Below, piece after piece: positions 1 to 64,000 of a stretch of DNA of 64,000 nt. The notes beneath the pieces were generated by a model. It did no database searches and had not been told where the DNA came from. It was given only the letters and a program-made list of their open reading frames with translations. The first letter of the stretch is position 1; each line of letters begins with the position of its first letter. The stretch lies in the IMG/VR virus record IMGVR_UViG_3300035703_000027, positions 57,190-121,189 of that record; one strand, 5' to 3'. This stretch comes from a virus. Position numbers and translations under genes: made by a program.

Positions 1-242
1 CTTGGCTTGCACAGGGCGTCGCCCGCCTTGCGTTTGAGCCGGCCGCTGGCGATCGCCTCGGCCACGACGATGTGGTCGCCGCCGTCATTGGTGGCAGTTT
101 GCGACCAGCCCATATAGGCGTGCTTCACGACCGTCGGGAACGGCAGCCGCGCACGGAGCGCTTCGCCGGCCGCCAGGAAACCCTGCTTGGTCGCATCCGC
201 GGCAGCACTGGCCTCGATCTCGTACTCGGTGATGGTGCTCAT
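1..242 (-). CDS. Hypothetical protein, truncated by the window edge (MSTITEYEIEASAAADATKQGF...)
   Basis: ATG at 242 with GAAAGGAGG SD; frame stays open to position 1; not in the supplied ORF track. Confidence 0.6.
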   Translation of the reverse strand, partial: MSTITEYEIEASAAADATKQGFLAAGEALRARLPFPTVVKHAYMGWSQTATNDGGDHIVVAEAIASGRLKRKAGDALCKP

Positions 243-268
243 GGGGAGCCTCCTTTCGGTGGCCTTCC

Positions 269-481
269 CTATCCACCCGTGCCCGGGTTTATGCGCAGCC
301 GGTCCGCGGCGGCACCCATCTTGATGAGGTCCAGCGGCGCGACCCAGCGCCGGACCCCATCGTCGAAGCGCACCTCGACGCCGCGCTCGTCCACGGCCAG
401 GACCACGCCCTGCCGCAGCCCGCGCTCGTTGGGCACGGGCCGCCCCACGCGCTGCCCGGGCGCGATCGCCTCCGACATCAC
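269..481 (-). CDS. Small SH3/KOW-like beta protein
   Basis: 70 aa, pattern GQRV...GVVLAVDERGVEVRFDDG; overlaps the upstream gene end. Confidence 0.5.
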   Translation of the reverse strand: MMSEAIAPGQRVGRPVPNERGLRQGVVLAVDERGVEVRFDDGVRRWVAPLDLIKMGAAADRLRINPGTGG

Positions 482-705
482 GCCCCCTTGCCGACCGCCA
501 GCGGCAGCGCGAGTTGGCCCTGCAACGCCGGCAGGCCAAGCCCCCCCGCAAAGCGCTGCAACGCGATACCCGCCTCGCCCCGGGCGACCACCACCGTGAT
601 GGCCTCGCCGGGTGCCTGCGAGACGCTCACGACCTCCAGCGGCAGCCCGCGGGCCTCCAGCGCTGCGACGAGCGCGTGAATGGGTTGCTCCAGTAAATGC
701 TGCAC
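478..705 (-). CDS. Hypothetical protein
   Basis: GTG start with GAGGG SD; translational coupling to the next gene. Confidence 0.55.
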   Translation of the reverse strand: MQHLLEQPIHALVAALEARGLPLEVVSVSQAPGEAITVVVARGEAGIALQRFAGGLGLPALQGQLALPLAVGKGA

Positions 706-741
706 GGTTCCCTCAGCAGACCAGTTACCCGCCCGCGGGGC

Positions 742-1311
742 TCAGGGCACGAGCTTGAACGACTGCACGACCCGTTTCAGGTCGGCCTGGATGCGGGGGA
801 CCAGCTCGGCGTTGGCCGTGTCGTAGGTCGCCAGGATGACGAACAGGTTGTCGGTCACGTAGACGTGGTGGTTCTTCTTCAGCAGCCGGTGCGTGCCCCA
901 CGCCTCGCACGCCTGCCGCTCGCCGATCGTGAGCGTTTCCTGGTTCATCGGTGTGTGCATGTCTTTGAGCACCGCAACCGCCCCGTCGCACAGCTTGGCG
1001 GGATCGATGGTGCTCTCAGCCTGCACCCGCATCACGCTGACAATCAGGTGGATGCCGCGCGCGTACTCGGCGCCAACGCTGACGAGGTTCAGGTCGAGAT
1101 TGCCGGCCTTGGGCTTCACCGTCCAGCCTGTCGGGTGCTCCAGCGTGAAGCCGTCCGCGCGGCCGTCATACAGCGCGTAGGCTGCCTGGCCGGAGGCGGC
1201 GGGCGCTGCGGCCAGGGTGTCGGGCGTCGGGGCCGCGGCCGGGGTGGTGGGCGTGGCCTGGCACGCGGCCAGCACGGCGGTCAGGGCGATCGCCAGGACG
1301 ATGGGCTTCAC
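742..1311 (-). CDS. Lipoprotein, possibly PsbP/DUF1795-like fold
   Basis: Signal peptide with lipobox VLAAC, Pro/Thr/Ala linker, F-x-L-x-x-P-x-x-W motif. Confidence 0.65.
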   Translation of the reverse strand: MKPIVLAIALTAVLAACQATPTTPAAAPTPDTLAAAPAASGQAAYALYDGRADGFTLEHPTGWTVKPKAGNLDLNLVSVGAEYARGIHLIVSVMRVQAESTIDPAKLCDGAVAVLKDMHTPMNQETLTIGERQACEAWGTHRLLKKNHHVYVTDNLFVILATYDTANAELVPRIQADLKRVVQSFKLVP

Positions 1312-1344
1312 GGGGACACCTCGCGTTCGGAAAGGGGGAGCCCC

Positions 1345-1375
1345 ATGGTAGCCCGCCAGTTGTCAGACTTGTCAA
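1345..1375 (-). promoter_or_regulatory. Putative sigma70-type promoter TTGACA-N19-TACCAT overlapped by a 9-bp direct repeat (CGCCAGTTG at 1354 and 1376)
   Basis: Perfect -35 box; spacer is 2 nt longer than ideal. Confidence 0.4.
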
Positions 1376-1386
1376 CGCCAGTTGAA

Positions 1387-1416
1387 AGCCCTCCCGCCCC
1401 GAGGGGCGGAAGGGCT
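1387..1416 (-). terminator. GC-rich hairpin AGCCCT-C-CCGCCCC-GA-GGGGCGG-A-AGGGCT
   Basis: 13 complementary pairs in an intergenic region; only a short U run follows. Confidence 0.4.
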
Positions 1417-1570
1417 CAAGGAGCCGGTGCACCAGCACCTGCATGAACGCGCCGGGGGCAAGCTCCGGCCTGCTCTCCTATTCAAACCAGTTCCAGCCCC
1501 CAGGTTGCCCGATGCCCCCTCAGCGTAACACGGCGCGCTGCACGCACGCTGCACGTTTGCACCGTGCACG

Positions 1571-2017
1571 CTACCGGGTTCCCCCGCACCACTTTTTTCC
1601 GTAGACGCGGCGCCGGATTCCACGCTCGTCCATCTCCATATTGGTGTGGTTGTAGCCCTCCGCCGTGAAGCCGAACGCCATGTACTCCGCCTCGCTGATG
1701 TAGCCGTTCCGGTTGGCGTCGAGCCGGGCGAAGGCCTCGTCGCACATCGGCGACGGCAGCGGATACGGGAAGCCCTTGGGGTAGAAATCGTAGGGCACCG
1801 GCGCCCTGGGGGTGGGAGTGGGGCTCGGGGCCGGGCTCCGGGTGATGAGCATCGGCCGCCCCAGCGGAGCCGGGGTGCCGCTGGCGGTGGTGCGGGTGCT
1901 GGGGGCGGCGGAGGCGCCGCCGAGGCTGATCAGGGCGGGCACGGGCGTGCCGGCCGGCACCTGAATGACACAGGCACACAGCGCCAGCGCCGCGGTAATC
2001 AACAGGGGGATGCGCAT
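1571..2017 (-). CDS. EF-hand lipoprotein
   Basis: GAGGAG SD; lipobox LALCAC; canonical loop DANRNGYISEAE. Confidence 0.65.
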   Translation of the reverse strand: MRIPLLITAALALCACVIQVPAGTPVPALISLGGASAAPSTRTTASGTPAPLGRPMLITRSPAPSPTPTPRAPVPYDFYPKGFPYPLPSPMCDEAFARLDANRNGYISEAEYMAFGFTAEGYNHTNMEMDERGIRRRVYGKKWCGGTR

Positions 2018-2147
2018 CGGGTGCTCCTCTCGGGTGGTCCGGCCGTCGTGTTGTCTCATGTGATAAACTTTACCCCGCCGGGCAAGGGCAGGGGTCCCCA
2101 TCCCGGGCGCCAGAGAATTATGCGGGCCGCGGCCCGGGGGAGGCGTC

Positions 2148-2474
2148 GTGCGCGGGGTAGACCTGTATCCCTGGCTGCGGTTCTACGTGGCTGTGCTGCG
2201 GTGCTTCAACGGGCTGTCGCTGGGCGGCCTGGTGGTGTTCGTGGTCGCCGCCACCTACGGCACCCTGCAACTGCCCCCGCTGTTCGCGGCGCTGGGCACG
2301 GCGTGGGCCCTGCTGGTCGTCGTCGCCCCGTGGCTCATGTCCATCGCGGTGCTGGGGGTGTTCCACGAGGCCGCCGCCGCCCTTGCGGACCTCGCCGAGG
2401 CCGCCGCCGAGGCGGCCCTTCACGCCGGGCGCATCGAGCGGGGGCTTGCAGCGCCCGCGTCGCACGCGTCGTGA
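2148..2474 (+). CDS. Small membrane protein
   Basis: GGAGG SD; two hydrophobic segments. Confidence 0.55.
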   Translation: MRGVDLYPWLRFYVAVLRCFNGLSLGGLVVFVVAATYGTLQLPPLFAALGTAWALLVVVAPWLMSIAVLGVFHEAAAALADLAEAAAEAALHAGRIERGLAAPASHAS

Positions 2475-2503
2475 TCGCACGCTGCGCGCCTGCTGCGTGC
2501 AGG

Positions 2504-2543
2504 CGGCAATTCAGGCGCCGGCGGGCGTGCGGGGCTCTAGAAT
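2504..2543 (+). promoter_or_regulatory. TGGCAA-class promoter variant CGGCAAT-N27-TAGAAT
   Basis: Near match to the repeated motif; 20 nt upstream of ATG 2563. Confidence 0.5.
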
Positions 2544-2562
2544 GGGAGCGGAGGAACGCCCC

Positions 2563-4848
2563 ATGCTGCTGGTCCCGGTTCGCTCATCCCTCTCGCTCTC
2601 GGCCTACCTGACGCTGCTCAAGGCCCTGATCCAGGTCAAGGCCCACACCCGCAAGGATGGGACGCGGGTCCAGGCGCACACGCGCAACATCCAGTCGAGG
2701 GCCGAACGCCGCGAGCTGGTCGAGGCCCTCGCCAAGAAGATGGGGAGCGGCGAGCACACGCGCCACGCCACCCTGGCGTCCGCGGTCGGCGCGGCGCGCT
2801 TCGCCTCGCGCGCCAACGGCAAGGCCGTGCACGTCTACGAGCACGCCGACGGCGGCTGGGTGGCGACGCACGACGAGACGCACACCGAGGGCCACGACGA
2901 GAAGATCGTGGCCCACAAGGGCAAGGCGCGGCTGCACCGGGCGGGCGAGGCCTCGCGCAGCCTGGCGCACCTCAAGGGTCCGATTGCCGAGCACGTCGAG
3001 AAGCCGTTTGTGCCCAAGGTCAAGCCGGCCCGCCCCAAGGCGGAAAAGAAGCCGGCCCCGACGCCCGTGGCCCCCGCCCCGGGCAAGGTGGACTTCGGCG
3101 CGGAGAAAACGGTCAAGGGGGAGACGCACGTCCCCGTGACGGTGGACGGGCAGATGACGCACGCCTTGACGAAGGACCGCCAGACGGGAGTCTGGGCGTT
3201 GCAGCGCGTGGACGAGCGCGACCACCAGGGGCCGGTCAAGATGACGCTGGTGCGGGAGGGGATGACCCGAAAGGAAGCCCAGCAGTACGCCGCCGCCCTC
3301 GCCGGGAACGATGCGGGCGAGCTGGCCCGCGTGCACCAGTACGATCGCGGCGTGCCGGTGTCGGAGATGCCGCAACTCAAGCAGATGCGGGATTTCTCCG
3401 CACTGCTTACTGGGCAGGATGGAGAGGGGCGCACCTGGTACACGCAGGGGTACTACCTCTCAACGGCCAATCAGGATGACTACCTCCTGCCAGGCGCCCA
3501 AGAGCAACCGATGGTGCGCAGTGCCGGTGTGGTGGATGAGTTCATCCCAGCCGCCACCACCCCGGTCCACCCGGTCGCCTTCAAGACCTCGCCGACCAAC
3601 GGCCGAACAGGCGCCGTCGTGTTCGACAACGGCGCCGTTGCAAGCGCCGAATACGTCCAGCGGCTGATGAAGCTGCACCCCGGGGCCTCCTGGCACTACG
3701 GCACCACCGCGACCTCGGTTGCCGGCGTCCCGATCAACGGCGTGGGCGACGGCAGCTTCCCGTTCGTGCTGAAGGACCGCCACGGCGCGAACGTCGCCAT
3801 GCTGATGCCGCTGAAAGCAGAGGCCGGCAAGGACGGCCTCAAGGAGCTGGCCGACCAGGTGGCCGCCGGCTACCGCCCGGCCAGCATAAAGCCCGAAAAG
3901 CCCGGATATGAGGGGCCGGAGGGTAAAGATATGACCGACGACAACGCAGCGGAGAGGAAGGCAGGCAGTGACCTCCGGGCCGCCGTGGCGGACAAGAACG
4001 GCGCGGTCGCGAAGGCACGCATCCGCCTGCACGACGACGTGGCGGACATCTACGCCGTCAAGCACCCCGACGGGCACATCACCGCCACCGTGCACTGGGT
4101 CGAAGGACAAAAGGCGCGCACTCAGCCCCACAACAGCTTCAACCTGGAGGGGTTCACGTCCAGCTTCAGCGGACCCAGGAAGTGGGACACCATCACGGCG
4201 TTCAAGCGCGACCTGGATCGCAAGTTCGGGGGGAAGGGCTACGTTCATCCGAACTGGCGCGACGCCCACTACGAAAGCGAGCTTGAGGTACGCGACTTCA
4301 GCGAGGAGCACGCCAGGGCCGTCGCGATCAAGGAAAAGCGGCGCAGGGCCGAAGCAGACGCCTACCGAGCAGGTGAGTCGGGTCGCAATCAAAGCCAGCA
4401 GTCCCGTCCCGTCAACTTGGCCGAGGAGTTAGCCAGGCAGGCAGCCGTGGCGACCGGCGATCGCGCGGACCTCAAGCACCCGGCCACGCGCAAGGCCGTG
4501 GTGGACGACCTTAAGAAGCTCGACGTGCACACCCTGGCGCCGCGGGCGCGGTGGAACAACATCGACCCCGACGTGACGGGCAAGCAGCTCACCGCGCGCG
4601 TCCAGCTCAAGCGGGCCGTGCCGCACCAGATGACGTACATCAACCCGAACACGGGCGAGAACCAGGGCCGTCTGGTCGAGCATGACGGCTACGATCTTCA
4701 GTGGCACCCCGATCGGGGCGTCTCGCTCAAGAACGACGATGGCAAGAAGGTCTGGTCCGACCCGGCGGCCACGAAGGACCCCGTGGCTGCCGTGAAGGCC
4801 GCGCTTCAGGCCGCCAACGCGCTGCCGGATATGACCTACAAGTCCTGA
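2563..4848 (+). CDS. Large multidomain protein, putative capsid-packaged (internal head) protein
   Basis: GGAGGA SD; N-terminal LLKA and VKAHTRKDGTRVQAHTR leader; no catalytic motif recognised. Confidence 0.6.
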   Translation: MLLVPVRSSLSLSAYLTLLKALIQVKAHTRKDGTRVQAHTRNIQSRAERRELVEALAKKMGSGEHTRHATLASAVGAARFASRANGKAVHVYEHADGGWVATHDETHTEGHDEKIVAHKGKARLHRAGEASRSLAHLKGPIAEHVEKPFVPKVKPARPKAEKKPAPTPVAPAPGKVDFGAEKTVKGETHVPVTVDGQMTHALTKDRQTGVWALQRVDERDHQGPVKMTLVREGMTRKEAQQYAAALAGNDAGELARVHQYDRGVPVSEMPQLKQMRDFSALLTGQDGEGRTWYTQGYYLSTANQDDYLLPGAQEQPMVRSAGVVDEFIPAATTPVHPVAFKTSPTNGRTGAVVFDNGAVASAEYVQRLMKLHPGASWHYGTTATSVAGVPINGVGDGSFPFVLKDRHGANVAMLMPLKAEAGKDGLKELADQVAAGYRPASIKPEKPGYEGPEGKDMTDDNAAERKAGSDLRAAVADKNGAVAKARIRLHDDVADIYAVKHPDGHITATVHWVEGQKARTQPHNSFNLEGFTSSFSGPRKWDTITAFKRDLDRKFGGKGYVHPNWRDAHYESELEVRDFSEEHARAVAIKEKRRRAEADAYRAGESGRNQSQQSRPVNLAEELARQAAVATGDRADLKHPATRKAVVDDLKKLDVHTLAPRARWNNIDPDVTGKQLTARVQLKRAVPHQMTYINPNTGENQGRLVEHDGYDLQWHPDRGVSLKNDDGKKVWSDPAATKDPVAAVKAALQAANALPDMTYKS

Positions 4849-4900
4849 GCAGCACGGCCGCGGCGCGCGCGCAGCATGCAAGCTGCACGCGCGCCGCGTG

Positions 4901-5566
4901 CTAGAAGCGCATCCCCACCCCGACAAAGGGGCCGTGCCCGGCGGGCGCCCAGCTCCCCTGGTAGCCCAGGGCGGCGAACACCTTGTCCCCCGCGGCGATC
5001 GCGAGGCCGGCCTGGTTGAGGTTGGCCTCCACGTCCAGGCTCACCTCCAGCGCGCCGGCCGCCTGGGGCAGCACGTGCCAGTCCGCGAGGGGCCGCAGCG
5101 GCGTGCCGCGCACGAGCTGCACGTCGAGCGCCACCACGCCCGGGAACGTGCCCGCGAGCACCCCGAGCCGGGCGTGGGCCTCGGGCGCCTGGGGCCCAGC
5201 CTGCATGGGCATGGCCTGCATCAGCGGGGCCGGGTGCACGGTGGTCCGGGTCTTGGTGACGATCTTGATCACCTCGCCCGCGGGGCCCGGGGGCAGCGTG
5301 GGCACCGCGGAGGGCTCGCCCGGCTGTGCTGGCATCCCGGGCGGGCGCCCCGGCACCGCGGGGGTCGCTGTCGCCACGTGGCCGCCGGCCGGCCGCACGA
5401 CCACCACCTCCGTCGTCGTCTGCGTCTCCACCCAGGGCGTCGCCACCGGCGTGGGCTTACCCACCGGCGCCACCGGGGTGGGCTTGTCGCACCCGACGTG
5501 CTGGCTGGCCCACGTCAGTACGCCCAGGACCACCGCGCCGGCCGCGCCGGCCTTCTTCTTCTCCAT
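4901..5566 (-). CDS. Exported Pro-rich protein with C-terminal beta-strands ending in Phe (outer-membrane or spanin-like candidate)
   Basis: GAGGAGGG SD; N-terminal hydrophobic segment then GC; ends FVGVGMRF. Confidence 0.5.
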   Translation of the reverse strand: MEKKKAGAAGAVVLGVLTWASQHVGCDKPTPVAPVGKPTPVATPWVETQTTTEVVVVRPAGGHVATATPAVPGRPPGMPAQPGEPSAVPTLPPGPAGEVIKIVTKTRTTVHPAPLMQAMPMQAGPQAPEAHARLGVLAGTFPGVVALDVQLVRGTPLRPLADWHVLPQAAGALEVSLDVEANLNQAGLAIAAGDKVFAALGYQGSWAPAGHGPFVGVGMRF

Positions 5567-5591
5567 GACGCCCTCCTCAACGAGACGCCCC

Positions 5592-5632
5592 CAGCATAGG
5601 CCCCGCCAGCCTCGCCGGGCGCCCGCGTTGCC
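5592..5632 (-). promoter_or_regulatory. TGGCAA-class promoter TGGCAAC-N28-TATGCT
   Basis: Exact motif spacing; 26 nt upstream of start 5566. Confidence 0.65.
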
Positions 5633-5670
5633 ACCGCGCAGCACGCACGCGGCACTCGCGCTGCATGGTG

Positions 5671-5708
5671 GCAGCGTGCGCGCAGCGCCAGGGGTGCGCG
5701 CACGCTGC
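5671..5708 (-). terminator. 14-bp perfect hairpin just downstream of thyX
   Basis: GCAGCGTGCGCGCA / TGCGCGCACGCTGC inverted repeat; no U tract. Confidence 0.4.
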
Positions 5709-5712
5709 GCGC

Positions 5713-6486
5713 CTATCGGACCGCCTTCAGCTTCGTCTCCAGGCTGGCCGGCAGCCCCTGGGGCTTCGCCTCGCGCAGCGCGAGGGCCTCCGTGCGCGAC
5801 AGCCGGACCCCGCCGCGCACGTGCTCCTCCCAGGCCGCCACCGCGGCCGGCACGTGCGGCGTGATGAGGTCCAGCAGCGCCTGCGCGTACACCTGGATCT
5901 CCTGCTGCGCGTGCGCGTCGATCCGCAGGCTGATGAACCGCAGCAGGTTGTGCAGGTCGATCCGCCAGTACCACTCCGTGTAGAGCGACAGCGGCAGCAC
6001 CAGCCGCGCCAGCTCGCGCGCGACCCCCGCCTCCAGCAGCCCGTCGTAGGCCGCATAGGCCTCCGCGTTCTGCATGGCGAGGGCCGCGATCGCCTCCTGT
6101 GCCACCTCGGGCGGCAGGGCCTCGCCGCTGCCTTGCCGGTTCACCGGGTCCTGCCCCTGGATGCGCCCGGGTTCGGGCTGGTAGAACACGTCCTTGAGCA
6201 CGCTGTAGCGCCCCGACACCTCGTTCACGCTCGCCATCCGGTGCCGCAGCCACTGCCGCGCCACGAACAGCGGCGCCCGCACGTGGAACTTGAACACCAC
6301 CATCTCCAGCGGCGTCGTGTGCTGGTTCCGCACCAGGTAGTCGATCAGGCGCGCGTCCTCGCGCACCGTCTTGGTGCCCTCGCCGTAGCTCACCCGCGCC
6401 GCCTGCACGATCGCGGCGTCGCTCCCCATCACGTCCACGAGCCGCACCAGCCCGTGGTCGAGCACCCGAATCGTCGCCTCGCTCAC
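5713..6486 (-). CDS. thyX: Flavin-dependent thymidylate synthase
   Basis: ThyX motif RHRMASVNEVSGRY, AARVSY, HAQQEI; GTG start with GGGAGGG SD. Confidence 0.95.
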   Translation of the reverse strand: MSEATIRVLDHGLVRLVDVMGSDAAIVQAARVSYGEGTKTVREDARLIDYLVRNQHTTPLEMVVFKFHVRAPLFVARQWLRHRMASVNEVSGRYSVLKDVFYQPEPGRIQGQDPVNRQGSGEALPPEVAQEAIAALAMQNAEAYAAYDGLLEAGVARELARLVLPLSLYTEWYWRIDLHNLLRFISLRIDAHAQQEIQVYAQALLDLITPHVPAAVAAWEEHVRGGVRLSRTEALALREAKPQGLPASLETKLKAVR

Positions 6487-6630
6487 AGTGTCTTGCCCTC
6501 CCCTGTATGCCGCCGCCAGGTGGTAAACCCGGCGCATCCCGTCATGCACGATGCCCCATCCCTCGTTTGCTGCGTCCGTGCCGCCCGCGCGCAGCGTGCA
6601 CGCGACGTGCGCACGGCGGCCGTGCCGCTT

Positions 6631-7416
6631 TCAGCGCCACCGCGCCCGCAGTCGGTCCAGCGTCTGGCGCGCCAGGCGCCCGCAATCCTGGGCCGGCGCC
6701 TGGCTGTAGCCTCCCTGCTCGTCGCGCGGGCATTTCCAGTTTTCTTCCTTGGCGTAGTGGAGCAGGGCCTCCTTCGCCTCCAGCAGCTCTCGCTCCCGAC
6801 GCTCCACCGTCTCCAGTGCATCCGCCAGGGGCTGGACACTCCAGTCCCCGTCGCAGCGCGCGCCCTGGGCCTTGTGCTCGCGCAAGAAGGCGCGGGTCGC
6901 CTTCGCCACCGGCGCCGACGCACCCTTGCTGTGTTCCTCCAGCAGCCCTGCCGCCTCATCGAGCCGGCCTATCAGCGCATGGACCTGTTGCAAGGTTGCT
7001 TCATGCGCGCGGAGGATGGCGCCCTCGGCCTCCCAGTCCCGGAGCGCCGCCCGGGCCAGGGCCTCCTGAGCCTCCTGCCACTTTTCCGTGGCTGCGTGGG
7101 CTTGGTTGCGCACAACACGTCCCACGCGCTCGGCGAGCAGCTCGGCCATGGTCGCCTCGGACCACGCCGGCGGCGCCGACAGCGACAGCTTGGGCCGGCC
7201 ATCCGGCGCAAAGTTCATGTGCACCTGTACGGTGTTTGGCTCGTCCGATGGCACGAGGGTGCGCAATCGCGCCACCTCTTCGAGCAAATATTGGACGTTT
7301 TCCACCGCCTCCAGCGACAGCCGGAACAGCTCCGTCCTTTTGCTGGGCCATGGGCCGTGGTTCACTTCCTGCCACCAGGCGGCAATCTTCTCGATGTCGT
7401 AATGGTCGTTTGTCAT
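6631..7416 (-). CDS. Hypothetical coiled-coil protein
   Basis: 261 aa, coupled to its neighbour by an ATGA-type overlap. Confidence 0.55.
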   Translation of the reverse strand: MTNDHYDIEKIAAWWQEVNHGPWPSKRTELFRLSLEAVENVQYLLEEVARLRTLVPSDEPNTVQVHMNFAPDGRPKLSLSAPPAWSEATMAELLAERVGRVVRNQAHAATEKWQEAQEALARAALRDWEAEGAILRAHEATLQQVHALIGRLDEAAGLLEEHSKGASAPVAKATRAFLREHKAQGARCDGDWSVQPLADALETVERRERELLEAKEALLHYAKEENWKCPRDEQGGYSQAPAQDCGRLARQTLDRLRARWR

Positions 7417-8213
7417 GTCGATGCCTCGTCAGGGGTGTGCCAGTAGGCGAACGCCACCGGCACGCACTCGCGCGCCTTGAACGCCAGGCACTCGTAACCC
7501 ACGTCGCTCCCGGGGTTCGGCAGGCCCGCGGCGCACGTGCGGCATGCCAGGTCGCCCTTCTTGCGCCCGGCCACCTTGCAGACCGGACAAGCCCCCGTGG
7601 CCTTGCCCGTGTGGGGGGCCGCGAAGGACACCCCGCAGACCGTGCACTGCGCCACATGCTGCGAGGGCGGGGCGGACGGCTTGCGCAGCACCTTGGGGAT
7701 GGCCCCGCGGGGCTCGGGCTGCTTCTCGGGTGCCTTGCCACGGGCGCGCGCGAGCCCTTCGGCCAGGCTGGTGGCCTTGAGGGCCGCGAGCAACTGCGCC
7801 CGCTCCGCCTCCGCAGCCTGCGCGCGGCGTTCAAGCTGCGCGCACGTCGCTTCCAGGCTGCTCGCGCGCAGCGCCACGTCCCGCATCGGGGGGCCGGCCT
7901 GCGCCTTCAGGGGCGCCAGCTCGGCCTCTGCTGCGTCCGCGCGGCGCTTGTGCTGCTCGCATGCTGCGTCCATGTCGCGCAGGCGCTGCTCCAGCAGCTC
8001 GACCTCGCGCTCCTTCAGGCCCAGCCGGGCCCGCAGCACGCCGGCGCCGTCCGGGGCCTCGGTCAGCGCGGCGAGGCGCCCCTGCGCCTCGATGGCGCGC
8101 ACCTCGGCCGCCGCCGCCATCCGCACCACGTCGCACAGCTCGCGCAGGTGCAGGTGGGCGCGCTCCGACCAGTAGACGATCGCGCGCGTCACCTCCGTGT
8201 GGGCGTCAGCCAT
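7413..8213 (-). CDS. Coiled-coil protein with C-terminal Cys-rich Zn finger
   Basis: Three CxxC pairs plus an extra Cys at the C-terminus; start overlaps the upstream stop. Confidence 0.55.
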   Translation of the reverse strand: MADAHTEVTRAIVYWSERAHLHLRELCDVVRMAAAAEVRAIEAQGRLAALTEAPDGAGVLRARLGLKEREVELLEQRLRDMDAACEQHKRRADAAEAELAPLKAQAGPPMRDVALRASSLEATCAQLERRAQAAEAERAQLLAALKATSLAEGLARARGKAPEKQPEPRGAIPKVLRKPSAPPSQHVAQCTVCGVSFAAPHTGKATGACPVCKVAGRKKGDLACRTCAAGLPNPGSDVGYECLAFKARECVPVAFAYWHTPDEAST

Positions 8214-9078
8214 CGACGGCGCCCCCCTTGATGACGAGGCCGTCGGCGCTGTCGTCTCCGCCAGCGCCGCCGTCGCACGTGAACGGGCCGCACGAATACT
8301 GCCCGTCGGCGGCATCGTCGAGCAGCGACAACTGCCAGCGGTGGCTGCCGTTCACCACCTCGTCGAGGGGCCGCAGCGCGCCTGTCATGTACATGGGATC
8401 GCGCCCGAGCTTGGCGCGCCGCTCGTTGATCATCCGCTCAAGCGCCACGGACTTCGCAAACAGGTCCGGGTGCGCATCATAGATGCGGCGCCACTCCTTG
8501 ACGGTGTGGAAAGGGCAGAAAAAGCACGACGACTTGGGCGGGACGGGCAGCCCGGCATCACGAATGACAGCCTTGCAGTCCTCCCGATTCAGCTCCAGGT
8601 CGATCAGCGGGTGCGCGTTGCGCAGGTGCGAAAGCTGGCTCGGCTTCATTCTCTGGATCTCGTCCACGCTGATGCCGATGCCGACCGTCCCGGGGTTGGT
8701 CTTTGTCGCCCCATGCGCCCGCATCCACTTCGAGACAACCCGGATCTTAAAGTCGGCCGTGCAGCTTCGATTGCCGGGTGCCCCCGACTGGAGCCGCATG
8801 GGGATGTCGATGCTGCGCTCGGTGCGGTGCAGCTTCCCCCACAGCGTCTCGCGGGTGCCGTCCCGCCGGGTCTTGTGCAGCTCGATGAGGTCAAGCCCGT
8901 GCTTGGCGGCGAAGGGCACCGCCACCTCCCGCAGGTAGACCATCGTCTCGGGATACTCGCTGTCATCCCCCACGTTGGCAAACAGGAAGGTCCGGTAGTC
9001 GATCCGCCCCTCGGCGGCGAGCACCAGGGCGGCCATGGACTGAACGCCACCACCGAAGCTGAACGCCTTGGGAATCAT
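8206..9078 (-). CDS. PAPS-reductase-family (adenine nucleotide alpha-hydrolase) protein with Fe-S-type Cys motif
   Basis: SFGGGVQS PP-loop, CTADFKI, GISVDE, KSSCFFCPFH. Confidence 0.8.
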   Translation of the reverse strand: MIPKAFSFGGGVQSMAALVLAAEGRIDYRTFLFANVGDDSEYPETMVYLREVAVPFAAKHGLDLIELHKTRRDGTRETLWGKLHRTERSIDIPMRLQSGAPGNRSCTADFKIRVVSKWMRAHGATKTNPGTVGIGISVDEIQRMKPSQLSHLRNAHPLIDLELNREDCKAVIRDAGLPVPPKSSCFFCPFHTVKEWRRIYDAHPDLFAKSVALERMINERRAKLGRDPMYMTGALRPLDEVVNGSHRWQLSLLDDAADGQYSCGPFTCDGGAGGDDSADGLVIKGGAVDG

Positions 9079-9141
9079 CGGAACCCTCCACACGGCAGGC
9101 GAGGCCCGCCCTCACAGTCGTACAGGGAAAAACACACCCCG

Positions 9142-9330
9142 TCACGCACTTTTGCCACCCTCTCCGGCCGCCTCCCGCAGCACCTCCAGCGCCCCGATCG
9201 CCCGGCTGGACACCTGCTCGGCGCGGGCGAGGTCCGCCCGCAATCCGTCCACCATCCCGAGCAGCGCCTCCAGGTGCGCCGGCGTGTAGGTCTTGCTGGC
9301 GATCGCCGCCCGGATGGCCTCAAGCTCCAC
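9142..9330 (-). CDS. Hypothetical protein
   Basis: 62 aa, GTG start overlapping the upstream stop. Confidence 0.5.
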   Translation of the reverse strand: MELEAIRAAIASKTYTPAHLEALLGMVDGLRADLARAEQVSSRAIGALEVLREAAGEGGKSA

Positions 9331-10147
9331 GGACCACCCCCTTCAGCAGCTCGCCGGCCCGGATGGCCGCCCCGCTGATGGCGTCCCGGGCCGCCCGGCG
9401 GTCCCGCTCCGACACCCAGTACGTCAGCCCGCCGTCGGCGGCCTCCTCCCGGCGCACGGCCAGCGCGGCGAGGTCGGCGTGGCTCTGCGCGGCCTCCGCC
9501 GCCACCGTGCCCAGCAGCGAGCCTTCGAGGTCGCCGTCCGCGAGCCGCACCTCCGCCTCGCGGGCCCCGAGGCCCGGCAGCACCACCTGGTCGGCGTCCA
9601 CGCCGGCCGCCGCGGCGGCCTCGTGCTCCTCCAGCCAGGCGGGCGGCGGCAGCACCGCGAGCCGGTACACCTGCCCGAGCGTGAAGCGCTCCAGCAACCA
9701 GGCCCCCTCGTAGCGCAGCGTCAGCGCGCCCTTGATGGGCGGGGCGTCGTCGTCCCCCGCGTAGGGCTTGAACGCCATCACGGCCAGCTCGTCCCCGTCC
9801 GCCTTGCCGGGCACGGCGCGGCCCATCTCCGCAAGCACCATGAGCACCGCGAGGCGCTCGCCGTCGAGCAGCAGGGGCTGGGGCATCCCGTCGGCGTCGA
9901 GCGGGGCCTCCCGCAGCCGCACCACCTGGTGGTCCCGCGGGGCCGCGAGCGGCAGCCCGCCCTCCTGGGCCAGCGTGCAGCGTGCACGCAGCCCGGGCTC
10001 GTGCCGGCTCTCCTTGAGCCCGTAGGTGCTCGTGATGACCTCCTCCTTGGCCGTCCGGCGGATGCTGGCGCAGCGGGTGATGAACGTCAACAGGTCGGCG
10101 GCGTCCGCCTCGGCGCGCAGGCGCTCGGCGGGAGTCGTGTCAGGCAT
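9320..10147 (-). CDS. Hypothetical protein
   Basis: 275 aa, GGAGG SD, coupled to the upstream gene. Confidence 0.6.
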   Translation of the reverse strand: MPDTTPAERLRAEADAADLLTFITRCASIRRTAKEEVITSTYGLKESRHEPGLRARCTLAQEGGLPLAAPRDHQVVRLREAPLDADGMPQPLLLDGERLAVLMVLAEMGRAVPGKADGDELAVMAFKPYAGDDDAPPIKGALTLRYEGAWLLERFTLGQVYRLAVLPPPAWLEEHEAAAAAGVDADQVVLPGLGAREAEVRLADGDLEGSLLGTVAAEAAQSHADLAALAVRREEAADGGLTYWVSERDRRAARDAISGAAIRAGELLKGVVRGA

Positions 10148-10901
10148 GGGAACCTCCTTGAAGGGTCGCGCGGTGCGCGCGGATGAGGGCGGGCAGCTCG
10201 TCGTGCAGCAGGGTGCGCAGCATCGGCGAGGTGGCGAGGGCGGGCCCGAGGGCGCCGAGGCAGGCCTCCAGCATCGTCAGGCGCCCGAGGTCGAAGGTGG
10301 CGTCGTCCCCCTGCGCCCCGCGATCGGACGGAGGCTCCGGGGGCACCGTGTCCCAGTCGAGGGGCGGCGCGTCGTCCGGGCGGGGCTTCGGCAGCACGGG
10401 CGCAGCGGGCGCGCTGCGCGCGTGCTGCGCGCGGGCGGCGTCCGTGCTGCCCGCGTAGCAGGCGACACACACCGCCCCGATCAGGACCAGCCCGGGCGGC
10501 TTGCGCTGACACGCCGCGCAGGCGTCGCCCGTTCGCCCGATCCGGGGCTTTTGATACGCCAGCGCAGCAAACAGCGGGCTCCAGCGCCCCTGCCACAACC
10601 CCACCATGTGCGCCCGTTGCCGGGCGCGGTCATAGCACAGCGCACACAGGCCCTGGCAGTCGGCCGTGCGCTCGCACCCGGCGGAGCATGAGGGGTGTGA
10701 GCGCGGCGCTTGCGGTGCCGGCCCGTCGGCGCCCGCCGGCACCTCGACCTTGAGCTGGCTCGACTCGTCGGCGGCGTGGGGCTGCACCAGCACCTCCAGG
10801 GCGCGCCGCCGGGCGCGGCGTGCGGCCCCCGACGCAAGGCCACCGAGGTGGCCGGCGCGCACGCACCGGGGGTTCTTGGCCTTGTCGTGGCCGTCAGGCA
10901 T
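10140..10901 (-). CDS. Zn-finger protein sharing its C-terminal domain with the next gene
   Basis: CxxC/CxxCY repeats; C-terminus MLEACLGALGPALATSPMLRTLLHDELPALI. Confidence 0.6.
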   Translation of the reverse strand: MPDGHDKAKNPRCVRAGHLGGLASGAARRARRRALEVLVQPHAADESSQLKVEVPAGADGPAPQAPRSHPSCSAGCERTADCQGLCALCYDRARQRAHMVGLWQGRWSPLFAALAYQKPRIGRTGDACAACQRKPPGLVLIGAVCVACYAGSTDAARAQHARSAPAAPVLPKPRPDDAPPLDWDTVPPEPPSDRGAQGDDATFDLGRLTMLEACLGALGPALATSPMLRTLLHDELPALIRAHRATLQGGSHA

Positions 10902-11607
10902 GGGGCACTCCTTCCAGCACGGCATGGTGGGCCGCGATCAACGCAGGCAGCTCGTCGTTCAGCAGCGAGCGCAGCATGGGCGGCGTCGCCGCAATCGCCG
11001 GCCCGAGCACCCCGAGGCAGGCCTCCAGCATCGCCAGGCGCTCGTGGTCGAACGCGCCGGCCGCCGGGGATGCCCCGCGCACGCTGCACGCGGGCGACGT
11101 TGGCGCAGCGTGCGCGCTGCTCGCGAGCTGCTCTGGCGCTGCGTGCGTGTTGCGCCGGCGCCGCGAGCGGCACCAGCCGCACAGCCCCTCGTGGATGACC
11201 ATTGCGGGCCCAGCGGCTCCGCATGCCTCGCAGGGCGTGGCCGCCTCAACGGGCCGCGTCGGTTGGGGCTCGGGGACCGCGGGCGCGAGCAGCGCCGCCA
11301 CCTCCGCGGTCCACTTCCCGGTCCACACGCCGGACGCGACGGCCCGCCGGTGGGCCCGGCTGTAGCACGTTGCGCAGACGCCGTGCGCCGTGGCCTTGCG
11401 CCGGCACCCGAGGACGCACCAGCGCGCGCGCTTGGCCTTGGGGCGCTTGGCCTTGCGCGCCAGCCGCGGCGTCCACGTGCCATCCTGCACGGCCTCGCGA
11501 CGCTTGGCCGAGTAGCACGTCGAGCACATCCCGCGCGCGTAGATGGGCCTGCTCTGACAGGCCGTGCACATCCCTGCCGGCTCCACCGGCGTCGTCGGTT
11601 CTGACAT
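10894..11607 (-). CDS. Multi-Zn-finger protein, paralog of 10140..10901
   Basis: Three (A/H)(R/H/E)G(M/V/L)CxxC-type repeats; C-terminus MLEACLGVLGPAIAATPPMLRSLLNDELPALI. Confidence 0.6.
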   Translation of the reverse strand: MSEPTTPVEPAGMCTACQSRPIYARGMCSTCYSAKRREAVQDGTWTPRLARKAKRPKAKRARWCVLGCRRKATAHGVCATCYSRAHRRAVASGVWTGKWTAEVAALLAPAVPEPQPTRPVEAATPCEACGAAGPAMVIHEGLCGWCRSRRRRNTHAAPEQLASSAHAAPTSPACSVRGASPAAGAFDHERLAMLEACLGVLGPAIAATPPMLRSLLNDELPALIAAHHAVLEGVPHA

Positions 11608-11624
11608 GATGAACCCTCCCAAAC

Positions 11625-11646
11625 ATCGTGATAATTGGCATTATCA
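11625..11646. promoter_or_regulatory. Palindrome TGATAA-TTGGCA-TTATCA (operator or dif-like site, copy 1)
   Basis: Perfect 7-bp arms; second copy at 13553-13573. Confidence 0.5.
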
Positions 11647-11694
11647 AGCCGGAAATCCGCAAAGCCTCGTAGGTAGACGCTTTTGGCCGTCCGC

Positions 11695-12360
11695 CTAGAG
11701 TTCCCCCAGTGCTCCCCACAGCTTGCGGTCGTCGTCTGTGCAGCAGGATCCCAGGTGTGTTTCGGCATGCTCGTGGATGGCAGATCGCAACCGCTCCACT
11801 TCCCACCTCAAGGCGACTTTGGCCTGCTCGACATCGGCCAGCCTGGCCTCGGCTTCCACGAGCTTCTGGTGTGGCGACTTTCCAGTCTTTCGCTGGATCG
11901 TCAGCGTCACGGCCTCCTTCCCGAGGCCACCCATGTCTATGCTCAGGTAGTCCTCGACATCGGAGAGTTCCAGCATCTGCACCAGACCTGCCAGGAGAGC
12001 CCGAAAGACCTCGGACTTGAAGGTGAAGCTGCCCTTGCTGAACGCCACCAGACTCGCCATCTCTGGTTCCATCAGTTCGCGGATATTCGTTCGCAGGCGC
12101 TCGTTTTCCGCCTCCAGCTCTGCGATGTGGGCCTCATCGCTCGCCATGTCCTCGCAGTGGTTCGAGCAGTAGCCGTGGAAGATGGGGTGGCAGTCCTTGG
12201 CCCCGCAGCGCTTGCAGTCGGGGCCCACCTGGTAGCCCGTCACGGGGTCGATCGTGTAGGTCCACTCGTAGCCGTCCGCTGCGATCGCCTTGAAGGGGCC
12301 CGGTTCGACGGGGGTCGGACCCCCTTCCGTGCGGCCCTTGTCAGACTTCTTGCGTGTCAT
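11695..12360 (-). CDS. Hypothetical protein with Cys cluster and coiled coil
   Basis: CKRC...CHP...C...C; C-terminal VERLR-x-AI-x-x-H...D-x-x-LW motif shared with paralogs. Confidence 0.6.
   Translation of the reverse strand: MTRKKSDKGRTEGGPTPVEPGPFKAIAADGYEWTYTIDPVTGYQVGPDCKRCGAKDCHPIFHGYCSNHCEDMASDEAHIAELEAENERLRTNIRELMEPEMASLVAFSKGSFTFKSEVFRALLAGLVQMLELSDVEDYLSIDMGGLGKEAVTLTIQRKTGKSPHQKLVEAEARLADVEQAKVALRWEVERLRSAIHEHAETHLGSCCTDDDRKLWGALGEL
12304..12324. repeat. Palindromic repeat TTCGACGGGGGTCGGACCCCC (copy 1)
   Basis: Identical 21-mer at 13161; inverted copy at 13099-13120. Confidence 0.75.
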
Positions 12361-12694
12361 TTTCCACCTCCACCTCCACATCCTCGATGCCGATCGACGC
12401 CCACAGCTCGCGGTCCTGTGGCGTAAATGCCTCGATCGGTTGAGTCGCGGCGTGCAGCAGAATCGCGCCCGTCAGCCGTTTGACCTCTGCCACCAGGTCG
12501 CTGAGGTCGGTGGGGGCGCTGGCGATGAGGTCGGCGTCGCCCTGGGTCTGGCACTTTGCGACGTACAAAACGTCGTCGCCATCCGTTACCACCAGTGGCG
12601 CGTATCCTTGGTCTGCGGGTGCCTGCTGCTTCACGCTCCAGTCTCCCGGCGTCGCCGCTGCGAGTCGAGCCTGGATGGGTTCCAGGTCAAACAC
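12341..12694 (-). CDS. Ead/Ea22-like phage protein
   Basis: FDLEPIQARLAAATPGDW...DADLIASAPTDLSDLVAEVKRL; AGGAGG SD. Confidence 0.65.
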   Translation of the reverse strand: MFDLEPIQARLAAATPGDWSVKQQAPADQGYAPLVVTDGDDVLYVAKCQTQGDADLIASAPTDLSDLVAEVKRLTGAILLHAATQPIEAFTPQDRELWASIGIEDVEVEVENDTQEV

Positions 12695-13079
12695 CTGGCA
12701 CCTCCTCGTGATTGGGCTCCCGCAGCCACTCAACCAACCGATCCCAGGACTCCTCGCCGCAGTAGCAACCCAAGGCGAAGGACAGGATCGACTTTGCCGT
12801 CTGCGGCTTCTCGTCGATCATGAAGCCCAGCGCATGGCGGATGACCTCAACGACGTGCCCCATCATCTCCGTGTTGCCGTCGCGCTCTAGGTGTAGTTCT
12901 GCGATGTGCTCGGCTTGCTGCTCGTCCAGGCGGGTCCGCAGCCGCTCCACCTCATCCACCAGGTCGCCGAGGTCATCGCGGATGCCCACCCAAGGGTAGT
13001 CATCTTCAAGTGCGTCGGAGACGGAGAGTGACTTCCTCGATTCCGCCAGCTTGGACTTGATGAAATGAAGGTTAAGCAT
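12687..13079 (-). CDS. Ead/Ea22-related hypothetical protein
   Basis: MLNL start; DLGDLVDEVERLR motif. Confidence 0.55.
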   Translation of the reverse strand: MLNLHFIKSKLAESRKSLSVSDALEDDYPWVGIRDDLGDLVDEVERLRTRLDEQQAEHIAELHLERDGNTEMMGHVVEVIRHALGFMIDEKPQTAKSILSFALGCYCGEESWDRLVEWLREPNHEEVPGV

Positions 13080-13098
13080 TTGGTATCCTTTCGGTGGG

Positions 13099-13184
13099 GC
13101 GTCCGACCCCCGTCGGACGCTCTTGGGGAGTGGGTTTGAGGCTGCCCAGATGGGGCTTGTTTCGACGGGGGTCGGACCCCCGTC
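13099..13184. repeat. Two further copies of the GACGGGGGTC-G-GACCCCCGTC palindrome family
   Basis: Hairpin at 13099-13120; perfect 10-1-10 palindrome at 13164-13184. Confidence 0.75.
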
Positions 13185-13197
13185 CGACGGGTGTCGA

Positions 13198-13530
13198 TCA
13201 GCGGGCGCGACCCTTGGGGGCGTAGACCACGCCGTTGACGATCACGTCCGCCAGCTCCGGGGTGTAGCTGATGGTGGTCGCGCCCCTCGCGTCCAGGACC
13301 GCCCGCAGCCGCTTCACCTCCTCCACGAGGTCCGCGACGAGGCGGGGCGAGTCCGCGATGAAGGTGGCGTCTTTGGCGTCGCTTACGCGGTCGTTACCCT
13401 GTCGCGAGCAGACATGCCAGCGACCGACCGTGGCGACCTCGTAGGTGTCCTCCCACCGGGACCCGGCGACGTACCATGTCCCCGGCATGATTTCTTTCAG
13501 ACGGGCCTCGATGGCATCCAGGTTGAGCAT
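13198..13530 (-). CDS. Ead/Ea22-like phage protein
   Basis: LNLDAIEARLKEIMPGTW...DATFIADSPRLVADLVEEVKRLR; GGAGG SD. Confidence 0.65.
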   Translation of the reverse strand: MLNLDAIEARLKEIMPGTWYVAGSRWEDTYEVATVGRWHVCSRQGNDRVSDAKDATFIADSPRLVADLVEEVKRLRAVLDARGATTISYTPELADVIVNGVVYAPKGRAR

Positions 13531-13552
13531 GTGGCACCTCCAAAAGGGTCGG

Positions 13553-13573
13553 GATAATCGGTCTTATCACGAT
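13553..13573. promoter_or_regulatory. Palindrome GATAA-TCGGTC-TTATC(ACGAT) (operator or dif-like site, copy 2)
   Basis: Shares the 10-mer ATCGTGATAA with the 11625 site in inverted orientation. Confidence 0.5.
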
Positions 13574-13669
13574 CGGATCCGCAAAACGTCGCAACGGCGC
13601 CATTTTCCGGCCCGTCGCACCCCCGGGGCGTCCCCGGAGGACAGTTTCGCGCCAGATAACCAGGGCCGC

Positions 13670-13864
13670 CTACGCGAGCCCCGCCCGAACGGCCGCCCGG
13701 AGTTTCATCCTGGCCACCGCCTGGTTGATTCCAGCGGCGAGGGCCGCGGCGTCCACCGGGCCCGTCACCACCACCTCGCGCGCGCCCGCCCGGATCACCA
13801 CGCTCTGCTGGCCCGTCAACGGGCACACCAGCGCCTTCGCCCGCGGCGCCTCTTGCTGCTGCAT
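13670..13864 (-). CDS. Hypothetical protein
   Basis: AAGGAGG SD; 64 aa. Confidence 0.5.
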   Translation of the reverse strand: MQQQEAPRAKALVCPLTGQQSVVIRAGAREVVVTGPVDAAALAAGINQAVARMKLRAAVRAGLA

Positions 13865-13934
13865 ATCGTCCTCCTTCGCATCGGGACCGGCAACCAAGCG
13901 CCGGCCCCCCGTCCCCATCCGTGTGGCGGGGCGC

Positions 13935-15047
13935 TTATGCGAGGTTGAGCGGCATGATCAGCGCGAGGGGGCCCGGGTTGTCCGGGTTCGTCACGAACAC
14001 CGGCCGCAGCGGCTCGGAAAACCCCAGCCGCGCCGCCGTCCCGGGCAGCGCGCGCAGGCTGTCGCGCAGGTACTGGCCGTTGAGCCGGATGCTGAAGGGC
14101 GCACCGCCCCAGTCGCAGTCCACCTGCTCCTGGCCGTCGCCCGAGGCCTCGCTGCCCACCTGCACGGTGAGCGCGTCCGCAGCCAGCGTCAGCGTCAGGA
14201 TGCGCGCGTCGAGCCCCGTGGTCACCACGAGCGCGCGCTCCACGCACGCCAGCAGCTCCGCCCGCAACACGTCCACCTCGATGGGCGACGAGGGCGGGAT
14301 GATGGCGGCCACGTTGGGGTAGCCGCCTGCCGCCAACCGGCTCGTCAGGTAGCGGTTGCCCACCGCAAAGCCGACCCGGTTGTCGTCCAGCGCCACGATG
14401 CGCACCTCCGCGGGCGCGCAGTCCTTGATGAGCCGGCCCACCTCCACCATCACGCGGCGTGCCACCACGATCTCGAACGCACCCGGCCCCATGCCCGTCG
14501 CGCGGTAGCGCGCGAGCCGCGAGCCGTCGCACGTGTAGATGGTCAGCTCGTCGTTCGCCAGCGTCAGGCTCGCCGCCGACTTGAAGTCCACGGCCGTCTC
14601 GTCTGCGCAGTAGAGCGTTGAGGCCAGCGCCTCTGCCAGCACGTCCGCCGGCAGCGTCACGCCCCCCTCCGCCGGCGCGTCGGGCACCGCGGGGTAGTCC
14701 TCGGGCGACAGCCCGCGCAGCGTGTACCGGCTGCGCGCGCACGTCAGCCGCGTGCCCGTGCCGTCGCTCTGGAGCGTCAGCTCGGCCTCCGGCGAGGCCG
14801 TGAGCTTGTCCACCAGCGCGCTGAAGGTGCTCCACGGCAGCGTGGCCGCGCCGGCCGCGAGCACCTGGCCGCTCAGCTCGGCGCGCAGCGTCAGGCCGAG
14901 GTCGCTCGCGCGGAACACGATGCGGCCGGACATGTCTGCTTCGAGCACCACGTGCTCCAGGATGGACATGATGCGCGTCCGCCCGGCCACCGGCTTCAGG
15001 TCGCGGACGGCCTCGCGCAAGGCGAGGCCCTTGAGGATGATGTGCAT
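13935..15047 (-). CDS. dnaN: DNA polymerase III beta sliding clamp
   Basis: About 370 aa with three-domain clamp motifs (SDLGLTL, YP..P, DGSRL, YPNVAAIIP, I.LNGQYL). Confidence 0.9.
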   Translation of the reverse strand: MHIILKGLALREAVRDLKPVAGRTRIMSILEHVVLEADMSGRIVFRASDLGLTLRAELSGQVLAAGAATLPWSTFSALVDKLTASPEAELTLQSDGTGTRLTCARSRYTLRGLSPEDYPAVPDAPAEGGVTLPADVLAEALASTLYCADETAVDFKSAASLTLANDELTIYTCDGSRLARYRATGMGPGAFEIVVARRVMVEVGRLIKDCAPAEVRIVALDDNRVGFAVGNRYLTSRLAAGGYPNVAAIIPPSSPIEVDVLRAELLACVERALVVTTGLDARILTLTLAADALTVQVGSEASGDGQEQVDCDWGGAPFSIRLNGQYLRDSLRALPGTAARLGFSEPLRPVFVTNPDNPGPLALIMPLNLA

Positions 15048-15079
15048 GGGACACCTCGGGTGAGTGAGGCGGGCCCGAC

Positions 15080-15116
15080 AAAAAAGCCGACCCCCGGCAA
15101 GCGCCAAGGGCCGGCT
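15080..15116 (-). terminator. Intrinsic terminator in the dnaN leader
   Basis: Stem AGCCGGCCC/GGGGGTCGGCT (one G-U pair) followed by a U run. Confidence 0.65.
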
Positions 15117-15174
15117 GAAACATCAGTCGGGCCAGCGGTCGCGACTGGTTAGGTCGCTGCGTTCGGGTGTCGAA

Positions 15175-15183
15175 AGTATAGCA
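15175..15183 (-). promoter_or_regulatory. Extended -10 promoter TGcTATACT
   Basis: TGn plus TATACT in the intergenic region upstream of dnaN. Confidence 0.5.
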
Positions 15184-15201
15184 CGGGCCCCCCGCCGCTT
15201 G

Positions 15202-15516
15202 TCAGCGGGCCCGGTGCTCCAGCGCCAGCAGTTCCTGTGCCAGCGGGCCCGCCACCTCGCCGGACAGCCCGTGCGACGCCAGGTGCGCCAGCGCATGGTC
15301 CATCGCCAGCACGAGGCTCTCATACGTCTCGGGCGCCAGCATCTGCGCCAACTGGTTCGCCGCGAGGTCCATTTCGGGAATCACAGGCAGGGACGCGCCG
15401 CGCTCCGACTCCGCCACCGCCCACAGCACGCGCGCAAGCACCCCGAGCGGCACCCGGGGCCACCCCAGTTCCCCCTCCGGGCTCAGCAAGCTGTGCAGCA
15501 GCGCGTTGTAAGGCAT
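15202..15516 (-). CDS. Hypothetical helical protein
   Basis: AGGAGGG SD before MPYNALL. Confidence 0.55.
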   Translation of the reverse strand: MPYNALLHSLLSPEGELGWPRVPLGVLARVLWAVAESERGASLPVIPEMDLAANQLAQMLAPETYESLVLAMDHALAHLASHGLSGEVAGPLAQELLALEHRAR

Positions 15517-15540
15517 CGTTGCCCTCCTGCGGTTTTGTCT

Positions 15541-15569
15541 ACTATGGCAAACAAGCGAGGCCGATTCAA
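15541..15569 (-). promoter_or_regulatory. Sigma70-like promoter TTGAAT-N17-CATAGT
   Basis: Correct spacing in an AT-richer intergenic patch. Confidence 0.45.
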
Positions 15570-15677
15570 GGGGGTTGCGCAAGATGGCGGTGCGGACTTC
15601 CGACCGAAGCGCGGCCCCGGGGGTCGTTTTTGCGGCCGTCGGCGTGCTGGTTTGGGGTGATGCTCGGAAGGCAACAG

Positions 15678-15908
15678 TCAGGCGAACAGCAGCGCGTCCG
15701 CGCAGCCGTGGCAGCGAGGCAGCCCGGCCAGGGGCTCGCCCGCGAGGCTCAGCGTGTCGATCAGGCGGCTGCGCGCCGTGCGACTCGCGCACGCCGGGCA
15801 CAGCGCCTGTACCAGGCCGTCCGGCCCGATGGCAGCATACACCACTGGCCTCCCGTCCACCACGGCCGCCATGCGGCCCCGCTCCATGTAGCGCATCAAC
15901 TCGAACAT
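15678..15908 (-). CDS. Small Zn-binding protein
   Basis: LCPAC and CHGC pairs; AAGGAGG SD. Confidence 0.55.
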   Translation of the reverse strand: MFELMRYMERGRMAAVVDGRPVVYAAIGPDGLVQALCPACASRTARSRLIDTLSLAGEPLAGLPRCHGCADALLFA

Positions 15909-16028
15909 GCTGCCTCCTTCCGGCCCACGGCCGCGCGCCATGGTGCCAGCCCGCCCGCGCCGCGCCGCCCGTTTTGCCACACGCCAAAACGCCCCGGCCG
16001 GAGCCGGGGCGCTGCGTTCCTGCGCGCG

Positions 16029-16334
16029 TCAGTCGCCGTCGGCCGCGGCGCGGTGATCCACCCAGAGGCGCACCTTGTCCGGGTCGCCGAAAAGCTGCGG
16101 CGGGCAGTGCGCCACCACCGCCCGGGCGATGTCCACCAGGTGGGCCTGCCCCACGGCGTCCACCTGGCATGCGGCACCGTACAGGTCGCCCGCCAGGATG
16201 GCCTCCACCACCTCGCCGGGCGCGATGCCGTCGGCCAGGTAGTCCGCGATCTCCTGCGCGTAGTCGGGCCAGGCGGCGCTGCCCACTTCGAGAATCCTGT
16301 CGGCGGCCAGCGCCGCCTTGCGGTTGATGGTCAT
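16029..16334 (-). CDS. Hypothetical phage protein, paralog of 16666..16959
   Basis: AW...IADYL..G.......AILAGDLY.AA shared motif. Confidence 0.6.
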   Translation of the reverse strand: MTINRKAALAADRILEVGSAAWPDYAQEIADYLADGIAPGEVVEAILAGDLYGAACQVDAVGQAHLVDIARAVVAHCPPQLFGDPDKVRLWVDHRAAADGD

Positions 16335-16336
16335 GG

Positions 16337-16651
16337 CTACACCCACCGCGCCGCGTAGGCCTTGGAGCCGTACCGCGGCTCGATCGCCTCCCAGGCCTCG
16401 GGCGCCAGCTCCGGCCCCGCAGGCCCCGCCGCCACCGCGGCCTCGACGCGGGCCCGCGCCCCGGGGATGGGGACCACGCGGGGGGCGCTGTCGCCGTACT
16501 CGACGGCAGTCACGACGCCGCCCAGTTCGACGTGCGCCCAGCGGCGCCCGTCGTCGGCCTCCGCCACGACGCGGAGGGCCTCGCCGGCCAGCAGCCCGCC
16601 GTCCTCGTCGTGGCCGTGGGGCACCAGGAATGACATGGTGGTGAGGTGCAT
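16337..16651 (-). CDS. Hypothetical protein
   Basis: AAGGAG SD; fills the gap between the two paralogs. Confidence 0.5.
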   Translation of the reverse strand: MHLTTMSFLVPHGHDEDGGLLAGEALRVVAEADDGRRWAHVELGGVVTAVEYGDSAPRVVPIPGARARVEAAVAAGPAGPELAPEAWEAIEPRYGSKAYAARWV

Positions 16652-16665
16652 GGGGTGTCTCCTTC

Positions 16666-16959
16666 TTAGCCGCAGCAAACCATGACCCAGCGGTGCAGCT
16701 TGTCGTAGCTGCCATAGAGCGCCTTCGGGCAGCAGGCCGCCACGGCCTGGGCGATGTCGCGAAGGTGCTCGCAAGACGCGGCGGCGTACAGGTCGCCCGC
16801 CAGGATTGCCGCCACGTCGTCGTCCGGGTAGAGCCCGGCAACCAAGTAGTCCGCGATCGCCTCGGCCGCCTCGGGCCAGGCGGTTCCCAGGGCCCGGATC
16901 GCCGCGGCGCCCTTGGCGGCGTCGGCGCGCAGGCTGGCGCCGGTGGTTCCCTGTTTCAT
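16666..16959 (-). CDS. Hypothetical phage protein, paralog of 16029..16334
   Basis: Shared motif; ends YGSYDKLHRW versus FGDPDKVRLW. Confidence 0.6.
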   Translation of the reverse strand: MKQGTTGASLRADAAKGAAAIRALGTAWPEAAEAIADYLVAGLYPDDDVAAILAGDLYAAASCEHLRDIAQAVAACCPKALYGSYDKLHRWVMVCCG

Positions 16960-17019
16960 CGTGTGGGCCTTTCGTGTCGGGTGGGGTGTCTGCCCGCCTT
17001 CATCCGTGCCCCGGCGCGA

Positions 17020-17352
17020 TTATGCGCGGCGCGCTGCGCGATCGGACCGGATGAGCGCGAGCACGGCGGCGCGCTCGGCGTCGCTCAGCGGGCGCGAGGC
17101 GCCCCGGTCGTCCTCGGCCACGAACACGAGCGGGCCGGCGAGCCAGTCGCCCGCGGCGTGCCACATCATGTTGGCGCGCAGCCCGAGCACCTTGGCGGCC
17201 GGGTTGCCCCAGGCGAACACCTGCGGGTACTCCGGCAGCCACGGGCCGAACACGTCGAGGTCCCCGCCCACGAGCTGCTGAAGGTCGCCGTACTTGCGCG
17301 GCAGCGGGATGAGGTCGGGGTTTGCGCCGGGGCGCAGGTGAATCGCTTCCAT
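17020..17352 (-). CDS. DUF3846-like protein
   Basis: LQQLVGGDLD...GLRAN...LAGPLVFVAEDDRG...LS pattern. Confidence 0.65.
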   Translation of the reverse strand: MEAIHLRPGANPDLIPLPRKYGDLQQLVGGDLDVFGPWLPEYPQVFAWGNPAAKVLGLRANMMWHAAGDWLAGPLVFVAEDDRGASRPLSDAERAAVLALIRSDRAARRA

Positions 17353-17377
17353 CGGGCGGGCCTCTCGGGTCGGCACA

Positions 17378-17418
17378 ATTTTAAGCACGCGCGTGGCAAT
17401 TCCCCGATCCGGTTGCCA
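17378..17418 (-). promoter_or_regulatory. TGGCAA-class promoter TGGCAAC-N28-TAAAAT (leftward)
   Basis: Exact spacing; overlaps its rightward twin. Confidence 0.65.
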
Positions 17419-17434
17419 CACCCCGCCGGATACT
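17394..17434 (+). promoter_or_regulatory. TGGCAA-class promoter TGGCAAT-N28-GATACT (capsid operon)
   Basis: Exact spacing; predicted +1 coincides with GTG 17441. Confidence 0.6.
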
Positions 17435-17440
17435 CGGCAT

Positions 17441-18247
17441 GTGGTTCGCGCAGAGTTCGATGGTCGTGATTTCCGCTTGACCCTCCCCGCCACCTTGGTG
17501 AAGGGGGGCGGCAAGGCCGCGCCCGTCGGCGGGCGCCTGGTCGAGGGCGTCGCAAGCACCCCGGCGCAGGATCTCCACGGCGAGCGCGTCGAGCCGTCCG
17601 GGCTCGACCTCACCTACTTCGAGCGCCACGGGCGCATCAACTGGGACCACGGCAAGGAGCCCAGCTCCATCATCGGCGAGCCCGTGGACTGGACATGCAC
17701 GCCCAAGCAGTTCTACCTGCACGCGCGCCTGTACGAGAACGTGAAGCGGGCCGAGGACGCCTACGCGCTGCTGAAGGCTGGCGCGCAGCTCGCGTGGTCC
17801 GTCGAGGGCCGCGTGACCGAGCGCGACCCGGACGACCGGCTGCACGTCACGGGCGCCCTGGTGGTGAACGTGGCGCTGACGCCCAACCCGGTCAACCCGG
17901 AAACCACCGCGTTCCTGACGGATCGCGTGGCAAAAAGCGTCACCGAGGGCGCAGCCCTGGCACAGAATCAAGCCGGGGCCAGCTCCGACCTCGCACCCCT
18001 GGTGGTGCAGGCGCTGGAGGGCGCCCCGCAGAACCTTCTGACCGTGCACCTGGCGCTGGCGCCCACCTGCGGCTGTATGGCCTGGGACGCGGACGGCATG
18101 GGCTTCGTGCACGGTTACGCGGGAGCTGTGGCGCACTTCAGCCGGTGCTGCGGTGCGCCCATCGACCAGGCGGCAGCCCTGGCACATCGTTATCGCGCGG
18201 TTGCCCGTGTCACCGGGCGCCAGTTACGGAGGGAGAACAACCCATGA
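17441..18247 (+). CDS. Prohead maturation protease
   Basis: VEGVAST...DLHGE...INWDH...WSVEG...NVALTPNPVNPET; position before scaffold and capsid; start uncertain. Confidence 0.85.
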   Translation: MVRAEFDGRDFRLTLPATLVKGGGKAAPVGGRLVEGVASTPAQDLHGERVEPSGLDLTYFERHGRINWDHGKEPSSIIGEPVDWTCTPKQFYLHARLYENVKRAEDAYALLKAGAQLAWSVEGRVTERDPDDRLHVTGALVVNVALTPNPVNPETTAFLTDRVAKSVTEGAALAQNQAGASSDLAPLVVQALEGAPQNLLTVHLALAPTCGCMAWDADGMGFVHGYAGAVAHFSRCCGAPIDQAAALAHRYRAVARVTGRQLRRENNP

Positions 18248-19002
18248 GCGAAGCCACGAACGCCCTGCGTGCGGCGCTGGCGGGCGAGGACGACCTGGAG
18301 AAGGGGCTTTCCCTCTTTGCCCAGGGCGATCCGATGCAGACCGGCGGCGCGGGACCCAACGGCGGGTTCCAGTTCGGCGAGGATGACGAGGCGGACGAGG
18401 CCGAGAAGTCCTACATCGACAACCCCGAGATGGACAAGGCCTACGACGAAGGCGACGACGACGAGGACTTTGACGACGAGGACGAGGACGAGGAAGGCGA
18501 CGACGACGAGGACGACATGGAGAAGTCGCTGCGCGCTCTGCTCAGCGAGGACGACCTGATCGCCAAGAGCCTCGACGCGGCCCCGGTGCTCGAAGCGCTG
18601 GTGGACGGCCTCGACGAGGTGGCGGAGGGCCTGCGCGGCGAGCTGCGCAAGGGCCTGCGCGAGTCGGCCGAGTCGAGCGACCTGATCGCCCGCGGCCTTG
18701 TGAGCGTCATCGAGGCGCAGCGCGAGCTGTCCGCGATGGTCAAGAGCCTGTCGCAGACGTTCGAGGCGATCGCCGGCAAGCCGGTGGCCCCGCCTCGCTC
18801 ACAGCGGCCGGCGCACGTGCTGGAAAAGGGCATGGGCGCCACTGCTCAGGCCCCCGCGCTCAACGCCGACATGGTGGGCGCCAAGCTGCTCCGGGGCATC
18901 CAGGCCGGGAAGATCGACCCGGTGTGGGCACACCGCTACGAGACGCAGGGCAAGGATCCTGCCAAGCTCCCCGCCGATATTCTCAGCGCAATCCAGGACT
19001 AA
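18244..19002 (+). CDS. Putative scaffolding protein
   Basis: Acidic tract, coiled coil, many x-K-[S/G/A]-hydrophobic motifs; lies between protease and major capsid protein. Confidence 0.7.
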   Translation: MSEATNALRAALAGEDDLEKGLSLFAQGDPMQTGGAGPNGGFQFGEDDEADEAEKSYIDNPEMDKAYDEGDDDEDFDDEDEDEEGDDDEDDMEKSLRALLSEDDLIAKSLDAAPVLEALVDGLDEVAEGLRGELRKGLRESAESSDLIARGLVSVIEAQRELSAMVKSLSQTFEAIAGKPVAPPRSQRPAHVLEKGMGATAQAPALNADMVGAKLLRGIQAGKIDPVWAHRYETQGKDPAKLPADILSAIQD

Positions 19003-19048
19003 CACGGGCTAGGCGGCCCGCTTGGGCCGGATAGGAGGAATGAAAGAC

Positions 19049-20500
19049 ATGTCCGGTCACGTTTCCATGGCCGACTTCGGCGGCCACTTCAGCCACCTGG
19101 GCGACCCCACGGTGAACGGCGGCGCGTTCGCCCGTCACGACGTGGTGAACGCCCTGAACCAGGCCCTGGAGATGCGCAAGTCGCTCGCCACGGGCTCCAA
19201 CCCTGCCCTGGGCTTCCAGGACGGCTCCGCGCTCATCCCGCAGTCGCTCGAAATGACGCTCCAGGTCCTCAGCTTCAAGATGAAGGAGCTGAAGATGTGG
19301 CAGCGCATCAGCAAGGCGCCCGCTCTGGCCATGTTCGAGGAGTACGACGTGCTCCAGCAGTACGGTTCGGACGAGGCGATGTGGATGCAGGAAGGCGGCC
19401 TGCCCGCCGAGGACGGCAGCGTCTACTCGCGTGAGGTCGCACAGGTCAAGTTCCTGGGCACCACCCGCTCCGTCACGCACCCGATGCAAATGGTCCGCAC
19501 CATCACCGGCGTGGACCCCATCATCGAGCGCGAGGACATGAACGGCGTCATGCAGATCCTCCGCAACCTGGAGACGGCGTTCTTCTTCGGCGACGACCGC
19601 GTGAACCCGCTCTCGATCCGCGGCCTCTACCAGCAGGTCCAGATGTCCACCCCGGAGAACATCATCGACCTGCGCGGCAAGCCGCTGACCGACAAGACCC
19701 TCATGGACCTCGACAACGCGTCCGCCGACCAGTACGGCACCCTGGACACGCTGTTCATGTCTAACAAGTCGAAGAACAACCTCAGCCAGATCCTCATGGA
19801 GAACAAGCGCCTGTTCCTCGGGGATATGGGCAAGGACTACACGATGGGCGTGACGGCCAGCAAGTTCGTCGGCAACAACTCCGACGGCATCAGCCTGGAG
19901 TCGCACCAGTTCATCCGTGAGGGCGGCGCGCCCCCGACCACCGTGGCCGACCTCGCCCCCGCGGCGCCGGGTTCGATCACCGTCACCCCCCGCGCTGCGG
20001 GCGTGAACGAGGTCAGCCGCTTCTCCGAGGGCGTGACCGTCACCTACCAGGTGCACGCCATCAACGGCAAGGGCGAGGGCCTCGCCGTCGTCTCCACGGC
20101 CACCACGGTGGACGCGGGCGACGTGGCGGACGTGGTGTTCCCCAACGTGTCGGGCGCGCAGTTCTACCGCATCTACCGCAAGGTGAACGGCGGCAAGATG
20201 CTGCGCCTGATCGAGGTCGGCCGCGGCGCCTCCGCCAACGTGACCTTCACCGACCGCAACCAGTTCATCGAGGGCACCTCGATGGCCTTCGCCCTGATGA
20301 CGGTCGAGGACGCCATCCGCTGGAAGCAGCTCGCCCCGCTGATGAAGCTGCCTCTCGCCACCCTGGACACCCGGACCCGCTGGGCGATCCTGCTCTACGG
20401 CACCATGATGGTCTACCAGCCCCGCAAGCAGTTCGTCTGCATCAACGTGGGCAACGGCGACATCACGCACGACGTGGACATCACCCGCCCCCGCAACTAG
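19049..20500 (+). CDS. Major capsid protein, SPO1/Twort-like
   Basis: RKSLATG...GSALIPQSLE..L..L....EEY....YG...EG.LP...YSR...VKFLGTTRSVT; AGGAGG SD. Confidence 0.9.
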   Translation: MSGHVSMADFGGHFSHLGDPTVNGGAFARHDVVNALNQALEMRKSLATGSNPALGFQDGSALIPQSLEMTLQVLSFKMKELKMWQRISKAPALAMFEEYDVLQQYGSDEAMWMQEGGLPAEDGSVYSREVAQVKFLGTTRSVTHPMQMVRTITGVDPIIEREDMNGVMQILRNLETAFFFGDDRVNPLSIRGLYQQVQMSTPENIIDLRGKPLTDKTLMDLDNASADQYGTLDTLFMSNKSKNNLSQILMENKRLFLGDMGKDYTMGVTASKFVGNNSDGISLESHQFIREGGAPPTTVADLAPAAPGSITVTPRAAGVNEVSRFSEGVTVTYQVHAINGKGEGLAVVSTATTVDAGDVADVVFPNVSGAQFYRIYRKVNGGKMLRLIEVGRGASANVTFTDRNQFIEGTSMAFALMTVEDAIRWKQLAPLMKLPLATLDTRTRWAILLYGTMMVYQPRKQFVCINVGNGDITHDVDITRPRN

Positions 20501-20512
20501 GTGAACAGACCC

Positions 20513-20544
20513 AGGGCCGGCCAGTTCTTGCTGGCCGGCCCTTT
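20513..20544 (+). terminator. Hairpin after the major capsid gene
   Basis: 12-bp stem AGGGCCGGCCAG/CTGGCCGGCCCT followed by TT. Confidence 0.55.
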
Positions 20545-20561
20545 CAATGCAAGGAGCCCCC

Positions 20562-20870
20562 ATGCCCCGAATCAGCAACGCCTTCGGCCTCTCCAGCCTC
20601 AACACCCCGCAAGGCCCGATCGCCTTCGACGCCCGCGGGGTCGCCGAGGTCACACCCGAGCAGGCGGACTTCCTGCTGCGCCTGCCCGGCTATGGCCTGC
20701 TCGACGAGCCCGCTGCTCCGCCGGCCCCGGCCCCGGCTGCGCCCGCGGCGGAGCCCGAGGCCGCACCCGCGGCTGAACCCGAGGCGGAGCCCGAGGTCGC
20801 AGCGCCCGACGCGGACGCCCCCGAGGCCCCGGCGCCCGCCAAGGTGGCCCGCAAGCGCCGGGGGCGCTGA
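20562..20870 (+). CDS. Small head-associated protein with Pro/Ala/Glu-rich tail
   Basis: AAGGAG SD; G.I.FD..G.AEV motif; follows the capsid gene. Confidence 0.6.
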   Translation: MPRISNAFGLSSLNTPQGPIAFDARGVAEVTPEQADFLLRLPGYGLLDEPAAPPAPAPAAPAAEPEAAPAAEPEAEPEVAAPDADAPEAPAPAKVARKRRGR

Positions 20871-20873
20871 CCC

Positions 20874-21980
20874 ATGTACGAGCAGCGGCTCGCCGTGGGC
20901 GTCGGCGGCTACGTCCAGTACCCGTGCTGGCGCGCCGAGGTGGGCATGATCCCCACTGCCGCCCACGTCGCCATCCCCAGCCTCGATTGGGAGTCGTCTG
21001 CTGCCATCATGCGCGACGGCCTCGTGCGCGCACGCCTGCCGCGCCAGCTCGCCGCTGCCCCGGGCACCCACGAGGTCGTCTGGACCCTCACCACGACCCA
21101 GCAGGGCGTCGTCTGGGAGCCCGATGCCCCGCCCGCCGTCGAAACCTACGAGGTTGGCGCCACCCTCGTGCTGGTGGCCGCCGCCGACCTCCCGCCCCCG
21201 CGCTCGGACTGGTACGACGACACCGGCCTGCCGACGCCCACCTACATGCGCGAGAACCAGCTCTTCGGCATCCCGCCGGTGGACGGCGACAACCGCCTGC
21301 TGCCCGACGAGGCGATCGCGCTCGCCATCCGAGCAGGCGTCCACCGCGTCGAGCGCCACCTCGGCATCACCCTCGGGCGCAAGCGCTACAGCGCCCTACC
21401 AGGCGCCCCCGCGGGCGCCCTGGAAGATCCCGGCTATGACTTCGACCCCTCCCGCTTCCGCATCAGCTACGGCTACCTGCGCCTGCGCCACTACCCCGTG
21501 CGCGAGGTGCACGGGCTGGAGCTGTGGCTTGCGAACCACCAGGTCGCCAAGATGCCCGCCGAGTGGGTTCGCCTCAACAAGGCCCGCGGCGACGTGCAGA
21601 TCCTCCCCGGGGCCCTCTCCAACCTGTCGCTCCCGGGTTCCATCGCCCTGCCCATCGTCATGAGCAGCTTCGGCGGCAACGTCGTGCCCCACCTCTGGCG
21701 CGTGGACTACACCGCCGGCATGGACTGCCCGTCCGACATGGCCCAGATCATCGGCATGATCGCCTCGCAGGCCCTGCTCATCATCATCTCGGACTCCACC
21801 ATCGCCGGCATCGCCAGCCAGTCCGTCAGCCTCGACGGGATCAGCGAGAGCATCGCCACCACCTCGTCCGCCACCAACTCGACCTACGGCGCGAACATCA
21901 TCGAACTGGAAAAGCGCATCAAGAAGTGGCTGGAGGAAGTGGGCCCCACCTACGCCGGCCTGCGGATCGTGGTGGTCTGA
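20874..21980 (+). CDS. Head-tail adaptor (neck) protein
   Basis: YLRLRHYPVREV, W.VDYTAG, GIASQSVSLDGISES motifs; synteny. Confidence 0.75.
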   Translation: MYEQRLAVGVGGYVQYPCWRAEVGMIPTAAHVAIPSLDWESSAAIMRDGLVRARLPRQLAAAPGTHEVVWTLTTTQQGVVWEPDAPPAVETYEVGATLVLVAAADLPPPRSDWYDDTGLPTPTYMRENQLFGIPPVDGDNRLLPDEAIALAIRAGVHRVERHLGITLGRKRYSALPGAPAGALEDPGYDFDPSRFRISYGYLRLRHYPVREVHGLELWLANHQVAKMPAEWVRLNKARGDVQILPGALSNLSLPGSIALPIVMSSFGGNVVPHLWRVDYTAGMDCPSDMAQIIGMIASQALLIIISDSTIAGIASQSVSLDGISESIATTSSATNSTYGANIIELEKRIKKWLEEVGPTYAGLRIVVV

Positions 21981-21981
21981 C

Positions 21982-22668
21982 GTGCCTGCCGTCAAAATCG
22001 ACCTCAAGAAGCTCGACGAGCTGATCGCCCGCAAGGGCGTCAACCTGCTGCTGTACAAGGTCGTCGCCTGCCCCTGCCGGGACGACAACGGCTACGTGGA
22101 CCCCACATGCGCGGCCTGCCTCGGCACCGGCTTCGCCCCGGGCCAGCCCACAGGCATCCGCGCCCTGCTGCTCGCGCACGACGCCAGCAAGCAACCGCTG
22201 CCCACCGGCGTGCATGAAACCGGCCTGCGCAGCCTGACGCCCCCGCGGCACGTCCGGCTGTCCGAGGGGGACTGGATCCGCATGGCGCAGTTCCGGGTGC
22301 GCACCAGTGAGGTCATCACGCCGGGTGCCGCCTTCAACGGCCGGCTCGACACCCTGTTCCCCGACGCCATCCTCGGCGTGTCGCGCCTTGTGGACGGCGT
22401 GCTGACCCCAGTGCCGCCCGCGGCCTACACCGACCCCGCCACGGGGGCGCAGGTGCGGCCGGACGGCGCGCTGGCCTGGCAGCCCGGCGCCCTGCCGCCC
22501 GACACGCGCGTCACCGTCGAGTTTGACTACTACGAGGCCTACCAGGTGTGGCGCGGCGCGATGCCGATGCAGCGCGGCGCGGAGGACAAGCGCCTGCCCG
22601 ACAAGGCGATCCTGCGCCGCATCACCCGCAAGGTGCTGCGCCAGCAGCTCGCCGGGGGGGTGCCGTGA
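21982..22668 (+). CDS. Neck/head-closure protein
   Basis: CPC...C..C.G.G motif typical of this position in SPO1-like phages. Confidence 0.7.
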   Translation: MPAVKIDLKKLDELIARKGVNLLLYKVVACPCRDDNGYVDPTCAACLGTGFAPGQPTGIRALLLAHDASKQPLPTGVHETGLRSLTPPRHVRLSEGDWIRMAQFRVRTSEVITPGAAFNGRLDTLFPDAILGVSRLVDGVLTPVPPAAYTDPATGAQVRPDGALAWQPGALPPDTRVTVEFDYYEAYQVWRGAMPMQRGAEDKRLPDKAILRRITRKVLRQQLAGGVP

Positions 22669-23270
22669 CCCTGCACATCGATCTCAGGCCGCGGCGGGCC
22701 AACCTGTTCGCCGCCATCCTCGACCGGCTGCGGCGGCTGCGGCGGCGCGAGCCGTGGGGGCAGACGGCCGCCGCCGTCGCCCGCTTGAGCCAGCAGGGCC
22801 AGCGCGAGGTGCTGCGGGCCCTCAGCGGCGCGACCGTGAGCTGGTCCGGGGGCACCTTCAAGGTCAACCGCCTGACGGGCGGCCTGTACCGCGCGGCGGC
22901 GCAGGGGCTGGAGTACCCCGTGAACGGGGATCGGCTGCACGGCCGCGTGGTGATCGACCACCCGCGCTACGCCTTCGTGCGGGACGGCATGAAGGCGTTC
23001 GACATGAAGCCGGGCCTGCTGCGCTCGCCCAAGGCCAAGGTGGTCATGTCGCGGCGGCACCGGCGCGTGATCCGGTCGTTGCTGGTGCCCATCCAGGACG
23101 GCCCGGGCGGGGCGGTGCAGTTCCGGCGCGTGACGAGCGAGAGCCGCGGGTGGATCCACCCGGGCACGCTGCCGCGCCGGGTGGATGGCTACGCCGCGGA
23201 GGCCATGCGCGACCGGGTGCGCGCCGGGCTGCGCGAGGCCCTGCTGCGCGACCTCGGAGGCCGCTCATGA
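22665..23270 (+). CDS. Neck/tail completion protein
   Basis: FDMKPGLL.S.K...FRRV...S.GWIHPG; synteny. Confidence 0.65.
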   Translation: MTLHIDLRPRRANLFAAILDRLRRLRRREPWGQTAAAVARLSQQGQREVLRALSGATVSWSGGTFKVNRLTGGLYRAAAQGLEYPVNGDRLHGRVVIDHPRYAFVRDGMKAFDMKPGLLRSPKAKVVMSRRHRRVIRSLLVPIQDGPGGAVQFRRVTSESRGWIHPGTLPRRVDGYAAEAMRDRVRAGLREALLRDLGGRS

Positions 23271-23860
23271 ACTTCAAGACGGACGTGATCGCCTACCTCC
23301 AGACCCAGGTGGCGGCGCAGGCGCCGGCCATCCCGTGCCGGGTGCTGAACGCTTACCCCAAGGGGCTGGAGCTGCTGCCTTGTATCAGCGTGAACCACAT
23401 GGCGGGCTCGCTGGAGCGGCAGTTCATCGGCGGCGGGCGCCTCGGGGTGGTGCAGAACGCGGCGGGCGACTGGGTGGACACCGAATCTGCCTACTGGCGT
23501 CAGTCGCTGGAGGTGAGCCTGTGGACCACGAACCCGAAAACGCGCGATGTGCTGGCAAATGCCTGCCGGATGGTGCTATGGCGCATGGTACGGTACTTCT
23601 CGGACACCGCAGACGTGCACGAGATGCGCGTTACGGAGCAAGGCGACGGTCAGGATCTGGAGCAACGGGCCCCGGCTGACGTGTTCTCCGCTGTGTTCGA
23701 GGTGTCCGCGCTCATCCCCATCGACATCGAGTGGCCGCTGGATCTGAGCGAGGGCTTTGAACTCACCGCAGACCTCAACGACAACGTGATGACCGTCTCG
23801 TTTGAAGCACCGCCCCCCGCAGGCGAGACGACCGCCCCAGGCGACACCCCCGCCGTGTAG
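23267..23860 (+). CDS. Putative tail terminator
   Basis: Immediately upstream of the sheath; ATGA coupling. Confidence 0.6.
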   Translation: MNFKTDVIAYLQTQVAAQAPAIPCRVLNAYPKGLELLPCISVNHMAGSLERQFIGGGRLGVVQNAAGDWVDTESAYWRQSLEVSLWTTNPKTRDVLANACRMVLWRMVRYFSDTADVHEMRVTEQGDGQDLEQRAPADVFSAVFEVSALIPIDIEWPLDLSEGFELTADLNDNVMTVSFEAPPPAGETTAPGDTPAV

Positions 23861-23869
23861 GAGGGACCT

Positions 23870-25630
23870 ATGGCAACTCGTGGCATCTACTTCGGGGGTC
23901 GCACGATCCTGATCCCCGGCGCATACGCGCAAGGCGACGCCTCCGATCTGGTGGAGATCACCGTCGGGGCGCTCAACATCGTCATGCTGGTCGGCGAGTC
24001 GGAGGGCGGCGAGCCCAACACCCCGCTGGTGTTCAACGCGGCCGGCCAGGACGCCGCCCTGGCCGTCCTGCGCGGCGGGCCCCTGTACGAGGCGGCCCGT
24101 GCCACCTGGAACCCGAGCCCCAGCAGCGCGGGCGCCGACGTGGTGATCGCGGTGCGGGTCAACCCGGCGGTGCGGGCCTCGCACACCTTCCTGAGCGGCG
24201 CGGCGACGCCCGACAACTGCCTGACGGTGCGCGCGCGCGACTACGGCAAGCACGGCAACAACGCCCAGATCCAGATTCTCGCCGGGACAGCCGACGCCGA
24301 CGCCCGCATCGTCAAGGTGCGCAAACTGGAAGATGGTGTGGACCAGACCAGCCCCGAGTTGGGCAAGGTGCTCGGGCTCGCCTACACCGGCAACGGCACG
24401 GCCACGGCCGAGGTCGTCGAGGTGTACGGGGAGCCCCGCCTCGTGCTCTCTGTGACGGGCGCCACCGACGGCTCCGCATCCTTCACCAAGACCCTGACGG
24501 ACGCGGACGTGGCGACGATCGCCAAGCTGGCCGGCTGGCTGAACGCGCAGACGGGCTTCACCACCAAGGTGTTCGGCCACGACACGATGGCCTCCGCGCT
24601 GCTGGACCGCACGGCCGCCCCGGTGCCCCTGAGCAGCACGCCGACCGCCCTGCGGGGTGTCAACGGCGCGATCGCGGACTGGCTGAACCGCTTCAGCCCC
24701 GCCGCGATCGCCGAGGTGCTCACGCTCGACGCGGTGGCGCCGGCCGGCCCCGTGTTCCTCTCGGGCGGCGGCAACGGTGCGCCCACGCTGGTGCACTGGA
24801 AGAACGCCCTCAAGCAGCTCGAAAGCCAGCCCGGGTACTTCCTCGTGCCCTGCACGGGCGACGCGCTGGTGCACCAGGCATGCCTGGAGCACGTGCTGCG
24901 GATGAGCGACATCAAGATCAAGCGGCGCCGGCAGCTCTGGGTCGGTCACGACCCCGGGCTCGTGACCTTCAGCCCGGACGGCACGGTGGACTTCGACGCG
25001 CTGGAGGCCGCCATCTTCACGCTCAACTCCGAGCGCTGCGTCTACGCCACGCCCGGCATCTACCGGGAGTCGGGCGGGGCCAAGACCCTGTTCGGTTCGT
25101 GGCTGCTGGCCGCCGCCCTCGCCGGCATGAAGGCGGGCGGGATGCCGCAGGAGTCGCTCACGTTCAAGTACGTCAGCGCCCTCGCCGTCGAGGGCATCTT
25201 CGACAGCCTGGAGCAGGAGCAGGCCATCCTGGCGGCGGCGACGCCGCTCGTGCCCGTGCCCAACAAGGGCTTCCAGGTGGTGCTCAACCAGTTCGCCCAG
25301 ACCCGCACCACCAACGTGCTGGAGGTCGAACCGTCGGTGCTGCACTGCGCCGACACCCTGCTAACCAACCTGGAGATGGTGCTCGGCGAGAAGTACACGG
25401 GCAAGCCCGTGACCAGTGACGTAACCTTCCGCCTCAACCAGATCAAGGGCGACACCGAGAAGGTGCTCGCCGAGGCCAGGCGCCTCGGGATGCTGGTCGG
25501 GGACGCCAAGGTGACGCGCGTGACCTACCAGAACCGCACCTACGCCGTCGAACTCAAGGCCGCAATCGCCGAGCCAGGCAACTACATCACCATCGCGGCC
25601 AAGTGGCAGGCCGTGCAGGGCTCGGTTTAG
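23870..25630 (+). CDS. Contractile tail sheath protein
   Basis: IYFGGRTI.IPGAY, G.SEGG.P, LNSER, ESLTFK, E.SV...AD.L; 586 aa. Confidence 0.92.
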   Translation: MATRGIYFGGRTILIPGAYAQGDASDLVEITVGALNIVMLVGESEGGEPNTPLVFNAAGQDAALAVLRGGPLYEAARATWNPSPSSAGADVVIAVRVNPAVRASHTFLSGAATPDNCLTVRARDYGKHGNNAQIQILAGTADADARIVKVRKLEDGVDQTSPELGKVLGLAYTGNGTATAEVVEVYGEPRLVLSVTGATDGSASFTKTLTDADVATIAKLAGWLNAQTGFTTKVFGHDTMASALLDRTAAPVPLSSTPTALRGVNGAIADWLNRFSPAAIAEVLTLDAVAPAGPVFLSGGGNGAPTLVHWKNALKQLESQPGYFLVPCTGDALVHQACLEHVLRMSDIKIKRRRQLWVGHDPGLVTFSPDGTVDFDALEAAIFTLNSERCVYATPGIYRESGGAKTLFGSWLLAAALAGMKAGGMPQESLTFKYVSALAVEGIFDSLEQEQAILAAATPLVPVPNKGFQVVLNQFAQTRTTNVLEVEPSVLHCADTLLTNLEMVLGEKYTGKPVTSDVTFRLNQIKGDTEKVLAEARRLGMLVGDAKVTRVTYQNRTYAVELKAAIAEPGNYITIAAKWQAVQGSV

Positions 25631-25649
25631 GTAGAGGAGGCACCCAGCG

Positions 25650-26234
25650 ATGGCAAAGAAAGACAAGCAATACGTTCGCTCGCACCTGCAAGCGATCATC
25701 TACCTCAAAACAGGCGCCGCCGAAGCGACAGCGCAGCCCATCGGGCACGCGCGGTTGCAATCCTTCAGCGCGGATCACGACTACGGCACGCAGCCCGTGC
25801 ACGGCCTCGGGGACTACCTGCCGGCCGAGCACGTGCACCTGAAGTTCTCGGGCACCATCCAGCTCGAAGCCTTCATGATCCGCAAGGCCGACCTGGTGGC
25901 CCTCGGGCTCGCCCCGCTGGGCGACACCATCCTGCAAAGCGGCACCCTGGAGATCAGCATCCAGGACCCGGACAACGGGGGCAAGGTGCTGCGGAGCTAC
26001 GAGGGCGTCACCATCCAGCGCTACAGTGAGAACGTTCGGGAAGGCCAGATTTGCGGCGAGAACGCCACGTGCTTCTTCCGCGAGGTCAAGCACGATACCG
26101 ACTTCTACTCCGGCTACGCGAGCGCCCCGAGCCCCATCGAGACGACGCCCACGGCCGTCGAACCCGTCAAGCCGGGTGAAACCACGGCCGATCCGACCAC
26201 CAGTCCGGCAGCCGGCTCGCCGCCGGGCAACTAA
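25650..26234 (+). CDS. Tail tube protein
   Basis: QSFSADHDYGT..V.GLG..LP.EHV.LKFSGTI matches the Twort-like tube pattern. Confidence 0.85.
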   Translation: MAKKDKQYVRSHLQAIIYLKTGAAEATAQPIGHARLQSFSADHDYGTQPVHGLGDYLPAEHVHLKFSGTIQLEAFMIRKADLVALGLAPLGDTILQSGTLEISIQDPDNGGKVLRSYEGVTIQRYSENVREGQICGENATCFFREVKHDTDFYSGYASAPSPIETTPTAVEPVKPGETTADPTTSPAAGSPPGN

Positions 26235-26288
26235 CGCCGGATGACCCCCACCGCGCGCCCGCGCGCCCCCCGAAAGGCACCACCGCCC

Positions 26289-26738
26289 ATGCCGAACCCC
26301 ACCGACACCCAGCAACAGGCCGCCCTGGGCATCGCCTACACCGAGCGCTTCACCCTGGCCCAGGCGGTCGAGAGCTTCAACGCCACGCGCGCGCCCATCC
26401 CCAGTGCGGATGGGCGCGTGGTCGAACCCGAGGCGCAACGGCTGACCTTCAGCGACGACTGGTATGCCCGTCACGCGGGGGAGTTCGTGCTGCGGCGGCC
26501 GTCGCTCTACGACGAGATCGCCATGCGGGTGCGCACGGACGCGCTGTCCGGCGGCCGGGCGGAGGCCCTGAGCGGCCTCACGCGCTGGCTGATCGAAGCC
26601 ACGGCGGTGGCGGAGACGCTGCTCATCGGCAAGCCGGACTGGTTCAGCCTCGCCACGCTGCGGGACACGGACGTGCTCTACCTCGTGCACCACTGGTACA
26701 CGGAGTGGAGCGCCCGATTTCGCGACGGCGTTTCATGA
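26289..26738 (+). CDS. Tail assembly chaperone (short form)
   Basis: Lies between tube and tape measure; ends ...TTT CGC GAC GGC GTT TCA TGA. Confidence 0.7.
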   Translation: MPNPTDTQQQAALGIAYTERFTLAQAVESFNATRAPIPSADGRVVEPEAQRLTFSDDWYARHAGEFVLRRPSLYDEIAMRVRTDALSGGRAEALSGLTRWLIEATAVAETLLIGKPDWFSLATLRDTDVLYLVHHWYTEWSARFRDGVS

Positions 26739-27123
26739 GCACCTCCCGGCGATCGCCCGGGCGGAACGCGAGAGCCTGTACGGCGTCTGGCGGGCGCGCT
26801 TCGGCGTGAGCCTGGCGGACGAGCGCGCCCGGCGTGTCACCTACGAGCAGGCCGTGCTGGACCTCGAACTGGTGCGCGCGGATGCCGGGGAGGCCGAGCG
26901 CCGGAGCGACCTCGATGACTGGTACGCTCAGATGGAGGAAGCCGACCAGACGCGCGCGCCGGCGGCGGCGCCCGAGGGGCTCGTGGCCCCGGACGTGGAC
27001 GCGGCCAACCAGGACGCGGAGGCGGCAGAGCGGCGGCTGGCGGCGTTGCAGGCGGGGGCGTTCGAGCTGAAGGACGAGACGGTCTACGAGATCGTGGACT
27101 GGAGGGCGGGTGGCACAGATTGA
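26719..27123 (+). CDS. Tail assembly chaperone C-terminal frame, probably reached by a +1 frameshift
   Basis: Open +1 frame from the TTT_CGC site; no start codon before GTG 26806, which lacks an SD. Confidence 0.55.
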   Translation, partial: FATAFHEHLPAIARAERESLYGVWRARFGVSLADERARRVTYEQAVLDLELVRADAGEAERRSDLDDWYAQMEEADQTRAPAAAPEGLVAPDVDAANQDAEAAERRLAALQAGAFELKDETVYEIVDWRAGGTD

Positions 27124-29779
27124 GAACCTGGGCTTCGAGGCCCGGATCGACGTGACCCAGGCCCAGGGGGCCCTCGGAAAGCTGGAGGCCGGCCTGCGCG
27201 CGTTGCAGGAGGCGTTCGCGCGCGCCTCGCGGTCGCGCATCCCGATGCCGGACGCCACGGGCTTCGGCCGCAGCGTCAGCCAGATGGAGGAGCGGCTGCG
27301 GGCGGCCTCGCAGGCCTCGCTCGCGGCCACGAACCAGCTCGACAAGGCGCTCGCCACGATGGCGGCACTGACAAACCAGCGCGTGCAGGCCGCGGCCCGG
27401 GGCAGCACCAACCAGTTGGAGCAGCTCGACCGCAAGATCCTACAGGTGCAGCAGCGCATCCGCACGCTGCACGCGCAGCCGGTTGGCCCGGCGGGCGGCA
27501 TGGGGGGCGGGGGCGCTGGCGGGGCGATGGGCGCGGGCGCCATGGGCGGTGGGCGCGGCCCGGGGGGTGGCGGCGTGCCGCACCACCTGGCGATGGTGCC
27601 TGCGACGGGCGCGCGCACAGCGAACGTCACGAACTTCGCCTCCGGCATGGCCCAGAGCGGCGGCAGCGTGGTGGGCAGCGGCCTCGGGACCGTCGTGGGG
27701 GCCTCGATGGGGTCCGCGGTGCCGGTGATCGGCACGGCGATCGGGGCAGCGCTTGGCGGGATGGTGGGCGGCACCATGCTGAACACCATGCTCGGGTTCG
27801 TGTCGGGTGCGGTGGCGCGGCAGTCCGAGGAGTACATCCGCGAAACCAACCTGTTCAGCCGAGACTCTGTGGTGCGGGGCTTGGAGCCCAACCTGCGCCG
27901 CGAGACGGTGGAGGCGACGGCCGAACGGGTCCAGTTGGCGGGGCGCGCCGACCTGTTCACGCGCGAAGAAACCCGGGGCGCCTACGAGGCGCTCGCGCGC
28001 GGGCAGGGCTTCGTGTCCGATCCCGCGCTGCTGAGCACGCTGAACTTCACGCGCGCCTTCGGCCTCTCGGCCCAGGAGACGGCGGGGCAGATCGGCCGAG
28101 CCGGCCTGTTTACCTCGCTGGATGGCGACCTGACGCGCCAGTTGGCGGCGGGCATCCAGAACTCCGGCATGATGGAGCGGACAGAGGAGGCGCTGGAGGC
28201 CTCCGTCAGCCTGCTGGAGGGCCTCGGCGGGCGCATCGGCAAGCTGAACGACACCCAGACAGCGCAGTTGCTCGCCTTCCAGGCGTCGCTCGCGGGCACG
28301 AACAACCCGCTCTTCCAGGGCCAGCGCGGCGCGCGCGTGGCGCAGGACTTCATGGGCGCGATGGCCGACGGCGCGACGGACGACCAGATGGACGCCCTCA
28401 TCACGCAGGGCCTCATGCGCTACGGCTCCCAGGTGGATCCGTCCTTCGACCCCCAAAAGGCCACCTACTTCGACATGCTCAAGTACCGGGAGACGAACGC
28501 CCTCGACACGGCCAAGTCGTTTTCGATGTTCGCCCGCAACGAGCTGGGCATGGACGACACCGTGGTGCAGATGATGCTGCGCAAGATGACGGGCTGGAGC
28601 GCGACACAGACCGGCGCGTTCTACGAGAACTTCTTCAAGCCCGGGAAGTTCGGGGACCAGGGCCTGATCCAAGCCAAGGACGGCCAGCGCGTGATCGACC
28701 AGGGGCGGGAGGTGCAGCGCAAGGCGTTTTTTGACCAAAAAGATGAGGGCAAGGTGGGCCGGGCGGAGCTGGCGCGCAAGACAGCGCTCGACAGCGAGGA
28801 CTTCGACCGGGCAATCGGCTACGCCGGCTTCCGCAGCTTCAAGGAGCTGCAAAGCACGGTGTTGGGGGTCGGCAACAACCTCATGAACTTCGTGAACCCG
28901 GCGATCGCCAAGTTCAACGAGCTGCTCGCGAACATGGGGGACGTGGTGAACGGCCGGCTGCCGGGCGGCCAGACCGGGTTCGCGGCGCGCTCGGACGGCA
29001 GCCCCGGCGGGCGCGTGCCGCCGGGCGTGGCAGCCGGGCGCCTGTTCATGACGGGCGGGCGCGGCCAGGTCACGAGCGAGGCCGCCGCGGTCCGCCGCAA
29101 CCCCGTGACGGGCCAGATGCAGCCGCACGATGGCATGGACGTTGGGGCGGCGGCCGGGACGCCGGTGTACGCGGCCGAGGCGGGCACCGTCCGCTTCGCG
29201 GGGCCGGCGGGCGACATGGGCAACATGGTGGCGATCGACCACGAGGATGGCAGCATGAGCCGCTACGGGCACCTGCTGGAGGTGCTGGTGGGGACGGGGC
29301 AGCAGGTGTCACGCGGCCAGATGATCGGGAAGGTGGGCTCGACGGGGCGCTCGACGGGCCCCCACCTGCACTTCGAGGTGCGTCGCGGCGGTCAGGCGAT
29401 GGGCCAGGCCGGGGTGGACCAGTGGCTCCAGCAGCACGGGGGCGGCCCGCCCGGGGCGGCGCCGCCGGCCTCCGCGCCGGCGCCCGCGCCGGGCCCGACG
29501 CCGCGCCCTGCGGGCACGCCGCGGCCCGGCCCCTCACCGCGGCCGGCGCAGACCGGCGCGGTGCCCGGGGTCAACCCGCGGGACTACGCGGGCGCGCCCG
29601 CGGCGGCGGTGGCGGGCGCCGGGGGCGCGGCCATCGGGATGCAGGTGGCGTTCTCGCAAAACTTCCAGGTGGTGGGCGGCGACCCCGAGCAGGTGCGGCG
29701 GGCCGCGCGCGAGGGGGCGATCGAGGGCTACAAGCAGGCGGCGACCATGCTGGCCGGGATGACGATGGGAAATGTCTGA
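27110..29779 (+). CDS. Tape measure protein with C-terminal M23 peptidase
   Basis: Helical Ala/Gly-rich body; HDGMD and GPHLHFEV M23 motifs. Confidence 0.88.
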   Translation: MAQIENLGFEARIDVTQAQGALGKLEAGLRALQEAFARASRSRIPMPDATGFGRSVSQMEERLRAASQASLAATNQLDKALATMAALTNQRVQAAARGSTNQLEQLDRKILQVQQRIRTLHAQPVGPAGGMGGGGAGGAMGAGAMGGGRGPGGGGVPHHLAMVPATGARTANVTNFASGMAQSGGSVVGSGLGTVVGASMGSAVPVIGTAIGAALGGMVGGTMLNTMLGFVSGAVARQSEEYIRETNLFSRDSVVRGLEPNLRRETVEATAERVQLAGRADLFTREETRGAYEALARGQGFVSDPALLSTLNFTRAFGLSAQETAGQIGRAGLFTSLDGDLTRQLAAGIQNSGMMERTEEALEASVSLLEGLGGRIGKLNDTQTAQLLAFQASLAGTNNPLFQGQRGARVAQDFMGAMADGATDDQMDALITQGLMRYGSQVDPSFDPQKATYFDMLKYRETNALDTAKSFSMFARNELGMDDTVVQMMLRKMTGWSATQTGAFYENFFKPGKFGDQGLIQAKDGQRVIDQGREVQRKAFFDQKDEGKVGRAELARKTALDSEDFDRAIGYAGFRSFKELQSTVLGVGNNLMNFVNPAIAKFNELLANMGDVVNGRLPGGQTGFAARSDGSPGGRVPPGVAAGRLFMTGGRGQVTSEAAAVRRNPVTGQMQPHDGMDVGAAAGTPVYAAEAGTVRFAGPAGDMGNMVAIDHEDGSMSRYGHLLEVLVGTGQQVSRGQMIGKVGSTGRSTGPHLHFEVRRGGQAMGQAGVDQWLQQHGGGPPGAAPPASAPAPAPGPTPRPAGTPRPGPSPRPAQTGAVPGVNPRDYAGAPAAAVAGAGGAAIGMQVAFSQNFQVVGGDPEQVRRAAREGAIEGYKQAATMLAGMTMGNV

Positions 29780-31583
29780 AAAGACCACGCTGTACGGAGT
29801 CAACGGCAACTACGGCGGCTTGCCGGTTGTGACGGTGCTTGGCGAGGACCGTTCGACGCCGCTTGAGGAGGACATCGTGCTGGCGCAGCACCGCGGCGGC
29901 GTGAGCCTGTGCCGGGTGACGTTCTACAGCGCCAACGGGGTGTTCACGATCAACGGGCAGGTGGGCGAGGGCGAGGATCCCCTCGCGGGGGACCTCATCA
30001 GCGTGAGCACGCAGAAAGACCTGAGCGCGCCGGCGGGCACCTTCACGATCGTGATGCACGACCGCCCCATCCGCACGGAGGGCCCTTACAAGGGCATGCA
30101 CCTCGGGGACGTGGTGGCGCCGATGGATCTCGTGGTCATCTCGTTCGGGCGCCATGACCTCGACAAGCACGCGGTGCCGCTGACGGCCGTCATGGTGGGC
30201 GTGGTGGCGCAAGGCCCCACGGAGTCCGAGCGGATGGGCGAGCACGGGGTGGCGTCCCACACCGTGACCATCACGGGCCACGACTTCGGCAAGCTGTTCC
30301 TGAACGCGCAGCTCACCTACTTTCAGGACGTGCCAAACGCCGACCTGAAGGCCTTTGCGGCCCGCAACCTCATCTTCATCGACAAGGAGTTCAAGTTCCC
30401 GGCGGGGTCCAAGGCCTACATCATCGCGTACATCCTCGAAAAGGTGTTCTATCCCCGCGTCAGCCTGAGCTACCGCTTCGCGGCCGAGGGCACGCCGAAC
30501 GGCCTGCAAGACATCCGCAGCCTGTTCGGCTACTACCTCGGGCAGACCTACGGCCTTTTGTACGAGGGCAAGGCCTTCTTGCAGCAGGAGGACACGGTGT
30601 GGAACCTGATGGAGAACCACGCCGAGCAGCCATGGTGCGAGCTGTTCATCGACTGCGTGCCGGCGGAGGGGGATGCGGAACCTGAAGATTGGCTTAACCG
30701 TATGACCCAAGTCGGCGCCATTGACATCAGCGGCGCGCGCCAGGTGGGGCCAGAAGGCGAGTTCCGGCTGACACAGCAAGAGGGCGCGGAGCACGACGGC
30801 ATCAAGCCCAAGATCGTGCCGCGCACGTTCGACAACTCAAAGGTGTACCTGATACTGCGTATGGCCCCGTTCTGCAAAGATTCGTGGCGCCGGCTGCCGG
30901 TGTTCAAGATTGACGACACGGTGGTGCTAGACGGGACGGTCGGGGGCGAGCCGACGGTCTACAACGTGTTCTACGCAAAGGTGGCGGCCTTCCTCGGGAT
31001 GGACAAGGTGAGCGCGGTGCTCACGAACATCCCGCTGTTCAACCGCACGAGCTACCTGCGGTTCGGCTACCGGCCGCTGGTGGCGCACTCGTCGGTGTTC
31101 CCGCTAACGCGTAAGCAGCGCCAGGATCCCGCTTACAAGGCGGACAACACCTTCAGCGCGGTGTCGCGCACGCTCACCAAGCTGTTGTATGACTGGTACG
31201 CGCCAAGCGCCGACTTCGTGGCGGGCTCCATGACGGTGCAGGGCCATCCGGCCTACCGCATCGGGACGCGGCTCCGGCGCACCTACCTCTCCCGGGGCGA
31301 TCGCCGCACCGAGGTGCAGGTGCCGGTGATGGTGTCGCCCGACGCCCCGGTGGCGGGCGAGCCCCAGACCGTCACGATGGGGGGCGGGCCGCTGGTGCGC
31401 GAGTTCTACATCGAGGGCGTGAGCCACTCGTGGCAGGCCTTCGGGACCTACACGACGACGCTGCGGGTGACGCGCGGGCTGCCGCTCGCGGCGCGCGCGA
31501 CGGACCCGTCGGCGCGTCACCCCAAGTTCGACCAGGGCGACATCACGATCCCGCCCGACGACGTGTACCCCTTCCGCCACTAG
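29772..31583 (+). CDS. Baseplate hub protein
   Basis: TQKDLSAPAGTF.I, ITG.DFGK, YRIG.RL, EFYIEGVSHSW...TT.L.VTRG. Confidence 0.75.
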   Translation: MSEKTTLYGVNGNYGGLPVVTVLGEDRSTPLEEDIVLAQHRGGVSLCRVTFYSANGVFTINGQVGEGEDPLAGDLISVSTQKDLSAPAGTFTIVMHDRPIRTEGPYKGMHLGDVVAPMDLVVISFGRHDLDKHAVPLTAVMVGVVAQGPTESERMGEHGVASHTVTITGHDFGKLFLNAQLTYFQDVPNADLKAFAARNLIFIDKEFKFPAGSKAYIIAYILEKVFYPRVSLSYRFAAEGTPNGLQDIRSLFGYYLGQTYGLLYEGKAFLQQEDTVWNLMENHAEQPWCELFIDCVPAEGDAEPEDWLNRMTQVGAIDISGARQVGPEGEFRLTQQEGAEHDGIKPKIVPRTFDNSKVYLILRMAPFCKDSWRRLPVFKIDDTVVLDGTVGGEPTVYNVFYAKVAAFLGMDKVSAVLTNIPLFNRTSYLRFGYRPLVAHSSVFPLTRKQRQDPAYKADNTFSAVSRTLTKLLYDWYAPSADFVAGSMTVQGHPAYRIGTRLRRTYLSRGDRRTEVQVPVMVSPDAPVAGEPQTVTMGGGPLVREFYIEGVSHSWQAFGTYTTTLRVTRGLPLAARATDPSARHPKFDQGDITIPPDDVYPFRH

Positions 31584-31592
31584 GAGGCCGCC

Positions 31593-32561
31593 GTGCTTCA
31601 CCACCGCCAGGCCGGGTTGCCGGCCCCCCGGGACACCCGCAAGGAGGCCGTGGGGGGGCTCTCGAACCTGCACATGGGCCGCGTGACCTTCGTGCACTGG
31701 GCGGAGCGCTGCGTGGATCTGCTGCTCGACGACGCCACGGTGCTGTCCCGGGTGCCGGTGCTCGGGCCGGACAGCGGGCCCGACCGCGGCACGGACGACC
31801 TCCCGCGAAAGCGCGCGCTGGTGGTGGTGGCGTTCCTGTACGGGCACCGCGACCAGCCGGTGGTGCTCGGGTGCCTGAACCGCCCCAGCCACGCGCTGCC
31901 GGTCCCGGAGGTGCCCGAGGACGATCGCGGGGGGCTGAGCCGCCGGGTGTGGGCGAGCGGGACGCACGCGGCGGTGCTCGGGGACGGCCAGTTCGAGCTG
32001 CGCACGCCGGACGGCACGGTGATCGTGGTCGGGCCGGAGCCGGCGGCGGTGGGCAACTTCAGCGAGACGCAGCGCGAGGCGTGGAACGGCAACCCCTACA
32101 AGGCGCCGGAGCCGGAGGCGCGCGAGGCACCGCCGGACTTCGCCGTGACCATCCGGCGCCCGGACGGCACGCATGTGACGCTCAAGGGCGGCAAGCTGAC
32201 GATCGAGGCGCCCGAGACGGTGGAGGTGACGCAGACCGACGGCGGCACGGTGCTGCTTGCGGGCGGCAAGGCGACGGTGACGGCGCCCGGGCGCATCCAG
32301 GTGGAGCAAGAGGGCCAGGGGTCCATCACGCTGGACGGCGCCACGCTGACGCTCAAGGCGCCCGGCAAGGTGGACGTGCAGGCGCCGTCCATTCACCTGC
32401 GCGCGGGGCCGTCGGGCCTCGCCGTGAGCCCTGCGGGCGTGGCGCTGGTGGGCCCGTCGCTCCAGTGGTACGCGACGCCCCTGACGGTCGCGCAGTTCCC
32501 GCCCGCGGGGCCCGTGAACCTCATCCCGATGCCGGGCGTGTCGCCGCTCCCGCTCGTGTAG
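31593..32561 (+). CDS. Baseplate central spike / puncturing protein
   Basis: N-terminal OB-like domain then beta-helix-type repeats; GGAGG SD. Confidence 0.7.
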   Translation: MLHHRQAGLPAPRDTRKEAVGGLSNLHMGRVTFVHWAERCVDLLLDDATVLSRVPVLGPDSGPDRGTDDLPRKRALVVVAFLYGHRDQPVVLGCLNRPSHALPVPEVPEDDRGGLSRRVWASGTHAAVLGDGQFELRTPDGTVIVVGPEPAAVGNFSETQREAWNGNPYKAPEPEAREAPPDFAVTIRRPDGTHVTLKGGKLTIEAPETVEVTQTDGGTVLLAGGKATVTAPGRIQVEQEGQGSITLDGATLTLKAPGKVDVQAPSIHLRAGPSGLAVSPAGVALVGPSLQWYATPLTVAQFPPAGPVNLIPMPGVSPLPLV

Positions 32562-32564
32562 CCC

Positions 32565-32605
32565 TGGCAAAGCGAGGCGGCGGCGCGCCCCGGCCCCGCT
32601 AGACT
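32565..32605 (+). promoter_or_regulatory. TGGCAA-class promoter TGGCAAA-N28-TAGACT
   Basis: Exact spacing; followed by AGGAGG and ATG 32623. Confidence 0.7.
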
Positions 32606-32622
32606 GGAGGCAGGAGGGGGCG

Positions 32623-33600
32623 ATGCCGGCGCAAACCGACGAGTCGAACGACGCGCGCGAGATGCGGGCGTTCACGCTGGAGCTTCGCCGCCCCGGCGAG
32701 GACCCGGCGTATCTCACGCTGCCCATCAACCCGCAGAGCCTGACGATCACGCACCCGTCGCGCAACGCCCCGCAGCACACGCTCGGCGGCCACTACATCG
32801 AGGCGTGGGGCCCGGGCCTGCCGTCCATCACGCTGGAGGGGCACACGGGGTACGCGCCCCGCAGCCCGGTCGAAGGCATCGAAGCGCTGGACGGCTACCA
32901 GGCATTTCGGGCGCTGCTCGACATGCTCAGGCTTTACGACGTGGCGACGACCCGCCAGCGCAACGTGGTGGTCAAGCCCGGCGCGGAGCTGGCGCAGCTC
33001 TTTCTTCACTACTGGGAGGAGGACGAGCACTGGGAGGTCGTGCCGACGGGCTCGGACGCCCTGCGGCGCTCGCGCAGCGCGGACTCCCCGCTGCTGTTCC
33101 GCTACCAGCTCTCGCTGACAGGGGTCGCGCCCGCGACGGTAAGCGACGAGCTGTCGATGCTGCTCGGGTTGCCGTCGCTCGACAACCTGCTCGGCAACCT
33201 CACAAAGGACTGGGGCGAGGTGGGCAAGTTCCTCGGGGCCCTCGGGGCCGGGGCCTCCGCCGCGGCCAAGGTTGCCAAGGAATACGCGGACAAGGCCAAA
33301 GGCTTGATGACCAAGGCCCAGAAGGTCATCCAGACCGGCACGAAGGCCATCAACGCCCTGCTTGCACCCGTGCGCGCGCTGGTAAAGGAGGGCCGCGCAC
33401 TGCTCGCGCAGGCCTCGCGTGTCGTCAACTCCTTGGCGGCGTTCGGGGGCACGCTTAGCCGGGCGGAGGCGGCGCTCGGCATCCGGGCGCTGCGCTGCTT
33501 CAACAACACCTTCGCCCAGATCGCGGCGTGGGGCCGCAAGTTCGTCTCGCCCATCACGGACGGCTGGGCGCGCTACCGCAAGTCGTATGAGCGGTGCTGA
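32623..33600 (+). CDS. Baseplate / tube-initiator-like protein
   Basis: L.INPQSL......R....TLGG.....WG.GL..ITL.G.TG. Confidence 0.65.
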   Translation: MPAQTDESNDAREMRAFTLELRRPGEDPAYLTLPINPQSLTITHPSRNAPQHTLGGHYIEAWGPGLPSITLEGHTGYAPRSPVEGIEALDGYQAFRALLDMLRLYDVATTRQRNVVVKPGAELAQLFLHYWEEDEHWEVVPTGSDALRRSRSADSPLLFRYQLSLTGVAPATVSDELSMLLGLPSLDNLLGNLTKDWGEVGKFLGALGAGASAAAKVAKEYADKAKGLMTKAQKVIQTGTKAINALLAPVRALVKEGRALLAQASRVVNSLAAFGGTLSRAEAALGIRALRCFNNTFAQIAAWGRKFVSPITDGWARYRKSYERC

Positions 33601-33602
33601 CG

Positions 33603-34181
33603 ATGGCGGCGACGTGGCACACCGTCTTGCAGTCCGACACCCTGCGCGGGTTGGCCGTCCGGTACTACGGCGACCACCAGCGCTGGGTGGAGATCGCCAA
33701 GGCCAACGGCATCGTCAACGAGTACGACAACCTCTCGGCCTACAACACGCTGCTGATCCCCGACCTGACGGACGAGGCGCTGGGCGACCCGGGCGACCCG
33801 TTCTACGTGGACGTGGCGGTGGGGGCGGACGGCGGGCTGGCGCTGGACGCGCGGGGCGAGGTGCGGCCGGTGGGCGGCCCCGAGAACCTGATGGCCGGCC
33901 TGCTGCGGGCGCTGACCACCGACATAGGGGATCTGCTGCCGCACCCTGGCTATGGGATCGCGCTGTCGCGCTACATCGGCTTCGCCGGCACGCCGCTGTT
34001 CCACCGCTTCCTGGCGCTGGAGGTGCGGCGCGTCATCCTGCGCGACCCGCGGGTGGCGGACGTGAAGAACATCCGGGTGCGCCAGAAGCCGGGCACCCGC
34101 CACATCGAGATCGCCGCGGAGGTGCTGCCCATCGGGGGCGGCGCCTTCATTCGGCTGTTGTTTGACCGGGAGGCCGCATGA
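33603..34181 (+). CDS. LysM plus gp25-like baseplate wedge protein
   Basis: HTV...DTL..LA.RYYGD...W..IA.AN; HPGYG; DPRV..V. Confidence 0.8.
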   Translation: MAATWHTVLQSDTLRGLAVRYYGDHQRWVEIAKANGIVNEYDNLSAYNTLLIPDLTDEALGDPGDPFYVDVAVGADGGLALDARGEVRPVGGPENLMAGLLRALTTDIGDLLPHPGYGIALSRYIGFAGTPLFHRFLALEVRRVILRDPRVADVKNIRVRQKPGTRHIEIAAEVLPIGGGAFIRLLFDREAA

Positions 34182-35287
34182 GTGACCCCTTGAGGCCGTT
34201 GCCCTTCGACCAGATCGTGCAGGCGATGGCCGACCAGTTCACGGCCTACCAGATCGCCACGGACATGCCCCTGACGGACCTGTCCGAGGGCTCCGTGGTG
34301 CGCAGCCTCATGGAGGCCGTGGCGGCGCCGCTTGAGGATCTCATGCTGCGGTTCACGGTGGACTTGCCGAGCCAGTATTTCCTGGACCAGGCCAGCGGCG
34401 CCGCCCTGGACCGCCTGATCGAGAGCTTCACCTTCGGCCTGCTCGCGCGCATCCCGGCCGCCACGGCAGCGGGCGAGGTGGTGCTGGTGGGGACCTCGGG
34501 GGCCATCACGACGGCGAGCGCCGAGGCGCGCACGGCGGACAACTGGCGCGTGCGGCTGCTGGCGCCCGTGACTCTGGTCGCGGGCCAGACGCGGGCGACG
34601 GTGCCTGCGGTCGCGCTGCGGACGGGAGCGGCCGGCAACCTGCCAAAAGGCACGCGCCTGACTCTGGATCCGCCGGTGGCCGGGGTGTCGCACCTGGAGG
34701 TGGCGACGGCGTGGTCGGGCGGGAGCGACGAGCAGAGCGACGAGGACTTTTTGGCCTCGCTCATCACGTGGATCGGGTCGCTGTCGCGCGCGACGCGGCC
34801 GGCGCTGCTGGTGGGGGCGCAGGCGGCGGGCTACCAGTGGGCCTACGTGGCGGAGACGGGTGGGGCCGTGCGGGTGTACCTCGACGACGGTGGCCCGGTG
34901 AGCGAGACGAAGCTCGCCGCGGCCCAGGCCCTGATCGCCCGGGAGTGGAAGGCGGCGGGTGTCTATCTGCGGGTGCTGCCGCGCGTCGCGCACCCCATCA
35001 CGCTGGTGGCGGAGGCTTTCAGCAGCCCGACGGCCACCAAGGCGGAGCTGGAGACGCGCATCGAGGCCGCCTGGCAGGCGGTGTTTGACGCCAAGCGCAT
35101 GGGGGACGCCGTGAGCCGGCTGGACCTGTTGGCGGCGGCGGCCGGCGTGGCGGGCTACAACGGCGTGAACCTGGAGAACCCAGACTACGAGGTGCGCCCG
35201 GCGCTCGACGAGTACGGGGCGACGTTCGGGGACGGCGACCTGTACCCGTATGAGCGGCCGGTGCTGGCCGGGGTCACGTGGCAATGA
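34178..35287 (+). CDS. Baseplate J-like wedge protein
   Basis: GSVVRSL.EA, A.G..LD, G..GN, GG.DEQSD..F. Confidence 0.85.
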   Translation: MSDPLRPLPFDQIVQAMADQFTAYQIATDMPLTDLSEGSVVRSLMEAVAAPLEDLMLRFTVDLPSQYFLDQASGAALDRLIESFTFGLLARIPAATAAGEVVLVGTSGAITTASAEARTADNWRVRLLAPVTLVAGQTRATVPAVALRTGAAGNLPKGTRLTLDPPVAGVSHLEVATAWSGGSDEQSDEDFLASLITWIGSLSRATRPALLVGAQAAGYQWAYVAETGGAVRVYLDDGGPVSETKLAAAQALIAREWKAAGVYLRVLPRVAHPITLVAEAFSSPTATKAELETRIEAAWQAVFDAKRMGDAVSRLDLLAAAAGVAGYNGVNLENPDYEVRPALDEYGATFGDGDLYPYERPVLAGVTWQ

Positions 35288-36198
35288 CGGCCACGCTGGA
35301 CGCGGCACGCGCCAAGGCCTACCGCCGGATCTTCGCGCACCTGCCGCGCAACTTCCTGGATCCACGCCACCCGAACAACGAGCTGGTGGTGGGGGCGCTC
35401 GCGCACGGGCTGGCGCTGACCACGGTGCTGTACGAGGCGGCGGAGGCCGGGCTGTTCCTCGACACGGCAGGCCAAGAGCTGGTGGCGGACGTGCACGGGG
35501 ACGGGCTCGCGCCGTTGCAGCGCTGGGCCTTGTGGCTGAACGTGCCGCTCATCGCGGGCGAAACGGACGCGCGGCTGCGCGCACGCATCATGGCGCGCCT
35601 GTACTCGCCACGGCTGACCATCGCGGCGATCGAGGACGCGGTGTCGCGGGCGACCGGGCGCACGGTGCGGGTGCAGGAAAGCTACGAGCAGGTGGCGCGG
35701 TTCAACGCGGGGCCCTTCGGGGGCCAGCGCATCGCCGGGAGCCGCTTCAACTGGGGCCGTATCGAGGTGGTGACGGAGCTTCAGGTGGGCGACCCGCCGC
35801 TCGCCGGCACGTCGCCGGTGTCGGCCCTGCTGCGGGAGATGCGGGCCGCGGGCATCTACTGGCGGCACTTGGAGCGAACGCGCGGCCTGGCGCGCTTAGA
35901 ATGGGAGACGCTGGGGTCGGCAACTTGGGCGGCCCGGTCGGTGGTGCGGTTGTGGTCACAGGGGCTGCGGCCGAACCAGCCGGCCCCATGGCGCCCGACG
36001 CGACGGTTCTGGCACCTCGGCGGCACGCTTGCGGCGCGGGGTCACGCGGTGCAGCGGGGCGGCGGCGCCATGCTGCTCGCAGGGCCGGCCGGGGGGCCAT
36101 TGGACGAGGTGCTCGCACGCCACCGGCCGGCGGGGACGCTGGTGCTCACCTGGGACGACACGCGCAGCCACTGGGATGAGACGGACTGGAACGCATGA
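35284..36198 (+). CDS. Baseplate wedge protein (gpI-like)
   Basis: GETD..LR.RI motif; follows the J-like gene. Confidence 0.65.
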   Translation: MTATLDAARAKAYRRIFAHLPRNFLDPRHPNNELVVGALAHGLALTTVLYEAAEAGLFLDTAGQELVADVHGDGLAPLQRWALWLNVPLIAGETDARLRARIMARLYSPRLTIAAIEDAVSRATGRTVRVQESYEQVARFNAGPFGGQRIAGSRFNWGRIEVVTELQVGDPPLAGTSPVSALLREMRAAGIYWRHLERTRGLARLEWETLGSATWAARSVVRLWSQGLRPNQPAPWRPTRRFWHLGGTLAARGHAVQRGGGAMLLAGPAGGPLDEVLARHRPAGTLVLTWDDTRSHWDETDWNA

Positions 36199-36854
36199 CC
36201 GAGCCGCTGGAAACCCCGATCTACCTGTTGCCGCGCCAGGCCGGCGGGCCTGCCAACCGGGCGCGCTTCAACCAGGCGCTCGACCGGATCGACACGCTGC
36301 TGGGCGGCCTCGCCGCGCAGGTGGCGACGGTGGATCTGGAGGTGCCGCGCATCAAGCAGCACGGGCCCTTCGTGATGGCGGGGGGCGAGACACAGGTCGA
36401 GCTGCCCGAGCTGTACCAGGTGGGCGCGCGGCGGCTGGAGGTGGAGCGCAGCGGCGTGCGCCACGTGCTGGGGGTGCATTATCAGGAGTTAGACGCGCGC
36501 ACGATCGAGTTCTTCGACCCGTGCCAGCCAGGGGAGATTGTGATGGTGACGGAGTACCAGATCGGGCGCGACGCCGGCGCCCTCGCACCGCTGCCCGCCG
36601 GGCCGATGTACACGGCCACCGAGCCGCCCACCGGGACGATCGACAGCACGGACGGCAGCGACGGCAACGGGACCTTCCTGCTCACGCGGCCCATCGCCGA
36701 CGGCACCACCCCGCGGGTGGTCATCAGCGGCGTCATCGAGTTGGCTCCGGTGGCACACTTCACCTGGGCCGGCAACACCGTGACCATCCTGCCCGGCTAC
36801 AAGCCGATCCAGGGTGAAACGCTCAGCGTCGAGTACCGCTGGGCCTTTTCTTGA
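36195..36854 (+). CDS. Fibre-associated structural protein
   Basis: C-terminal E.P.G.ID..N..F.L module also present at the end of 38631..39995. Confidence 0.55.
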   Translation: MTEPLETPIYLLPRQAGGPANRARFNQALDRIDTLLGGLAAQVATVDLEVPRIKQHGPFVMAGGETQVELPELYQVGARRLEVERSGVRHVLGVHYQELDARTIEFFDPCQPGEIVMVTEYQIGRDAGALAPLPAGPMYTATEPPTGTIDSTDGSDGNGTFLLTRPIADGTTPRVVISGVIELAPVAHFTWAGNTVTILPGYKPIQGETLSVEYRWAFS

Positions 36855-36862
36855 GGGCGACC

Positions 36863-37174
36863 ATGTTCTACGTGAGTATTTCCGGCACGCTGGACATCAA
36901 CAGCAACCTGAACGGCGGGGCGAGCGACGCCGGCGTGACCTACGAGGTGCCTGCCGGCTGTGCGTCCCTGTTTGCCGTCAACGCCTCGACGGGGCTCGTG
37001 ACGCCCGCAGCCACCGGGATGGGCGTCGTGCTGGTGAAAAACGCCAGCACGGGTGTGGTGCTGCGCCGGCTGCCGGTGTGTGTCTTGTCGGTGAGTGAGT
37101 TCAGCATCCGCCAGCAGCTCGCCAGCGGGGCCGTCACGCTTGCCACGGGGATCGCGGCGGCAAACGGGGCTTAG
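36863..37174 (+). CDS. Small Ig-like beta protein, paralog of the 38316-38630 segment
   Basis: MFYVSISGTL versus MYSVSLGGTL; V...TG.VT..ATG.G.VLV. Confidence 0.5.
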   Translation: MFYVSISGTLDINSNLNGGASDAGVTYEVPAGCASLFAVNASTGLVTPAATGMGVVLVKNASTGVVLRRLPVCVLSVSEFSIRQQLASGAVTLATGIAAANGA

Positions 37175-37276
37175 CCTGTCCGGGCCGCCAGGGCCCCGCC
37201 ACTTTCACAGCGCCGCGGACGCCATTCCATCATCGCGCAGGCAACGGCCGGGTGCTCCACATCAGTCGAGGGCAGC

Positions 37277-38305
37277 ATGTCAGAGGCAAGCATTACGGCC
37301 ACCAACCTGGCCGACGAGATCAGCACCCGCGCGGCGGCGGACAAGGCGCTCAGCGATCGGGTCACGGCGCTGGAGCAGGCGCCCGCGGGCGGCGCCAGCT
37401 TCACCCACGTGGACTTCGAGGCCGTGACGCTCGACGCCAACAACGAGCACGTGCTGGCCGCGGCGTCCAGCGGCATCGTGACGGGCAGCGTTCCCATGCT
37501 GGTGGTGGACGGCGTGGTGCAGGACGGCGTGACCGCCACCAAAACCTACGAGGTGCTGAACGACGCGGGCGGCATCAAGCGCAAGCTGCGCATGTACCCG
37601 CTCTCGCGCAGCTACTCCGTGCTGGGGGACGCCAAGCTCGCCCTGCCGCCCGGTCAGGCCACGACGGCCCTGCTGCTCGACGGCAACGGCGACTACGTGC
37701 TTTCGGCCACCGACGCGTCCCATGCACTGGGCACGGGCGACTTCACGCTGGAGTGTCGCATCTACCCGACGGGCGTCTACAACTACAACACCATCCTGAG
37801 TTCGCGCCCCGACGCGCGCTCGGACCCGAACATGTACGGGTTCGGCCTACGCGGAAACGGCGAGGTGTTTTTCTACACCAACGGCTGGATCCTGATCAGC
37901 CCGTCGAACACGATCCTGGCGAACAACTGGTACCACCTGGCCCTGACGCGCAGCGGCACCACGCTGACGCTGTGGGTCAACGGCGCGTCCGTGGCGACGG
38001 CCACGAACAACCAGAACTTCACCGAGACGCGCCTGTACATCGGGGCGCACGCCAACGGCGCGGAGGCCTACGCGGGCTACCTCCGGGACGTGCGCGTGAC
38101 CAAGGGGGTCGCGCGCTACAGCACCACCTTCACGCCGCCGGCCTCGCCCCTGGCGATCGCAGGCGACGCGCACGGCAGCAGCGTCGCGCTGCTCTCCACG
38201 TTTGCCGGCACCAACGGCAGCACGACGCTGACCTACGTCAAGGGCATCGGCGGCGTGCTGCCGGACGGCAGCAAGGCGTTCATCAGCTACCGCGCGGCCC
38301 TGTAG
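37277..38305 (+). CDS. LamG/concanavalin-A-like carbohydrate-binding fibre protein
   Basis: GDFTLEC.IY, NNWYHLAL.R.G..L.LWVNG, YIG...GYL.DVRVTKGVARY. Confidence 0.8.
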   Translation: MSEASITATNLADEISTRAAADKALSDRVTALEQAPAGGASFTHVDFEAVTLDANNEHVLAAASSGIVTGSVPMLVVDGVVQDGVTATKTYEVLNDAGGIKRKLRMYPLSRSYSVLGDAKLALPPGQATTALLLDGNGDYVLSATDASHALGTGDFTLECRIYPTGVYNYNTILSSRPDARSDPNMYGFGLRGNGEVFFYTNGWILISPSNTILANNWYHLALTRSGTTLTLWVNGASVATATNNQNFTETRLYIGAHANGAEAYAGYLRDVRVTKGVARYSTTFTPPASPLAIAGDAHGSSVALLSTFAGTNGSTTLTYVKGIGGVLPDGSKAFISYRAAL

Positions 38306-38315
38306 GTAAGGCGCC

Positions 38316-39995
38316 GTGTACTCCGTATCGCTAGGCGGCACGCTCAATCTGGCCGAGCTGCTCGCAATCCCGCTCGAAGCGGGGGCAATTTACGCGCTGG
38401 ATGACGGCGCTGGCTCTATCCTGGAAGTGGGTAGCGCCTCGGGCGTCGTCACCACGCTCGCGACGGGCACGGGCACCGTGCTCGTCCTGGATGTGACCGG
38501 GGCCATCTGGCAGCGTGTGGGAATCACGGTGCTGGCGGCAGCGGAAGCCATCGTCCGATCACAGATTGAAAGCAACGCAATCACGCTCACCATCGGGGCA
38601 GTGGCCCTACAGTCGGAGGGGAATCCCAACATGACGGATCGCGGCATTATTGGCGGTATCAGGCTGATCGACAATTCGACGCCTGATGCCAAGCTCCAGA
38701 CCATCACCACGGCTGGCAAGGTCAGCAACTCGGCCACGACGGCCACCAGCGCCAACACCGCCAGCGCCATCGTGGCACGCGACGCCGACGGCAAGTTCAC
38801 CGCGGCGATGATCAGCCTGACGGGGACCCCCACGCAGTCTGGCGATGCCGCCACGAAGGGCTACGTGGACTCGGTTGCGCTCGGCCTCGACGTGAAGGCC
38901 AGCGTGAAGGCGGCCACCACCGCCAACATCACGCTCAGCGGCACGCAGACGGTGGACGGCGTGAGCCTGATTGCCGGCGACCGCGTGCTGGTCAAGAACC
39001 AGACCAACGCCGTCCAGAACGGCGTCTACGTCGTCGCGGCCGGTTCCTGGAGCCGTGCGGCGGACTTCGACGCGGCGGACGAGGTGTCCGGCGGCGCCTT
39101 CATGTTCGTCGAGCAGGGCACCGTGAACGCCGACACCGGCTGGGTCGTCACCTCGGACGGCGCCCTGACGGTCGGCACGGATTCGATCGCCTTCACGCAG
39201 TTCTCGGGCGCGGGCTCGCTGACGGCTGGCAACGGCCTGACGCAGACCGGCACCACGTTCGATGTGGTGGCGGCCGACGGCACCATCGTGGTGAGCGCGA
39301 ACGACATCAAGGTCGGCACGATCGCCGACGCGAACGTGGCTGCCAACGCCGCGATCGCCTACTCCAAGCTCGCCCTGGCCTCGTCGATCAAGAACTCGGA
39401 CGTGGCCTCGGACGCCGCGATCGCCTACTCGAAGCTGTCCCTGTCCGGCAGCATCGTCAACGCGGACATCAGCGCCTCGGCGGCCATCGCCTACTCCAAA
39501 CTGAGCCTCACCGGCAGCATCGTCAACGCCGACGTTGCGGCGGGTGCGGCGATCGCCTACTCGAAGCTGGCCCTCACCGGCAGCATCGTGAACGCGGACA
39601 TCGCGGCCAACGCGGCGATCGAGCTGTCCAAGCTCGCCAAGTCCTCCACGGATGCGGCGACTGCGGACACCCTCGTCCTGCGCGACGCCAACGGTGCCGC
39701 CAAGTTCGCCACGCCGACCGACACCGCCCACGCGGCCAACAAGGGCTACGTGGACGGCCAGGTGGGCCGGTTCATCGCCAACGAGACGCCCACGGGCACG
39801 ATCGATGGCTCGAACGCCGCCTTCTCGCTGGCTTACGCGCCGGCGGCGGGCACCCTCCAGCTCTTCATCAACGGCCTGCTGTTGCTGGAGGGCACCCACT
39901 TCAGCGTGTCCGGCACGACCGTCACGTTCACCTCGCCCTTCCAGCCGCAGACCGGCGAGTGGCTGCGGGCCTCGTACAAGAAGAACGCCGCCTGA
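38316..39995 (+). CDS. Tail fibre protein with 22-aa repeats; probable internal start at 38631
   Basis: ATTANITLSG.QTVDGV...GDRVLVKNQ module; GGAGGG SD before ATG 38631. Confidence 0.75.
   Translation: MYSVSLGGTLNLAELLAIPLEAGAIYALDDGAGSILEVGSASGVVTTLATGTGTVLVLDVTGAIWQRVGITVLAAAEAIVRSQIESNAITLTIGAVALQSEGNPNMTDRGIIGGIRLIDNSTPDAKLQTITTAGKVSNSATTATSANTASAIVARDADGKFTAAMISLTGTPTQSGDAATKGYVDSVALGLDVKASVKAATTANITLSGTQTVDGVSLIAGDRVLVKNQTNAVQNGVYVVAAGSWSRAADFDAADEVSGGAFMFVEQGTVNADTGWVVTSDGALTVGTDSIAFTQFSGAGSLTAGNGLTQTGTTFDVVAADGTIVVSANDIKVGTIADANVAANAAIAYSKLALASSIKNSDVASDAAIAYSKLSLSGSIVNADISASAAIAYSKLSLTGSIVNADVAAGAAIAYSKLALTGSIVNADIAANAAIELSKLAKSSTDAATADTLVLRDANGAAKFATPTDTAHAANKGYVDGQVGRFIANETPTGTIDGSNAAFSLAYAPAAGTLQLFINGLLLLEGTHFSVSGTTVTFTSPFQPQTGEWLRASYKKNAA
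39318..39640 (+). repeat. About five 66-bp (22-aa) coding repeats, AAIAYSKL.L.GSIVNAD
   Basis: GCG/GCC-ATC-GCC-TAC at 39351, 39417 and onward at 66-nt period. Confidence 0.85.
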
Positions 39996-40038
39996 TAGCG
40001 GGGTTCTGACCATCGTCTAATCACGGAGGGTCTGGCAG

Positions 40039-41310
40039 GTGCCATACAACGCCAGCGGCCCCGGGGCCATCGTAGACGTTCGGCGGGTCAAACCGATCAC
40101 CGCCGAATGGATAGGAGACGCCACCGCGGGTGGGGACGCCAACCTACAGTCTTTCGCCGATGCGCGCAGGTTCCTGCGCGCAAAGGTGGCGGACATCACG
40201 GCGCGCAACACGCTTGCGTCGCCGCAGGATGGCGACCTCGTGCTGGTGTTGAACAACGGCACCGGCCAGACCCAACTCGATCGCTACTACAGCGCCACGA
40301 CCTCGTGGGCCACGGTGGCGGTCGAAGGTGGTTCTGGGGGCGGGGGCAGCTCCGCCTCGGCCTTCAAGGCGCCGGTGAGGGTCGCCACCGCGGCGGCGTT
40401 GCCGGCCAACACGCGCGCGGGAAATGTCCTATCCGCCAGCGCGAATGGTGCCCTGCCGGCGGTGGACGGCGTGAGCCTCTCGGTGGGCGATCGCCTGCTG
40501 GTGAAAAACGAGGCGACGGGCGCCAACAACGGCCTCTACACGGTGACGAGCCTCGGCAGCGCGGGCGCGACGTGGAGCCTGACCCGGGCCGCCGACGCCG
40601 ACTCCAGCGCGGAGCTGCCAGCCGGCTCCCTGGTGGTCGCGACGGAAGGCACCGTGAACGCCGACGACGTGTTCCTTCTGTCTACCGATGCGACGGTAAC
40701 ACTCAACACCTCGGCCCTGACGTGGGTCCGGGCCGCCCGCAACGCGGACACCCTCGCAGGCGCGTCAAGTGCGACGGCTGCCACGGCCTCCACGGTGGCG
40801 CTGCGAGGAGCGGATGGCACACTGCGGGCGTCCAATCACGCCAGCGTGGGCGCGGCGGCTGCGGCCGGTGCGGTGGTGGTTCTGGATGCCAGCGGCGTGA
40901 TCCCCGTCGCGGCCCTGCCGGGCAGCGCGTCCCTCAGTCGATTCATGGCCTTGGGCGACCTCGCCAGCATCGTGGCCTCCGAGTCCGGTGGCGCCATCAT
41001 CGACTACGTGTTCGTGCCCGCGGGGTTCACCATCACGGCGATCGACGTGCTGTGCCCGAGTGCACCCGGCGAGGGCAGCATCACGATCGACCTCTTGCGC
41101 TCGACGGGCACGGGGCAGGCGTTCAGCTCGCTGTACACGGGTGCGCCCAACACGAAGCCGAGCCTGACGTGCGCCGGGAACGCCTCGTTCGCGACGTTCA
41201 CGGGAACGAACCTGCCCAACACGACGACGATCGCGGCCGGCTCGGTGCTGGCGGTGAAACTGACGGCGGCGCCGCTCGGCGCCAACGACCTGTACGTGAC
41301 GATTCGGTGA
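40039..41310 (+). CDS. Tail fibre-type protein
   Basis: Second copy of the VRVAT...VDGV...GDRLLVKN...WSLTRA.DAD module. Confidence 0.7.
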   Translation: MPYNASGPGAIVDVRRVKPITAEWIGDATAGGDANLQSFADARRFLRAKVADITARNTLASPQDGDLVLVLNNGTGQTQLDRYYSATTSWATVAVEGGSGGGGSSASAFKAPVRVATAAALPANTRAGNVLSASANGALPAVDGVSLSVGDRLLVKNEATGANNGLYTVTSLGSAGATWSLTRAADADSSAELPAGSLVVATEGTVNADDVFLLSTDATVTLNTSALTWVRAARNADTLAGASSATAATASTVALRGADGTLRASNHASVGAAAAAGAVVVLDASGVIPVAALPGSASLSRFMALGDLASIVASESGGAIIDYVFVPAGFTITAIDVLCPSAPGEGSITIDLLRSTGTGQAFSSLYTGAPNTKPSLTCAGNASFATFTGTNLPNTTTIAAGSVLAVKLTAAPLGANDLYVTIR

Positions 41311-41318
41311 GGTGAGCG

Positions 41319-42140
41319 ATGCCTGTTGTAGGTAACGGTGGGTCTTGGAAGTTTGATGAGCTGAGTTCCGGGTCAGGCACCTGGACGGTTCCGAGCGGCT
41401 TGACGCAGATCAAAGTGACCCTGATCGGCGGGGGCGGCGGGGGTGGCGCGGGCGCCAACTCTCCCGGCGGCGGGGGTGGGGGCGGGGGCGGTGCGGCGGG
41501 CACCTGCCTCTGGCGGTTCCCTCTGGTGGTTACGCCTGGCGCACTGCTGCCCTATTCAATCGGCTCAGGTGGGGCCGCAGGCGGCGCTGGCGGGAACACG
41601 ACGTTCTCCACGATCACCGCGCTGGGGGGCGGTGCGGGCGGCGCCAGCCCTGGTGGCAACGGCGGAGCGGGCGGCCCCGCGGCGTTTGCTTCGGCCACAC
41701 TGGCCGGTGGAGCCGCCGGCAACAACCCCAACGGTGTCGGCGGGGTAGGCAGCCTCCGTTCAATCACGATACAAAACTTTTTTGTGGAGACAGTTTCCGG
41801 CGGCGGCGGCGGCAACGGCAACGGCGGAGGGGGCGGCAACGGCTACAACGGCGGCGGAGGGGGTGTCTCAACCTTGCAGCAGGTCCGCAGTGCTGTCGGC
41901 AGCGGCAGCGCACTTCAAGGGCACGGCACCGGGGGCGCCGGGGGCACAGGCTACGGCAGCAGCGGCGGCGGGGGGGGCGGTCAAGGCACCGGCACGGGCG
42001 GGGGCGGCGGGGGTGGCGGGGGTGCCAACGGCTGGCCTTTCGGCTCTAGCCCACCTTCCGCCAGCAGCGGCAGTCCGAACTCGCCGCGGGCCGGCGGCGC
42101 CGGCGCAGGCGGCTACATCCGCATCGAGTGGGAGGCCTAG
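41319..42140 (+). CDS. Glycine-rich fibre-associated protein
   Basis: SG.GTWTVP.G...I.V..IGGGGGG motif and long Gly runs. Confidence 0.75.
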   Translation: MPVVGNGGSWKFDELSSGSGTWTVPSGLTQIKVTLIGGGGGGGAGANSPGGGGGGGGGAAGTCLWRFPLVVTPGALLPYSIGSGGAAGGAGGNTTFSTITALGGGAGGASPGGNGGAGGPAAFASATLAGGAAGNNPNGVGGVGSLRSITIQNFFVETVSGGGGGNGNGGGGGNGYNGGGGGVSTLQQVRSAVGSGSALQGHGTGGAGGTGYGSSGGGGGGQGTGTGGGGGGGGGANGWPFGSSPPSASSGSPNSPRAGGAGAGGYIRIEWEA

Positions 42141-42142
42141 CC

Positions 42143-42523
42143 ATGTGGCTCATCCAGCAAGGCGACCAGTTTGAAGTCCGCGCCAACGCGCCCGAGCACA
42201 ACCTCCAGGACTTGCTGCGCGCGGAGTACCCCGGCGCGCGCATCCTGCGGTCCAAGAAGCGCATCATCAACGACGTGAACGCTCTGGTGTTCGCCGTCAA
42301 GTACCTGCCCGGTGAGCCCGTCGAGGTCGAGGTGCCGGTGCTCGACGAGGCCGGCCAACCCGTGCTCGACGACGACGGCAACCCCGTCGTCGAGAAGCAA
42401 GAAACGGTCGGCCCGGGCTCGACGCGTCCCGTGGGAAACGTCCAGACCCTGGAGGGTGACGAATTGGTGGTCCGCTCCCCGGCGGGTGACGAGCTGGGCC
42501 GCTGGCCGTTCGAGGTGGTGTGA
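42143..42523 (+). CDS. Hypothetical (possible fibre chaperone)
   Basis: GGAGG SD; located in the fibre cluster. Confidence 0.55.
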   Translation: MWLIQQGDQFEVRANAPEHNLQDLLRAEYPGARILRSKKRIINDVNALVFAVKYLPGEPVEVEVPVLDEAGQPVLDDDGNPVVEKQETVGPGSTRPVGNVQTLEGDELVVRSPAGDELGRWPFEVV

Positions 42524-42524
42524 G

Positions 42525-42716
42525 ATGTTCGCAGAAAGCGAAGCCAAGGAGCTGTGGAACCGGGTGGTGTACCTGGAGGCCGTCGTCCAGCGGCTGTCGG
42601 AAAACTTCAACAGCCACACGCACACCTACAACCCAAACCTGAACAGCACGTCGGCCACGACCAGCACCACCAGCGTTACGGTGGACAGCGAATTCACCCT
42701 CAACCGACTGCTCTGA
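42525..42716 (+). CDS. Small protein with coiled coil and FNSHTH motif
   Basis: Starts 1 nt after the upstream stop. Confidence 0.5.
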   Translation: MFAESEAKELWNRVVYLEAVVQRLSENFNSHTHTYNPNLNSTSATTSTTSVTVDSEFTLNRLL

Positions 42717-42739
42717 ACGGTCGCGTCACAGGAGCACCC

Positions 42740-43315
42740 GTGACCCTTTCGCTTGAGAAACCCGCCGGTACGCAGGTGCTGGACTACATCCAGGTCCACG
42801 ACATCGACCTCACCGGCCCGTTCAAGGCCGTGGAGGCCCTGTCCGAGGGCTGGCGCACTCACTCCTGGTACAACGCCGGTACGCAGAGCTTCCACAGCGA
42901 GGCGACGAAGGAGCTTGCCGTCCGCAACCTGGACGACCAGCCCGCGTTGCAGCGGGACCTCATCAACGCCACCGTGGAGGCCGTGAAGGCATACTGCGAC
43001 GCGTTGATGCCCTGGGCGCAGGTGCACCACCTCAGCCCGCCGCGCCTCAACCGCTACGAGGTCGGCACGCTCATGCGGATGCACAGCGACCACATCCACA
43101 GCATCTTCGACGGCGAGGCCAAGGGCGTGCCCGTCCTGTCCATCGTCGGCAACCTCAACGACGGCTACGAGGGCGGCGTGCTGACCGTCTGCGGCCAGCC
43201 CTACGACCTGAAAGCCAACCAGGTCATCGTGTTCCCATCGTGCTTCATGTTCCCGCACGAGGTGACGGAGGTGACAGCCGGCACCCGGTACTCGTTCGTC
43301 GCGTGGGCCTGGTAG
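42740..43315 (+). CDS. 2OG-Fe(II) oxygenase, prolyl-4-hydroxylase-like
   Basis: LNRY...HSD, LS....LN..YEGG, VFPS..FPHEV..V..G.RYS. Confidence 0.88.
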   Translation: MTLSLEKPAGTQVLDYIQVHDIDLTGPFKAVEALSEGWRTHSWYNAGTQSFHSEATKELAVRNLDDQPALQRDLINATVEAVKAYCDALMPWAQVHHLSPPRLNRYEVGTLMRMHSDHIHSIFDGEAKGVPVLSIVGNLNDGYEGGVLTVCGQPYDLKANQVIVFPSCFMFPHEVTEVTAGTRYSFVAWAW

Positions 43316-43333
43316 GCCAGACTGGAGCGCAGC

Positions 43334-43999
43334 GTGGAAATCGTCAACTTGTTCCCGACCCCGGTGGGCCGTTTCAACCTCGGGCCGCTGTCGCCCGAGG
43401 AGGACGCCTTCGTACAGGCGGTGGGACAGGTTCAGGTCAAGAACCAGGGCAACACCACCAGCCAGGAGCGAGTCATCCTGCACAGGCCCGAGATGGCGGG
43501 TCTGCGCGAGCGGATCGACGCCGCGCTGGCGGAGTACGTCCAGACCACCATCGCCCCGGTGGGCGACGTGACGTTCCTGCCCACCCAGGCGTGGCTCAAC
43601 TTCACGACGCAGGGCCAGTGGCACCATCGGCACGCGCACGCGGGCAGCCTCATCAGCGGCGTGTACTACGTGGCGGCCAGCGGTGACACCGACCGCATCA
43701 TGTTTTTCCGGGGCGGCTACAAGCGCGTGCCGTTCACGCAGGCCGAGTTCAACCCTTGGAACAGCGACTCCTGGTGGATTCCCGTCACGGCAGGGGACCT
43801 CGTGCTGTTCCCCTCGGAGCTGGAGCACATGGTGCCGCCCGTGACGACGGACAGCGTGCGCATCAGCCTGTCGTTCAACACCTGGTTCGAGGGCGCGGCC
43901 GGGTCCGTCGAGAGCTTGACGCACCTGGCCGTGAGCCTGTCCGGTCCTTACGCGGGCGGCCAACAGGTGCCACGCGATGCGGTCGCCCTCGGTGGTTAG
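43334..43999 (+). CDS. Putative 2OG-Fe(II) oxygenase, TIGR02466-like
   Basis: LFPTP, AW.N.....H..H.H...LISGVYY, G.LVLFPS.L.H.V...RISLSFN. Confidence 0.85.
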   Translation: MEIVNLFPTPVGRFNLGPLSPEEDAFVQAVGQVQVKNQGNTTSQERVILHRPEMAGLRERIDAALAEYVQTTIAPVGDVTFLPTQAWLNFTTQGQWHHRHAHAGSLISGVYYVAASGDTDRIMFFRGGYKRVPFTQAEFNPWNSDSWWIPVTAGDLVLFPSELEHMVPPVTTDSVRISLSFNTWFEGAAGSVESLTHLAVSLSGPYAGGQQVPRDAVALGG

Positions 44000-44513
44000 C
44001 CCGGCCTTTCTGGTGCGGCTGCTTGACGTTTTCAAGCGCTCCGCCTCACGCCTGGTCGCCTGGTTTTCAGGCGTCCCGCGGCGATCCGTGCCGGCGTTCA
44101 CGTCGCCGCATGCCGCCTGGGACTACCTCGCGGCCCGCTACACCTACACGGGGGATCCGGTGTACGGGGTGGTGGACTTCTACGTCCACCCCGAGGTGTT
44201 GCAGGCGGCTCTGGAGGCCGGCACGGCTGCGCGTCTGTCGGTGGACTGCGACGACGTGGCTGCGTGGGCCTACACGGCGCTGTCGGCGATGGGGGCGGAG
44301 CCCGAACTGGTGGTGCTCTATGACCGAGGCCTGCGCGGGTCGCACTGCGTCTGCGTCTACCGCTGGAATGGGCAGCCGGGGGCGATCGACACGAACGGGG
44401 TGCATGCGTTGCCGGACCTGACTGAGGCGACGCTGTGCGCGCACTGGTCCGGGCTCTATGCCCGGGTGGGCTACGTCTATACGGCCGCGGTGCCGGTGGC
44501 CTACCCGTTCTGA
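43977..44513 (+). CDS. Transglutaminase/papain-like Cys-His-Asp protein
   Basis: DCDD.A, SHCVC, IDTNG candidate catalytic triad. Confidence 0.65.
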   Translation: MRSPSVVSPAFLVRLLDVFKRSASRLVAWFSGVPRRSVPAFTSPHAAWDYLAARYTYTGDPVYGVVDFYVHPEVLQAALEAGTAARLSVDCDDVAAWAYTALSAMGAEPELVVLYDRGLRGSHCVCVYRWNGQPGAIDTNGVHALPDLTEATLCAHWSGLYARVGYVYTAAVPVAYPF

Positions 44514-44522
44514 CGCGCGCGG

Positions 44523-44563
44523 TGGCAAAGGGCGCGCAGCGGCGCGCGGGCGCCCCTTATGCT
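44523..44563 (+). promoter_or_regulatory. TGGCAA-class promoter TGGCAAA-N28-TATGCT
   Basis: Exact spacing; ATG at 44583. Confidence 0.7.
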
Positions 44564-44582
44564 GGAGGCGCGAGGTTGCCAC

Positions 44583-45116
44583 ATGCCAAACGGGCTCATC
44601 ACGGATCTGGGGAAGCGCGCCACGGCCTACATCTACGCGGAGGCGGTGACGCATGGGGCGTTCGGGCGGCCGGCCTGGCCGGACCTGTTCAGCCCGCCGG
44701 CGGAGCGCTACAGCGCCACGGCGCTGCTTGACGAGTTCGGGCGGGCGCCGGTGCGGGCGGTGCGCTACCTGATGGAGGACCCGGCCGGGACGGTGTACTA
44801 CCGGCAGCCCGACGGGGTGGTCGAGGGGCCTTATCGGTACGCGACGGTGGCCGAGGAAGCGGCCGGGGCGGCCCAGGTGCCGCCGGTGGCCCCCTCGGGC
44901 TTCGTGGAGTTCGAGTTCGCGATTCCCGCCAACGCCGCGATCGGCGAGGTGGTGGGTGAGATTGCCCTGGTGATGGGCGGGGCGACGAGCGCGCCCGAGT
45001 GGGCCACGCCCGCCCAGGTGACGGCGGCGGGCGTGCCCATCTACCTCATCACGGTGCCCGCCAAGGCCATCGAGGCCAACGAGGAGATCGTGCGGCGGGT
45101 CGCCATCCGCGTGTAG
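44583..45116 (+). CDS. Baseplate/fibre attachment protein
   Basis: Precedes the large DUF4815-like gene; .GEIAL.....A pattern. Confidence 0.55.
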   Translation: MPNGLITDLGKRATAYIYAEAVTHGAFGRPAWPDLFSPPAERYSATALLDEFGRAPVRAVRYLMEDPAGTVYYRQPDGVVEGPYRYATVAEEAAGAAQVPPVAPSGFVEFEFAIPANAAIGEVVGEIALVMGGATSAPEWATPAQVTAAGVPIYLITVPAKAIEANEEIVRRVAIRV

Positions 45117-45124
45117 GAGCCACC

Positions 45125-48100
45125 ATGACCACCATCCAGCGAGACGACTTCGACCCCACCCGCAAGGAGCTTGCGATCGCCTGGTCCGGCGATCGCGACC
45201 TCGGCGACCACGAGCTGCGCCGGCTCGGCCGCATCGAGGACTTCAAGCTGTCGCGGCTCGGCGGGGCGGTGTTTCCCGAGGGCTACGTCGTCGAGTCCGG
45301 GGTGCCCGTGGTGGCGCCCGTCACCAACCTGGCCTACCCGAGCAACGGTTTCGCCGCCTGGGAGGACGTGGACGGCCTGGTGGTGACGGCGGGCTACGCG
45401 CCGGATCGCGCGGGCGTGGTGGGGGCTGCCACCCGGCTGGTGGGCGCGGCGGGCCAGGCCTCGCGCCTGGACCTCGACCTGTCGGTGCTGTCGGCGGGTG
45501 CCGGCGGGCCGGACCGGGCCATGTTCGTCTCCAACCGCATGGTGTTCTCGCTGGACATCCTGGGAGACGGCGTTGCCAGCATGCGGCTCGCCATCTGGGA
45601 CGGCGTGACGGAGCACACGGCCACGCACGTGCCGACGACGACGTGGGCGCGCTACGCGGTGGTGCGGGAGCGCCCGGCGTCCGAGGCGCTGCCGGACACG
45701 CTGGTGCTGCGCATCTACCCGGGCCTCGCGCCGCTGTCGGGCAGCATCGTGGTGGCGCATGCCCAGCTCGAAGCCCTGCCCGAGGGGCTGCTGCTGGTGC
45801 CCTCGGTCTACGTGCCGACCACCACGGCGCCCGTGACGGCGCCCGGCAACCGGGTGAGCATCGGCGCCAGCCTGGTGTATGCCGGTGGCCTGCCGCGGCC
45901 GGTGCCGGCGGCGACGCTGACGTTCGACCCGGCAAAGGTGACGGGCGTGGACACCCTCTACGCGGAGCTGGCCGAGCGCTATATCCTCGCCATGGTGGAC
46001 GCGGACCTCGACAACCCGGTCACGGGGCGCCCGGGCAACGACAGCGTGCGCGAAGAAACGCGCTGGGTCACGACGGACACGACGAACCCGGTGGTGCCGG
46101 CGGACGTGCTGGCGACGAACCCGCAGTACCGCAGCCGGCTGGCGGTGCCGGTCTACCAGTTCGACCGCGCCACCAACACGCTGTCCGAGGTCGCGAAGTA
46201 CAGCAAGGTGGCGGTGGACGACACCTTGGGCCTGCTGCCGGGCGACCGCATCACGCCGCGGAGCATCCCGGAAGATCGCCTCGACGTGAAGGCGACGGAG
46301 GGCCAGTCCGGCCTGCTCGCGGCGACGGCGCGCCGGATGCGCAACCTGTCCGGGGGCTTCGTGGTGCCGCAGGTGGGCACTACGCCGACCATCACGCAGA
46401 ACATGGGCGTGACCACCAAGGTGCAGCTCAAGGTGGACCCCCTCGACGGCTACACGCCGGACGGGCGGGCGCACTACCTCGACACGCCCCAGGTGGTGGA
46501 GGCGCCGCTCCAGGCCAGCACGGCGCTGCGCGAGGACGAGGGGCACACGTACTACGCGACCTACACGTCCTACACGCTGGCGAAGCAGCCCGTGGTGGCG
46601 ATCGAAGAGGTGGCCGGCTACTACGAGGTGACGCGGACGATCACGCGCGGGGCAGCGGCCCACGGCGCGGACGCGCTGCCGGACACGCCCGTGTTCGAGA
46701 TCGTGGAGGTCAAGCAGGGCGCGACGGTCTACACGCCGCCCTCGGCGGGCGTCGCGGGCGACTACATGCAGGTGGGGGACAGCATCTCGTGGGCGAGCGA
46801 GGGCGGCGGGCCGGCGGTCGGGGCGGTGTACCTGAACCCCGTGCGGGTCGCGACCACGGCGGCGTTGCCTGCCAACACGCGCTCCGGCAACGTGCTGACG
46901 GCGAGCGCGAACGGCTCGCTGCCGGCGGTGGACGGCGTGGCGCTGGCCGTGGGCGAGCGCGTGCTGGTGCGCAACGAGGTGAACGGGGCGCACAACGGCA
47001 TCTACACGGTCACGGCCCTCGGCGGGACGGGGGCGGCCTGGAGCCTGACGCGGGCGGCGGACGCCGACACGGGCGCGGAGCTGCCCCCGGGCATCGCGGT
47101 GAGCGCCACGGAAGGCACGGCGAATGGTGGGGCGTCGTTCGCGCTGGTGGCGAGCGACCCCGTGACGGTCAACACGACGGTGCTGGCGTGGGCCCGGGCA
47201 TCGCGGGAGCCAGCGGCGGGCTCGTCCTACCTGGTGCGCTACCGCTACCGGCGGGTGTGGAGCCCGTCGGAGTACACGTTCACCAGCACGGGCCTCACGT
47301 TCAACGCGGACGCCCCCAAGCCGGTGGAGCCGCTGCCCTTCAGCGTGTCCTACCGCTACGGGCAGGACCGCATCGACCTGGTGCTGATCGGCGGGGGCGG
47401 GCTGCGGCTGGAGCAGGGGGTGCCTTCGGACAACCCGACGCCCTACACGCTCGCAACGGACGAGCTGCCGCTGTGGGAGGTCCGTGTGGGCTACGCGCAG
47501 GCGGCCGTGACGTTCCGGCCGCGCTTCACGGTGGGCGTGCCGATGGCGGGCCTGATGGCGATGCAGGAGCAGATCGACCGGCTGGCGTACAACGTGGCGC
47601 AACTCTCGGCGAGCAGCAGCCTGCGGGATCGGCTCGGCACGCTCAAGGCGAGCATCACGGACCCCTTCCTCGACGCCCGGCAGATTGACCTGTACCACCC
47701 GGCGGCGGTGGCGGCGGCCTCGCTCGCGCGGGTGGCGGAGGGCCGCCTGAAGATGGCTCGGACGGGCTACCCCGCAGCAGGCACGCCGGCCATCCTGGCG
47801 ACGATCGCCGGGTCTGGCGCAGCGACGACCAGCATGGCGTTGCGGCTGCGCGGTTCCTGGGCGGGGCTGCCGTTCACGCTGGGGACGCCGGCGAGCCTCG
47901 GGAACCATCAATATTCGACCAGCGTCAGTGTCAACCCTTACAGCAACGCGGACCCCATCCCGGCGGTGCTGACCGTCTCCGCGGTGGTCTGGGGGAGTCC
48001 GCGCGCATCCTTCGACGCTGCGCTGACCATCACGGGCACAAAGTTCCAGCCTAACGAAGATGGCATCGTGATTGCAGCGGACGGCGTGACCATCGCGACG

Positions 48101-49321
48101 GTGACGGCCAACGCGCGCGGCGAGTTCTACACGACGGTGACGCGCACCTGGAACGCCAGCACCATCGTCACCGCGACGGGCCCGATCGGGTTTGCGTCGC
48201 AGCCCATCAACGGGTCCGTGCAGTGGGTGCGGACGGACCCCGCGGCACAGACGTTTGCGACGGAGGTGCCGATCGACATCGCGGGCGTGGATCTGTACTT
48301 CACGGCCAAGGACACCTCGGCGTCGCCCAAGGACGTGGTGGTGGGGCTGCGGCGGGTGCTGGTGGGCTTCCCGACCCAGGAGATGATCCCCGTGACGGTC
48401 AAGACGCTCAAGGCGAACGAGATCGCCGTGAACGGGACGGCCACCCGGGTGGAGTTCGACTTCCCCTACAGCATGGCGGCCGGGGAGGCCCTCGCGCTGG
48501 TGGTGGCCTCGGAGTCTCCGGCCTACCGGCTTCAGGTCGCGCAGCTCGGCAAGACGAACCTCGGCGTGGGCGGCGGCACCATCACGCGCAACGCGTTCGG
48601 GGGCGGCGTGCTGCTGCTGAGTTCGGACAACCGGACGTGGAGCGCGGTCCAGGACCAGGATCTCCGGTTCCAGATTCTCTCGGCGGACTACACGACGGCG
48701 ACGCGGCGCGAGCTGTACTTCGAGGTCAAGGCGTACCCGGACGGCATCACGAGCTTCGAGTTCGAGGCGCCGCACGTCGTCACGTCGGGCGCGACGCTCC
48801 AGTGGGAGTACAGCACGAACCCGACGGCCGCGGCGCCGACGTGGACGCCGTTCACGCCGGGCTTCCCGGGGCCGGTGAACGAGGTGCGGCTCGGGGCGGT
48901 GGCGACCAGCTTGCAGGTGCGCGCGTGGGCGCAGACGGCCGTGCCTGTGGCGGGGCGGTTCGTGGCGGGTGTCGCGATCGAGACGAGCAAGTGCTCGCTG
49001 CGGGCCTACCGGCCGGCGACGGCCTCGGTGTACGTCCAGGTCCAGACGCCTCTGCTGGCGAGCACGACGACGGCCAAGGCCTTCGGCAAGAGCTTGCTGC
49101 CGGCCGGCACGCAGGTGCAGGCCTACGCGAGCAACGACGACGGCACGACATGGGTGGAGGGCACGCTGGCGTCGAGCCGGGCGCTGGCGGACGGCCTGAC
49201 GGAGCAAGAGTGGTCCTTCACGTTCGCGAGCGCGGGCACGGCCTTCCGCGGGCGGCTGGATCTCGTCGGGACGGCGACGGCAAGCCCGGAGGTGGAGGAG
49301 ATCAGCTTCGTCGTGACGTGA
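45125..49321 (+). CDS. Large baseplate/receptor-binding protein, DUF4815-like
   Basis: N-terminus DDFDP..K......EL..L......G...F.EG; QTF...I..VDLYF; third copy of the fibre module at about 46840-47200. Confidence 0.7.
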   Translation: MTTIQRDDFDPTRKELAIAWSGDRDLGDHELRRLGRIEDFKLSRLGGAVFPEGYVVESGVPVVAPVTNLAYPSNGFAAWEDVDGLVVTAGYAPDRAGVVGAATRLVGAAGQASRLDLDLSVLSAGAGGPDRAMFVSNRMVFSLDILGDGVASMRLAIWDGVTEHTATHVPTTTWARYAVVRERPASEALPDTLVLRIYPGLAPLSGSIVVAHAQLEALPEGLLLVPSVYVPTTTAPVTAPGNRVSIGASLVYAGGLPRPVPAATLTFDPAKVTGVDTLYAELAERYILAMVDADLDNPVTGRPGNDSVREETRWVTTDTTNPVVPADVLATNPQYRSRLAVPVYQFDRATNTLSEVAKYSKVAVDDTLGLLPGDRITPRSIPEDRLDVKATEGQSGLLAATARRMRNLSGGFVVPQVGTTPTITQNMGVTTKVQLKVDPLDGYTPDGRAHYLDTPQVVEAPLQASTALREDEGHTYYATYTSYTLAKQPVVAIEEVAGYYEVTRTITRGAAAHGADALPDTPVFEIVEVKQGATVYTPPSAGVAGDYMQVGDSISWASEGGGPAVGAVYLNPVRVATTAALPANTRSGNVLTASANGSLPAVDGVALAVGERVLVRNEVNGAHNGIYTVTALGGTGAAWSLTRAADADTGAELPPGIAVSATEGTANGGASFALVASDPVTVNTTVLAWARASREPAAGSSYLVRYRYRRVWSPSEYTFTSTGLTFNADAPKPVEPLPFSVSYRYGQDRIDLVLIGGGGLRLEQGVPSDNPTPYTLATDELPLWEVRVGYAQAAVTFRPRFTVGVPMAGLMAMQEQIDRLAYNVAQLSASSSLRDRLGTLKASITDPFLDARQIDLYHPAAVAAASLARVAEGRLKMARTGYPAAGTPAILATIAGSGAATTSMALRLRGSWAGLPFTLGTPASLGNHQYSTSVSVNPYSNADPIPAVLTVSAVVWGSPRASFDAALTITGTKFQPNEDGIVIAADGVTIATVTANARGEFYTTVTRTWNASTIVTATGPIGFASQPINGSVQWVRTDPAAQTFATEVPIDIAGVDLYFTAKDTSASPKDVVVGLRRVLVGFPTQEMIPVTVKTLKANEIAVNGTATRVEFDFPYSMAAGEALALVVASESPAYRLQVAQLGKTNLGVGGGTITRNAFGGGVLLLSSDNRTWSAVQDQDLRFQILSADYTTATRRELYFEVKAYPDGITSFEFEAPHVVTSGATLQWEYSTNPTAAAPTWTPFTPGFPGPVNEVRLGAVATSLQVRAWAQTAVPVAGRFVAGVAIETSKCSLRAYRPATASVYVQVQTPLLASTTTAKAFGKSLLPAGTQVQAYASNDDGTTWVEGTLASSRALADGLTEQEWSFTFASAGTAFRGRLDLVGTATASPEVEEISFVVT

Positions 49322-49323
49322 CC

Positions 49324-49364
49324 TGGCAAAAGGCGCGCCGCACGGTCGGGGTCGGGTCTACGCT
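49324..49364 (+). promoter_or_regulatory. TGGCAA-class promoter TGGCAAA-N28-TACGCT (lysis cassette)
   Basis: Exact spacing; AAGGAGG SD and ATG 49397. Confidence 0.7.
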
Positions 49365-49396
49365 GGATCCGCACCGAGGCCAAGCAAGGAGGGCGC

Positions 49397-49804
49397 ATGC
49401 TGCCGGAGGGTACGGTCGTGGGGCTGATTCAGACGATCGGCGCGCAGGTGGGCGATTTCACGCCCTACTGGGGGCTGCTGGGGCTCAAGGGGCTCGACGT
49501 GGTGACGGGCCTGGCGCGGGCGGTGGCGCAGCGGAACATCGAGCCGCGCCGGCTGCTGGCGCTGCCGGCGTCCATCGGCGTCATCACGGTGGCGATCGGG
49601 CTGTGTTTGGGGCTCAAGGCCATCGACCCGGCGTTCGGGCCGGTGGTGGCGGCGGTGATGGTGGCGATGGGGACCGCGGAGGGCGCGAGCATCGCGCAGA
49701 ACGTGCACGACTGGTACGTGGCGCGCGGCGAGGTGCCGCCCGCGTGGTTGCAGGCGGCGACGGCCGTCATCAAGACGATGGAGGTCAAGAAGCCCGATGC
49801 CTGA
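49397..49804 (+). CDS. Holin (phage holin 4_1 / TcdE-like)
   Basis: Three transmembrane segments; LD..TG..RA and EG.SI..N motifs; upstream of the endolysin. Confidence 0.8.
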   Translation: MLPEGTVVGLIQTIGAQVGDFTPYWGLLGLKGLDVVTGLARAVAQRNIEPRRLLALPASIGVITVAIGLCLGLKAIDPAFGPVVAAVMVAMGTAEGASIAQNVHDWYVARGEVPPAWLQAATAVIKTMEVKKPDA

Positions 49805-50477
49805 CGACGTGTTGCAGCTCGACGCCCGGGGACAGTTCGGCAAGAAGGGCAGCGCCAAGGTGGGCAAGCACACGGTGCTGCTCGCGGCGGAGAACGACCA
49901 GGCCGGTCAGGCGATGGGCGACGTGGAGGGGCTGTGCTTCCACTGGAGCGCCGGGCGCCGCATCACGGCCTGGGATGGCTACCACGGCGGCGTGGCGGCC
50001 TCGCCGGACGGCCTGGTGCCCATCGTGGTGCAGTGCCTCGGCTGGAACCAGAAGGGCAAGCATTTGTGGGGCCGCAACGGGTCCTACTGGGGCATGTCGC
50101 TGTTCGGCTGCAAGGACATGGGGTGGGCGGGCGACCGTCGCATCACGTGGCCGGGGCCCGAGGCGCCGACGCCCGAGATGTTGGAGGCGCTGGCCGTCTA
50201 CGCGGCGGAGGTGTGCGCCTGGAAGAACCTCGACCCGCGGGGCAGCCATGAGGCGCCGCACCTGGTGCGGCAGGGGGAGCGGCTGGTGCCCTCGGGGCGG
50301 ACGATTCGCATGCCCAACCTGAGCGACCACAAAGACTGGGCCGAGAAAGACGGTTACGCGAGCGACCGCGGGGACATCGGGGCCTACAAGGCGCCGCTGT
50401 TCGCCCGCATCGTGGCGGTGTACACGGAGCTGAAGGCCAACAAGCGGCAGTTCCGGCACCAGGCGCTGCTCAAGTAG
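49797..50477 (+). CDS. Endolysin, N-acetylmuramoyl-L-alanine amidase (Amidase_2-like)
   Basis: FHWSAG, YH, HLWGRN, PT.EM.EAL, DHKD zinc-amidase motifs. Confidence 0.8.
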   Translation: MPDDVLQLDARGQFGKKGSAKVGKHTVLLAAENDQAGQAMGDVEGLCFHWSAGRRITAWDGYHGGVAASPDGLVPIVVQCLGWNQKGKHLWGRNGSYWGMSLFGCKDMGWAGDRRITWPGPEAPTPEMLEALAVYAAEVCAWKNLDPRGSHEAPHLVRQGERLVPSGRTIRMPNLSDHKDWAEKDGYASDRGDIGAYKAPLFARIVAVYTELKANKRQFRHQALLK

Positions 50478-50882
50478 ATGGGCGCCGGGGGCAGCGAGGG
50501 GTCGCCCTGCGCGCTGTGCGGGCGGGTGTTCGCGGCGCGTGCGCGCCACCAGCGGTTTTGCAGCACGCCGTGCCGGATGCGGGCGCGGTTCGTGGTGGGG
50601 ATCGCGCCGGCGCGGCCGGAGCGGGCGCCGGTGGCCTACGCGTGCGCGGGGTGCGGGACGATCTACCCGAGCAAGGCGCAGGTGGCGGCCTGTGTGGAGT
50701 GTGAGCGGCGGGAGCATGCGCTGGTGCGGGTGGTGCCCGGGCCGGACGCGTGCGTGCAGTGCCTGCACTGGGTGGTGTACCCGGGGGCGGACTACGGCTA
50801 CGCGTGCGCGCAGGGCCGGTTCTTGGCGTGCCGGCCGCACCGGCCGGGGGCGAAGCCTTACGCGCCGCGCGCTGGCAAATAG
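50478..50882 (+). CDS. Cys-rich Zn-finger protein
   Basis: CALC...FCS..CR, CAGC, CVEC, CVQC. Confidence 0.5.
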   Translation: MGAGGSEGSPCALCGRVFAARARHQRFCSTPCRMRARFVVGIAPARPERAPVAYACAGCGTIYPSKAQVAACVECERREHALVRVVPGPDACVQCLHWVVYPGADYGYACAQGRFLACRPHRPGAKPYAPRAGK

Positions 50883-50913
50883 GGGCGGGCGCCTGCGGGC
50901 GCGCGGCTATACT
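50873..50913 (+). promoter_or_regulatory. TGGCAA-class promoter TGGCAAA-N28-TATACT
   Basis: Exact spacing; GGGGAGG SD and ATG 50935. Confidence 0.7.
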
Positions 50914-50934
50914 CGGACCACAGGGGAGGTTCAC

Positions 50935-51303
50935 ATGGCAGAGCAGTTTCGCGCCCGCGACGTAGGCGGCTCCGGCCGCACGCAGCTCAGTCCCGAGGGG
51001 TGGGCCCAGCAGGGCGTGGTGATCGGGGATCGCTACTGCTACGCGTGGGAGGGGGCCGTCACGACGGCGGTCACGTCCTTCAAGTTTTATGAACCCGTCC
51101 GCACCTTGGTGGTGTGGTCGCCGGTGGCGGTGTACGTGGCGCGCACGGCGCTGGCGCTGGACGTGGCGGGCAACGCCAAGAGCCGCGACAGCCGCCTGCT
51201 GGTGCCGGCGAACACGCTGCGGGAGCTGCCCTGGTACTACGACGAGGTGAGCGTGAAGGCGGCCTCGGGGGCCGGTGAGTGCTACATGGAGGGCAAGCTC
51301 TGA
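50935..51303 (+). CDS. Hypothetical beta-rich (possibly virion) protein
   Basis: Strong SD; preceded by the TGGCAA-class promoter. Confidence 0.6.
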   Translation: MAEQFRARDVGGSGRTQLSPEGWAQQGVVIGDRYCYAWEGAVTTAVTSFKFYEPVRTLVVWSPVAVYVARTALALDVAGNAKSRDSRLLVPANTLRELPWYYDEVSVKAASGAGECYMEGKL

Positions 51304-51674
51304 TGCCGACCAAACACAGCGTGGTGGGCGCCGCGGTGACGGCCCTGGGCTACAGCGTGGCGGGTGCCGGGGTGGCAGCGGCGGCGCAGGTGCCAGCGGT
51401 GACGCCGGTGCTGACGTGGGGGGACGTGACGGGGCTCGCGTCGGTGATGCTCGGGCTGATGGTGGCGCTGGCGGGCACCATCTGGACGCTGCACCAGAAG
51501 GAGATCGGGACGTTGCAGGCGGGGCTCGCGCACCTGACTGAGAAGTCCGACCTGATCCAATCCAGCATCAACGCGCTGGCCGTGACGCTGGCGGGCGACT
51601 ATCCGAAGCGGGCGGAGGTCGAGCGGATGCGTTCGGAGATGCGGCAGGAGCTGCGGGAGGAGCTGCGGCGTTGA
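51303..51674 (+). CDS. Membrane protein with C-terminal coiled coil (holin- or spanin-like)
   Basis: Two hydrophobic segments plus heptad repeats. Confidence 0.55.
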   Translation: MPTKHSVVGAAVTALGYSVAGAGVAAAAQVPAVTPVLTWGDVTGLASVMLGLMVALAGTIWTLHQKEIGTLQAGLAHLTEKSDLIQSSINALAVTLAGDYPKRAEVERMRSEMRQELREELRR

Positions 51675-52117
51675 GCGCCGCCCGGCTGCGGTTCTTCGTG
51701 CCCGGGGTGCCCGTGAGCTTCCGGGGGGCCTACGGCGCGTCGCGGCGGCCAAGCCGGGCCGCGATCGCCTACCGGCAGGACGTGGTGGCCTGCTACCGCC
51801 TCGCGGCGGCACAGGATCAGCGCAACATCTTCTCGGCATGCGCCCCGCACCTGGGCCCGGTGGGTCTGCTGCTGGAGGTGGCCGGGAGCCGCGCGGACTG
51901 GGACAACGTGGGCAAGGAGATCAGCGATGCGCTGGCCGGCTGGGCCTATGGCGACGACAGCCAGGTCGTCAACGCCAAGGTAAAGTTTTGTGACAGAGTA
52001 TTGAATCAGGCCGGGGCTGTATGTCGGTCAAAACGCGGTTTCCCGGCCGGCGTGCATGTGACGCTCGTGTTATGGAATATTGCGCAACAAGACGACGAGA
52101 CAATCAAGAGCGGCTAA
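51671..52117 (+). CDS. rusA: RusA-like Holliday junction resolvase
   Basis: FFVPGVPVS, DWDNVGKEISDAL, AYGDDSQVV. Confidence 0.85.
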   Translation: MSAARLRFFVPGVPVSFRGAYGASRRPSRAAIAYRQDVVACYRLAAAQDQRNIFSACAPHLGPVGLLLEVAGSRADWDNVGKEISDALAGWAYGDDSQVVNAKVKFCDRVLNQAGAVCRSKRGFPAGVHVTLVLWNIAQQDDETIKSG

Positions 52118-52142
52118 TGGCGTGCGTTCCGGCGATTTCTGA

Positions 52143-52171
52143 ATTGTAAAGACGTGTGATTCTCGTCACAA
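52143..52171 (-). promoter_or_regulatory. Leftward sigma70-like promoter TTGTGA-N17-TACAAT
   Basis: Correct spacing and good -10; overlaps the CRP box. Confidence 0.5.
52155..52170. promoter_or_regulatory. CRP-family binding site TGTGA-N6-TCACA
   Basis: Perfect consensus core in an AT-rich intergenic region. Confidence 0.6.
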
Positions 52172-52273
52172 AAGTTAAACCGAGATTTGAACCAACCCCG
52201 GGTGCTTGTGTGGTAAAAAAGTACACGTGTCCAGCGGCCAACCACCCCGGACGTGAAGCAACTTGAAGCAATC

Positions 52274-52303
52274 TCGACAGATTTAGAACGCTTGTTCTAT
52301 AAC
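52274..52303 (+). promoter_or_regulatory. Promoter TCGACA-N18-TATAAC containing a Gram-positive-type LexA box TAGAAC-GCTT-GTTCTA (52284-52299)
   Basis: GAAC-N4-GTTC palindrome between -35 and -10, upstream of the replication genes. Confidence 0.65.
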
Positions 52304-52425
52304 TGATCGCGATCGATTTTCACCCCGACCCCGCAGTACCCCAACAGAAACGCGCCGGCCCCCGCTTTTCCCGAACGCAGGCCGACGCGCTTCCCAAGGC
52401 ACCCGCGCCCCGAGTAACCAGCTCG

Positions 52426-52725
52426 GTGGCGATGGGCACGCCTCATGGTAGCACAATGCAACCCCATGAGACACTCCATGAGCCGCTGCATGGTTATGCC
52501 GGCGTTTCGTCGTGTGCCGCTGACGCGTCTGTGATGGCGGCCACGGCGCCGGAGTTTTCGGCGCTGGTGGCGCAGGCCGAGGGCCTGCGGGCGTCGCTCG
52601 CGGCGCTGGAGGCGCGGCTGGTGGTCGCGGCTGCCACGCACGGCGTGAAGGGCATCCACCGGCTGGCGGAGGCCACCGGGGTGCCAGCCCGGGTGGTGCG
52701 GCGCGTGCTGCGGGAGGGGGCATGA
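52426..52725 (+). CDS. Small HTH protein (start uncertain, alternative 52534)
   Basis: IHRLAEATGVPARVVRRVL; coupled to the initiator gene. Confidence 0.55.
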   Translation: MAMGTPHGSTMQPHETLHEPLHGYAGVSSCAADASVMAATAPEFSALVAQAEGLRASLAALEARLVVAAATHGVKGIHRLAEATGVPARVVRRVLREGA

Positions 52726-53603
52726 TGCGTCGCACGGCCTTCACGCGGATGCCCAACGAGCTGCTCGACGCCCTGGCGGCCGGCCGGCTGAACGCGCGCG
52801 AGATGCGCGTGGTGCTTGCCGTGCTGCGCCGCAGCGCCGGCTACAACCGCGGGCAGGCCGTCATGGCCACCCATGAGGTGGCCGCGGCGGCCGGGATGGA
52901 CCCCCAGCAGGTGCGGCTGGTGCTCGCGCGCCTCGTGGCGCTCGGGGCCCTGCACGTCACGGGCACGACGACGGGCAAGGCGCCCCTGACGCTGCACCTG
53001 CACCCGCCGGCCGCCTGGCGCGACGCCGCGCCGCCGGCGGCGGCCTCCGCCGATGCCGGTGGGTATGGGCCCGGGTATGGCGAAGGGTATGCCGGGGGGT
53101 ATGCACCCGGGTATGCGCCCGGGTATGGCGACGGGTATGCGCCCGGGTATGAAACGCAACAAAACGCAGGCCCGAAACCCGCGCCGTCAGGCGATCGCGG
53201 CGAGCCTAAAGACAAGAAAGACAGAAAAACAGAAAAACAGAAAGACATGTCCCCCACACCCCCAGGGGGGGGTGGTGTGCTTTACCGCGGTCACGACGAT
53301 GTGGACACGCCCCCGTCGCTGGCTGCCTGCAAGGCGGCGTTCGACGCCTGGAAGCGAATCGTCGGGGCGGCGGTGCTGCCGCGCTGGCGTTACGACGACA
53401 TCCGCAACGCGGTGGAGGCCTCCGGCCTGACGCCGGAGGCCTGGGCCGCGCAGGTGCAGGCGCTGGTGGCCGAGCGCCGCGCGCGGGAGCCCCGCTGGCA
53501 GGTGACGAGCCCGGCGTATTTCCACCGCGCGGTGCTGGAGCGCGCCGGCGGCGTGGCGACGGCCGAACCCGAGGACGACTACTATGCCCGATTTGACGAC
53601 TGA
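52722..53603 (+). CDS. Replication initiator, lambda O / replisome-organiser-like
   Basis: FTRMPNELLDAL...REMRV.LAV.R...GY N-terminus; internal iterons; adjacent loader ATPase. Confidence 0.85.
   Translation: MMRRTAFTRMPNELLDALAAGRLNAREMRVVLAVLRRSAGYNRGQAVMATHEVAAAAGMDPQQVRLVLARLVALGALHVTGTTTGKAPLTLHLHPPAAWRDAAPPAAASADAGGYGPGYGEGYAGGYAPGYAPGYGDGYAPGYETQQNAGPKPAPSGDRGEPKDKKDRKTEKQKDMSPTPPGGGGVLYRGHDDVDTPPSLAACKAAFDAWKRIVGAAVLPRWRYDDIRNAVEASGLTPEAWAAQVQALVAERRAREPRWQVTSPAYFHRAVLERAGGVATAEPEDDYYARFDD
53061..53246 (+). repeat. Probable replication origin: 8 x 12-bp GGGTATGnnnnn iterons plus an A-rich tract
   Basis: GGGTATG at 53061, 53073, 53085, 53097, 53109, 53121, 53133, 53145; A-rich AGAAAAAC/AGAAAGAC repeats at 53206-53246. 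Confidence 0.8.
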
Positions 53604-54492
53604 CGACGGCTTCTTGGGGCTGCCCTGGGTGCGCGAGGGGCTCGCGTCGCGTTCCGGCGTGCCGGACTGCGCGCTGTGCGGGCCGCGCCCGCTGGAGGTG
53701 CTCATGGTGCTCCAGGGGCGCGAGATGAAGATGCGCAAGCTGTGCGAGCACCAGGAGGCCGAGCTGGCGCAGCGGGCGGCTGCGATGCAGGCGCGCTCCG
53801 CGCTGGCGGAGTGGCAGGCGCGCCATGGGCGCTACGCGGTGCCGGCCGACTTTGCGGGGCGCACGCTCGACGACGTGGATCCGTCCTGTGCGGGCTCGCA
53901 GCGCGGCCTGGCCTACGCCCGGTACTACCTCGACCACTGGGACACGCTGCGCGCCGAGGGCGCCGGGATGGTGTTCCACGGGCTCGCCGAGAGCGCCCAC
54001 GGCAACCCGGGCGGCATGGGCTGCGGCAAGACCCTCGTCGCCACCGCGATCGCGGCGATGCTGGAGGCGCGCGGGGAGTCGGTGGCTTACGTGAAGTGCC
54101 GCGACCTCGCCGACGCCATGCGCGACTTTGCGAGCGGGGCGCGCGAGGCGGTGCTCGCCGCGATGCGCGGGGCGTCCCTGCTGGTGCTCGACGAGATGGT
54201 CAACGAGCACGAGACGGCCTACACGGCCCAGGCCATCATCGCGACGCTGGACCACCGCTACGAGGCGGCGCGGCCCACGCTCGTGACGACGAACTTCGAG
54301 CGCCGGGCGATCGGGCGGCACTACGAGCGGGTGCTGACCAAAGGTTCAGACGGGCACACGCCCGCGATCGCGAAGGTGATGGCGGGCCGCATGATGTCCC
54401 GCCTGACGCCGCCCCGGGCGATGTGGATCCCCTTCGACGGCCCCGACCAGCGCCTTGCACGGCGCCGGAGCTGGGGCCCTGACCACGGCTGA
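53584..54492 (+). CDS. DnaC/IstB-like AAA+ helicase loader
   Basis: N-terminal CxxC...C, GCGKT, LLVLDE, TTN. Confidence 0.85.
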   Translation: MPDLTTDDGFLGLPWVREGLASRSGVPDCALCGPRPLEVLMVLQGREMKMRKLCEHQEAELAQRAAAMQARSALAEWQARHGRYAVPADFAGRTLDDVDPSCAGSQRGLAYARYYLDHWDTLRAEGAGMVFHGLAESAHGNPGGMGCGKTLVATAIAAMLEARGESVAYVKCRDLADAMRDFASGAREAVLAAMRGASLLVLDEMVNEHETAYTAQAIIATLDHRYEAARPTLVTTNFERRAIGRHYERVLTKGSDGHTPAIAKVMAGRMMSRLTPPRAMWIPFDGPDQRLARRRSWGPDHG

Positions 54493-54504
54493 AAGGAGCC
54501 AGGC

Positions 54505-54714
54505 ATGACGCAAAGAGACGGAAGCGGCGGCGACGAGCGCCGGCGCGAGATCGGGCGGCTCGGGGGCGAGGCCACCAAGCGGACGCTGGGGCCGGCGCAC
54601 TTCAGCCGCATCGGCAAGAAGGGCGGCCAGGCGCTGCTCGCGGCCCGCGGCCGGGACTACTACGCGGCCATCGGCCGCCTCGGCGGCAAGCGCCGCAAGG
54701 AGGAGCAGGCATGA
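54505..54714 (+). CDS. KGG-repeat general-stress-type protein
   Basis: EIGRLGG, RIGKKGG, AIGRLGG. Confidence 0.8.
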   Translation: MTQRDGSGGDERRREIGRLGGEATKRTLGPAHFSRIGKKGGQALLAARGRDYYAAIGRLGGKRRKEEQA

Positions 54715-55463
54715 GCTTGAACCTGGTGGCGCTCGCAGGGCGCCTGGTGGCATCCCCGGAGCCGTTGGCGCGCCCGACGGGCGAGACGGTGGGGGCCCGC
54801 TTCATCCTGGAGACGGAGGAGCTGATTCCCGCGGAGGACGGCGGCCACAAGACGGTGGTCCACCACGCCCATGTGCGGGTGCTGGAGGCCGCGGCCGTGC
54901 CCGCCCTGGTGGCGATGCCCGCCGGCGCCACGCTGTGCGTCGTGGGCGTGTTCTTCGTGCACGAGTGGCTGACGCCGACGGGCGAGAAGAAGCGCGCGAC
55001 CTACATCCGGGCGGAGCGCTGGGGGGCGACCCTCAACCTCGCCGTCATCAAGGGCAACCTTGGGGCGGACCCCGAGTACAAGCCACTGGGCGACACGGGC
55101 CGCCACAAGGCCAGCGTCCGGCTCGCGACGAACCCCTACCTGCGCGACCCGGAGACGGGCGAGGGCTCGGACGAGCTGACGCACTGGGTGGGCGCGGACT
55201 GCTTCTGGCAGTCGAAGGCCAAGGCGATCGCAGACCACTGCGCCAAGGGCCAGGAGCTGACGGTCGTGGGCCGCTACATCGAGGAGGTGTACACGCCCAA
55301 GGAGGGCGGCGCCGCCAAGCCCTACGCGTTCGTGAAGGTGGAGCAGTTCGACTTCAGCCGCGGCGGCGCCAAGCAGGCCAGCGCCCCGGCCCCGGACGGC
55401 CAGCCGCCCCGCTACGACCGTGAGCCGGCCCCGCCGCCGGAGTTCGACGACATCCCGTTCTGA
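54711..55463 (+). CDS. ssb: Single-stranded DNA-binding protein with two OB folds
   Basis: NLV.L.GRL...P and NLA.I.GNLGADP repeats; acidic tail DDIPF. Confidence 0.85.
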   Translation: MSLNLVALAGRLVASPEPLARPTGETVGARFILETEELIPAEDGGHKTVVHHAHVRVLEAAAVPALVAMPAGATLCVVGVFFVHEWLTPTGEKKRATYIRAERWGATLNLAVIKGNLGADPEYKPLGDTGRHKASVRLATNPYLRDPETGEGSDELTHWVGADCFWQSKAKAIADHCAKGQELTVVGRYIEEVYTPKEGGAAKPYAFVKVEQFDFSRGGAKQASAPAPDGQPPRYDREPAPPPEFDDIPF

Positions 55464-55527
55464 GTATCCCCCCCCTATGCGCGCCGCGGCTTCACCACCC
55501 GCGGTCCCCTGCCCGAAGGAGAGCGCC

Positions 55528-55740
55528 ATGACCATGCACCTGCCGGCGTTGCCGGCCTACTACCCCGACCAGGCCTTCACGTGGGCCGCCCTCGTGCCGC
55601 AGCAGCGGCAAGGCCTCGAATCACGCTTCGAGGCGCTGGCCGACCAGCTCGCCCGCATCGAGGACGCCGTGCGGGCCATCCAGGAGAGCCAGGCCGTGCT
55701 GGCCCACGCCGTGATCGCCGCGCAAGGCGGTGCCGCATGA
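55528..55740 (+). CDS. Small coiled-coil protein
   Basis: AAGGAG SD. Confidence 0.5.
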   Translation: MTMHLPALPAYYPDQAFTWAALVPQQRQGLESRFEALADQLARIEDAVRAIQESQAVLAHAVIAAQGGAA

Positions 55741-56141
55741 AGGGCGTGACCGGCACCCCGACCGTTGGCGCCGTGGCGAAGCTGCTGCGCGACGCCCGCA
55801 AGGCGCGCGGCCTCACGCTGCGCAAGCTGGAGGCCATCCTCGGCATCACCTACTCGCACCTGTGCCGCATCGAGCGGGGCGACCGGAAGCTCCCGCTGGA
55901 CATGCTCGACAGGTGGTGCGCCGCGCTGGGCCTCAACCGGCTCGACGTGCGGGTGATGCTGCTCGGGGAGGATCTCGACCCGAGCGACATGCGCGAGCTG
56001 GCCCTCGCGCTGGTGCGGCGGCTGGACGAGGCCGCGGCCCAGGCGGGCGTGGCGCCGCTCGACGCGCGCACCGACCTGTTGCTGGACCTCATCCCCCCGC
56101 GCGACCGCACGGCGATCGCCAAGCGGCTGCTGGCGGTGTAG
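55737..56141 (+). CDS. XRE-family HTH regulator
   Basis: LRDARKARGLTLRKL..ILGITYSHLCRIERG. Confidence 0.85.
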   Translation: MKGVTGTPTVGAVAKLLRDARKARGLTLRKLEAILGITYSHLCRIERGDRKLPLDMLDRWCAALGLNRLDVRVMLLGEDLDPSDMRELALALVRRLDEAAAQAGVAPLDARTDLLLDLIPPRDRTAIAKRLLAV

Positions 56142-56142
56142 C

Positions 56143-57327
56143 GTGCGGGTGCTCGACACACCGCGGGCCCGGGTCTACCAGGGCTCGTGCCTCGACGTGC
56201 TCAAGGGCCTGCCGGATGCCAGCGTGGAGGTCTGCCTGACGGATCCCCCCTACGGGTTCGACCCGCTGGCGGCCGACGGCACCGAGCGCCCGGGCGACTG
56301 GGACAACGCCGACGCCCGCCGGGACCTGTCGCAAGCCGGCGACTACCACCAGCGGCGCGCCAACAGCGTGAACTACGCGCTCGGCGACGCGCGCCACGAC
56401 GCGGCGTCGTGGGGCGTGGACCCGGTGGTGGGGGGCTACGCGCAGGAGAAGGGCCTGCACCAGCTCCCGCGCTACGTGATGCCGCCGCGCGCCCTGTTCA
56501 ATTACCAGCTCTGGTGCGGGATGTGGGCGGCGGAGGTGCTGCGGGTGCTCAAGCCGGGCGGCCACCTGCTCGCATCCAACGCGCCCAAGGGCTACCACCG
56601 CATGGCGACGGGGATCGAGGATGCGGGGTTCGAGACGCGCGACACGATCCACTGGACCTACGTGCAGGGGCACCCGACGGGCGTGCGGCCGTGGCAGGCC
56701 ATCGACCGGGCGGCGGGGTTCAACCCGAAGGATCACGGCCACGTGCCACAGTCCGAGGCGGCGATCGCCCTCGCGGGCTGGCACACGGGGCTCAAGCCCT
56801 CCCACGAACTCATCGGCGTGTTCCGCAAGCCGCTGGACGGCCCCGTCCACCGCAACCTGCTGGCGCACGGGGTGGGGGCCTACCGGGTGGACGCGGAGGC
56901 CCTGCCCGACCCCCAAGGCGGGCCCGCGCGCTGGCCGGCCAACACGGTCCTGACCCACGCGCCGGGCGCCACGCCCGGGGACGTGCCGGCGGGCAGCTTC
57001 CACGCCACGGCGTGGGATCCCATCGTCTACGTGCCCAAGCCCGCGCCGCGGGAGCGGCACGGCACGGTGGAGGGCGGGCGCAACATCCACCCGACGGTCA
57101 AGCCGCTCGCCCTGTGCGCGCACCTGCTCGGCCTGACGGCCGCCCCGGGGGCGGTGGTGCTGGACCCGTTCGCGGGCAGCGGCACGACGGGCCTGGCCGC
57201 CATCCAGGGGGGCTACCGCGCCATCCTCATCGAGCGCGAGCCCCGGTACTGCGAGCTGATTCTGTCGCGCCTGTCCCAGGCGCAGTTGCCCCTGTTCGGG
57301 CAGGAGGAGACGCCATGGAGCTTTTGA
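56143..57327 (+). CDS. N6A/N4C DNA methyltransferase (beta class), copy 1
   Basis: TDPPYG near the N-terminus; HPTVKP and VLDPFAGSGTT near the C-terminus. Confidence 0.9.
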   Translation: MRVLDTPRARVYQGSCLDVLKGLPDASVEVCLTDPPYGFDPLAADGTERPGDWDNADARRDLSQAGDYHQRRANSVNYALGDARHDAASWGVDPVVGGYAQEKGLHQLPRYVMPPRALFNYQLWCGMWAAEVLRVLKPGGHLLASNAPKGYHRMATGIEDAGFETRDTIHWTYVQGHPTGVRPWQAIDRAAGFNPKDHGHVPQSEAAIALAGWHTGLKPSHELIGVFRKPLDGPVHRNLLAHGVGAYRVDAEALPDPQGGPARWPANTVLTHAPGATPGDVPAGSFHATAWDPIVYVPKPAPRERHGTVEGGRNIHPTVKPLALCAHLLGLTAAPGAVVLDPFAGSGTTGLAAIQGGYRAILIEREPRYCELILSRLSQAQLPLFGQEETPWSF

Positions 57328-57776
57328 TGTTTGCCGACCCCGGCCTCGCGAGCGAGGCGAACACGCTGGCCCTCGCGGCCCGGCGCGAGGGGTTCGGCGT
57401 GATGACCGTCAGCCTGGAGCCCGAACCCTGGTCCGCGGAGCACGCGGCGGAGGCCGTCGAGGCCATCCTGGAGGCGGACGTGGTGATTGGGCTCGTGCCG
57501 AGCGTCGCCCCGCACATGGCCTGCGGGTTCCTCGCCCTGGCCCTCGGGATGCAGGCCGAGGTGGTGCTGTGGACCGTGGAGCCCGGCACCGTCACCGGGG
57601 TGCTCGCCATGCCCCAGGTGTGGCGCCTCGCCGGCCCGGTGGAGGCCGGCACGCAGCGCTCGTACCTGAGCCTGCTCGACGTGCTCGAACTCAAGACCGC
57701 CAAGCGCACGCCCAACGCGTCGGACTGGCGCCGCCTGGTGCGCAGCACCACCGCGCGCATCGCACAGGAGGCCTGA
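57315..57776 (+). CDS. Degenerate nucleoside-deoxyribosyltransferase-like / TIR-like protein
   Basis: ILEADVVIGL...ALALG....VVLW topology; catalytic Glu not evident. Confidence 0.4.
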   Translation: MELLMFADPGLASEANTLALAARREGFGVMTVSLEPEPWSAEHAAEAVEAILEADVVIGLVPSVAPHMACGFLALALGMQAEVVLWTVEPGTVTGVLAMPQVWRLAGPVEAGTQRSYLSLLDVLELKTAKRTPNASDWRRLVRSTTARIAQEA

Positions 57777-57779
57777 GCC

Positions 57780-58172
57780 ATGGAACCGGACACCTACGGA
57801 CTGTATGACGGCACGCCCCCGCACGCGCTGGGCTCGGAGACGAGCCGGGAGGCCGCGGAGGCCGTCAAGCCCCGGGCGGCCCTGCTGCGGGCCCGCTGCC
57901 TCGCCGTGGTCGAGGCCGCCGGGCTGGAGGGCGCGACGTGCGACGAGGTGGAGGCGGCCACGGGGCTGCTGCACCAGTCGGCGTCGGCCCGCGTGCGCGA
58001 GCTGGTCCAGCTCGGGGCCATCGTGCCCAACGGCGCGCGGCGCCAGACGCGCTCCGGGCGATCGGCGCAGGTGTACGTGGCGGCGGTGTGCGCCAAGCCG
58101 GCCCCGCCGGCCAACCACGTGCCCGGCCAGCTCGCGCTGCCGCTCGACCCCTGGAACGACGTGCCCGCCTAG
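57780..58172 (+). CDS. Winged-helix DNA-binding protein
   Basis: TS.EAA, G.TCDE, QSASARVRELV, RR.TRSGR.A.V. Confidence 0.7.
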   Translation: MEPDTYGLYDGTPPHALGSETSREAAEAVKPRAALLRARCLAVVEAAGLEGATCDEVEAATGLLHQSASARVRELVQLGAIVPNGARRQTRSGRSAQVYVAAVCAKPAPPANHVPGQLALPLDPWNDVPA

Positions 58173-58212
58173 TGGCAAGAAACCGTCCGACGCACCCCCG
58201 CACCCCTATCAT
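58173..58212 (+). promoter_or_regulatory. TGGCAA-class promoter variant TGGCAAG-N27-TATCAT
   Basis: One nt shorter spacer; AAGGAG SD and ATG 58238. Confidence 0.55.
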
Positions 58213-58237
58213 CTTTGAAGCCAAGGAGCCACCCCGC

Positions 58238-58678
58238 ATGCGGTTTTACCTTGCCACCTCTTCCACCCAGGTCGATCGCGCGGATGCCGTGGCCGACGCC
58301 CTGATCGCCTGCGGGTTCACGCAGGCCTACCGCTGGACCGACACCGTGCGGGACTACGGGACGCCCGAGCAGCCCAACGGGCGCCTGCTGCAAGGCGTGG
58401 CGCTCGACGAGCTGCACCACGTGCAGGAGGCCGACGTGCTGGTGGTGCTGGAGCCGGCCGGGCCCGGCACGCATGTGGAACTCGGCGCCGCGCTCGCGGC
58501 CCGGGTGCCCGTGGTGCTCGTGGGGCCCGGCTTCGCCGGCCACAACCCGTTCTACTACCACCCGCTGGTGACGTGGGTGCAGGATGCCCCGGCGGACCTC
58601 GACGTGGCCGAGACGCTGGCGCCCCTGCTGCGCTTCCTCGTGTCGCCGGCGTTTTCATACAGGAGGGTGCACGCGTGA
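58238..58678 (+). CDS. Nucleoside 2-deoxyribosyltransferase / DNPH1-like N-glycosidase
   Basis: FYLA, DE...V.EADVLV, GT.VELG.A.A...PV. Confidence 0.75.
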   Translation: MRFYLATSSTQVDRADAVADALIACGFTQAYRWTDTVRDYGTPEQPNGRLLQGVALDELHHVQEADVLVVLEPAGPGTHVELGAALAARVPVVLVGPGFAGHNPFYYHPLVTWVQDAPADLDVAETLAPLLRFLVSPAFSYRRVHA

Positions 58679-58866
58679 CGCAGACCGTGAGGATAGCGTG
58701 CCGTGGCTGTGATGCTGAGCGGTCTGCCACCCTCCAGTGGCCCAAGTCCAACAAGCCGTTCCCGGTGGGCGCCGTCCCGGTGGAGCGCTGCCCGGTCTGC
58801 GCGCCGGGCTGTCCGCGGGTGCTGGGCATCAGCTACCGCAACCAGAGCGGGGAGATTTGGCTGTGA
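58675..58866 (+). CDS. Small Zn-ribbon protein
   Basis: CRGC and CPVC; AGGAGG SD. Confidence 0.5.
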   Translation: MTQTVRIACRGCDAERSATLQWPKSNKPFPVGAVPVERCPVCAPGCPRVLGISYRNQSGEIWL

Positions 58867-59042
58867 ACGGGTTGCTCGAACCGCTGCTGTGCGCCCTCAC
58901 CATGACGATCGCCTACGGGTGGGCTCGGTCCGCCTGGGGCGAGCCGCGCTGCCCGCGCTGCGAGTCGTCGCTGACGCACTACCCCGGCTCCAAGGTGTGG
59001 CGCTGCAACGGGTGCAGCTACGCCCGGAGGGCCACCGAGTGA
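58863..59042 (+). CDS. Small membrane-anchored Zn-ribbon protein
   Basis: CPRC...WRCNGC. Confidence 0.5.
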   Translation: MNGLLEPLLCALTMTIAYGWARSAWGEPRCPRCESSLTHYPGSKVWRCNGCSYARRATE

Positions 59043-59073
59043 CGCGCCGCGCAGCGTGGAACGGGGTGGCGTC

Positions 59074-59667
59074 ATGAGCCGCCGGTGTCTGCACTGCGGG
59101 GAACGGCTCAACGGCGGGCGCAAGCCCGTGCACCGGCGCTGTGCGCGCCACATCCTGCTCGCACCCGAAGGGGCGTACCGGCAGCTCGCGCTGCTCGACG
59201 AGCGAGGGGCGGTGGTCGCGGGCCTGCTGGTGCCCGTGCCACGCCCGCCGCGCGAGCCCCGCAGGCCGCCAGCGCGCCCGCACGCCCCCATCCGGCCCAA
59301 GTACGACTGGGACGTGGTGCTACAGCCACGCGAGCGGCAGAGCGCGCCCGCGCCGGTGGCCGTGGAGGCCTACGTCCACACGCCCGGCAAATGCGCCAAG
59401 TGCCACAAGCGGGTCCGCAACAAGGGCCGGCTCATGCACCGGCGCTGCCTGCGCGAGGCGCTGGAGCCCCCCAAGCCCAAGCCCGCCCCCCGGGTGGCCG
59501 TCAGCTACCCGGCGTCGCGGTTCTGCACCGTGTGCCGGACGCTCGACAACAGCGTGGCGCCCGCCAAGGTGTGCCGCTCGTGCGGCAACCCGACGGAGGT
59601 GTTCGACCAGGTGGTGCCGGCCGCGCCCAAGCCCCCCAAGCGGCGCCGCCGGCGCACCAACGGGTGA
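59074..59667 (+). CDS. Cys/His-rich, Pro-rich hypothetical protein
   Basis: Two C..C...HRRC repeats and CTVC...CRSC. Confidence 0.5.
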   Translation: MSRRCLHCGERLNGGRKPVHRRCARHILLAPEGAYRQLALLDERGAVVAGLLVPVPRPPREPRRPPARPHAPIRPKYDWDVVLQPRERQSAPAPVAVEAYVHTPGKCAKCHKRVRNKGRLMHRRCLREALEPPKPKPAPRVAVSYPASRFCTVCRTLDNSVAPAKVCRSCGNPTEVFDQVVPAAPKPPKRRRRRTNG

Positions 59668-59680
59668 GGGGCGCCATGCA

Positions 59681-59828
59681 CTTTACAGTGGACTTTACGG
59701 CTTTTTTTACAGCGGCGTGCGTAAACACTTTACACGCGCGGCGCGCGTTTTCGTCGCGCTGTAAAGGCGCCAAGACTCTCACGGGGACGGCCTCGCAGGC
59801 CGTAAAGTCTTGGCAGCGCGGTGTAAAG
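59681..59828. repeat. Array of CTTTAC(A/G) boxes and inverted (C/T)GTAAAG boxes
   Basis: Direct at 59681, 59693, 59706 (TTTACA) and 59728; inverted at 59760, 59801, 59822. Confidence 0.7.
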
Positions 59829-59830
59829 CC

Positions 59831-60796
59831 ATGACGCGCAAGGGCATCAAGCGCCCGGGGTCAGACCGGGGCGATCGCGAGGCGCGCATCGCCATCCTAA
59901 CCCATGCGATCACGTCTGCGGCGGCCATCGGCCACACCGTGCGCACGCGGCAGGCCATGGATTTGCTGGGTGTCTCGCGGCCGACCGCCATCGCGGACCT
60001 GAAAGAGGCGCACGCGCGGCTGGACACGGCCGTGCCGTCCGCGGGGCCCTCGGAGCCGGCGCCCCGGCCGGCGCGCACGCCGCGGCCGTTGCGGGACACC
60101 GTGGCGAAGCCGCGCGAGGCACGCGAGGCGCGCATCGGCCTGCTGGTCGAGGCCCTGCGCGAGGCCACCGCCCGCGGGGAGCGCTTCGAGACGCACCAGG
60201 CCATGGCGCTGCTCGGGGTGTCCGCCCCCACGGCGGTGAAGGATCTCAAGACGGCCCGCGAGCGGCTCGCCGTGGCGATGGTGCCGGAGGCCGCGGTCGC
60301 GGTGGTGGTGGAGCCGGCCGACATGGCAGCCCCGCACGTGGGCATCGAGCGCGCGCAGGCCATCGCCACCGGGGTGGACATGATGGGCATCCTGGCCCGC
60401 GTCGGGGACGACCTCGACCGGGTCGTGCGCGAGGTGGGCGCCGACCTGGAGCAGGTGCGCTTCTGGCTGATGGGCGGGGACGCCGGGCTGCCGCTGCCGG
60501 GGCGCTGCATGACGTGCAACCAGGCGATCGCCGACCGCATCAACCGGCAGACCCCGCCCGCGCTCATCGGCAACATGGGCGTGACCGACCTCGGGCGGAT
60601 GTACGACAGCCTCATCAAGGCGCTGCGGGCCCTCACGGAGGTGGCAGCGGAGAAGAACTCGGTGCTGGAGCAGTTCTACCACTACCAGGCGCTCCAGAAC
60701 TTCATGAGCCACACAGAGCAGGCCATCAAGGAGGTCGCCCCGCACCTGGCGGTGGCGATCGCCAAGCGCATGCGCGAGCTGGGAGAACGAGGATGA
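59831..60796 (+). CDS. Protein with two tandem HTH repeats and a helical C-terminus (regulator or small-terminase candidate)
   Basis: REARI....AM.LLGVS.PTA..DLK.A..RL occurs twice. Confidence 0.65.
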   Translation: MTRKGIKRPGSDRGDREARIAILTHAITSAAAIGHTVRTRQAMDLLGVSRPTAIADLKEAHARLDTAVPSAGPSEPAPRPARTPRPLRDTVAKPREAREARIGLLVEALREATARGERFETHQAMALLGVSAPTAVKDLKTARERLAVAMVPEAAVAVVVEPADMAAPHVGIERAQAIATGVDMMGILARVGDDLDRVVREVGADLEQVRFWLMGGDAGLPLPGRCMTCNQAIADRINRQTPPALIGNMGVTDLGRMYDSLIKALRALTEVAAEKNSVLEQFYHYQALQNFMSHTEQAIKEVAPHLAVAIAKRMRELGERG

Positions 60797-62322
60797 GCGA
60801 CGCGACGATTCACCAGGGGGACGTGCTCGACGTGCTGCGGGGGATGCCCGACAACAGCTTCGACGCCTGCGTCTGCGACCCGCCGTACGGCCTGCGGCTA
60901 ATGGGCCACCGTTGGGATTACGACGTGCCGTCGGCAGAGGTGTGGCGCGAGGTGCTGCGGGTGCTCAAGCCGGGCGGGCACCTGCTGGCGTTTGCGGGCA
61001 CGCGGACGCAGCACCGCATGGCCTGCGCGATCGAGGACGGCGGGTTCGAGATACGTGACCTTATCGGCTACTTGTACGGAGTAGGCTTCCCCAAATCTTT
61101 GGACGTTGCGGCTGCCATCGACAAGCTGGATGCCGCCGAGAAACAGCACGCCAGGCGGCTGTCCTTCACCGCGTGGGTGCGCTCCACCGGGGTGACGGCC
61201 GCGCAGATCGACGCGGCTACCGGCACGAACATGGGCGGGCACTACACGAGCGCGGCAAGCCAGCCGGCCATCATGACCCGCGAGCACCTGGAAGCCTGCC
61301 GGCAGCTACTGGGCGATGTGCCGGCCTGGGTCGAGCGCGAGTGCGACGTGCGCAGCGTCGAGTCCGAGAACTTTAAGCGGCGCGAGGTGCTGGGGCACCG
61401 CAAGGTTCCGGTCGGCCACAGCTTTGCTGGCGAGGTCTACCGGGGCGCGGGCAACACCGACGACAAGATTGCCCCCATCACCGCCCCCGCGACCCCCGAG
61501 GCCCAGCGCTGGCACGGCTACGGCACAGCGCTCAAGCCAGCCTTCGAGCCCGTGACAGTCGCGCGCAAGTCCCTGGCCGGCGCGGTGGCCGAGAACGTGC
61601 TGCGCTGGGGCACCGGGGCCATCAACGTGGACGGGTGCCGGGTGGGCACCGAAAGCACCCGGCGGGATACTGGCTCGTGTGGGATCTGGGGGCGCAACGC
61701 CGGAAGAGTTTTAGGCGGTTCCGAACAAGGGCGCTGGCCGGCAAATATCATTCACGACGGCAGCGACGAGGTGCTGGCGGTGTTCCCGGAGACTGAGAGC
61801 GGAGCACCGGGTGTGCGTCGCAAGGTGCAGCTATCCAACGCCATGGCGGGGCCCATGACGCCCCCCGGGAGACGGGAGATTGGATACGCCGACCGGAGCA
61901 GCGCCGCCCGCTTCTTCTACTGCGCCAAGCCTGGCAAGGGCGAGCGTGGCGCCGGCAACACCCACCCGACGGTCAAGCCGCTGGCGCTGACGACCTACCT
62001 GGCGAAGCTCGTGCTGCCGCCCGCCCGGGAGGACGGCGCGCCCCGACGGCTGCTCGTGCCGTTCGCCGGCTCGGGCTCCGAGGTGCTCGGGGGCCTCGCA
62101 GCCGGCTGGGACGAGGTGGTGGGCATCGAACGCGAGCCCGAGTACGTCGCGATCGCCAAGCAGCGCATCGCGGCGCGCGGGCTGACCCTGCCCGGGGTGG
62201 CGGTCACGCCGGCCGCCCCGGCCCCGGCGGTGCCGGCCACCGTGGCCGCCCGCGTCACGCCCGTGAAGCGTCCCGCCCGGGCGGCCGTGCCCGGCCAGCT
62301 CATGATCGAGGGGCTGGCATGA
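60793..62322 (+). CDS. N6A/N4C DNA methyltransferase (beta class), copy 2, with an internal insertion
   Basis: CDPPYG, LKPA.EP, RWPAN, HPTVKP, LVPFAGSGS. Confidence 0.9.
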   Translation: MSDATIHQGDVLDVLRGMPDNSFDACVCDPPYGLRLMGHRWDYDVPSAEVWREVLRVLKPGGHLLAFAGTRTQHRMACAIEDGGFEIRDLIGYLYGVGFPKSLDVAAAIDKLDAAEKQHARRLSFTAWVRSTGVTAAQIDAATGTNMGGHYTSAASQPAIMTREHLEACRQLLGDVPAWVERECDVRSVESENFKRREVLGHRKVPVGHSFAGEVYRGAGNTDDKIAPITAPATPEAQRWHGYGTALKPAFEPVTVARKSLAGAVAENVLRWGTGAINVDGCRVGTESTRRDTGSCGIWGRNAGRVLGGSEQGRWPANIIHDGSDEVLAVFPETESGAPGVRRKVQLSNAMAGPMTPPGRREIGYADRSSAARFFYCAKPGKGERGAGNTHPTVKPLALTTYLAKLVLPPAREDGAPRRLLVPFAGSGSEVLGGLAAGWDEVVGIEREPEYVAIAKQRIAARGLTLPGVAVTPAAPAPAVPATVAARVTPVKRPARAAVPGQLMIEGLA

Positions 62323-62570
62323 GGCGGCCGGCGCTGCGGCGCGCGGTGGAGCGCGTGCACCCCGGGGCCTTCGCCTGGCCCGTGGTCATCCCGAACGCGC
62401 GCGGGCGGCTGTGCGAGGCCTGGGTGATCCAGTTGGGGCGCACGCCCGGGCAGCGGCTGTACCTGGGCGCGGGCGCCACCGAGACGGCCGCCTGGCGCAA
62501 CGCCCACCACCGGGTGGCGGAGGGCTTCGACCCGCTGCCCGACACGGCCCAACCACGGGGGATGGTCTGA
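62319..62570 (+). CDS. Hypothetical protein
   Basis: ATGA coupling to both neighbours. Confidence 0.5.
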   Translation: MRRPALRRAVERVHPGAFAWPVVIPNARGRLCEAWVIQLGRTPGQRLYLGAGATETAAWRNAHHRVAEGFDPLPDTAQPRGMV

Positions 62571-62989
62571 TGACGCTGGATCTGGAGCCCATCAAGCGGC
62601 GCAGGGCGGCCGTCGGCCCCGCGTGGGGCGGCGGGGTGGTGCAAGTCGGGGACTACTGGTGCGCGTGCGGCCCGGCGAGCCGGGGCGACGCGGCGGGCGT
62701 CGCCCGCGTGGTTGCCGAGCTGGAGTTCTTGCTGCACGCGTCCGGCGACGTGGCGGCGCTGGTGGGCGAGGTGGAGCGGCTGCGCGCCCGGGAGGGTCGC
62801 GGGCGCCGCGGTGCGGGGGCGCTCGTCCACGCGGCAGCGGCGGCGGACGACTACGACGCGGTGGCCGGCGCCCTGGTGGAGGCGCTCGACACGCTGGACC
62901 GGCTGCACGGGCTGCTGCGGGCCGGCCGCGCGACGGCCGCGCTGGCGGTGGCCGAGGCGCACCGGCGCGCGGTGGGGGGCGCACCCTGA
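62570..62989 (+). CDS. Ead/Ea22-like phage protein
   Basis: LDLEPIK.R...GP.W...FL.HA..DVAALVGEVERLR. Confidence 0.6.
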   Translation: MTLDLEPIKRRRAAVGPAWGGGVVQVGDYWCACGPASRGDAAGVARVVAELEFLLHASGDVAALVGEVERLRAREGRGRRGAGALVHAAAAADDYDAVAGALVEALDTLDRLHGLLRAGRATAALAVAEAHRRAVGGAP

Positions 62990-63594
62990 TGGGCAACCGT
63001 CGCTGGACGCCCGCCGAGGATGCGGTGCTGCGCGCCAAGTGGCACGTGCTGACGATCGCGGAGCTGTCCGCGCAGATCGACCGGACGCAGGCCGCGATGG
63101 AGCGCCGGGCCTTGCTGCTCGGGCTGCACGCCAAGCAGGTGCCGGGGCTCTACACCTTCGCGGAGGTGGCGCGCGCGCTTGGGGTGTCAAAGCAGACGGC
63201 CATCATGTACGCTCGCCGGGGCCTGATTCGCACGGTCGGGCAGCGCTACCAAAAGTTCGTGACGGTGGCCGAGCTGGAGCGCGTGGTGACGCGGCTGCGT
63301 CGCCGGGAGCCTGGCGCAGGCACCCTGACGACGGCGGAGGTAGCGCGACGCCTGGGCTACTCGGGCGCGACCGTGATGCGGCTCGCGCAGTTCGGGGTGC
63401 TGCGGGCGGTGAAGCTGCGCGGGGCATGGTGCATCGACCCGGCGGGCGTGGCCGATCTAGAGCGCCGGCTGCGCGCGACGGGCGCGGCGCGCCTGCGGTG
63501 GGCCGACCTCTTGCCGGAGGTGGCCCCTGCCTACGCGCGCCGGTTGGCGCGGCTGCGCAAGGCGCGCGCGGACAGGCGGTTGTCCCGTGTTTGA
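62989..63594 (+). CDS. Multi-HTH DNA-binding protein (Myb-like plus two excisionase-like HTH)
   Basis: RWTPAED..L, YTFAEVARALGVS, LTTAEVARRLGYS. Confidence 0.75.
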   Translation: MGNRRWTPAEDAVLRAKWHVLTIAELSAQIDRTQAAMERRALLLGLHAKQVPGLYTFAEVARALGVSKQTAIMYARRGLIRTVGQRYQKFVTVAELERVVTRLRRREPGAGTLTTAEVARRLGYSGATVMRLAQFGVLRAVKLRGAWCIDPAGVADLERRLRATGAARLRWADLLPEVAPAYARRLARLRKARADRRLSRV

Positions 63595-63618
63595 CCCCAT
63601 GCCCGCCAAGGAGGCCCC

Positions 63619-64000
63619 ATGCTGGATCTAACCCCCATCGTGGCCCGTGCCGAAGCCGCCCGGGCGGCTTGGCCCGGCCCGTGGCGCCCTTACCGGAAGG
63701 TGTACGAGGGAATCGGGATCCTCTCGGAAGGGGTGGTCGCGCTCAACCAGGGGGACCGGCCTGAAGAAGTCTGCTGGTGCAGCGGCGACGACGCGCAGCG
63801 TGCAGCCACAGCCGAGTTCATCGCGGATGCCCCGGCCGACCTCGCGGCCCTGGTGGCCGAGGTGGAGCGACTGAGGGCGGCCGAGGAGGCGCGGGTTTCG
63901 CACATGTGGCGGGTGCACGAGGCCCTAGAGGCGCACCGGCAGGCGCTGATGGACCGGGCGCGCCCGGAGGACGTGAAGCTGTGGGAGGCGACCTACGATG
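63619..64000 (+). CDS. Ead/Ea22-like phage protein, truncated by the window edge
   Basis: AAGGAGG SD; LDLTPIVARAEAA...PGPW...AEFIADAPADLAALVAEVERLR. Confidence 0.65.
   Translation, partial: MLDLTPIVARAEAARAAWPGPWRPYRKVYEGIGILSEGVVALNQGDRPEEVCWCSGDDAQRAATAEFIADAPADLAALVAEVERLRAAEEARVSHMWRVHEALEAHRQALMDRARPEDVKLWEATYD

Follow-up and report, generated by a model that had tools for sequence, protein, structure and literature searches.

A candidate phage-specific promoter class pairing a far-upstream TGGCAA box with a -10-like hexamer in an uncultured phage

A recurrent two-box motif ahead of phage operons

The complete genome of an uncultured phage (IMGVR_UViG_3300035703_000027; 121,189 bp, 71% GC) encodes ~135 proteins, ~92 of which were run against Pfam or PHROGs profiles. 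The window analysed here is the right half of that genome, a 64,000-nt stretch covering positions 57,190 to 121,189, and coordinates are window positions unless marked genome. On both of its strands, unrelated operons are preceded by a motif that we call class B, with the consensus T-GGCAA-a, 29 (sometimes 28) unconserved GC-rich bases, and c-TAnnnT-GG; we use class A for a second motif, gCATAAA-N13-GGATAG.

At the left end of the window, CGGCAA-N28-TAGAATGGG (2504..2543, +; score 22.1) precedes a 761-aa gene (2563-4848), its GGCAA lying 58 nt before the ATG, and TGGCAA-N29-TATGCTGGG (5593..5633, -; score 25.7) precedes a 221-aa gene (4901-5566, -). A variant with a CACCAT hexamer, TGGCAA-N29-CACCATGG (15939..15979, -), stands before a 76-aa gene (15678-15908, -); in a 96%-identical strain (L031) it carries just two base changes, one within the spacer and the other 5' of the box. 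Two further sites overlap and diverge: TGGCAA-N29-TAAAAT (17378..17418, -) precedes a DUF3846 gene (17020-17352, -), and the variant TGGCAA-N29-GATACT (17394..17434, +) heads a head-gene block ending with the capsid gene (19049-20500). The same strain has zero substitutions across 17368-17515, with both promoter boxes at 17378-17434 unchanged.

The remaining sites lie on the plus strand. TGGCAA-N29-TAGACTGGA (32565..32605, +; score 26.2) precedes 32623-33600 and then tail or baseplate genes; TGGCAA-N29-TATGCTGGA (44523..44563, +; score 28.5) precedes 44583-45116 and a 1398-aa DUF4815 protein (45125-49321); and TGGCAA-N29-TACGCTGGA (49324..49364, +; score 28.3) precedes a holin-like gene (49397-49804) and the lysis block. 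TGGCAA-N29-TATACT (50873..50913, +; score 24.6) heads a unit, from 50935 onward, with RusA, replication O-like, DnaC-like, SSB, Xre HTH and methylase genes, while TGGCAA-N28-TATCAT (58173..58212, +) precedes 58238-58678 in a unit that runs on to a methylase and the putative small terminase and reaches the large terminase beyond the circular junction.

The nine main sites of the first-pass annotation are all present, the sole slip being 5632, which should read 5633(-). Beyond its list we found 15979(-) in the window and ten sites upstream of it, extending the pattern that it took for a recurrent promoter-like class to ~20 sites genome-wide, variants included. Its weaker internal candidates at 17928 and 23553, both within genes, are likely chance matches; a third, TGGCAA-N29-TACGAC (9117..9157, -; score 14.5, borderline), is intergenic, before 8206-9078(-), but its hexamer lacks the last T.

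Spacing and anatomy of the motif

The window contains 6 copies of the exact pattern TGGCAA-N29-TAnnnT, whereas 100 dinucleotide shuffles average 0.03. Across the whole genome, GGCAA...TAnnnT was found 14 times at N29 and 4 times at N28, with at most 2 at every other spacing from 20 to 45. A weight-matrix scan of the genome returned 15 sites at N29 and 7 at N28; it was empty at N30-35 and found 0-2 at each remaining spacing except N18 (5 sites). When related boxes at N15-20 were then sought by regex, nothing promoter-like emerged. Shuffled genomes yielded 0-3 for spacings 28-30 combined, so the distance is more constrained than in shuffled sequence, and chance is excluded. The TGGCAA hexamer on its own is not enriched (28 copies vs 22.7 expected), and the signal is thus the fixed pairing of the boxes, not the hexamer.

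Between the boxes, columns are mostly of low information (the top ones ~0.7-0.8 bit in a 14-site alignment), and mean pairwise spacer identity is 0.397 vs 0.380 in shuffled sequence, in agreement with the first reading of the spacers as unrelated. The spacers show no excess folding (mean z 0.11 relative to shuffled) and are without hairpins, and class B sites had zero matches in Rfam. The T, A and T of TAnnnT are invariant in 14/14 seed sites, and the two columns just after the hexamer are G in 12/14 and 13/14, forming a G-rich discriminator; four variant sites have C or G at hexamer position 1 or lack the last T. Nearly all sites occupy intergenic gaps of 52-146 bp, with the TGGCAA box one helical turn 5' of the usual -35 position. 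From the -10 hexamer to the start codon we measured 17-41 nt, mostly 17-21, with an SD plus ATG downstream, which corrects an earlier estimate of 6-35 nt. Promoters of a phage-specific class, with predicted transcription starts, are the best explanation of these sites.

Known promoter types and the phage sigma factor

Class B carries the TAnnnT -10 hexamer of canonical sigma-70/sigmaA promoters, and the 14-site alignment contains no -35 hexamer 16-19 bp before it; it likewise agrees with the earlier statement that neither sigma-70 nor sigma-54 geometry fits. The TGGCAA box resembles a sigma-54 -24 box. As sigma-54 promoters the sites were rejected, there being no conserved TGC 10-13 nt after the GG and TAnnnT lying 29 nt away. 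Extended -10 promoters were set aside too (position -13 is C or T, and -14/-15 mostly G or C), as were class II dimeric activator sites, since the alignment holds no conserved inverted partner of TGGCAA; the sole TGGCAA-N13-TTGCCA pair, at 17394/17418, is the two overlapping divergent promoters. The G-rich discriminator directly after the hexamer is that of the -10 plus GGGA basal promoter, in which region 1.2 of the primary sigma recognises a GGGA-type element just 3' of the -10, a determinant whose effect in Thermus is 100-150-fold (PMC3526302). The sites also share with T4-type promoters a host -10 box and a phage box replacing the -35 at a fixed distance.

Intergenic TTGACA-N17/19-TAnnnT promoters number only two in the whole genome, neither of them a class B site. 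One, TTGACA-N19-TACCATGGGG (1345..1375, -), precedes a lipoprotein gene (742-1311, -); the other lies 316 nt before a phage sigma factor gene (genome 48490-50334, 614 aa, outside the window), which also has a class B promoter directly upstream. Both carry a class B-like -10 flank (TACGCTGGAT and TACCATGGGG; the class B flank is cTAcGaT then GG), and the pair ranks in the top 9-15% of 192 TAnnnT sites under the class B flank matrix. Because the -10 part of class B matches that of these canonical promoters, the host primary sigma is the probable reader of TAnnnT-GG, an argument built on two promoters.

With the phage sigma, Foldseek returned sigma factors only, and its best family matches were RpoD C-terminal, FliA/WhiG and SigB/F/G, with region 3 also matched. 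Region 4 is modelled as a normal compact domain 4 with an acidic 86-residue insert between helices 4.1 and 4.2. The two helices superpose on solved sigma region 4 structures (Z 5.5-7.0, rmsd 2.0-3.3 A); in one of these, E. coli sigmaE region 4 on -35 DNA, the match covers the full 69 residues. The insert is modelled with pLDDT 90, is kept in most homologues, and has a net charge of -9 (-9 to 0 in homologues). Region 2 was too divergent for detection by any profile searched; by our own reading, region 2.3 appears to be without the aromatic residues of primary sigmas, and the region 4.2 recognition helix seems poor in base-reading residues.

Class A comprises ~12 promoters ahead of helicase, RecT and similar genes, with 13-15 nt between boxes, a normal sigma geometry. 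An example in the window, gCATAA-N13-GGATGA (17000..17024, -), has a conserved leader hairpin further downstream, with further copies starting at 293(-), 2122(-) and 13939(-). Under our preferred explanation, class A would suit the phage sigma better than class B does. The sigma gene, this second promoter class and the two canonical promoters lie beyond the window or at its margin and were out of sight of the first-pass annotation; they alter the model of how class B is read.

Candidate readers of class B

A -10 box without a -35 and with a private box 29 bases away points to a phage factor that steers RNA polymerase, and the reader of class B must be something other than unaided host polymerase. 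The proposal of an activator or altered sigma near -45 stands to that extent, but the genes named for it are weak candidates. All four sit downstream of class B promoters. Profile searches detected no DNA-binding domain in those at 59831 and 57780; that at 63025-63594, a tandem HTH protein matching the PHROG terminase small subunit and adjoining the large terminase across the circular junction, looks like the small terminase; and 55737 is the sole one of the four with a clear Xre-type HTH. Among the ~92 of ~135 proteins run against Pfam or PHROGs we found neither a box-binding protein nor a MotA-like or AsiA-like family, many small early proteins being matchless.

The reading that we favour, at roughly even confidence and with host sigma preferences assumed, is a T4-middle-like promoter at which a putative polymerase-tethered phage protein reads TGGCAA near -45. 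The host sigma would contact the -10 hexamer through region 2 and the G-rich discriminator through region 1.2, while a putative phage-encoded DNA-binding module at the single asymmetric TGGCAA (~-47 to -42) would replace the -35 contact; transcription would begin ~6-7 nt 3' of the hexamer, giving leaders of ~10-35 nt. The near-invariant spacing and the missing dyad partner suggest that this module is probably a polymerase-held monomer and not a free dimeric activator, which would make it an analogue of MotA/AsiA 'sigma appropriation' one helical turn further upstream. In the corresponding cascade, host polymerase would fire the two canonical promoters, the phage sigma would then read class A, and a product of that second stage would turn on class B (replication, virion cargo, head, tail, lysis, packaging). 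Since class B heads replication as well as late genes, it is an awkward fit as the last stage, and the late/middle regulon first proposed is too narrow, as class B heads replication/recombination and packaging blocks besides the virion and lysis units.

A more doubtful possibility is that the phage sigma reads class B directly, region 2 taking TAnnnT and the insert or a displaced region 4 taking TGGCAA near -45; the 12 additional bp of spacer would thereby be accounted for. The fold and profile matches mark the protein as a real sigma, its recognition helix may be poor in base contacts, and the confidently modelled, widely kept insert falls at a loop that, in sigma4-DNA structures, lies near the upstream edge of -35 DNA. 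Its gene, moreover, is preceded by a class B promoter as well as a canonical one. A class B promoter right before a sigma gene is the usual sign of autoregulation, and it counts against the T4-middle-like reading; if the sigma reads class B, it would provide positive autoregulation, set off by the canonical promoter that lies further 5'. However, helices 4.1 and 4.2 still form a canonical domain 4 in the model, so the helix-turn-helix should sit at -35 rather than be shifted to -45, and the acidity of the insert makes it poor for reading DNA. The class B -10 and discriminator resemble the host-type pair, whereas region 2 of the phage sigma diverges beyond profile detection, and class A, with its ordinary alternative-sigma geometry, would be left without a reader. 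We hold only tentatively the wider proposition that either an insert-bearing phage sigma reads boxes 29 bp apart or a new polymerase-tethered adaptor puts a DNA-reading module at -45; the former, if true, would be a promoter geometry that no member of the sigma-70 family is known to use.

It is unlikely that class B copies host regulon promoters, with the phage borrowing a host activator or alternative sigma that reads TGGCAA. The tRNA-synthetase-like gene of the phage shares 71-85% identity with genes from assemblies of Sericytochromatia, Thermoleophilia and Gaiellales, and its ThyX is 62% identical to Thermus. Nine candidate host genomes (1.8-7.1 Mb) hold 0-8 class B patterns each, about equal to a reversed-pattern control, against 12 exact copies in the 0.12 Mb of the phage, which fits a phage-specific class as first claimed; one assembly has 8 matches vs 4 in the control, and the comparison, made with candidate hosts, is not a strong exclusion. 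Very improbable is a non-promoter intergenic signal, whether one for RNA processing or translation, an operator, or a duplicated cassette. It would suit the constant box-to-ATG distance (57-61 nt in 13 sites) and the clearly paralogous sites at genome 21799 and 23606 (78% spacer identity). Against it stand conservation confined to two boxes with unrelated spacers, folding no stabler than shuffled, the lack of an Rfam match, conserved T, A and T at precisely the positions of a -10 hexamer, and the occurrence of sites, an overlapping divergent pair among them, ahead of unrelated operons on either strand.

Comparison with known systems

Keeping the host -10 and swapping the -35 for a private box is how phages retarget host polymerase. 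To our knowledge, T4 MotA/AsiA and Thermus phage gp39 are among the few such mechanisms that are understood; compared with both, class B has its private box one full helical turn farther upstream, at a rigid distance. Bacillus phage SPO1 runs a sigma cascade (gp28, then gp33/34) whose promoter classes have 17-18 bp spacers and non-host -10 boxes. Both phages place a sigma gene behind a host-type promoter and use several promoter classes, and the capsid proteins are ~31% identical, but class B combines its host-type -10 box with a 29-bp spacer. Class II activator promoters (CRP/FNR/NtcA, site at -41.5) share with class B a -10, no -35 and an upstream site overlapping the -40s; their sites, however, are dimer-bound dyads of 14-22 bp, whereas class B has a single asymmetric box of 6-7 bp without a second half-site.

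Late promoters of the Thermus phage Lalka27a have a TAGGGT -10, a conserved C at -25 and no -35, which the authors of that study interpret as a phage factor retargeting host polymerase (bioRxiv 10.64898/2026.04.20.719267). Lalka27a and phiYS40 are phages of high-GC hosts whose late promoters, like class B, combine TAnnnT and a private extra determinant with no -35. That determinant is one base at -25 there and a hexamer at -47 to -42 here; their leaders are absent, whereas ours contain an SD, and our phage has its own sigma. The only relatedness to them is a distant SPO1-type capsid protein.

The phage combines class B with an unusual sigma factor and with class A of ordinary geometry, giving a testable three-tier model of ~20, 12 and 2 promoters in which TGGCAA at -45 is a defined bait for a new polymerase-directing protein. 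T4 middle promoters, in which a stringent sigma-70 -10 box is joined, at a constant 12 +/- 1 bp, by a box that a polymerase-held monomer reads (PMC2988021), come closest in design to our favoured reading: like class B, they pair a host-type -10, without a -35, with a phage-specific asymmetric box at a near-fixed distance. The T4 box is centred at -30, whereas that of class B is centred near -44.5, 29 bp from the -10, and, unlike T4, our phage has no MotA/AsiA homologue detected among the ~92 proteins and a regulon that includes virion and lysis genes.

Spacing, sequence and placement of the putative class B promoters

Taken by itself, the TGGCAA box shows no enrichment (28 copies, with 22.7 expected); joined to a -10-like hexamer as TGGCAA-N29-TAnnnT, the arrangement that we call class B, it occurs six times in the window, where the expectation is 0.03. 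Genome-wide, GGCAA and TAnnnT are separated by 29 nt in 14 cases and by 28 nt in four, and no other spacing between 20 and 45 nt is found more than twice. The first-pass annotation had proposed that the box stands at a set distance from the hexamer, and this is borne out: a weight matrix gave the same peak, with 15 sites at N29, 7 at N28 and 0-2 at nearly all other spacings, against 0-3 sites in shuffled genomes. Including variants with C or G as the first hexamer base (genome 34912, window 15979(-) and window 17394), the class comprises about 20 sites. Their consensus reads T-GGCAA-a, a GC-rich unconserved spacer, and c-TA-c-G-a-T-G-G; every spacer column carries about 0.8 bit or less, and the spacers are mutually unrelated except for one paralogous pair. 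An Rfam search returned no family match, and the literature, when searched for TGGCAA among promoters of phages, yielded nothing relevant.

Nearly all class B sites occupy intergenic gaps of 52-146 bp, where the TGGCAA box often adjoins the stop codon of the upstream gene, and the hexamer lies 17-41 nt (mostly 17-21 nt) before a start codon, with GGAGG in between. Within the window they precede a 761-aa gene at 2563, a block of head genes that ends with that for the capsid, tail or baseplate genes, the DUF4815 gene and the lysis block; another such block serves replication and recombination and encodes RusA, an O-like initiator, a DnaC-like loader, SSB, an Xre helix-turn-helix protein and a methylase. 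A further site precedes a block of methylase genes, a small-terminase-like gene with tandem HTH motifs and then, across the junction of the record, the large terminase. Upstream of the window, class B promoters head a portal-region gene and nine large genes, the sigma factor gene included. The divergent class B pair at window 17368-17515 carries no substitutions in a fragment of a 96%-identical strain, and the whole locus in that fragment shows 322 mismatches in 8.9 kb.

The phage genome, its relatives and other intergenic elements

The phage is represented by a single record of 121,189 bp with 71% GC, in which gene calling by third-position GC yielded about 135 genes. The window covers bases 57190-121189 of it, and adding 57189 to a window position gives the genome position. 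The record represents a closed circle: its last open frame (window 63619-64000) runs without a stop into genome 1-233, and the small-terminase-like gene (window 63025-63594) adjoins the large terminase (genome 532-2571) across the junction. The capsid protein bears a distant likeness to that of SPO1 (about 31% identity), and the genome also encodes a tail sheath, an M23 tail lysin, a DUF4815 fibre-like protein and a holin. No tRNAs were found in it. It does have a gene for a DNA polymerase III beta sliding clamp (window 13935-15116(-)), and the strongest terminator-like hairpin of the region, a 14-bp stem with a T-run, precedes that gene.

Scans of IMG/VR, JGI metagenomes and genome collections returned no related locus, some alignments being too divergent, and the 96%-identical strain fragment was the only related DNA recovered; an IMG/VR motif scan gave 27 single chance matches without protein similarity. 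The exact class B pattern occurs 12 times in the 0.12 Mb of the phage and 0-8 times per candidate genome of 1.8-7.1 Mb, there not above the reversed control. These candidate hosts were represented by four Thermus-family genomes and five assemblies from Sericytochromatia, Thermoleophilia or Gaiellales. Judged by sequence similarity, the host clues conflict, borrowed genes pointing to different phyla. A class II tRNA-synthetase-like gene (sequence piece L001:12462-13451) has 71-85% identity to genes in Sericytochromatia, Thermoleophilia and Gaiellales assemblies. ThyX (window 5713-6549) has its closest relative in Thermus, with 62% identity, and matches part of a sequence in a Thermaceae assembly at 80%. 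BLAST of 20 kb against 68 Thermus-family genomes detected M23-peptidase-type similarity only and no spacer-like matches.

Several other intergenic elements were observed. Two regions among minus-strand genes (window 11608-11694 and 13531-13669) share TTTGCGGAT...TGATAA-N5-8-ATTATC, a palindromic, operator-like GATAA/TTATC site that is kept in the 96%-identical strain. The 163-bp gap at window 59668-59830, preceding a 321-aa gene without assigned function, contains a T-run together with TGTAAAG/CTTTACA repeats, four or five in number and oriented both ways, and resembles an array of iterons or operators. A 449-bp non-coding gap (window 52117-52567) with repeated CATGAG/CATGGT words lies directly 5' of the replication O-like gene and is a possible replication origin. 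CGTGCA/GCACGC words recur between genes around the early divergent region (window 1520-1600(-), 2475-2503, 5640-5700 and 6550-6630; genome 53719-53850), and one copy, GTGCAA-N29-TACGCT at about window 1566(-), is possibly a degenerate class B site.

Class A promoter-like sites, host-type promoters and the phage sigma factor

A second promoter-like class, class A, has the form gCATAAA-N13-GGAT(A/G)GGG and is present in 11-12 copies in the genome, at window 293(-), 2122(-), 13939(-) and 17024(-) and at genome 2580, 4340, 5507, 8590, 11350, 51939(-) and 55311(-). Behind it stand genes for an SNF2 helicase, DUF6884, a Mom-like protein, RecT and small unknown proteins, and behind five of the copies come a conserved GGGnGGGCAGACACCCnACCCC leader hairpin and a CGAAAGGA ribosome site. 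Its box-to-box distance is normal for a sigma factor.

The phage encodes a sigma factor of its own (genome 48490-50334, 614 aa), with two relatives at 73% identity and about 30 distant ones. Its profile matches are all weak (region 3, RpoD C-terminal, FliA/WhiG and SigB/F/G), and the structure model of residues 190-559 matched only sigma factors in the PDB. Region 4 is interrupted between helices 4.1 and 4.2 by an 86-residue insert, kept in most homologues, although that of the relative P0006 is much shorter. In the prediction (pLDDT 90) the two helices pack as a canonical domain 4, at an rmsd of about 2-3 Å from solved sigma region 4 structures, and the insert projects from them as a helical excursion of its own. 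This compact domain speaks against the insert acting as a ruler that parts helix 4.1 from the helix-turn-helix. The insert was also rejected as a DNA-reading domain, being acidic (net charge -9, against +3 for the helix-turn-helix), and region 4 modelled with it had no Foldseek match at E <= 0.001. A sigma with a canonical domain 4 needs -35 geometry, and class A offers exactly that; the phage sigma probably reads class A. Sigma-like modules also appear, from sequence similarity, to exist within giant proteins: in four distant homologues (P0007, P0009, P0010 and P0012) the match spans residues of about 300-700 in proteins of 2,100-2,200 aa.

Only two intergenic matches to the host-type TTGACA-N17/19-TAnnnT were found in the genome, and their -10 flanks, TACGCTGGAT and TACCATGGGG, resemble those of class B. 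One is a consensus promoter, TTGACA-N17-TACGCT, 316 nt 5' of the sigma gene; there, genome 48174-48490 presents this promoter, a 280-nt AT-richer untranslated stretch and a class B promoter ahead of the gene. The long leader, without a match in Rfam, may be regulatory or encode a small RNA. The other, TTGACA-N19-TACCAT at window 1375(-), stands before a 189-aa lipoprotein gene (742-1311(-)), which has the look of a moron and may serve in superinfection exclusion. We only infer a temporal order of the three promoter classes.

Candidate readers of the class B promoters

For class B itself, we give about an even chance to recognition by the host sigma together with a putative phage adaptor or activator at -45. 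The host sigma is favoured because the -10 box and discriminator are of primary-sigma type and match what flanks both host-type promoters; a -10 box with a G-rich discriminator is read by primary sigma regions 2 and 1.2 (PMC3526302), and these regions would read the class B elements likewise. Direct reading by the phage sigma ranks second and is less likely. The class B promoter directly 5' of its gene and the place of the insert within region 4 are in its favour, but the canonical domain 4 of the model would put the helix-turn-helix at -35, and the insert, being acidic, would be a poor reader of DNA. Other candidates fell away. Class B has no -12 element of a sigma-54 promoter. Against a hairpin or cruciform in the spacer, which might shorten the effective distance or act as a terminator, the spacers fold no more stably than shuffles (mean z 0.11). 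For TGGCAA as a -35 box at normal spacing elsewhere, related boxes were sought by regex at N15-20, with no relevant match. The lipoprotein behind the 1375(-) promoter (P0035) was rejected as activator, having a signal peptide and lipobox (LAAC).

Under the favoured reading by host sigma and a phage partner, the single asymmetric box at a near-invariant distance points to a module anchored on the polymerase, and a phage module held there at -45 would read TGGCAA. Such an arrangement resembles that of T4 MotA, a box-reading module fixed on the polymerase at a set distance from the -10 box, its own box lying 12 +/- 1 bp from that element (PMC2988021). It is also like the late promoters of Thermus phage, which combine a host -10 box with a private determinant (bioRxiv 10.64898/2026.04.20.719267).
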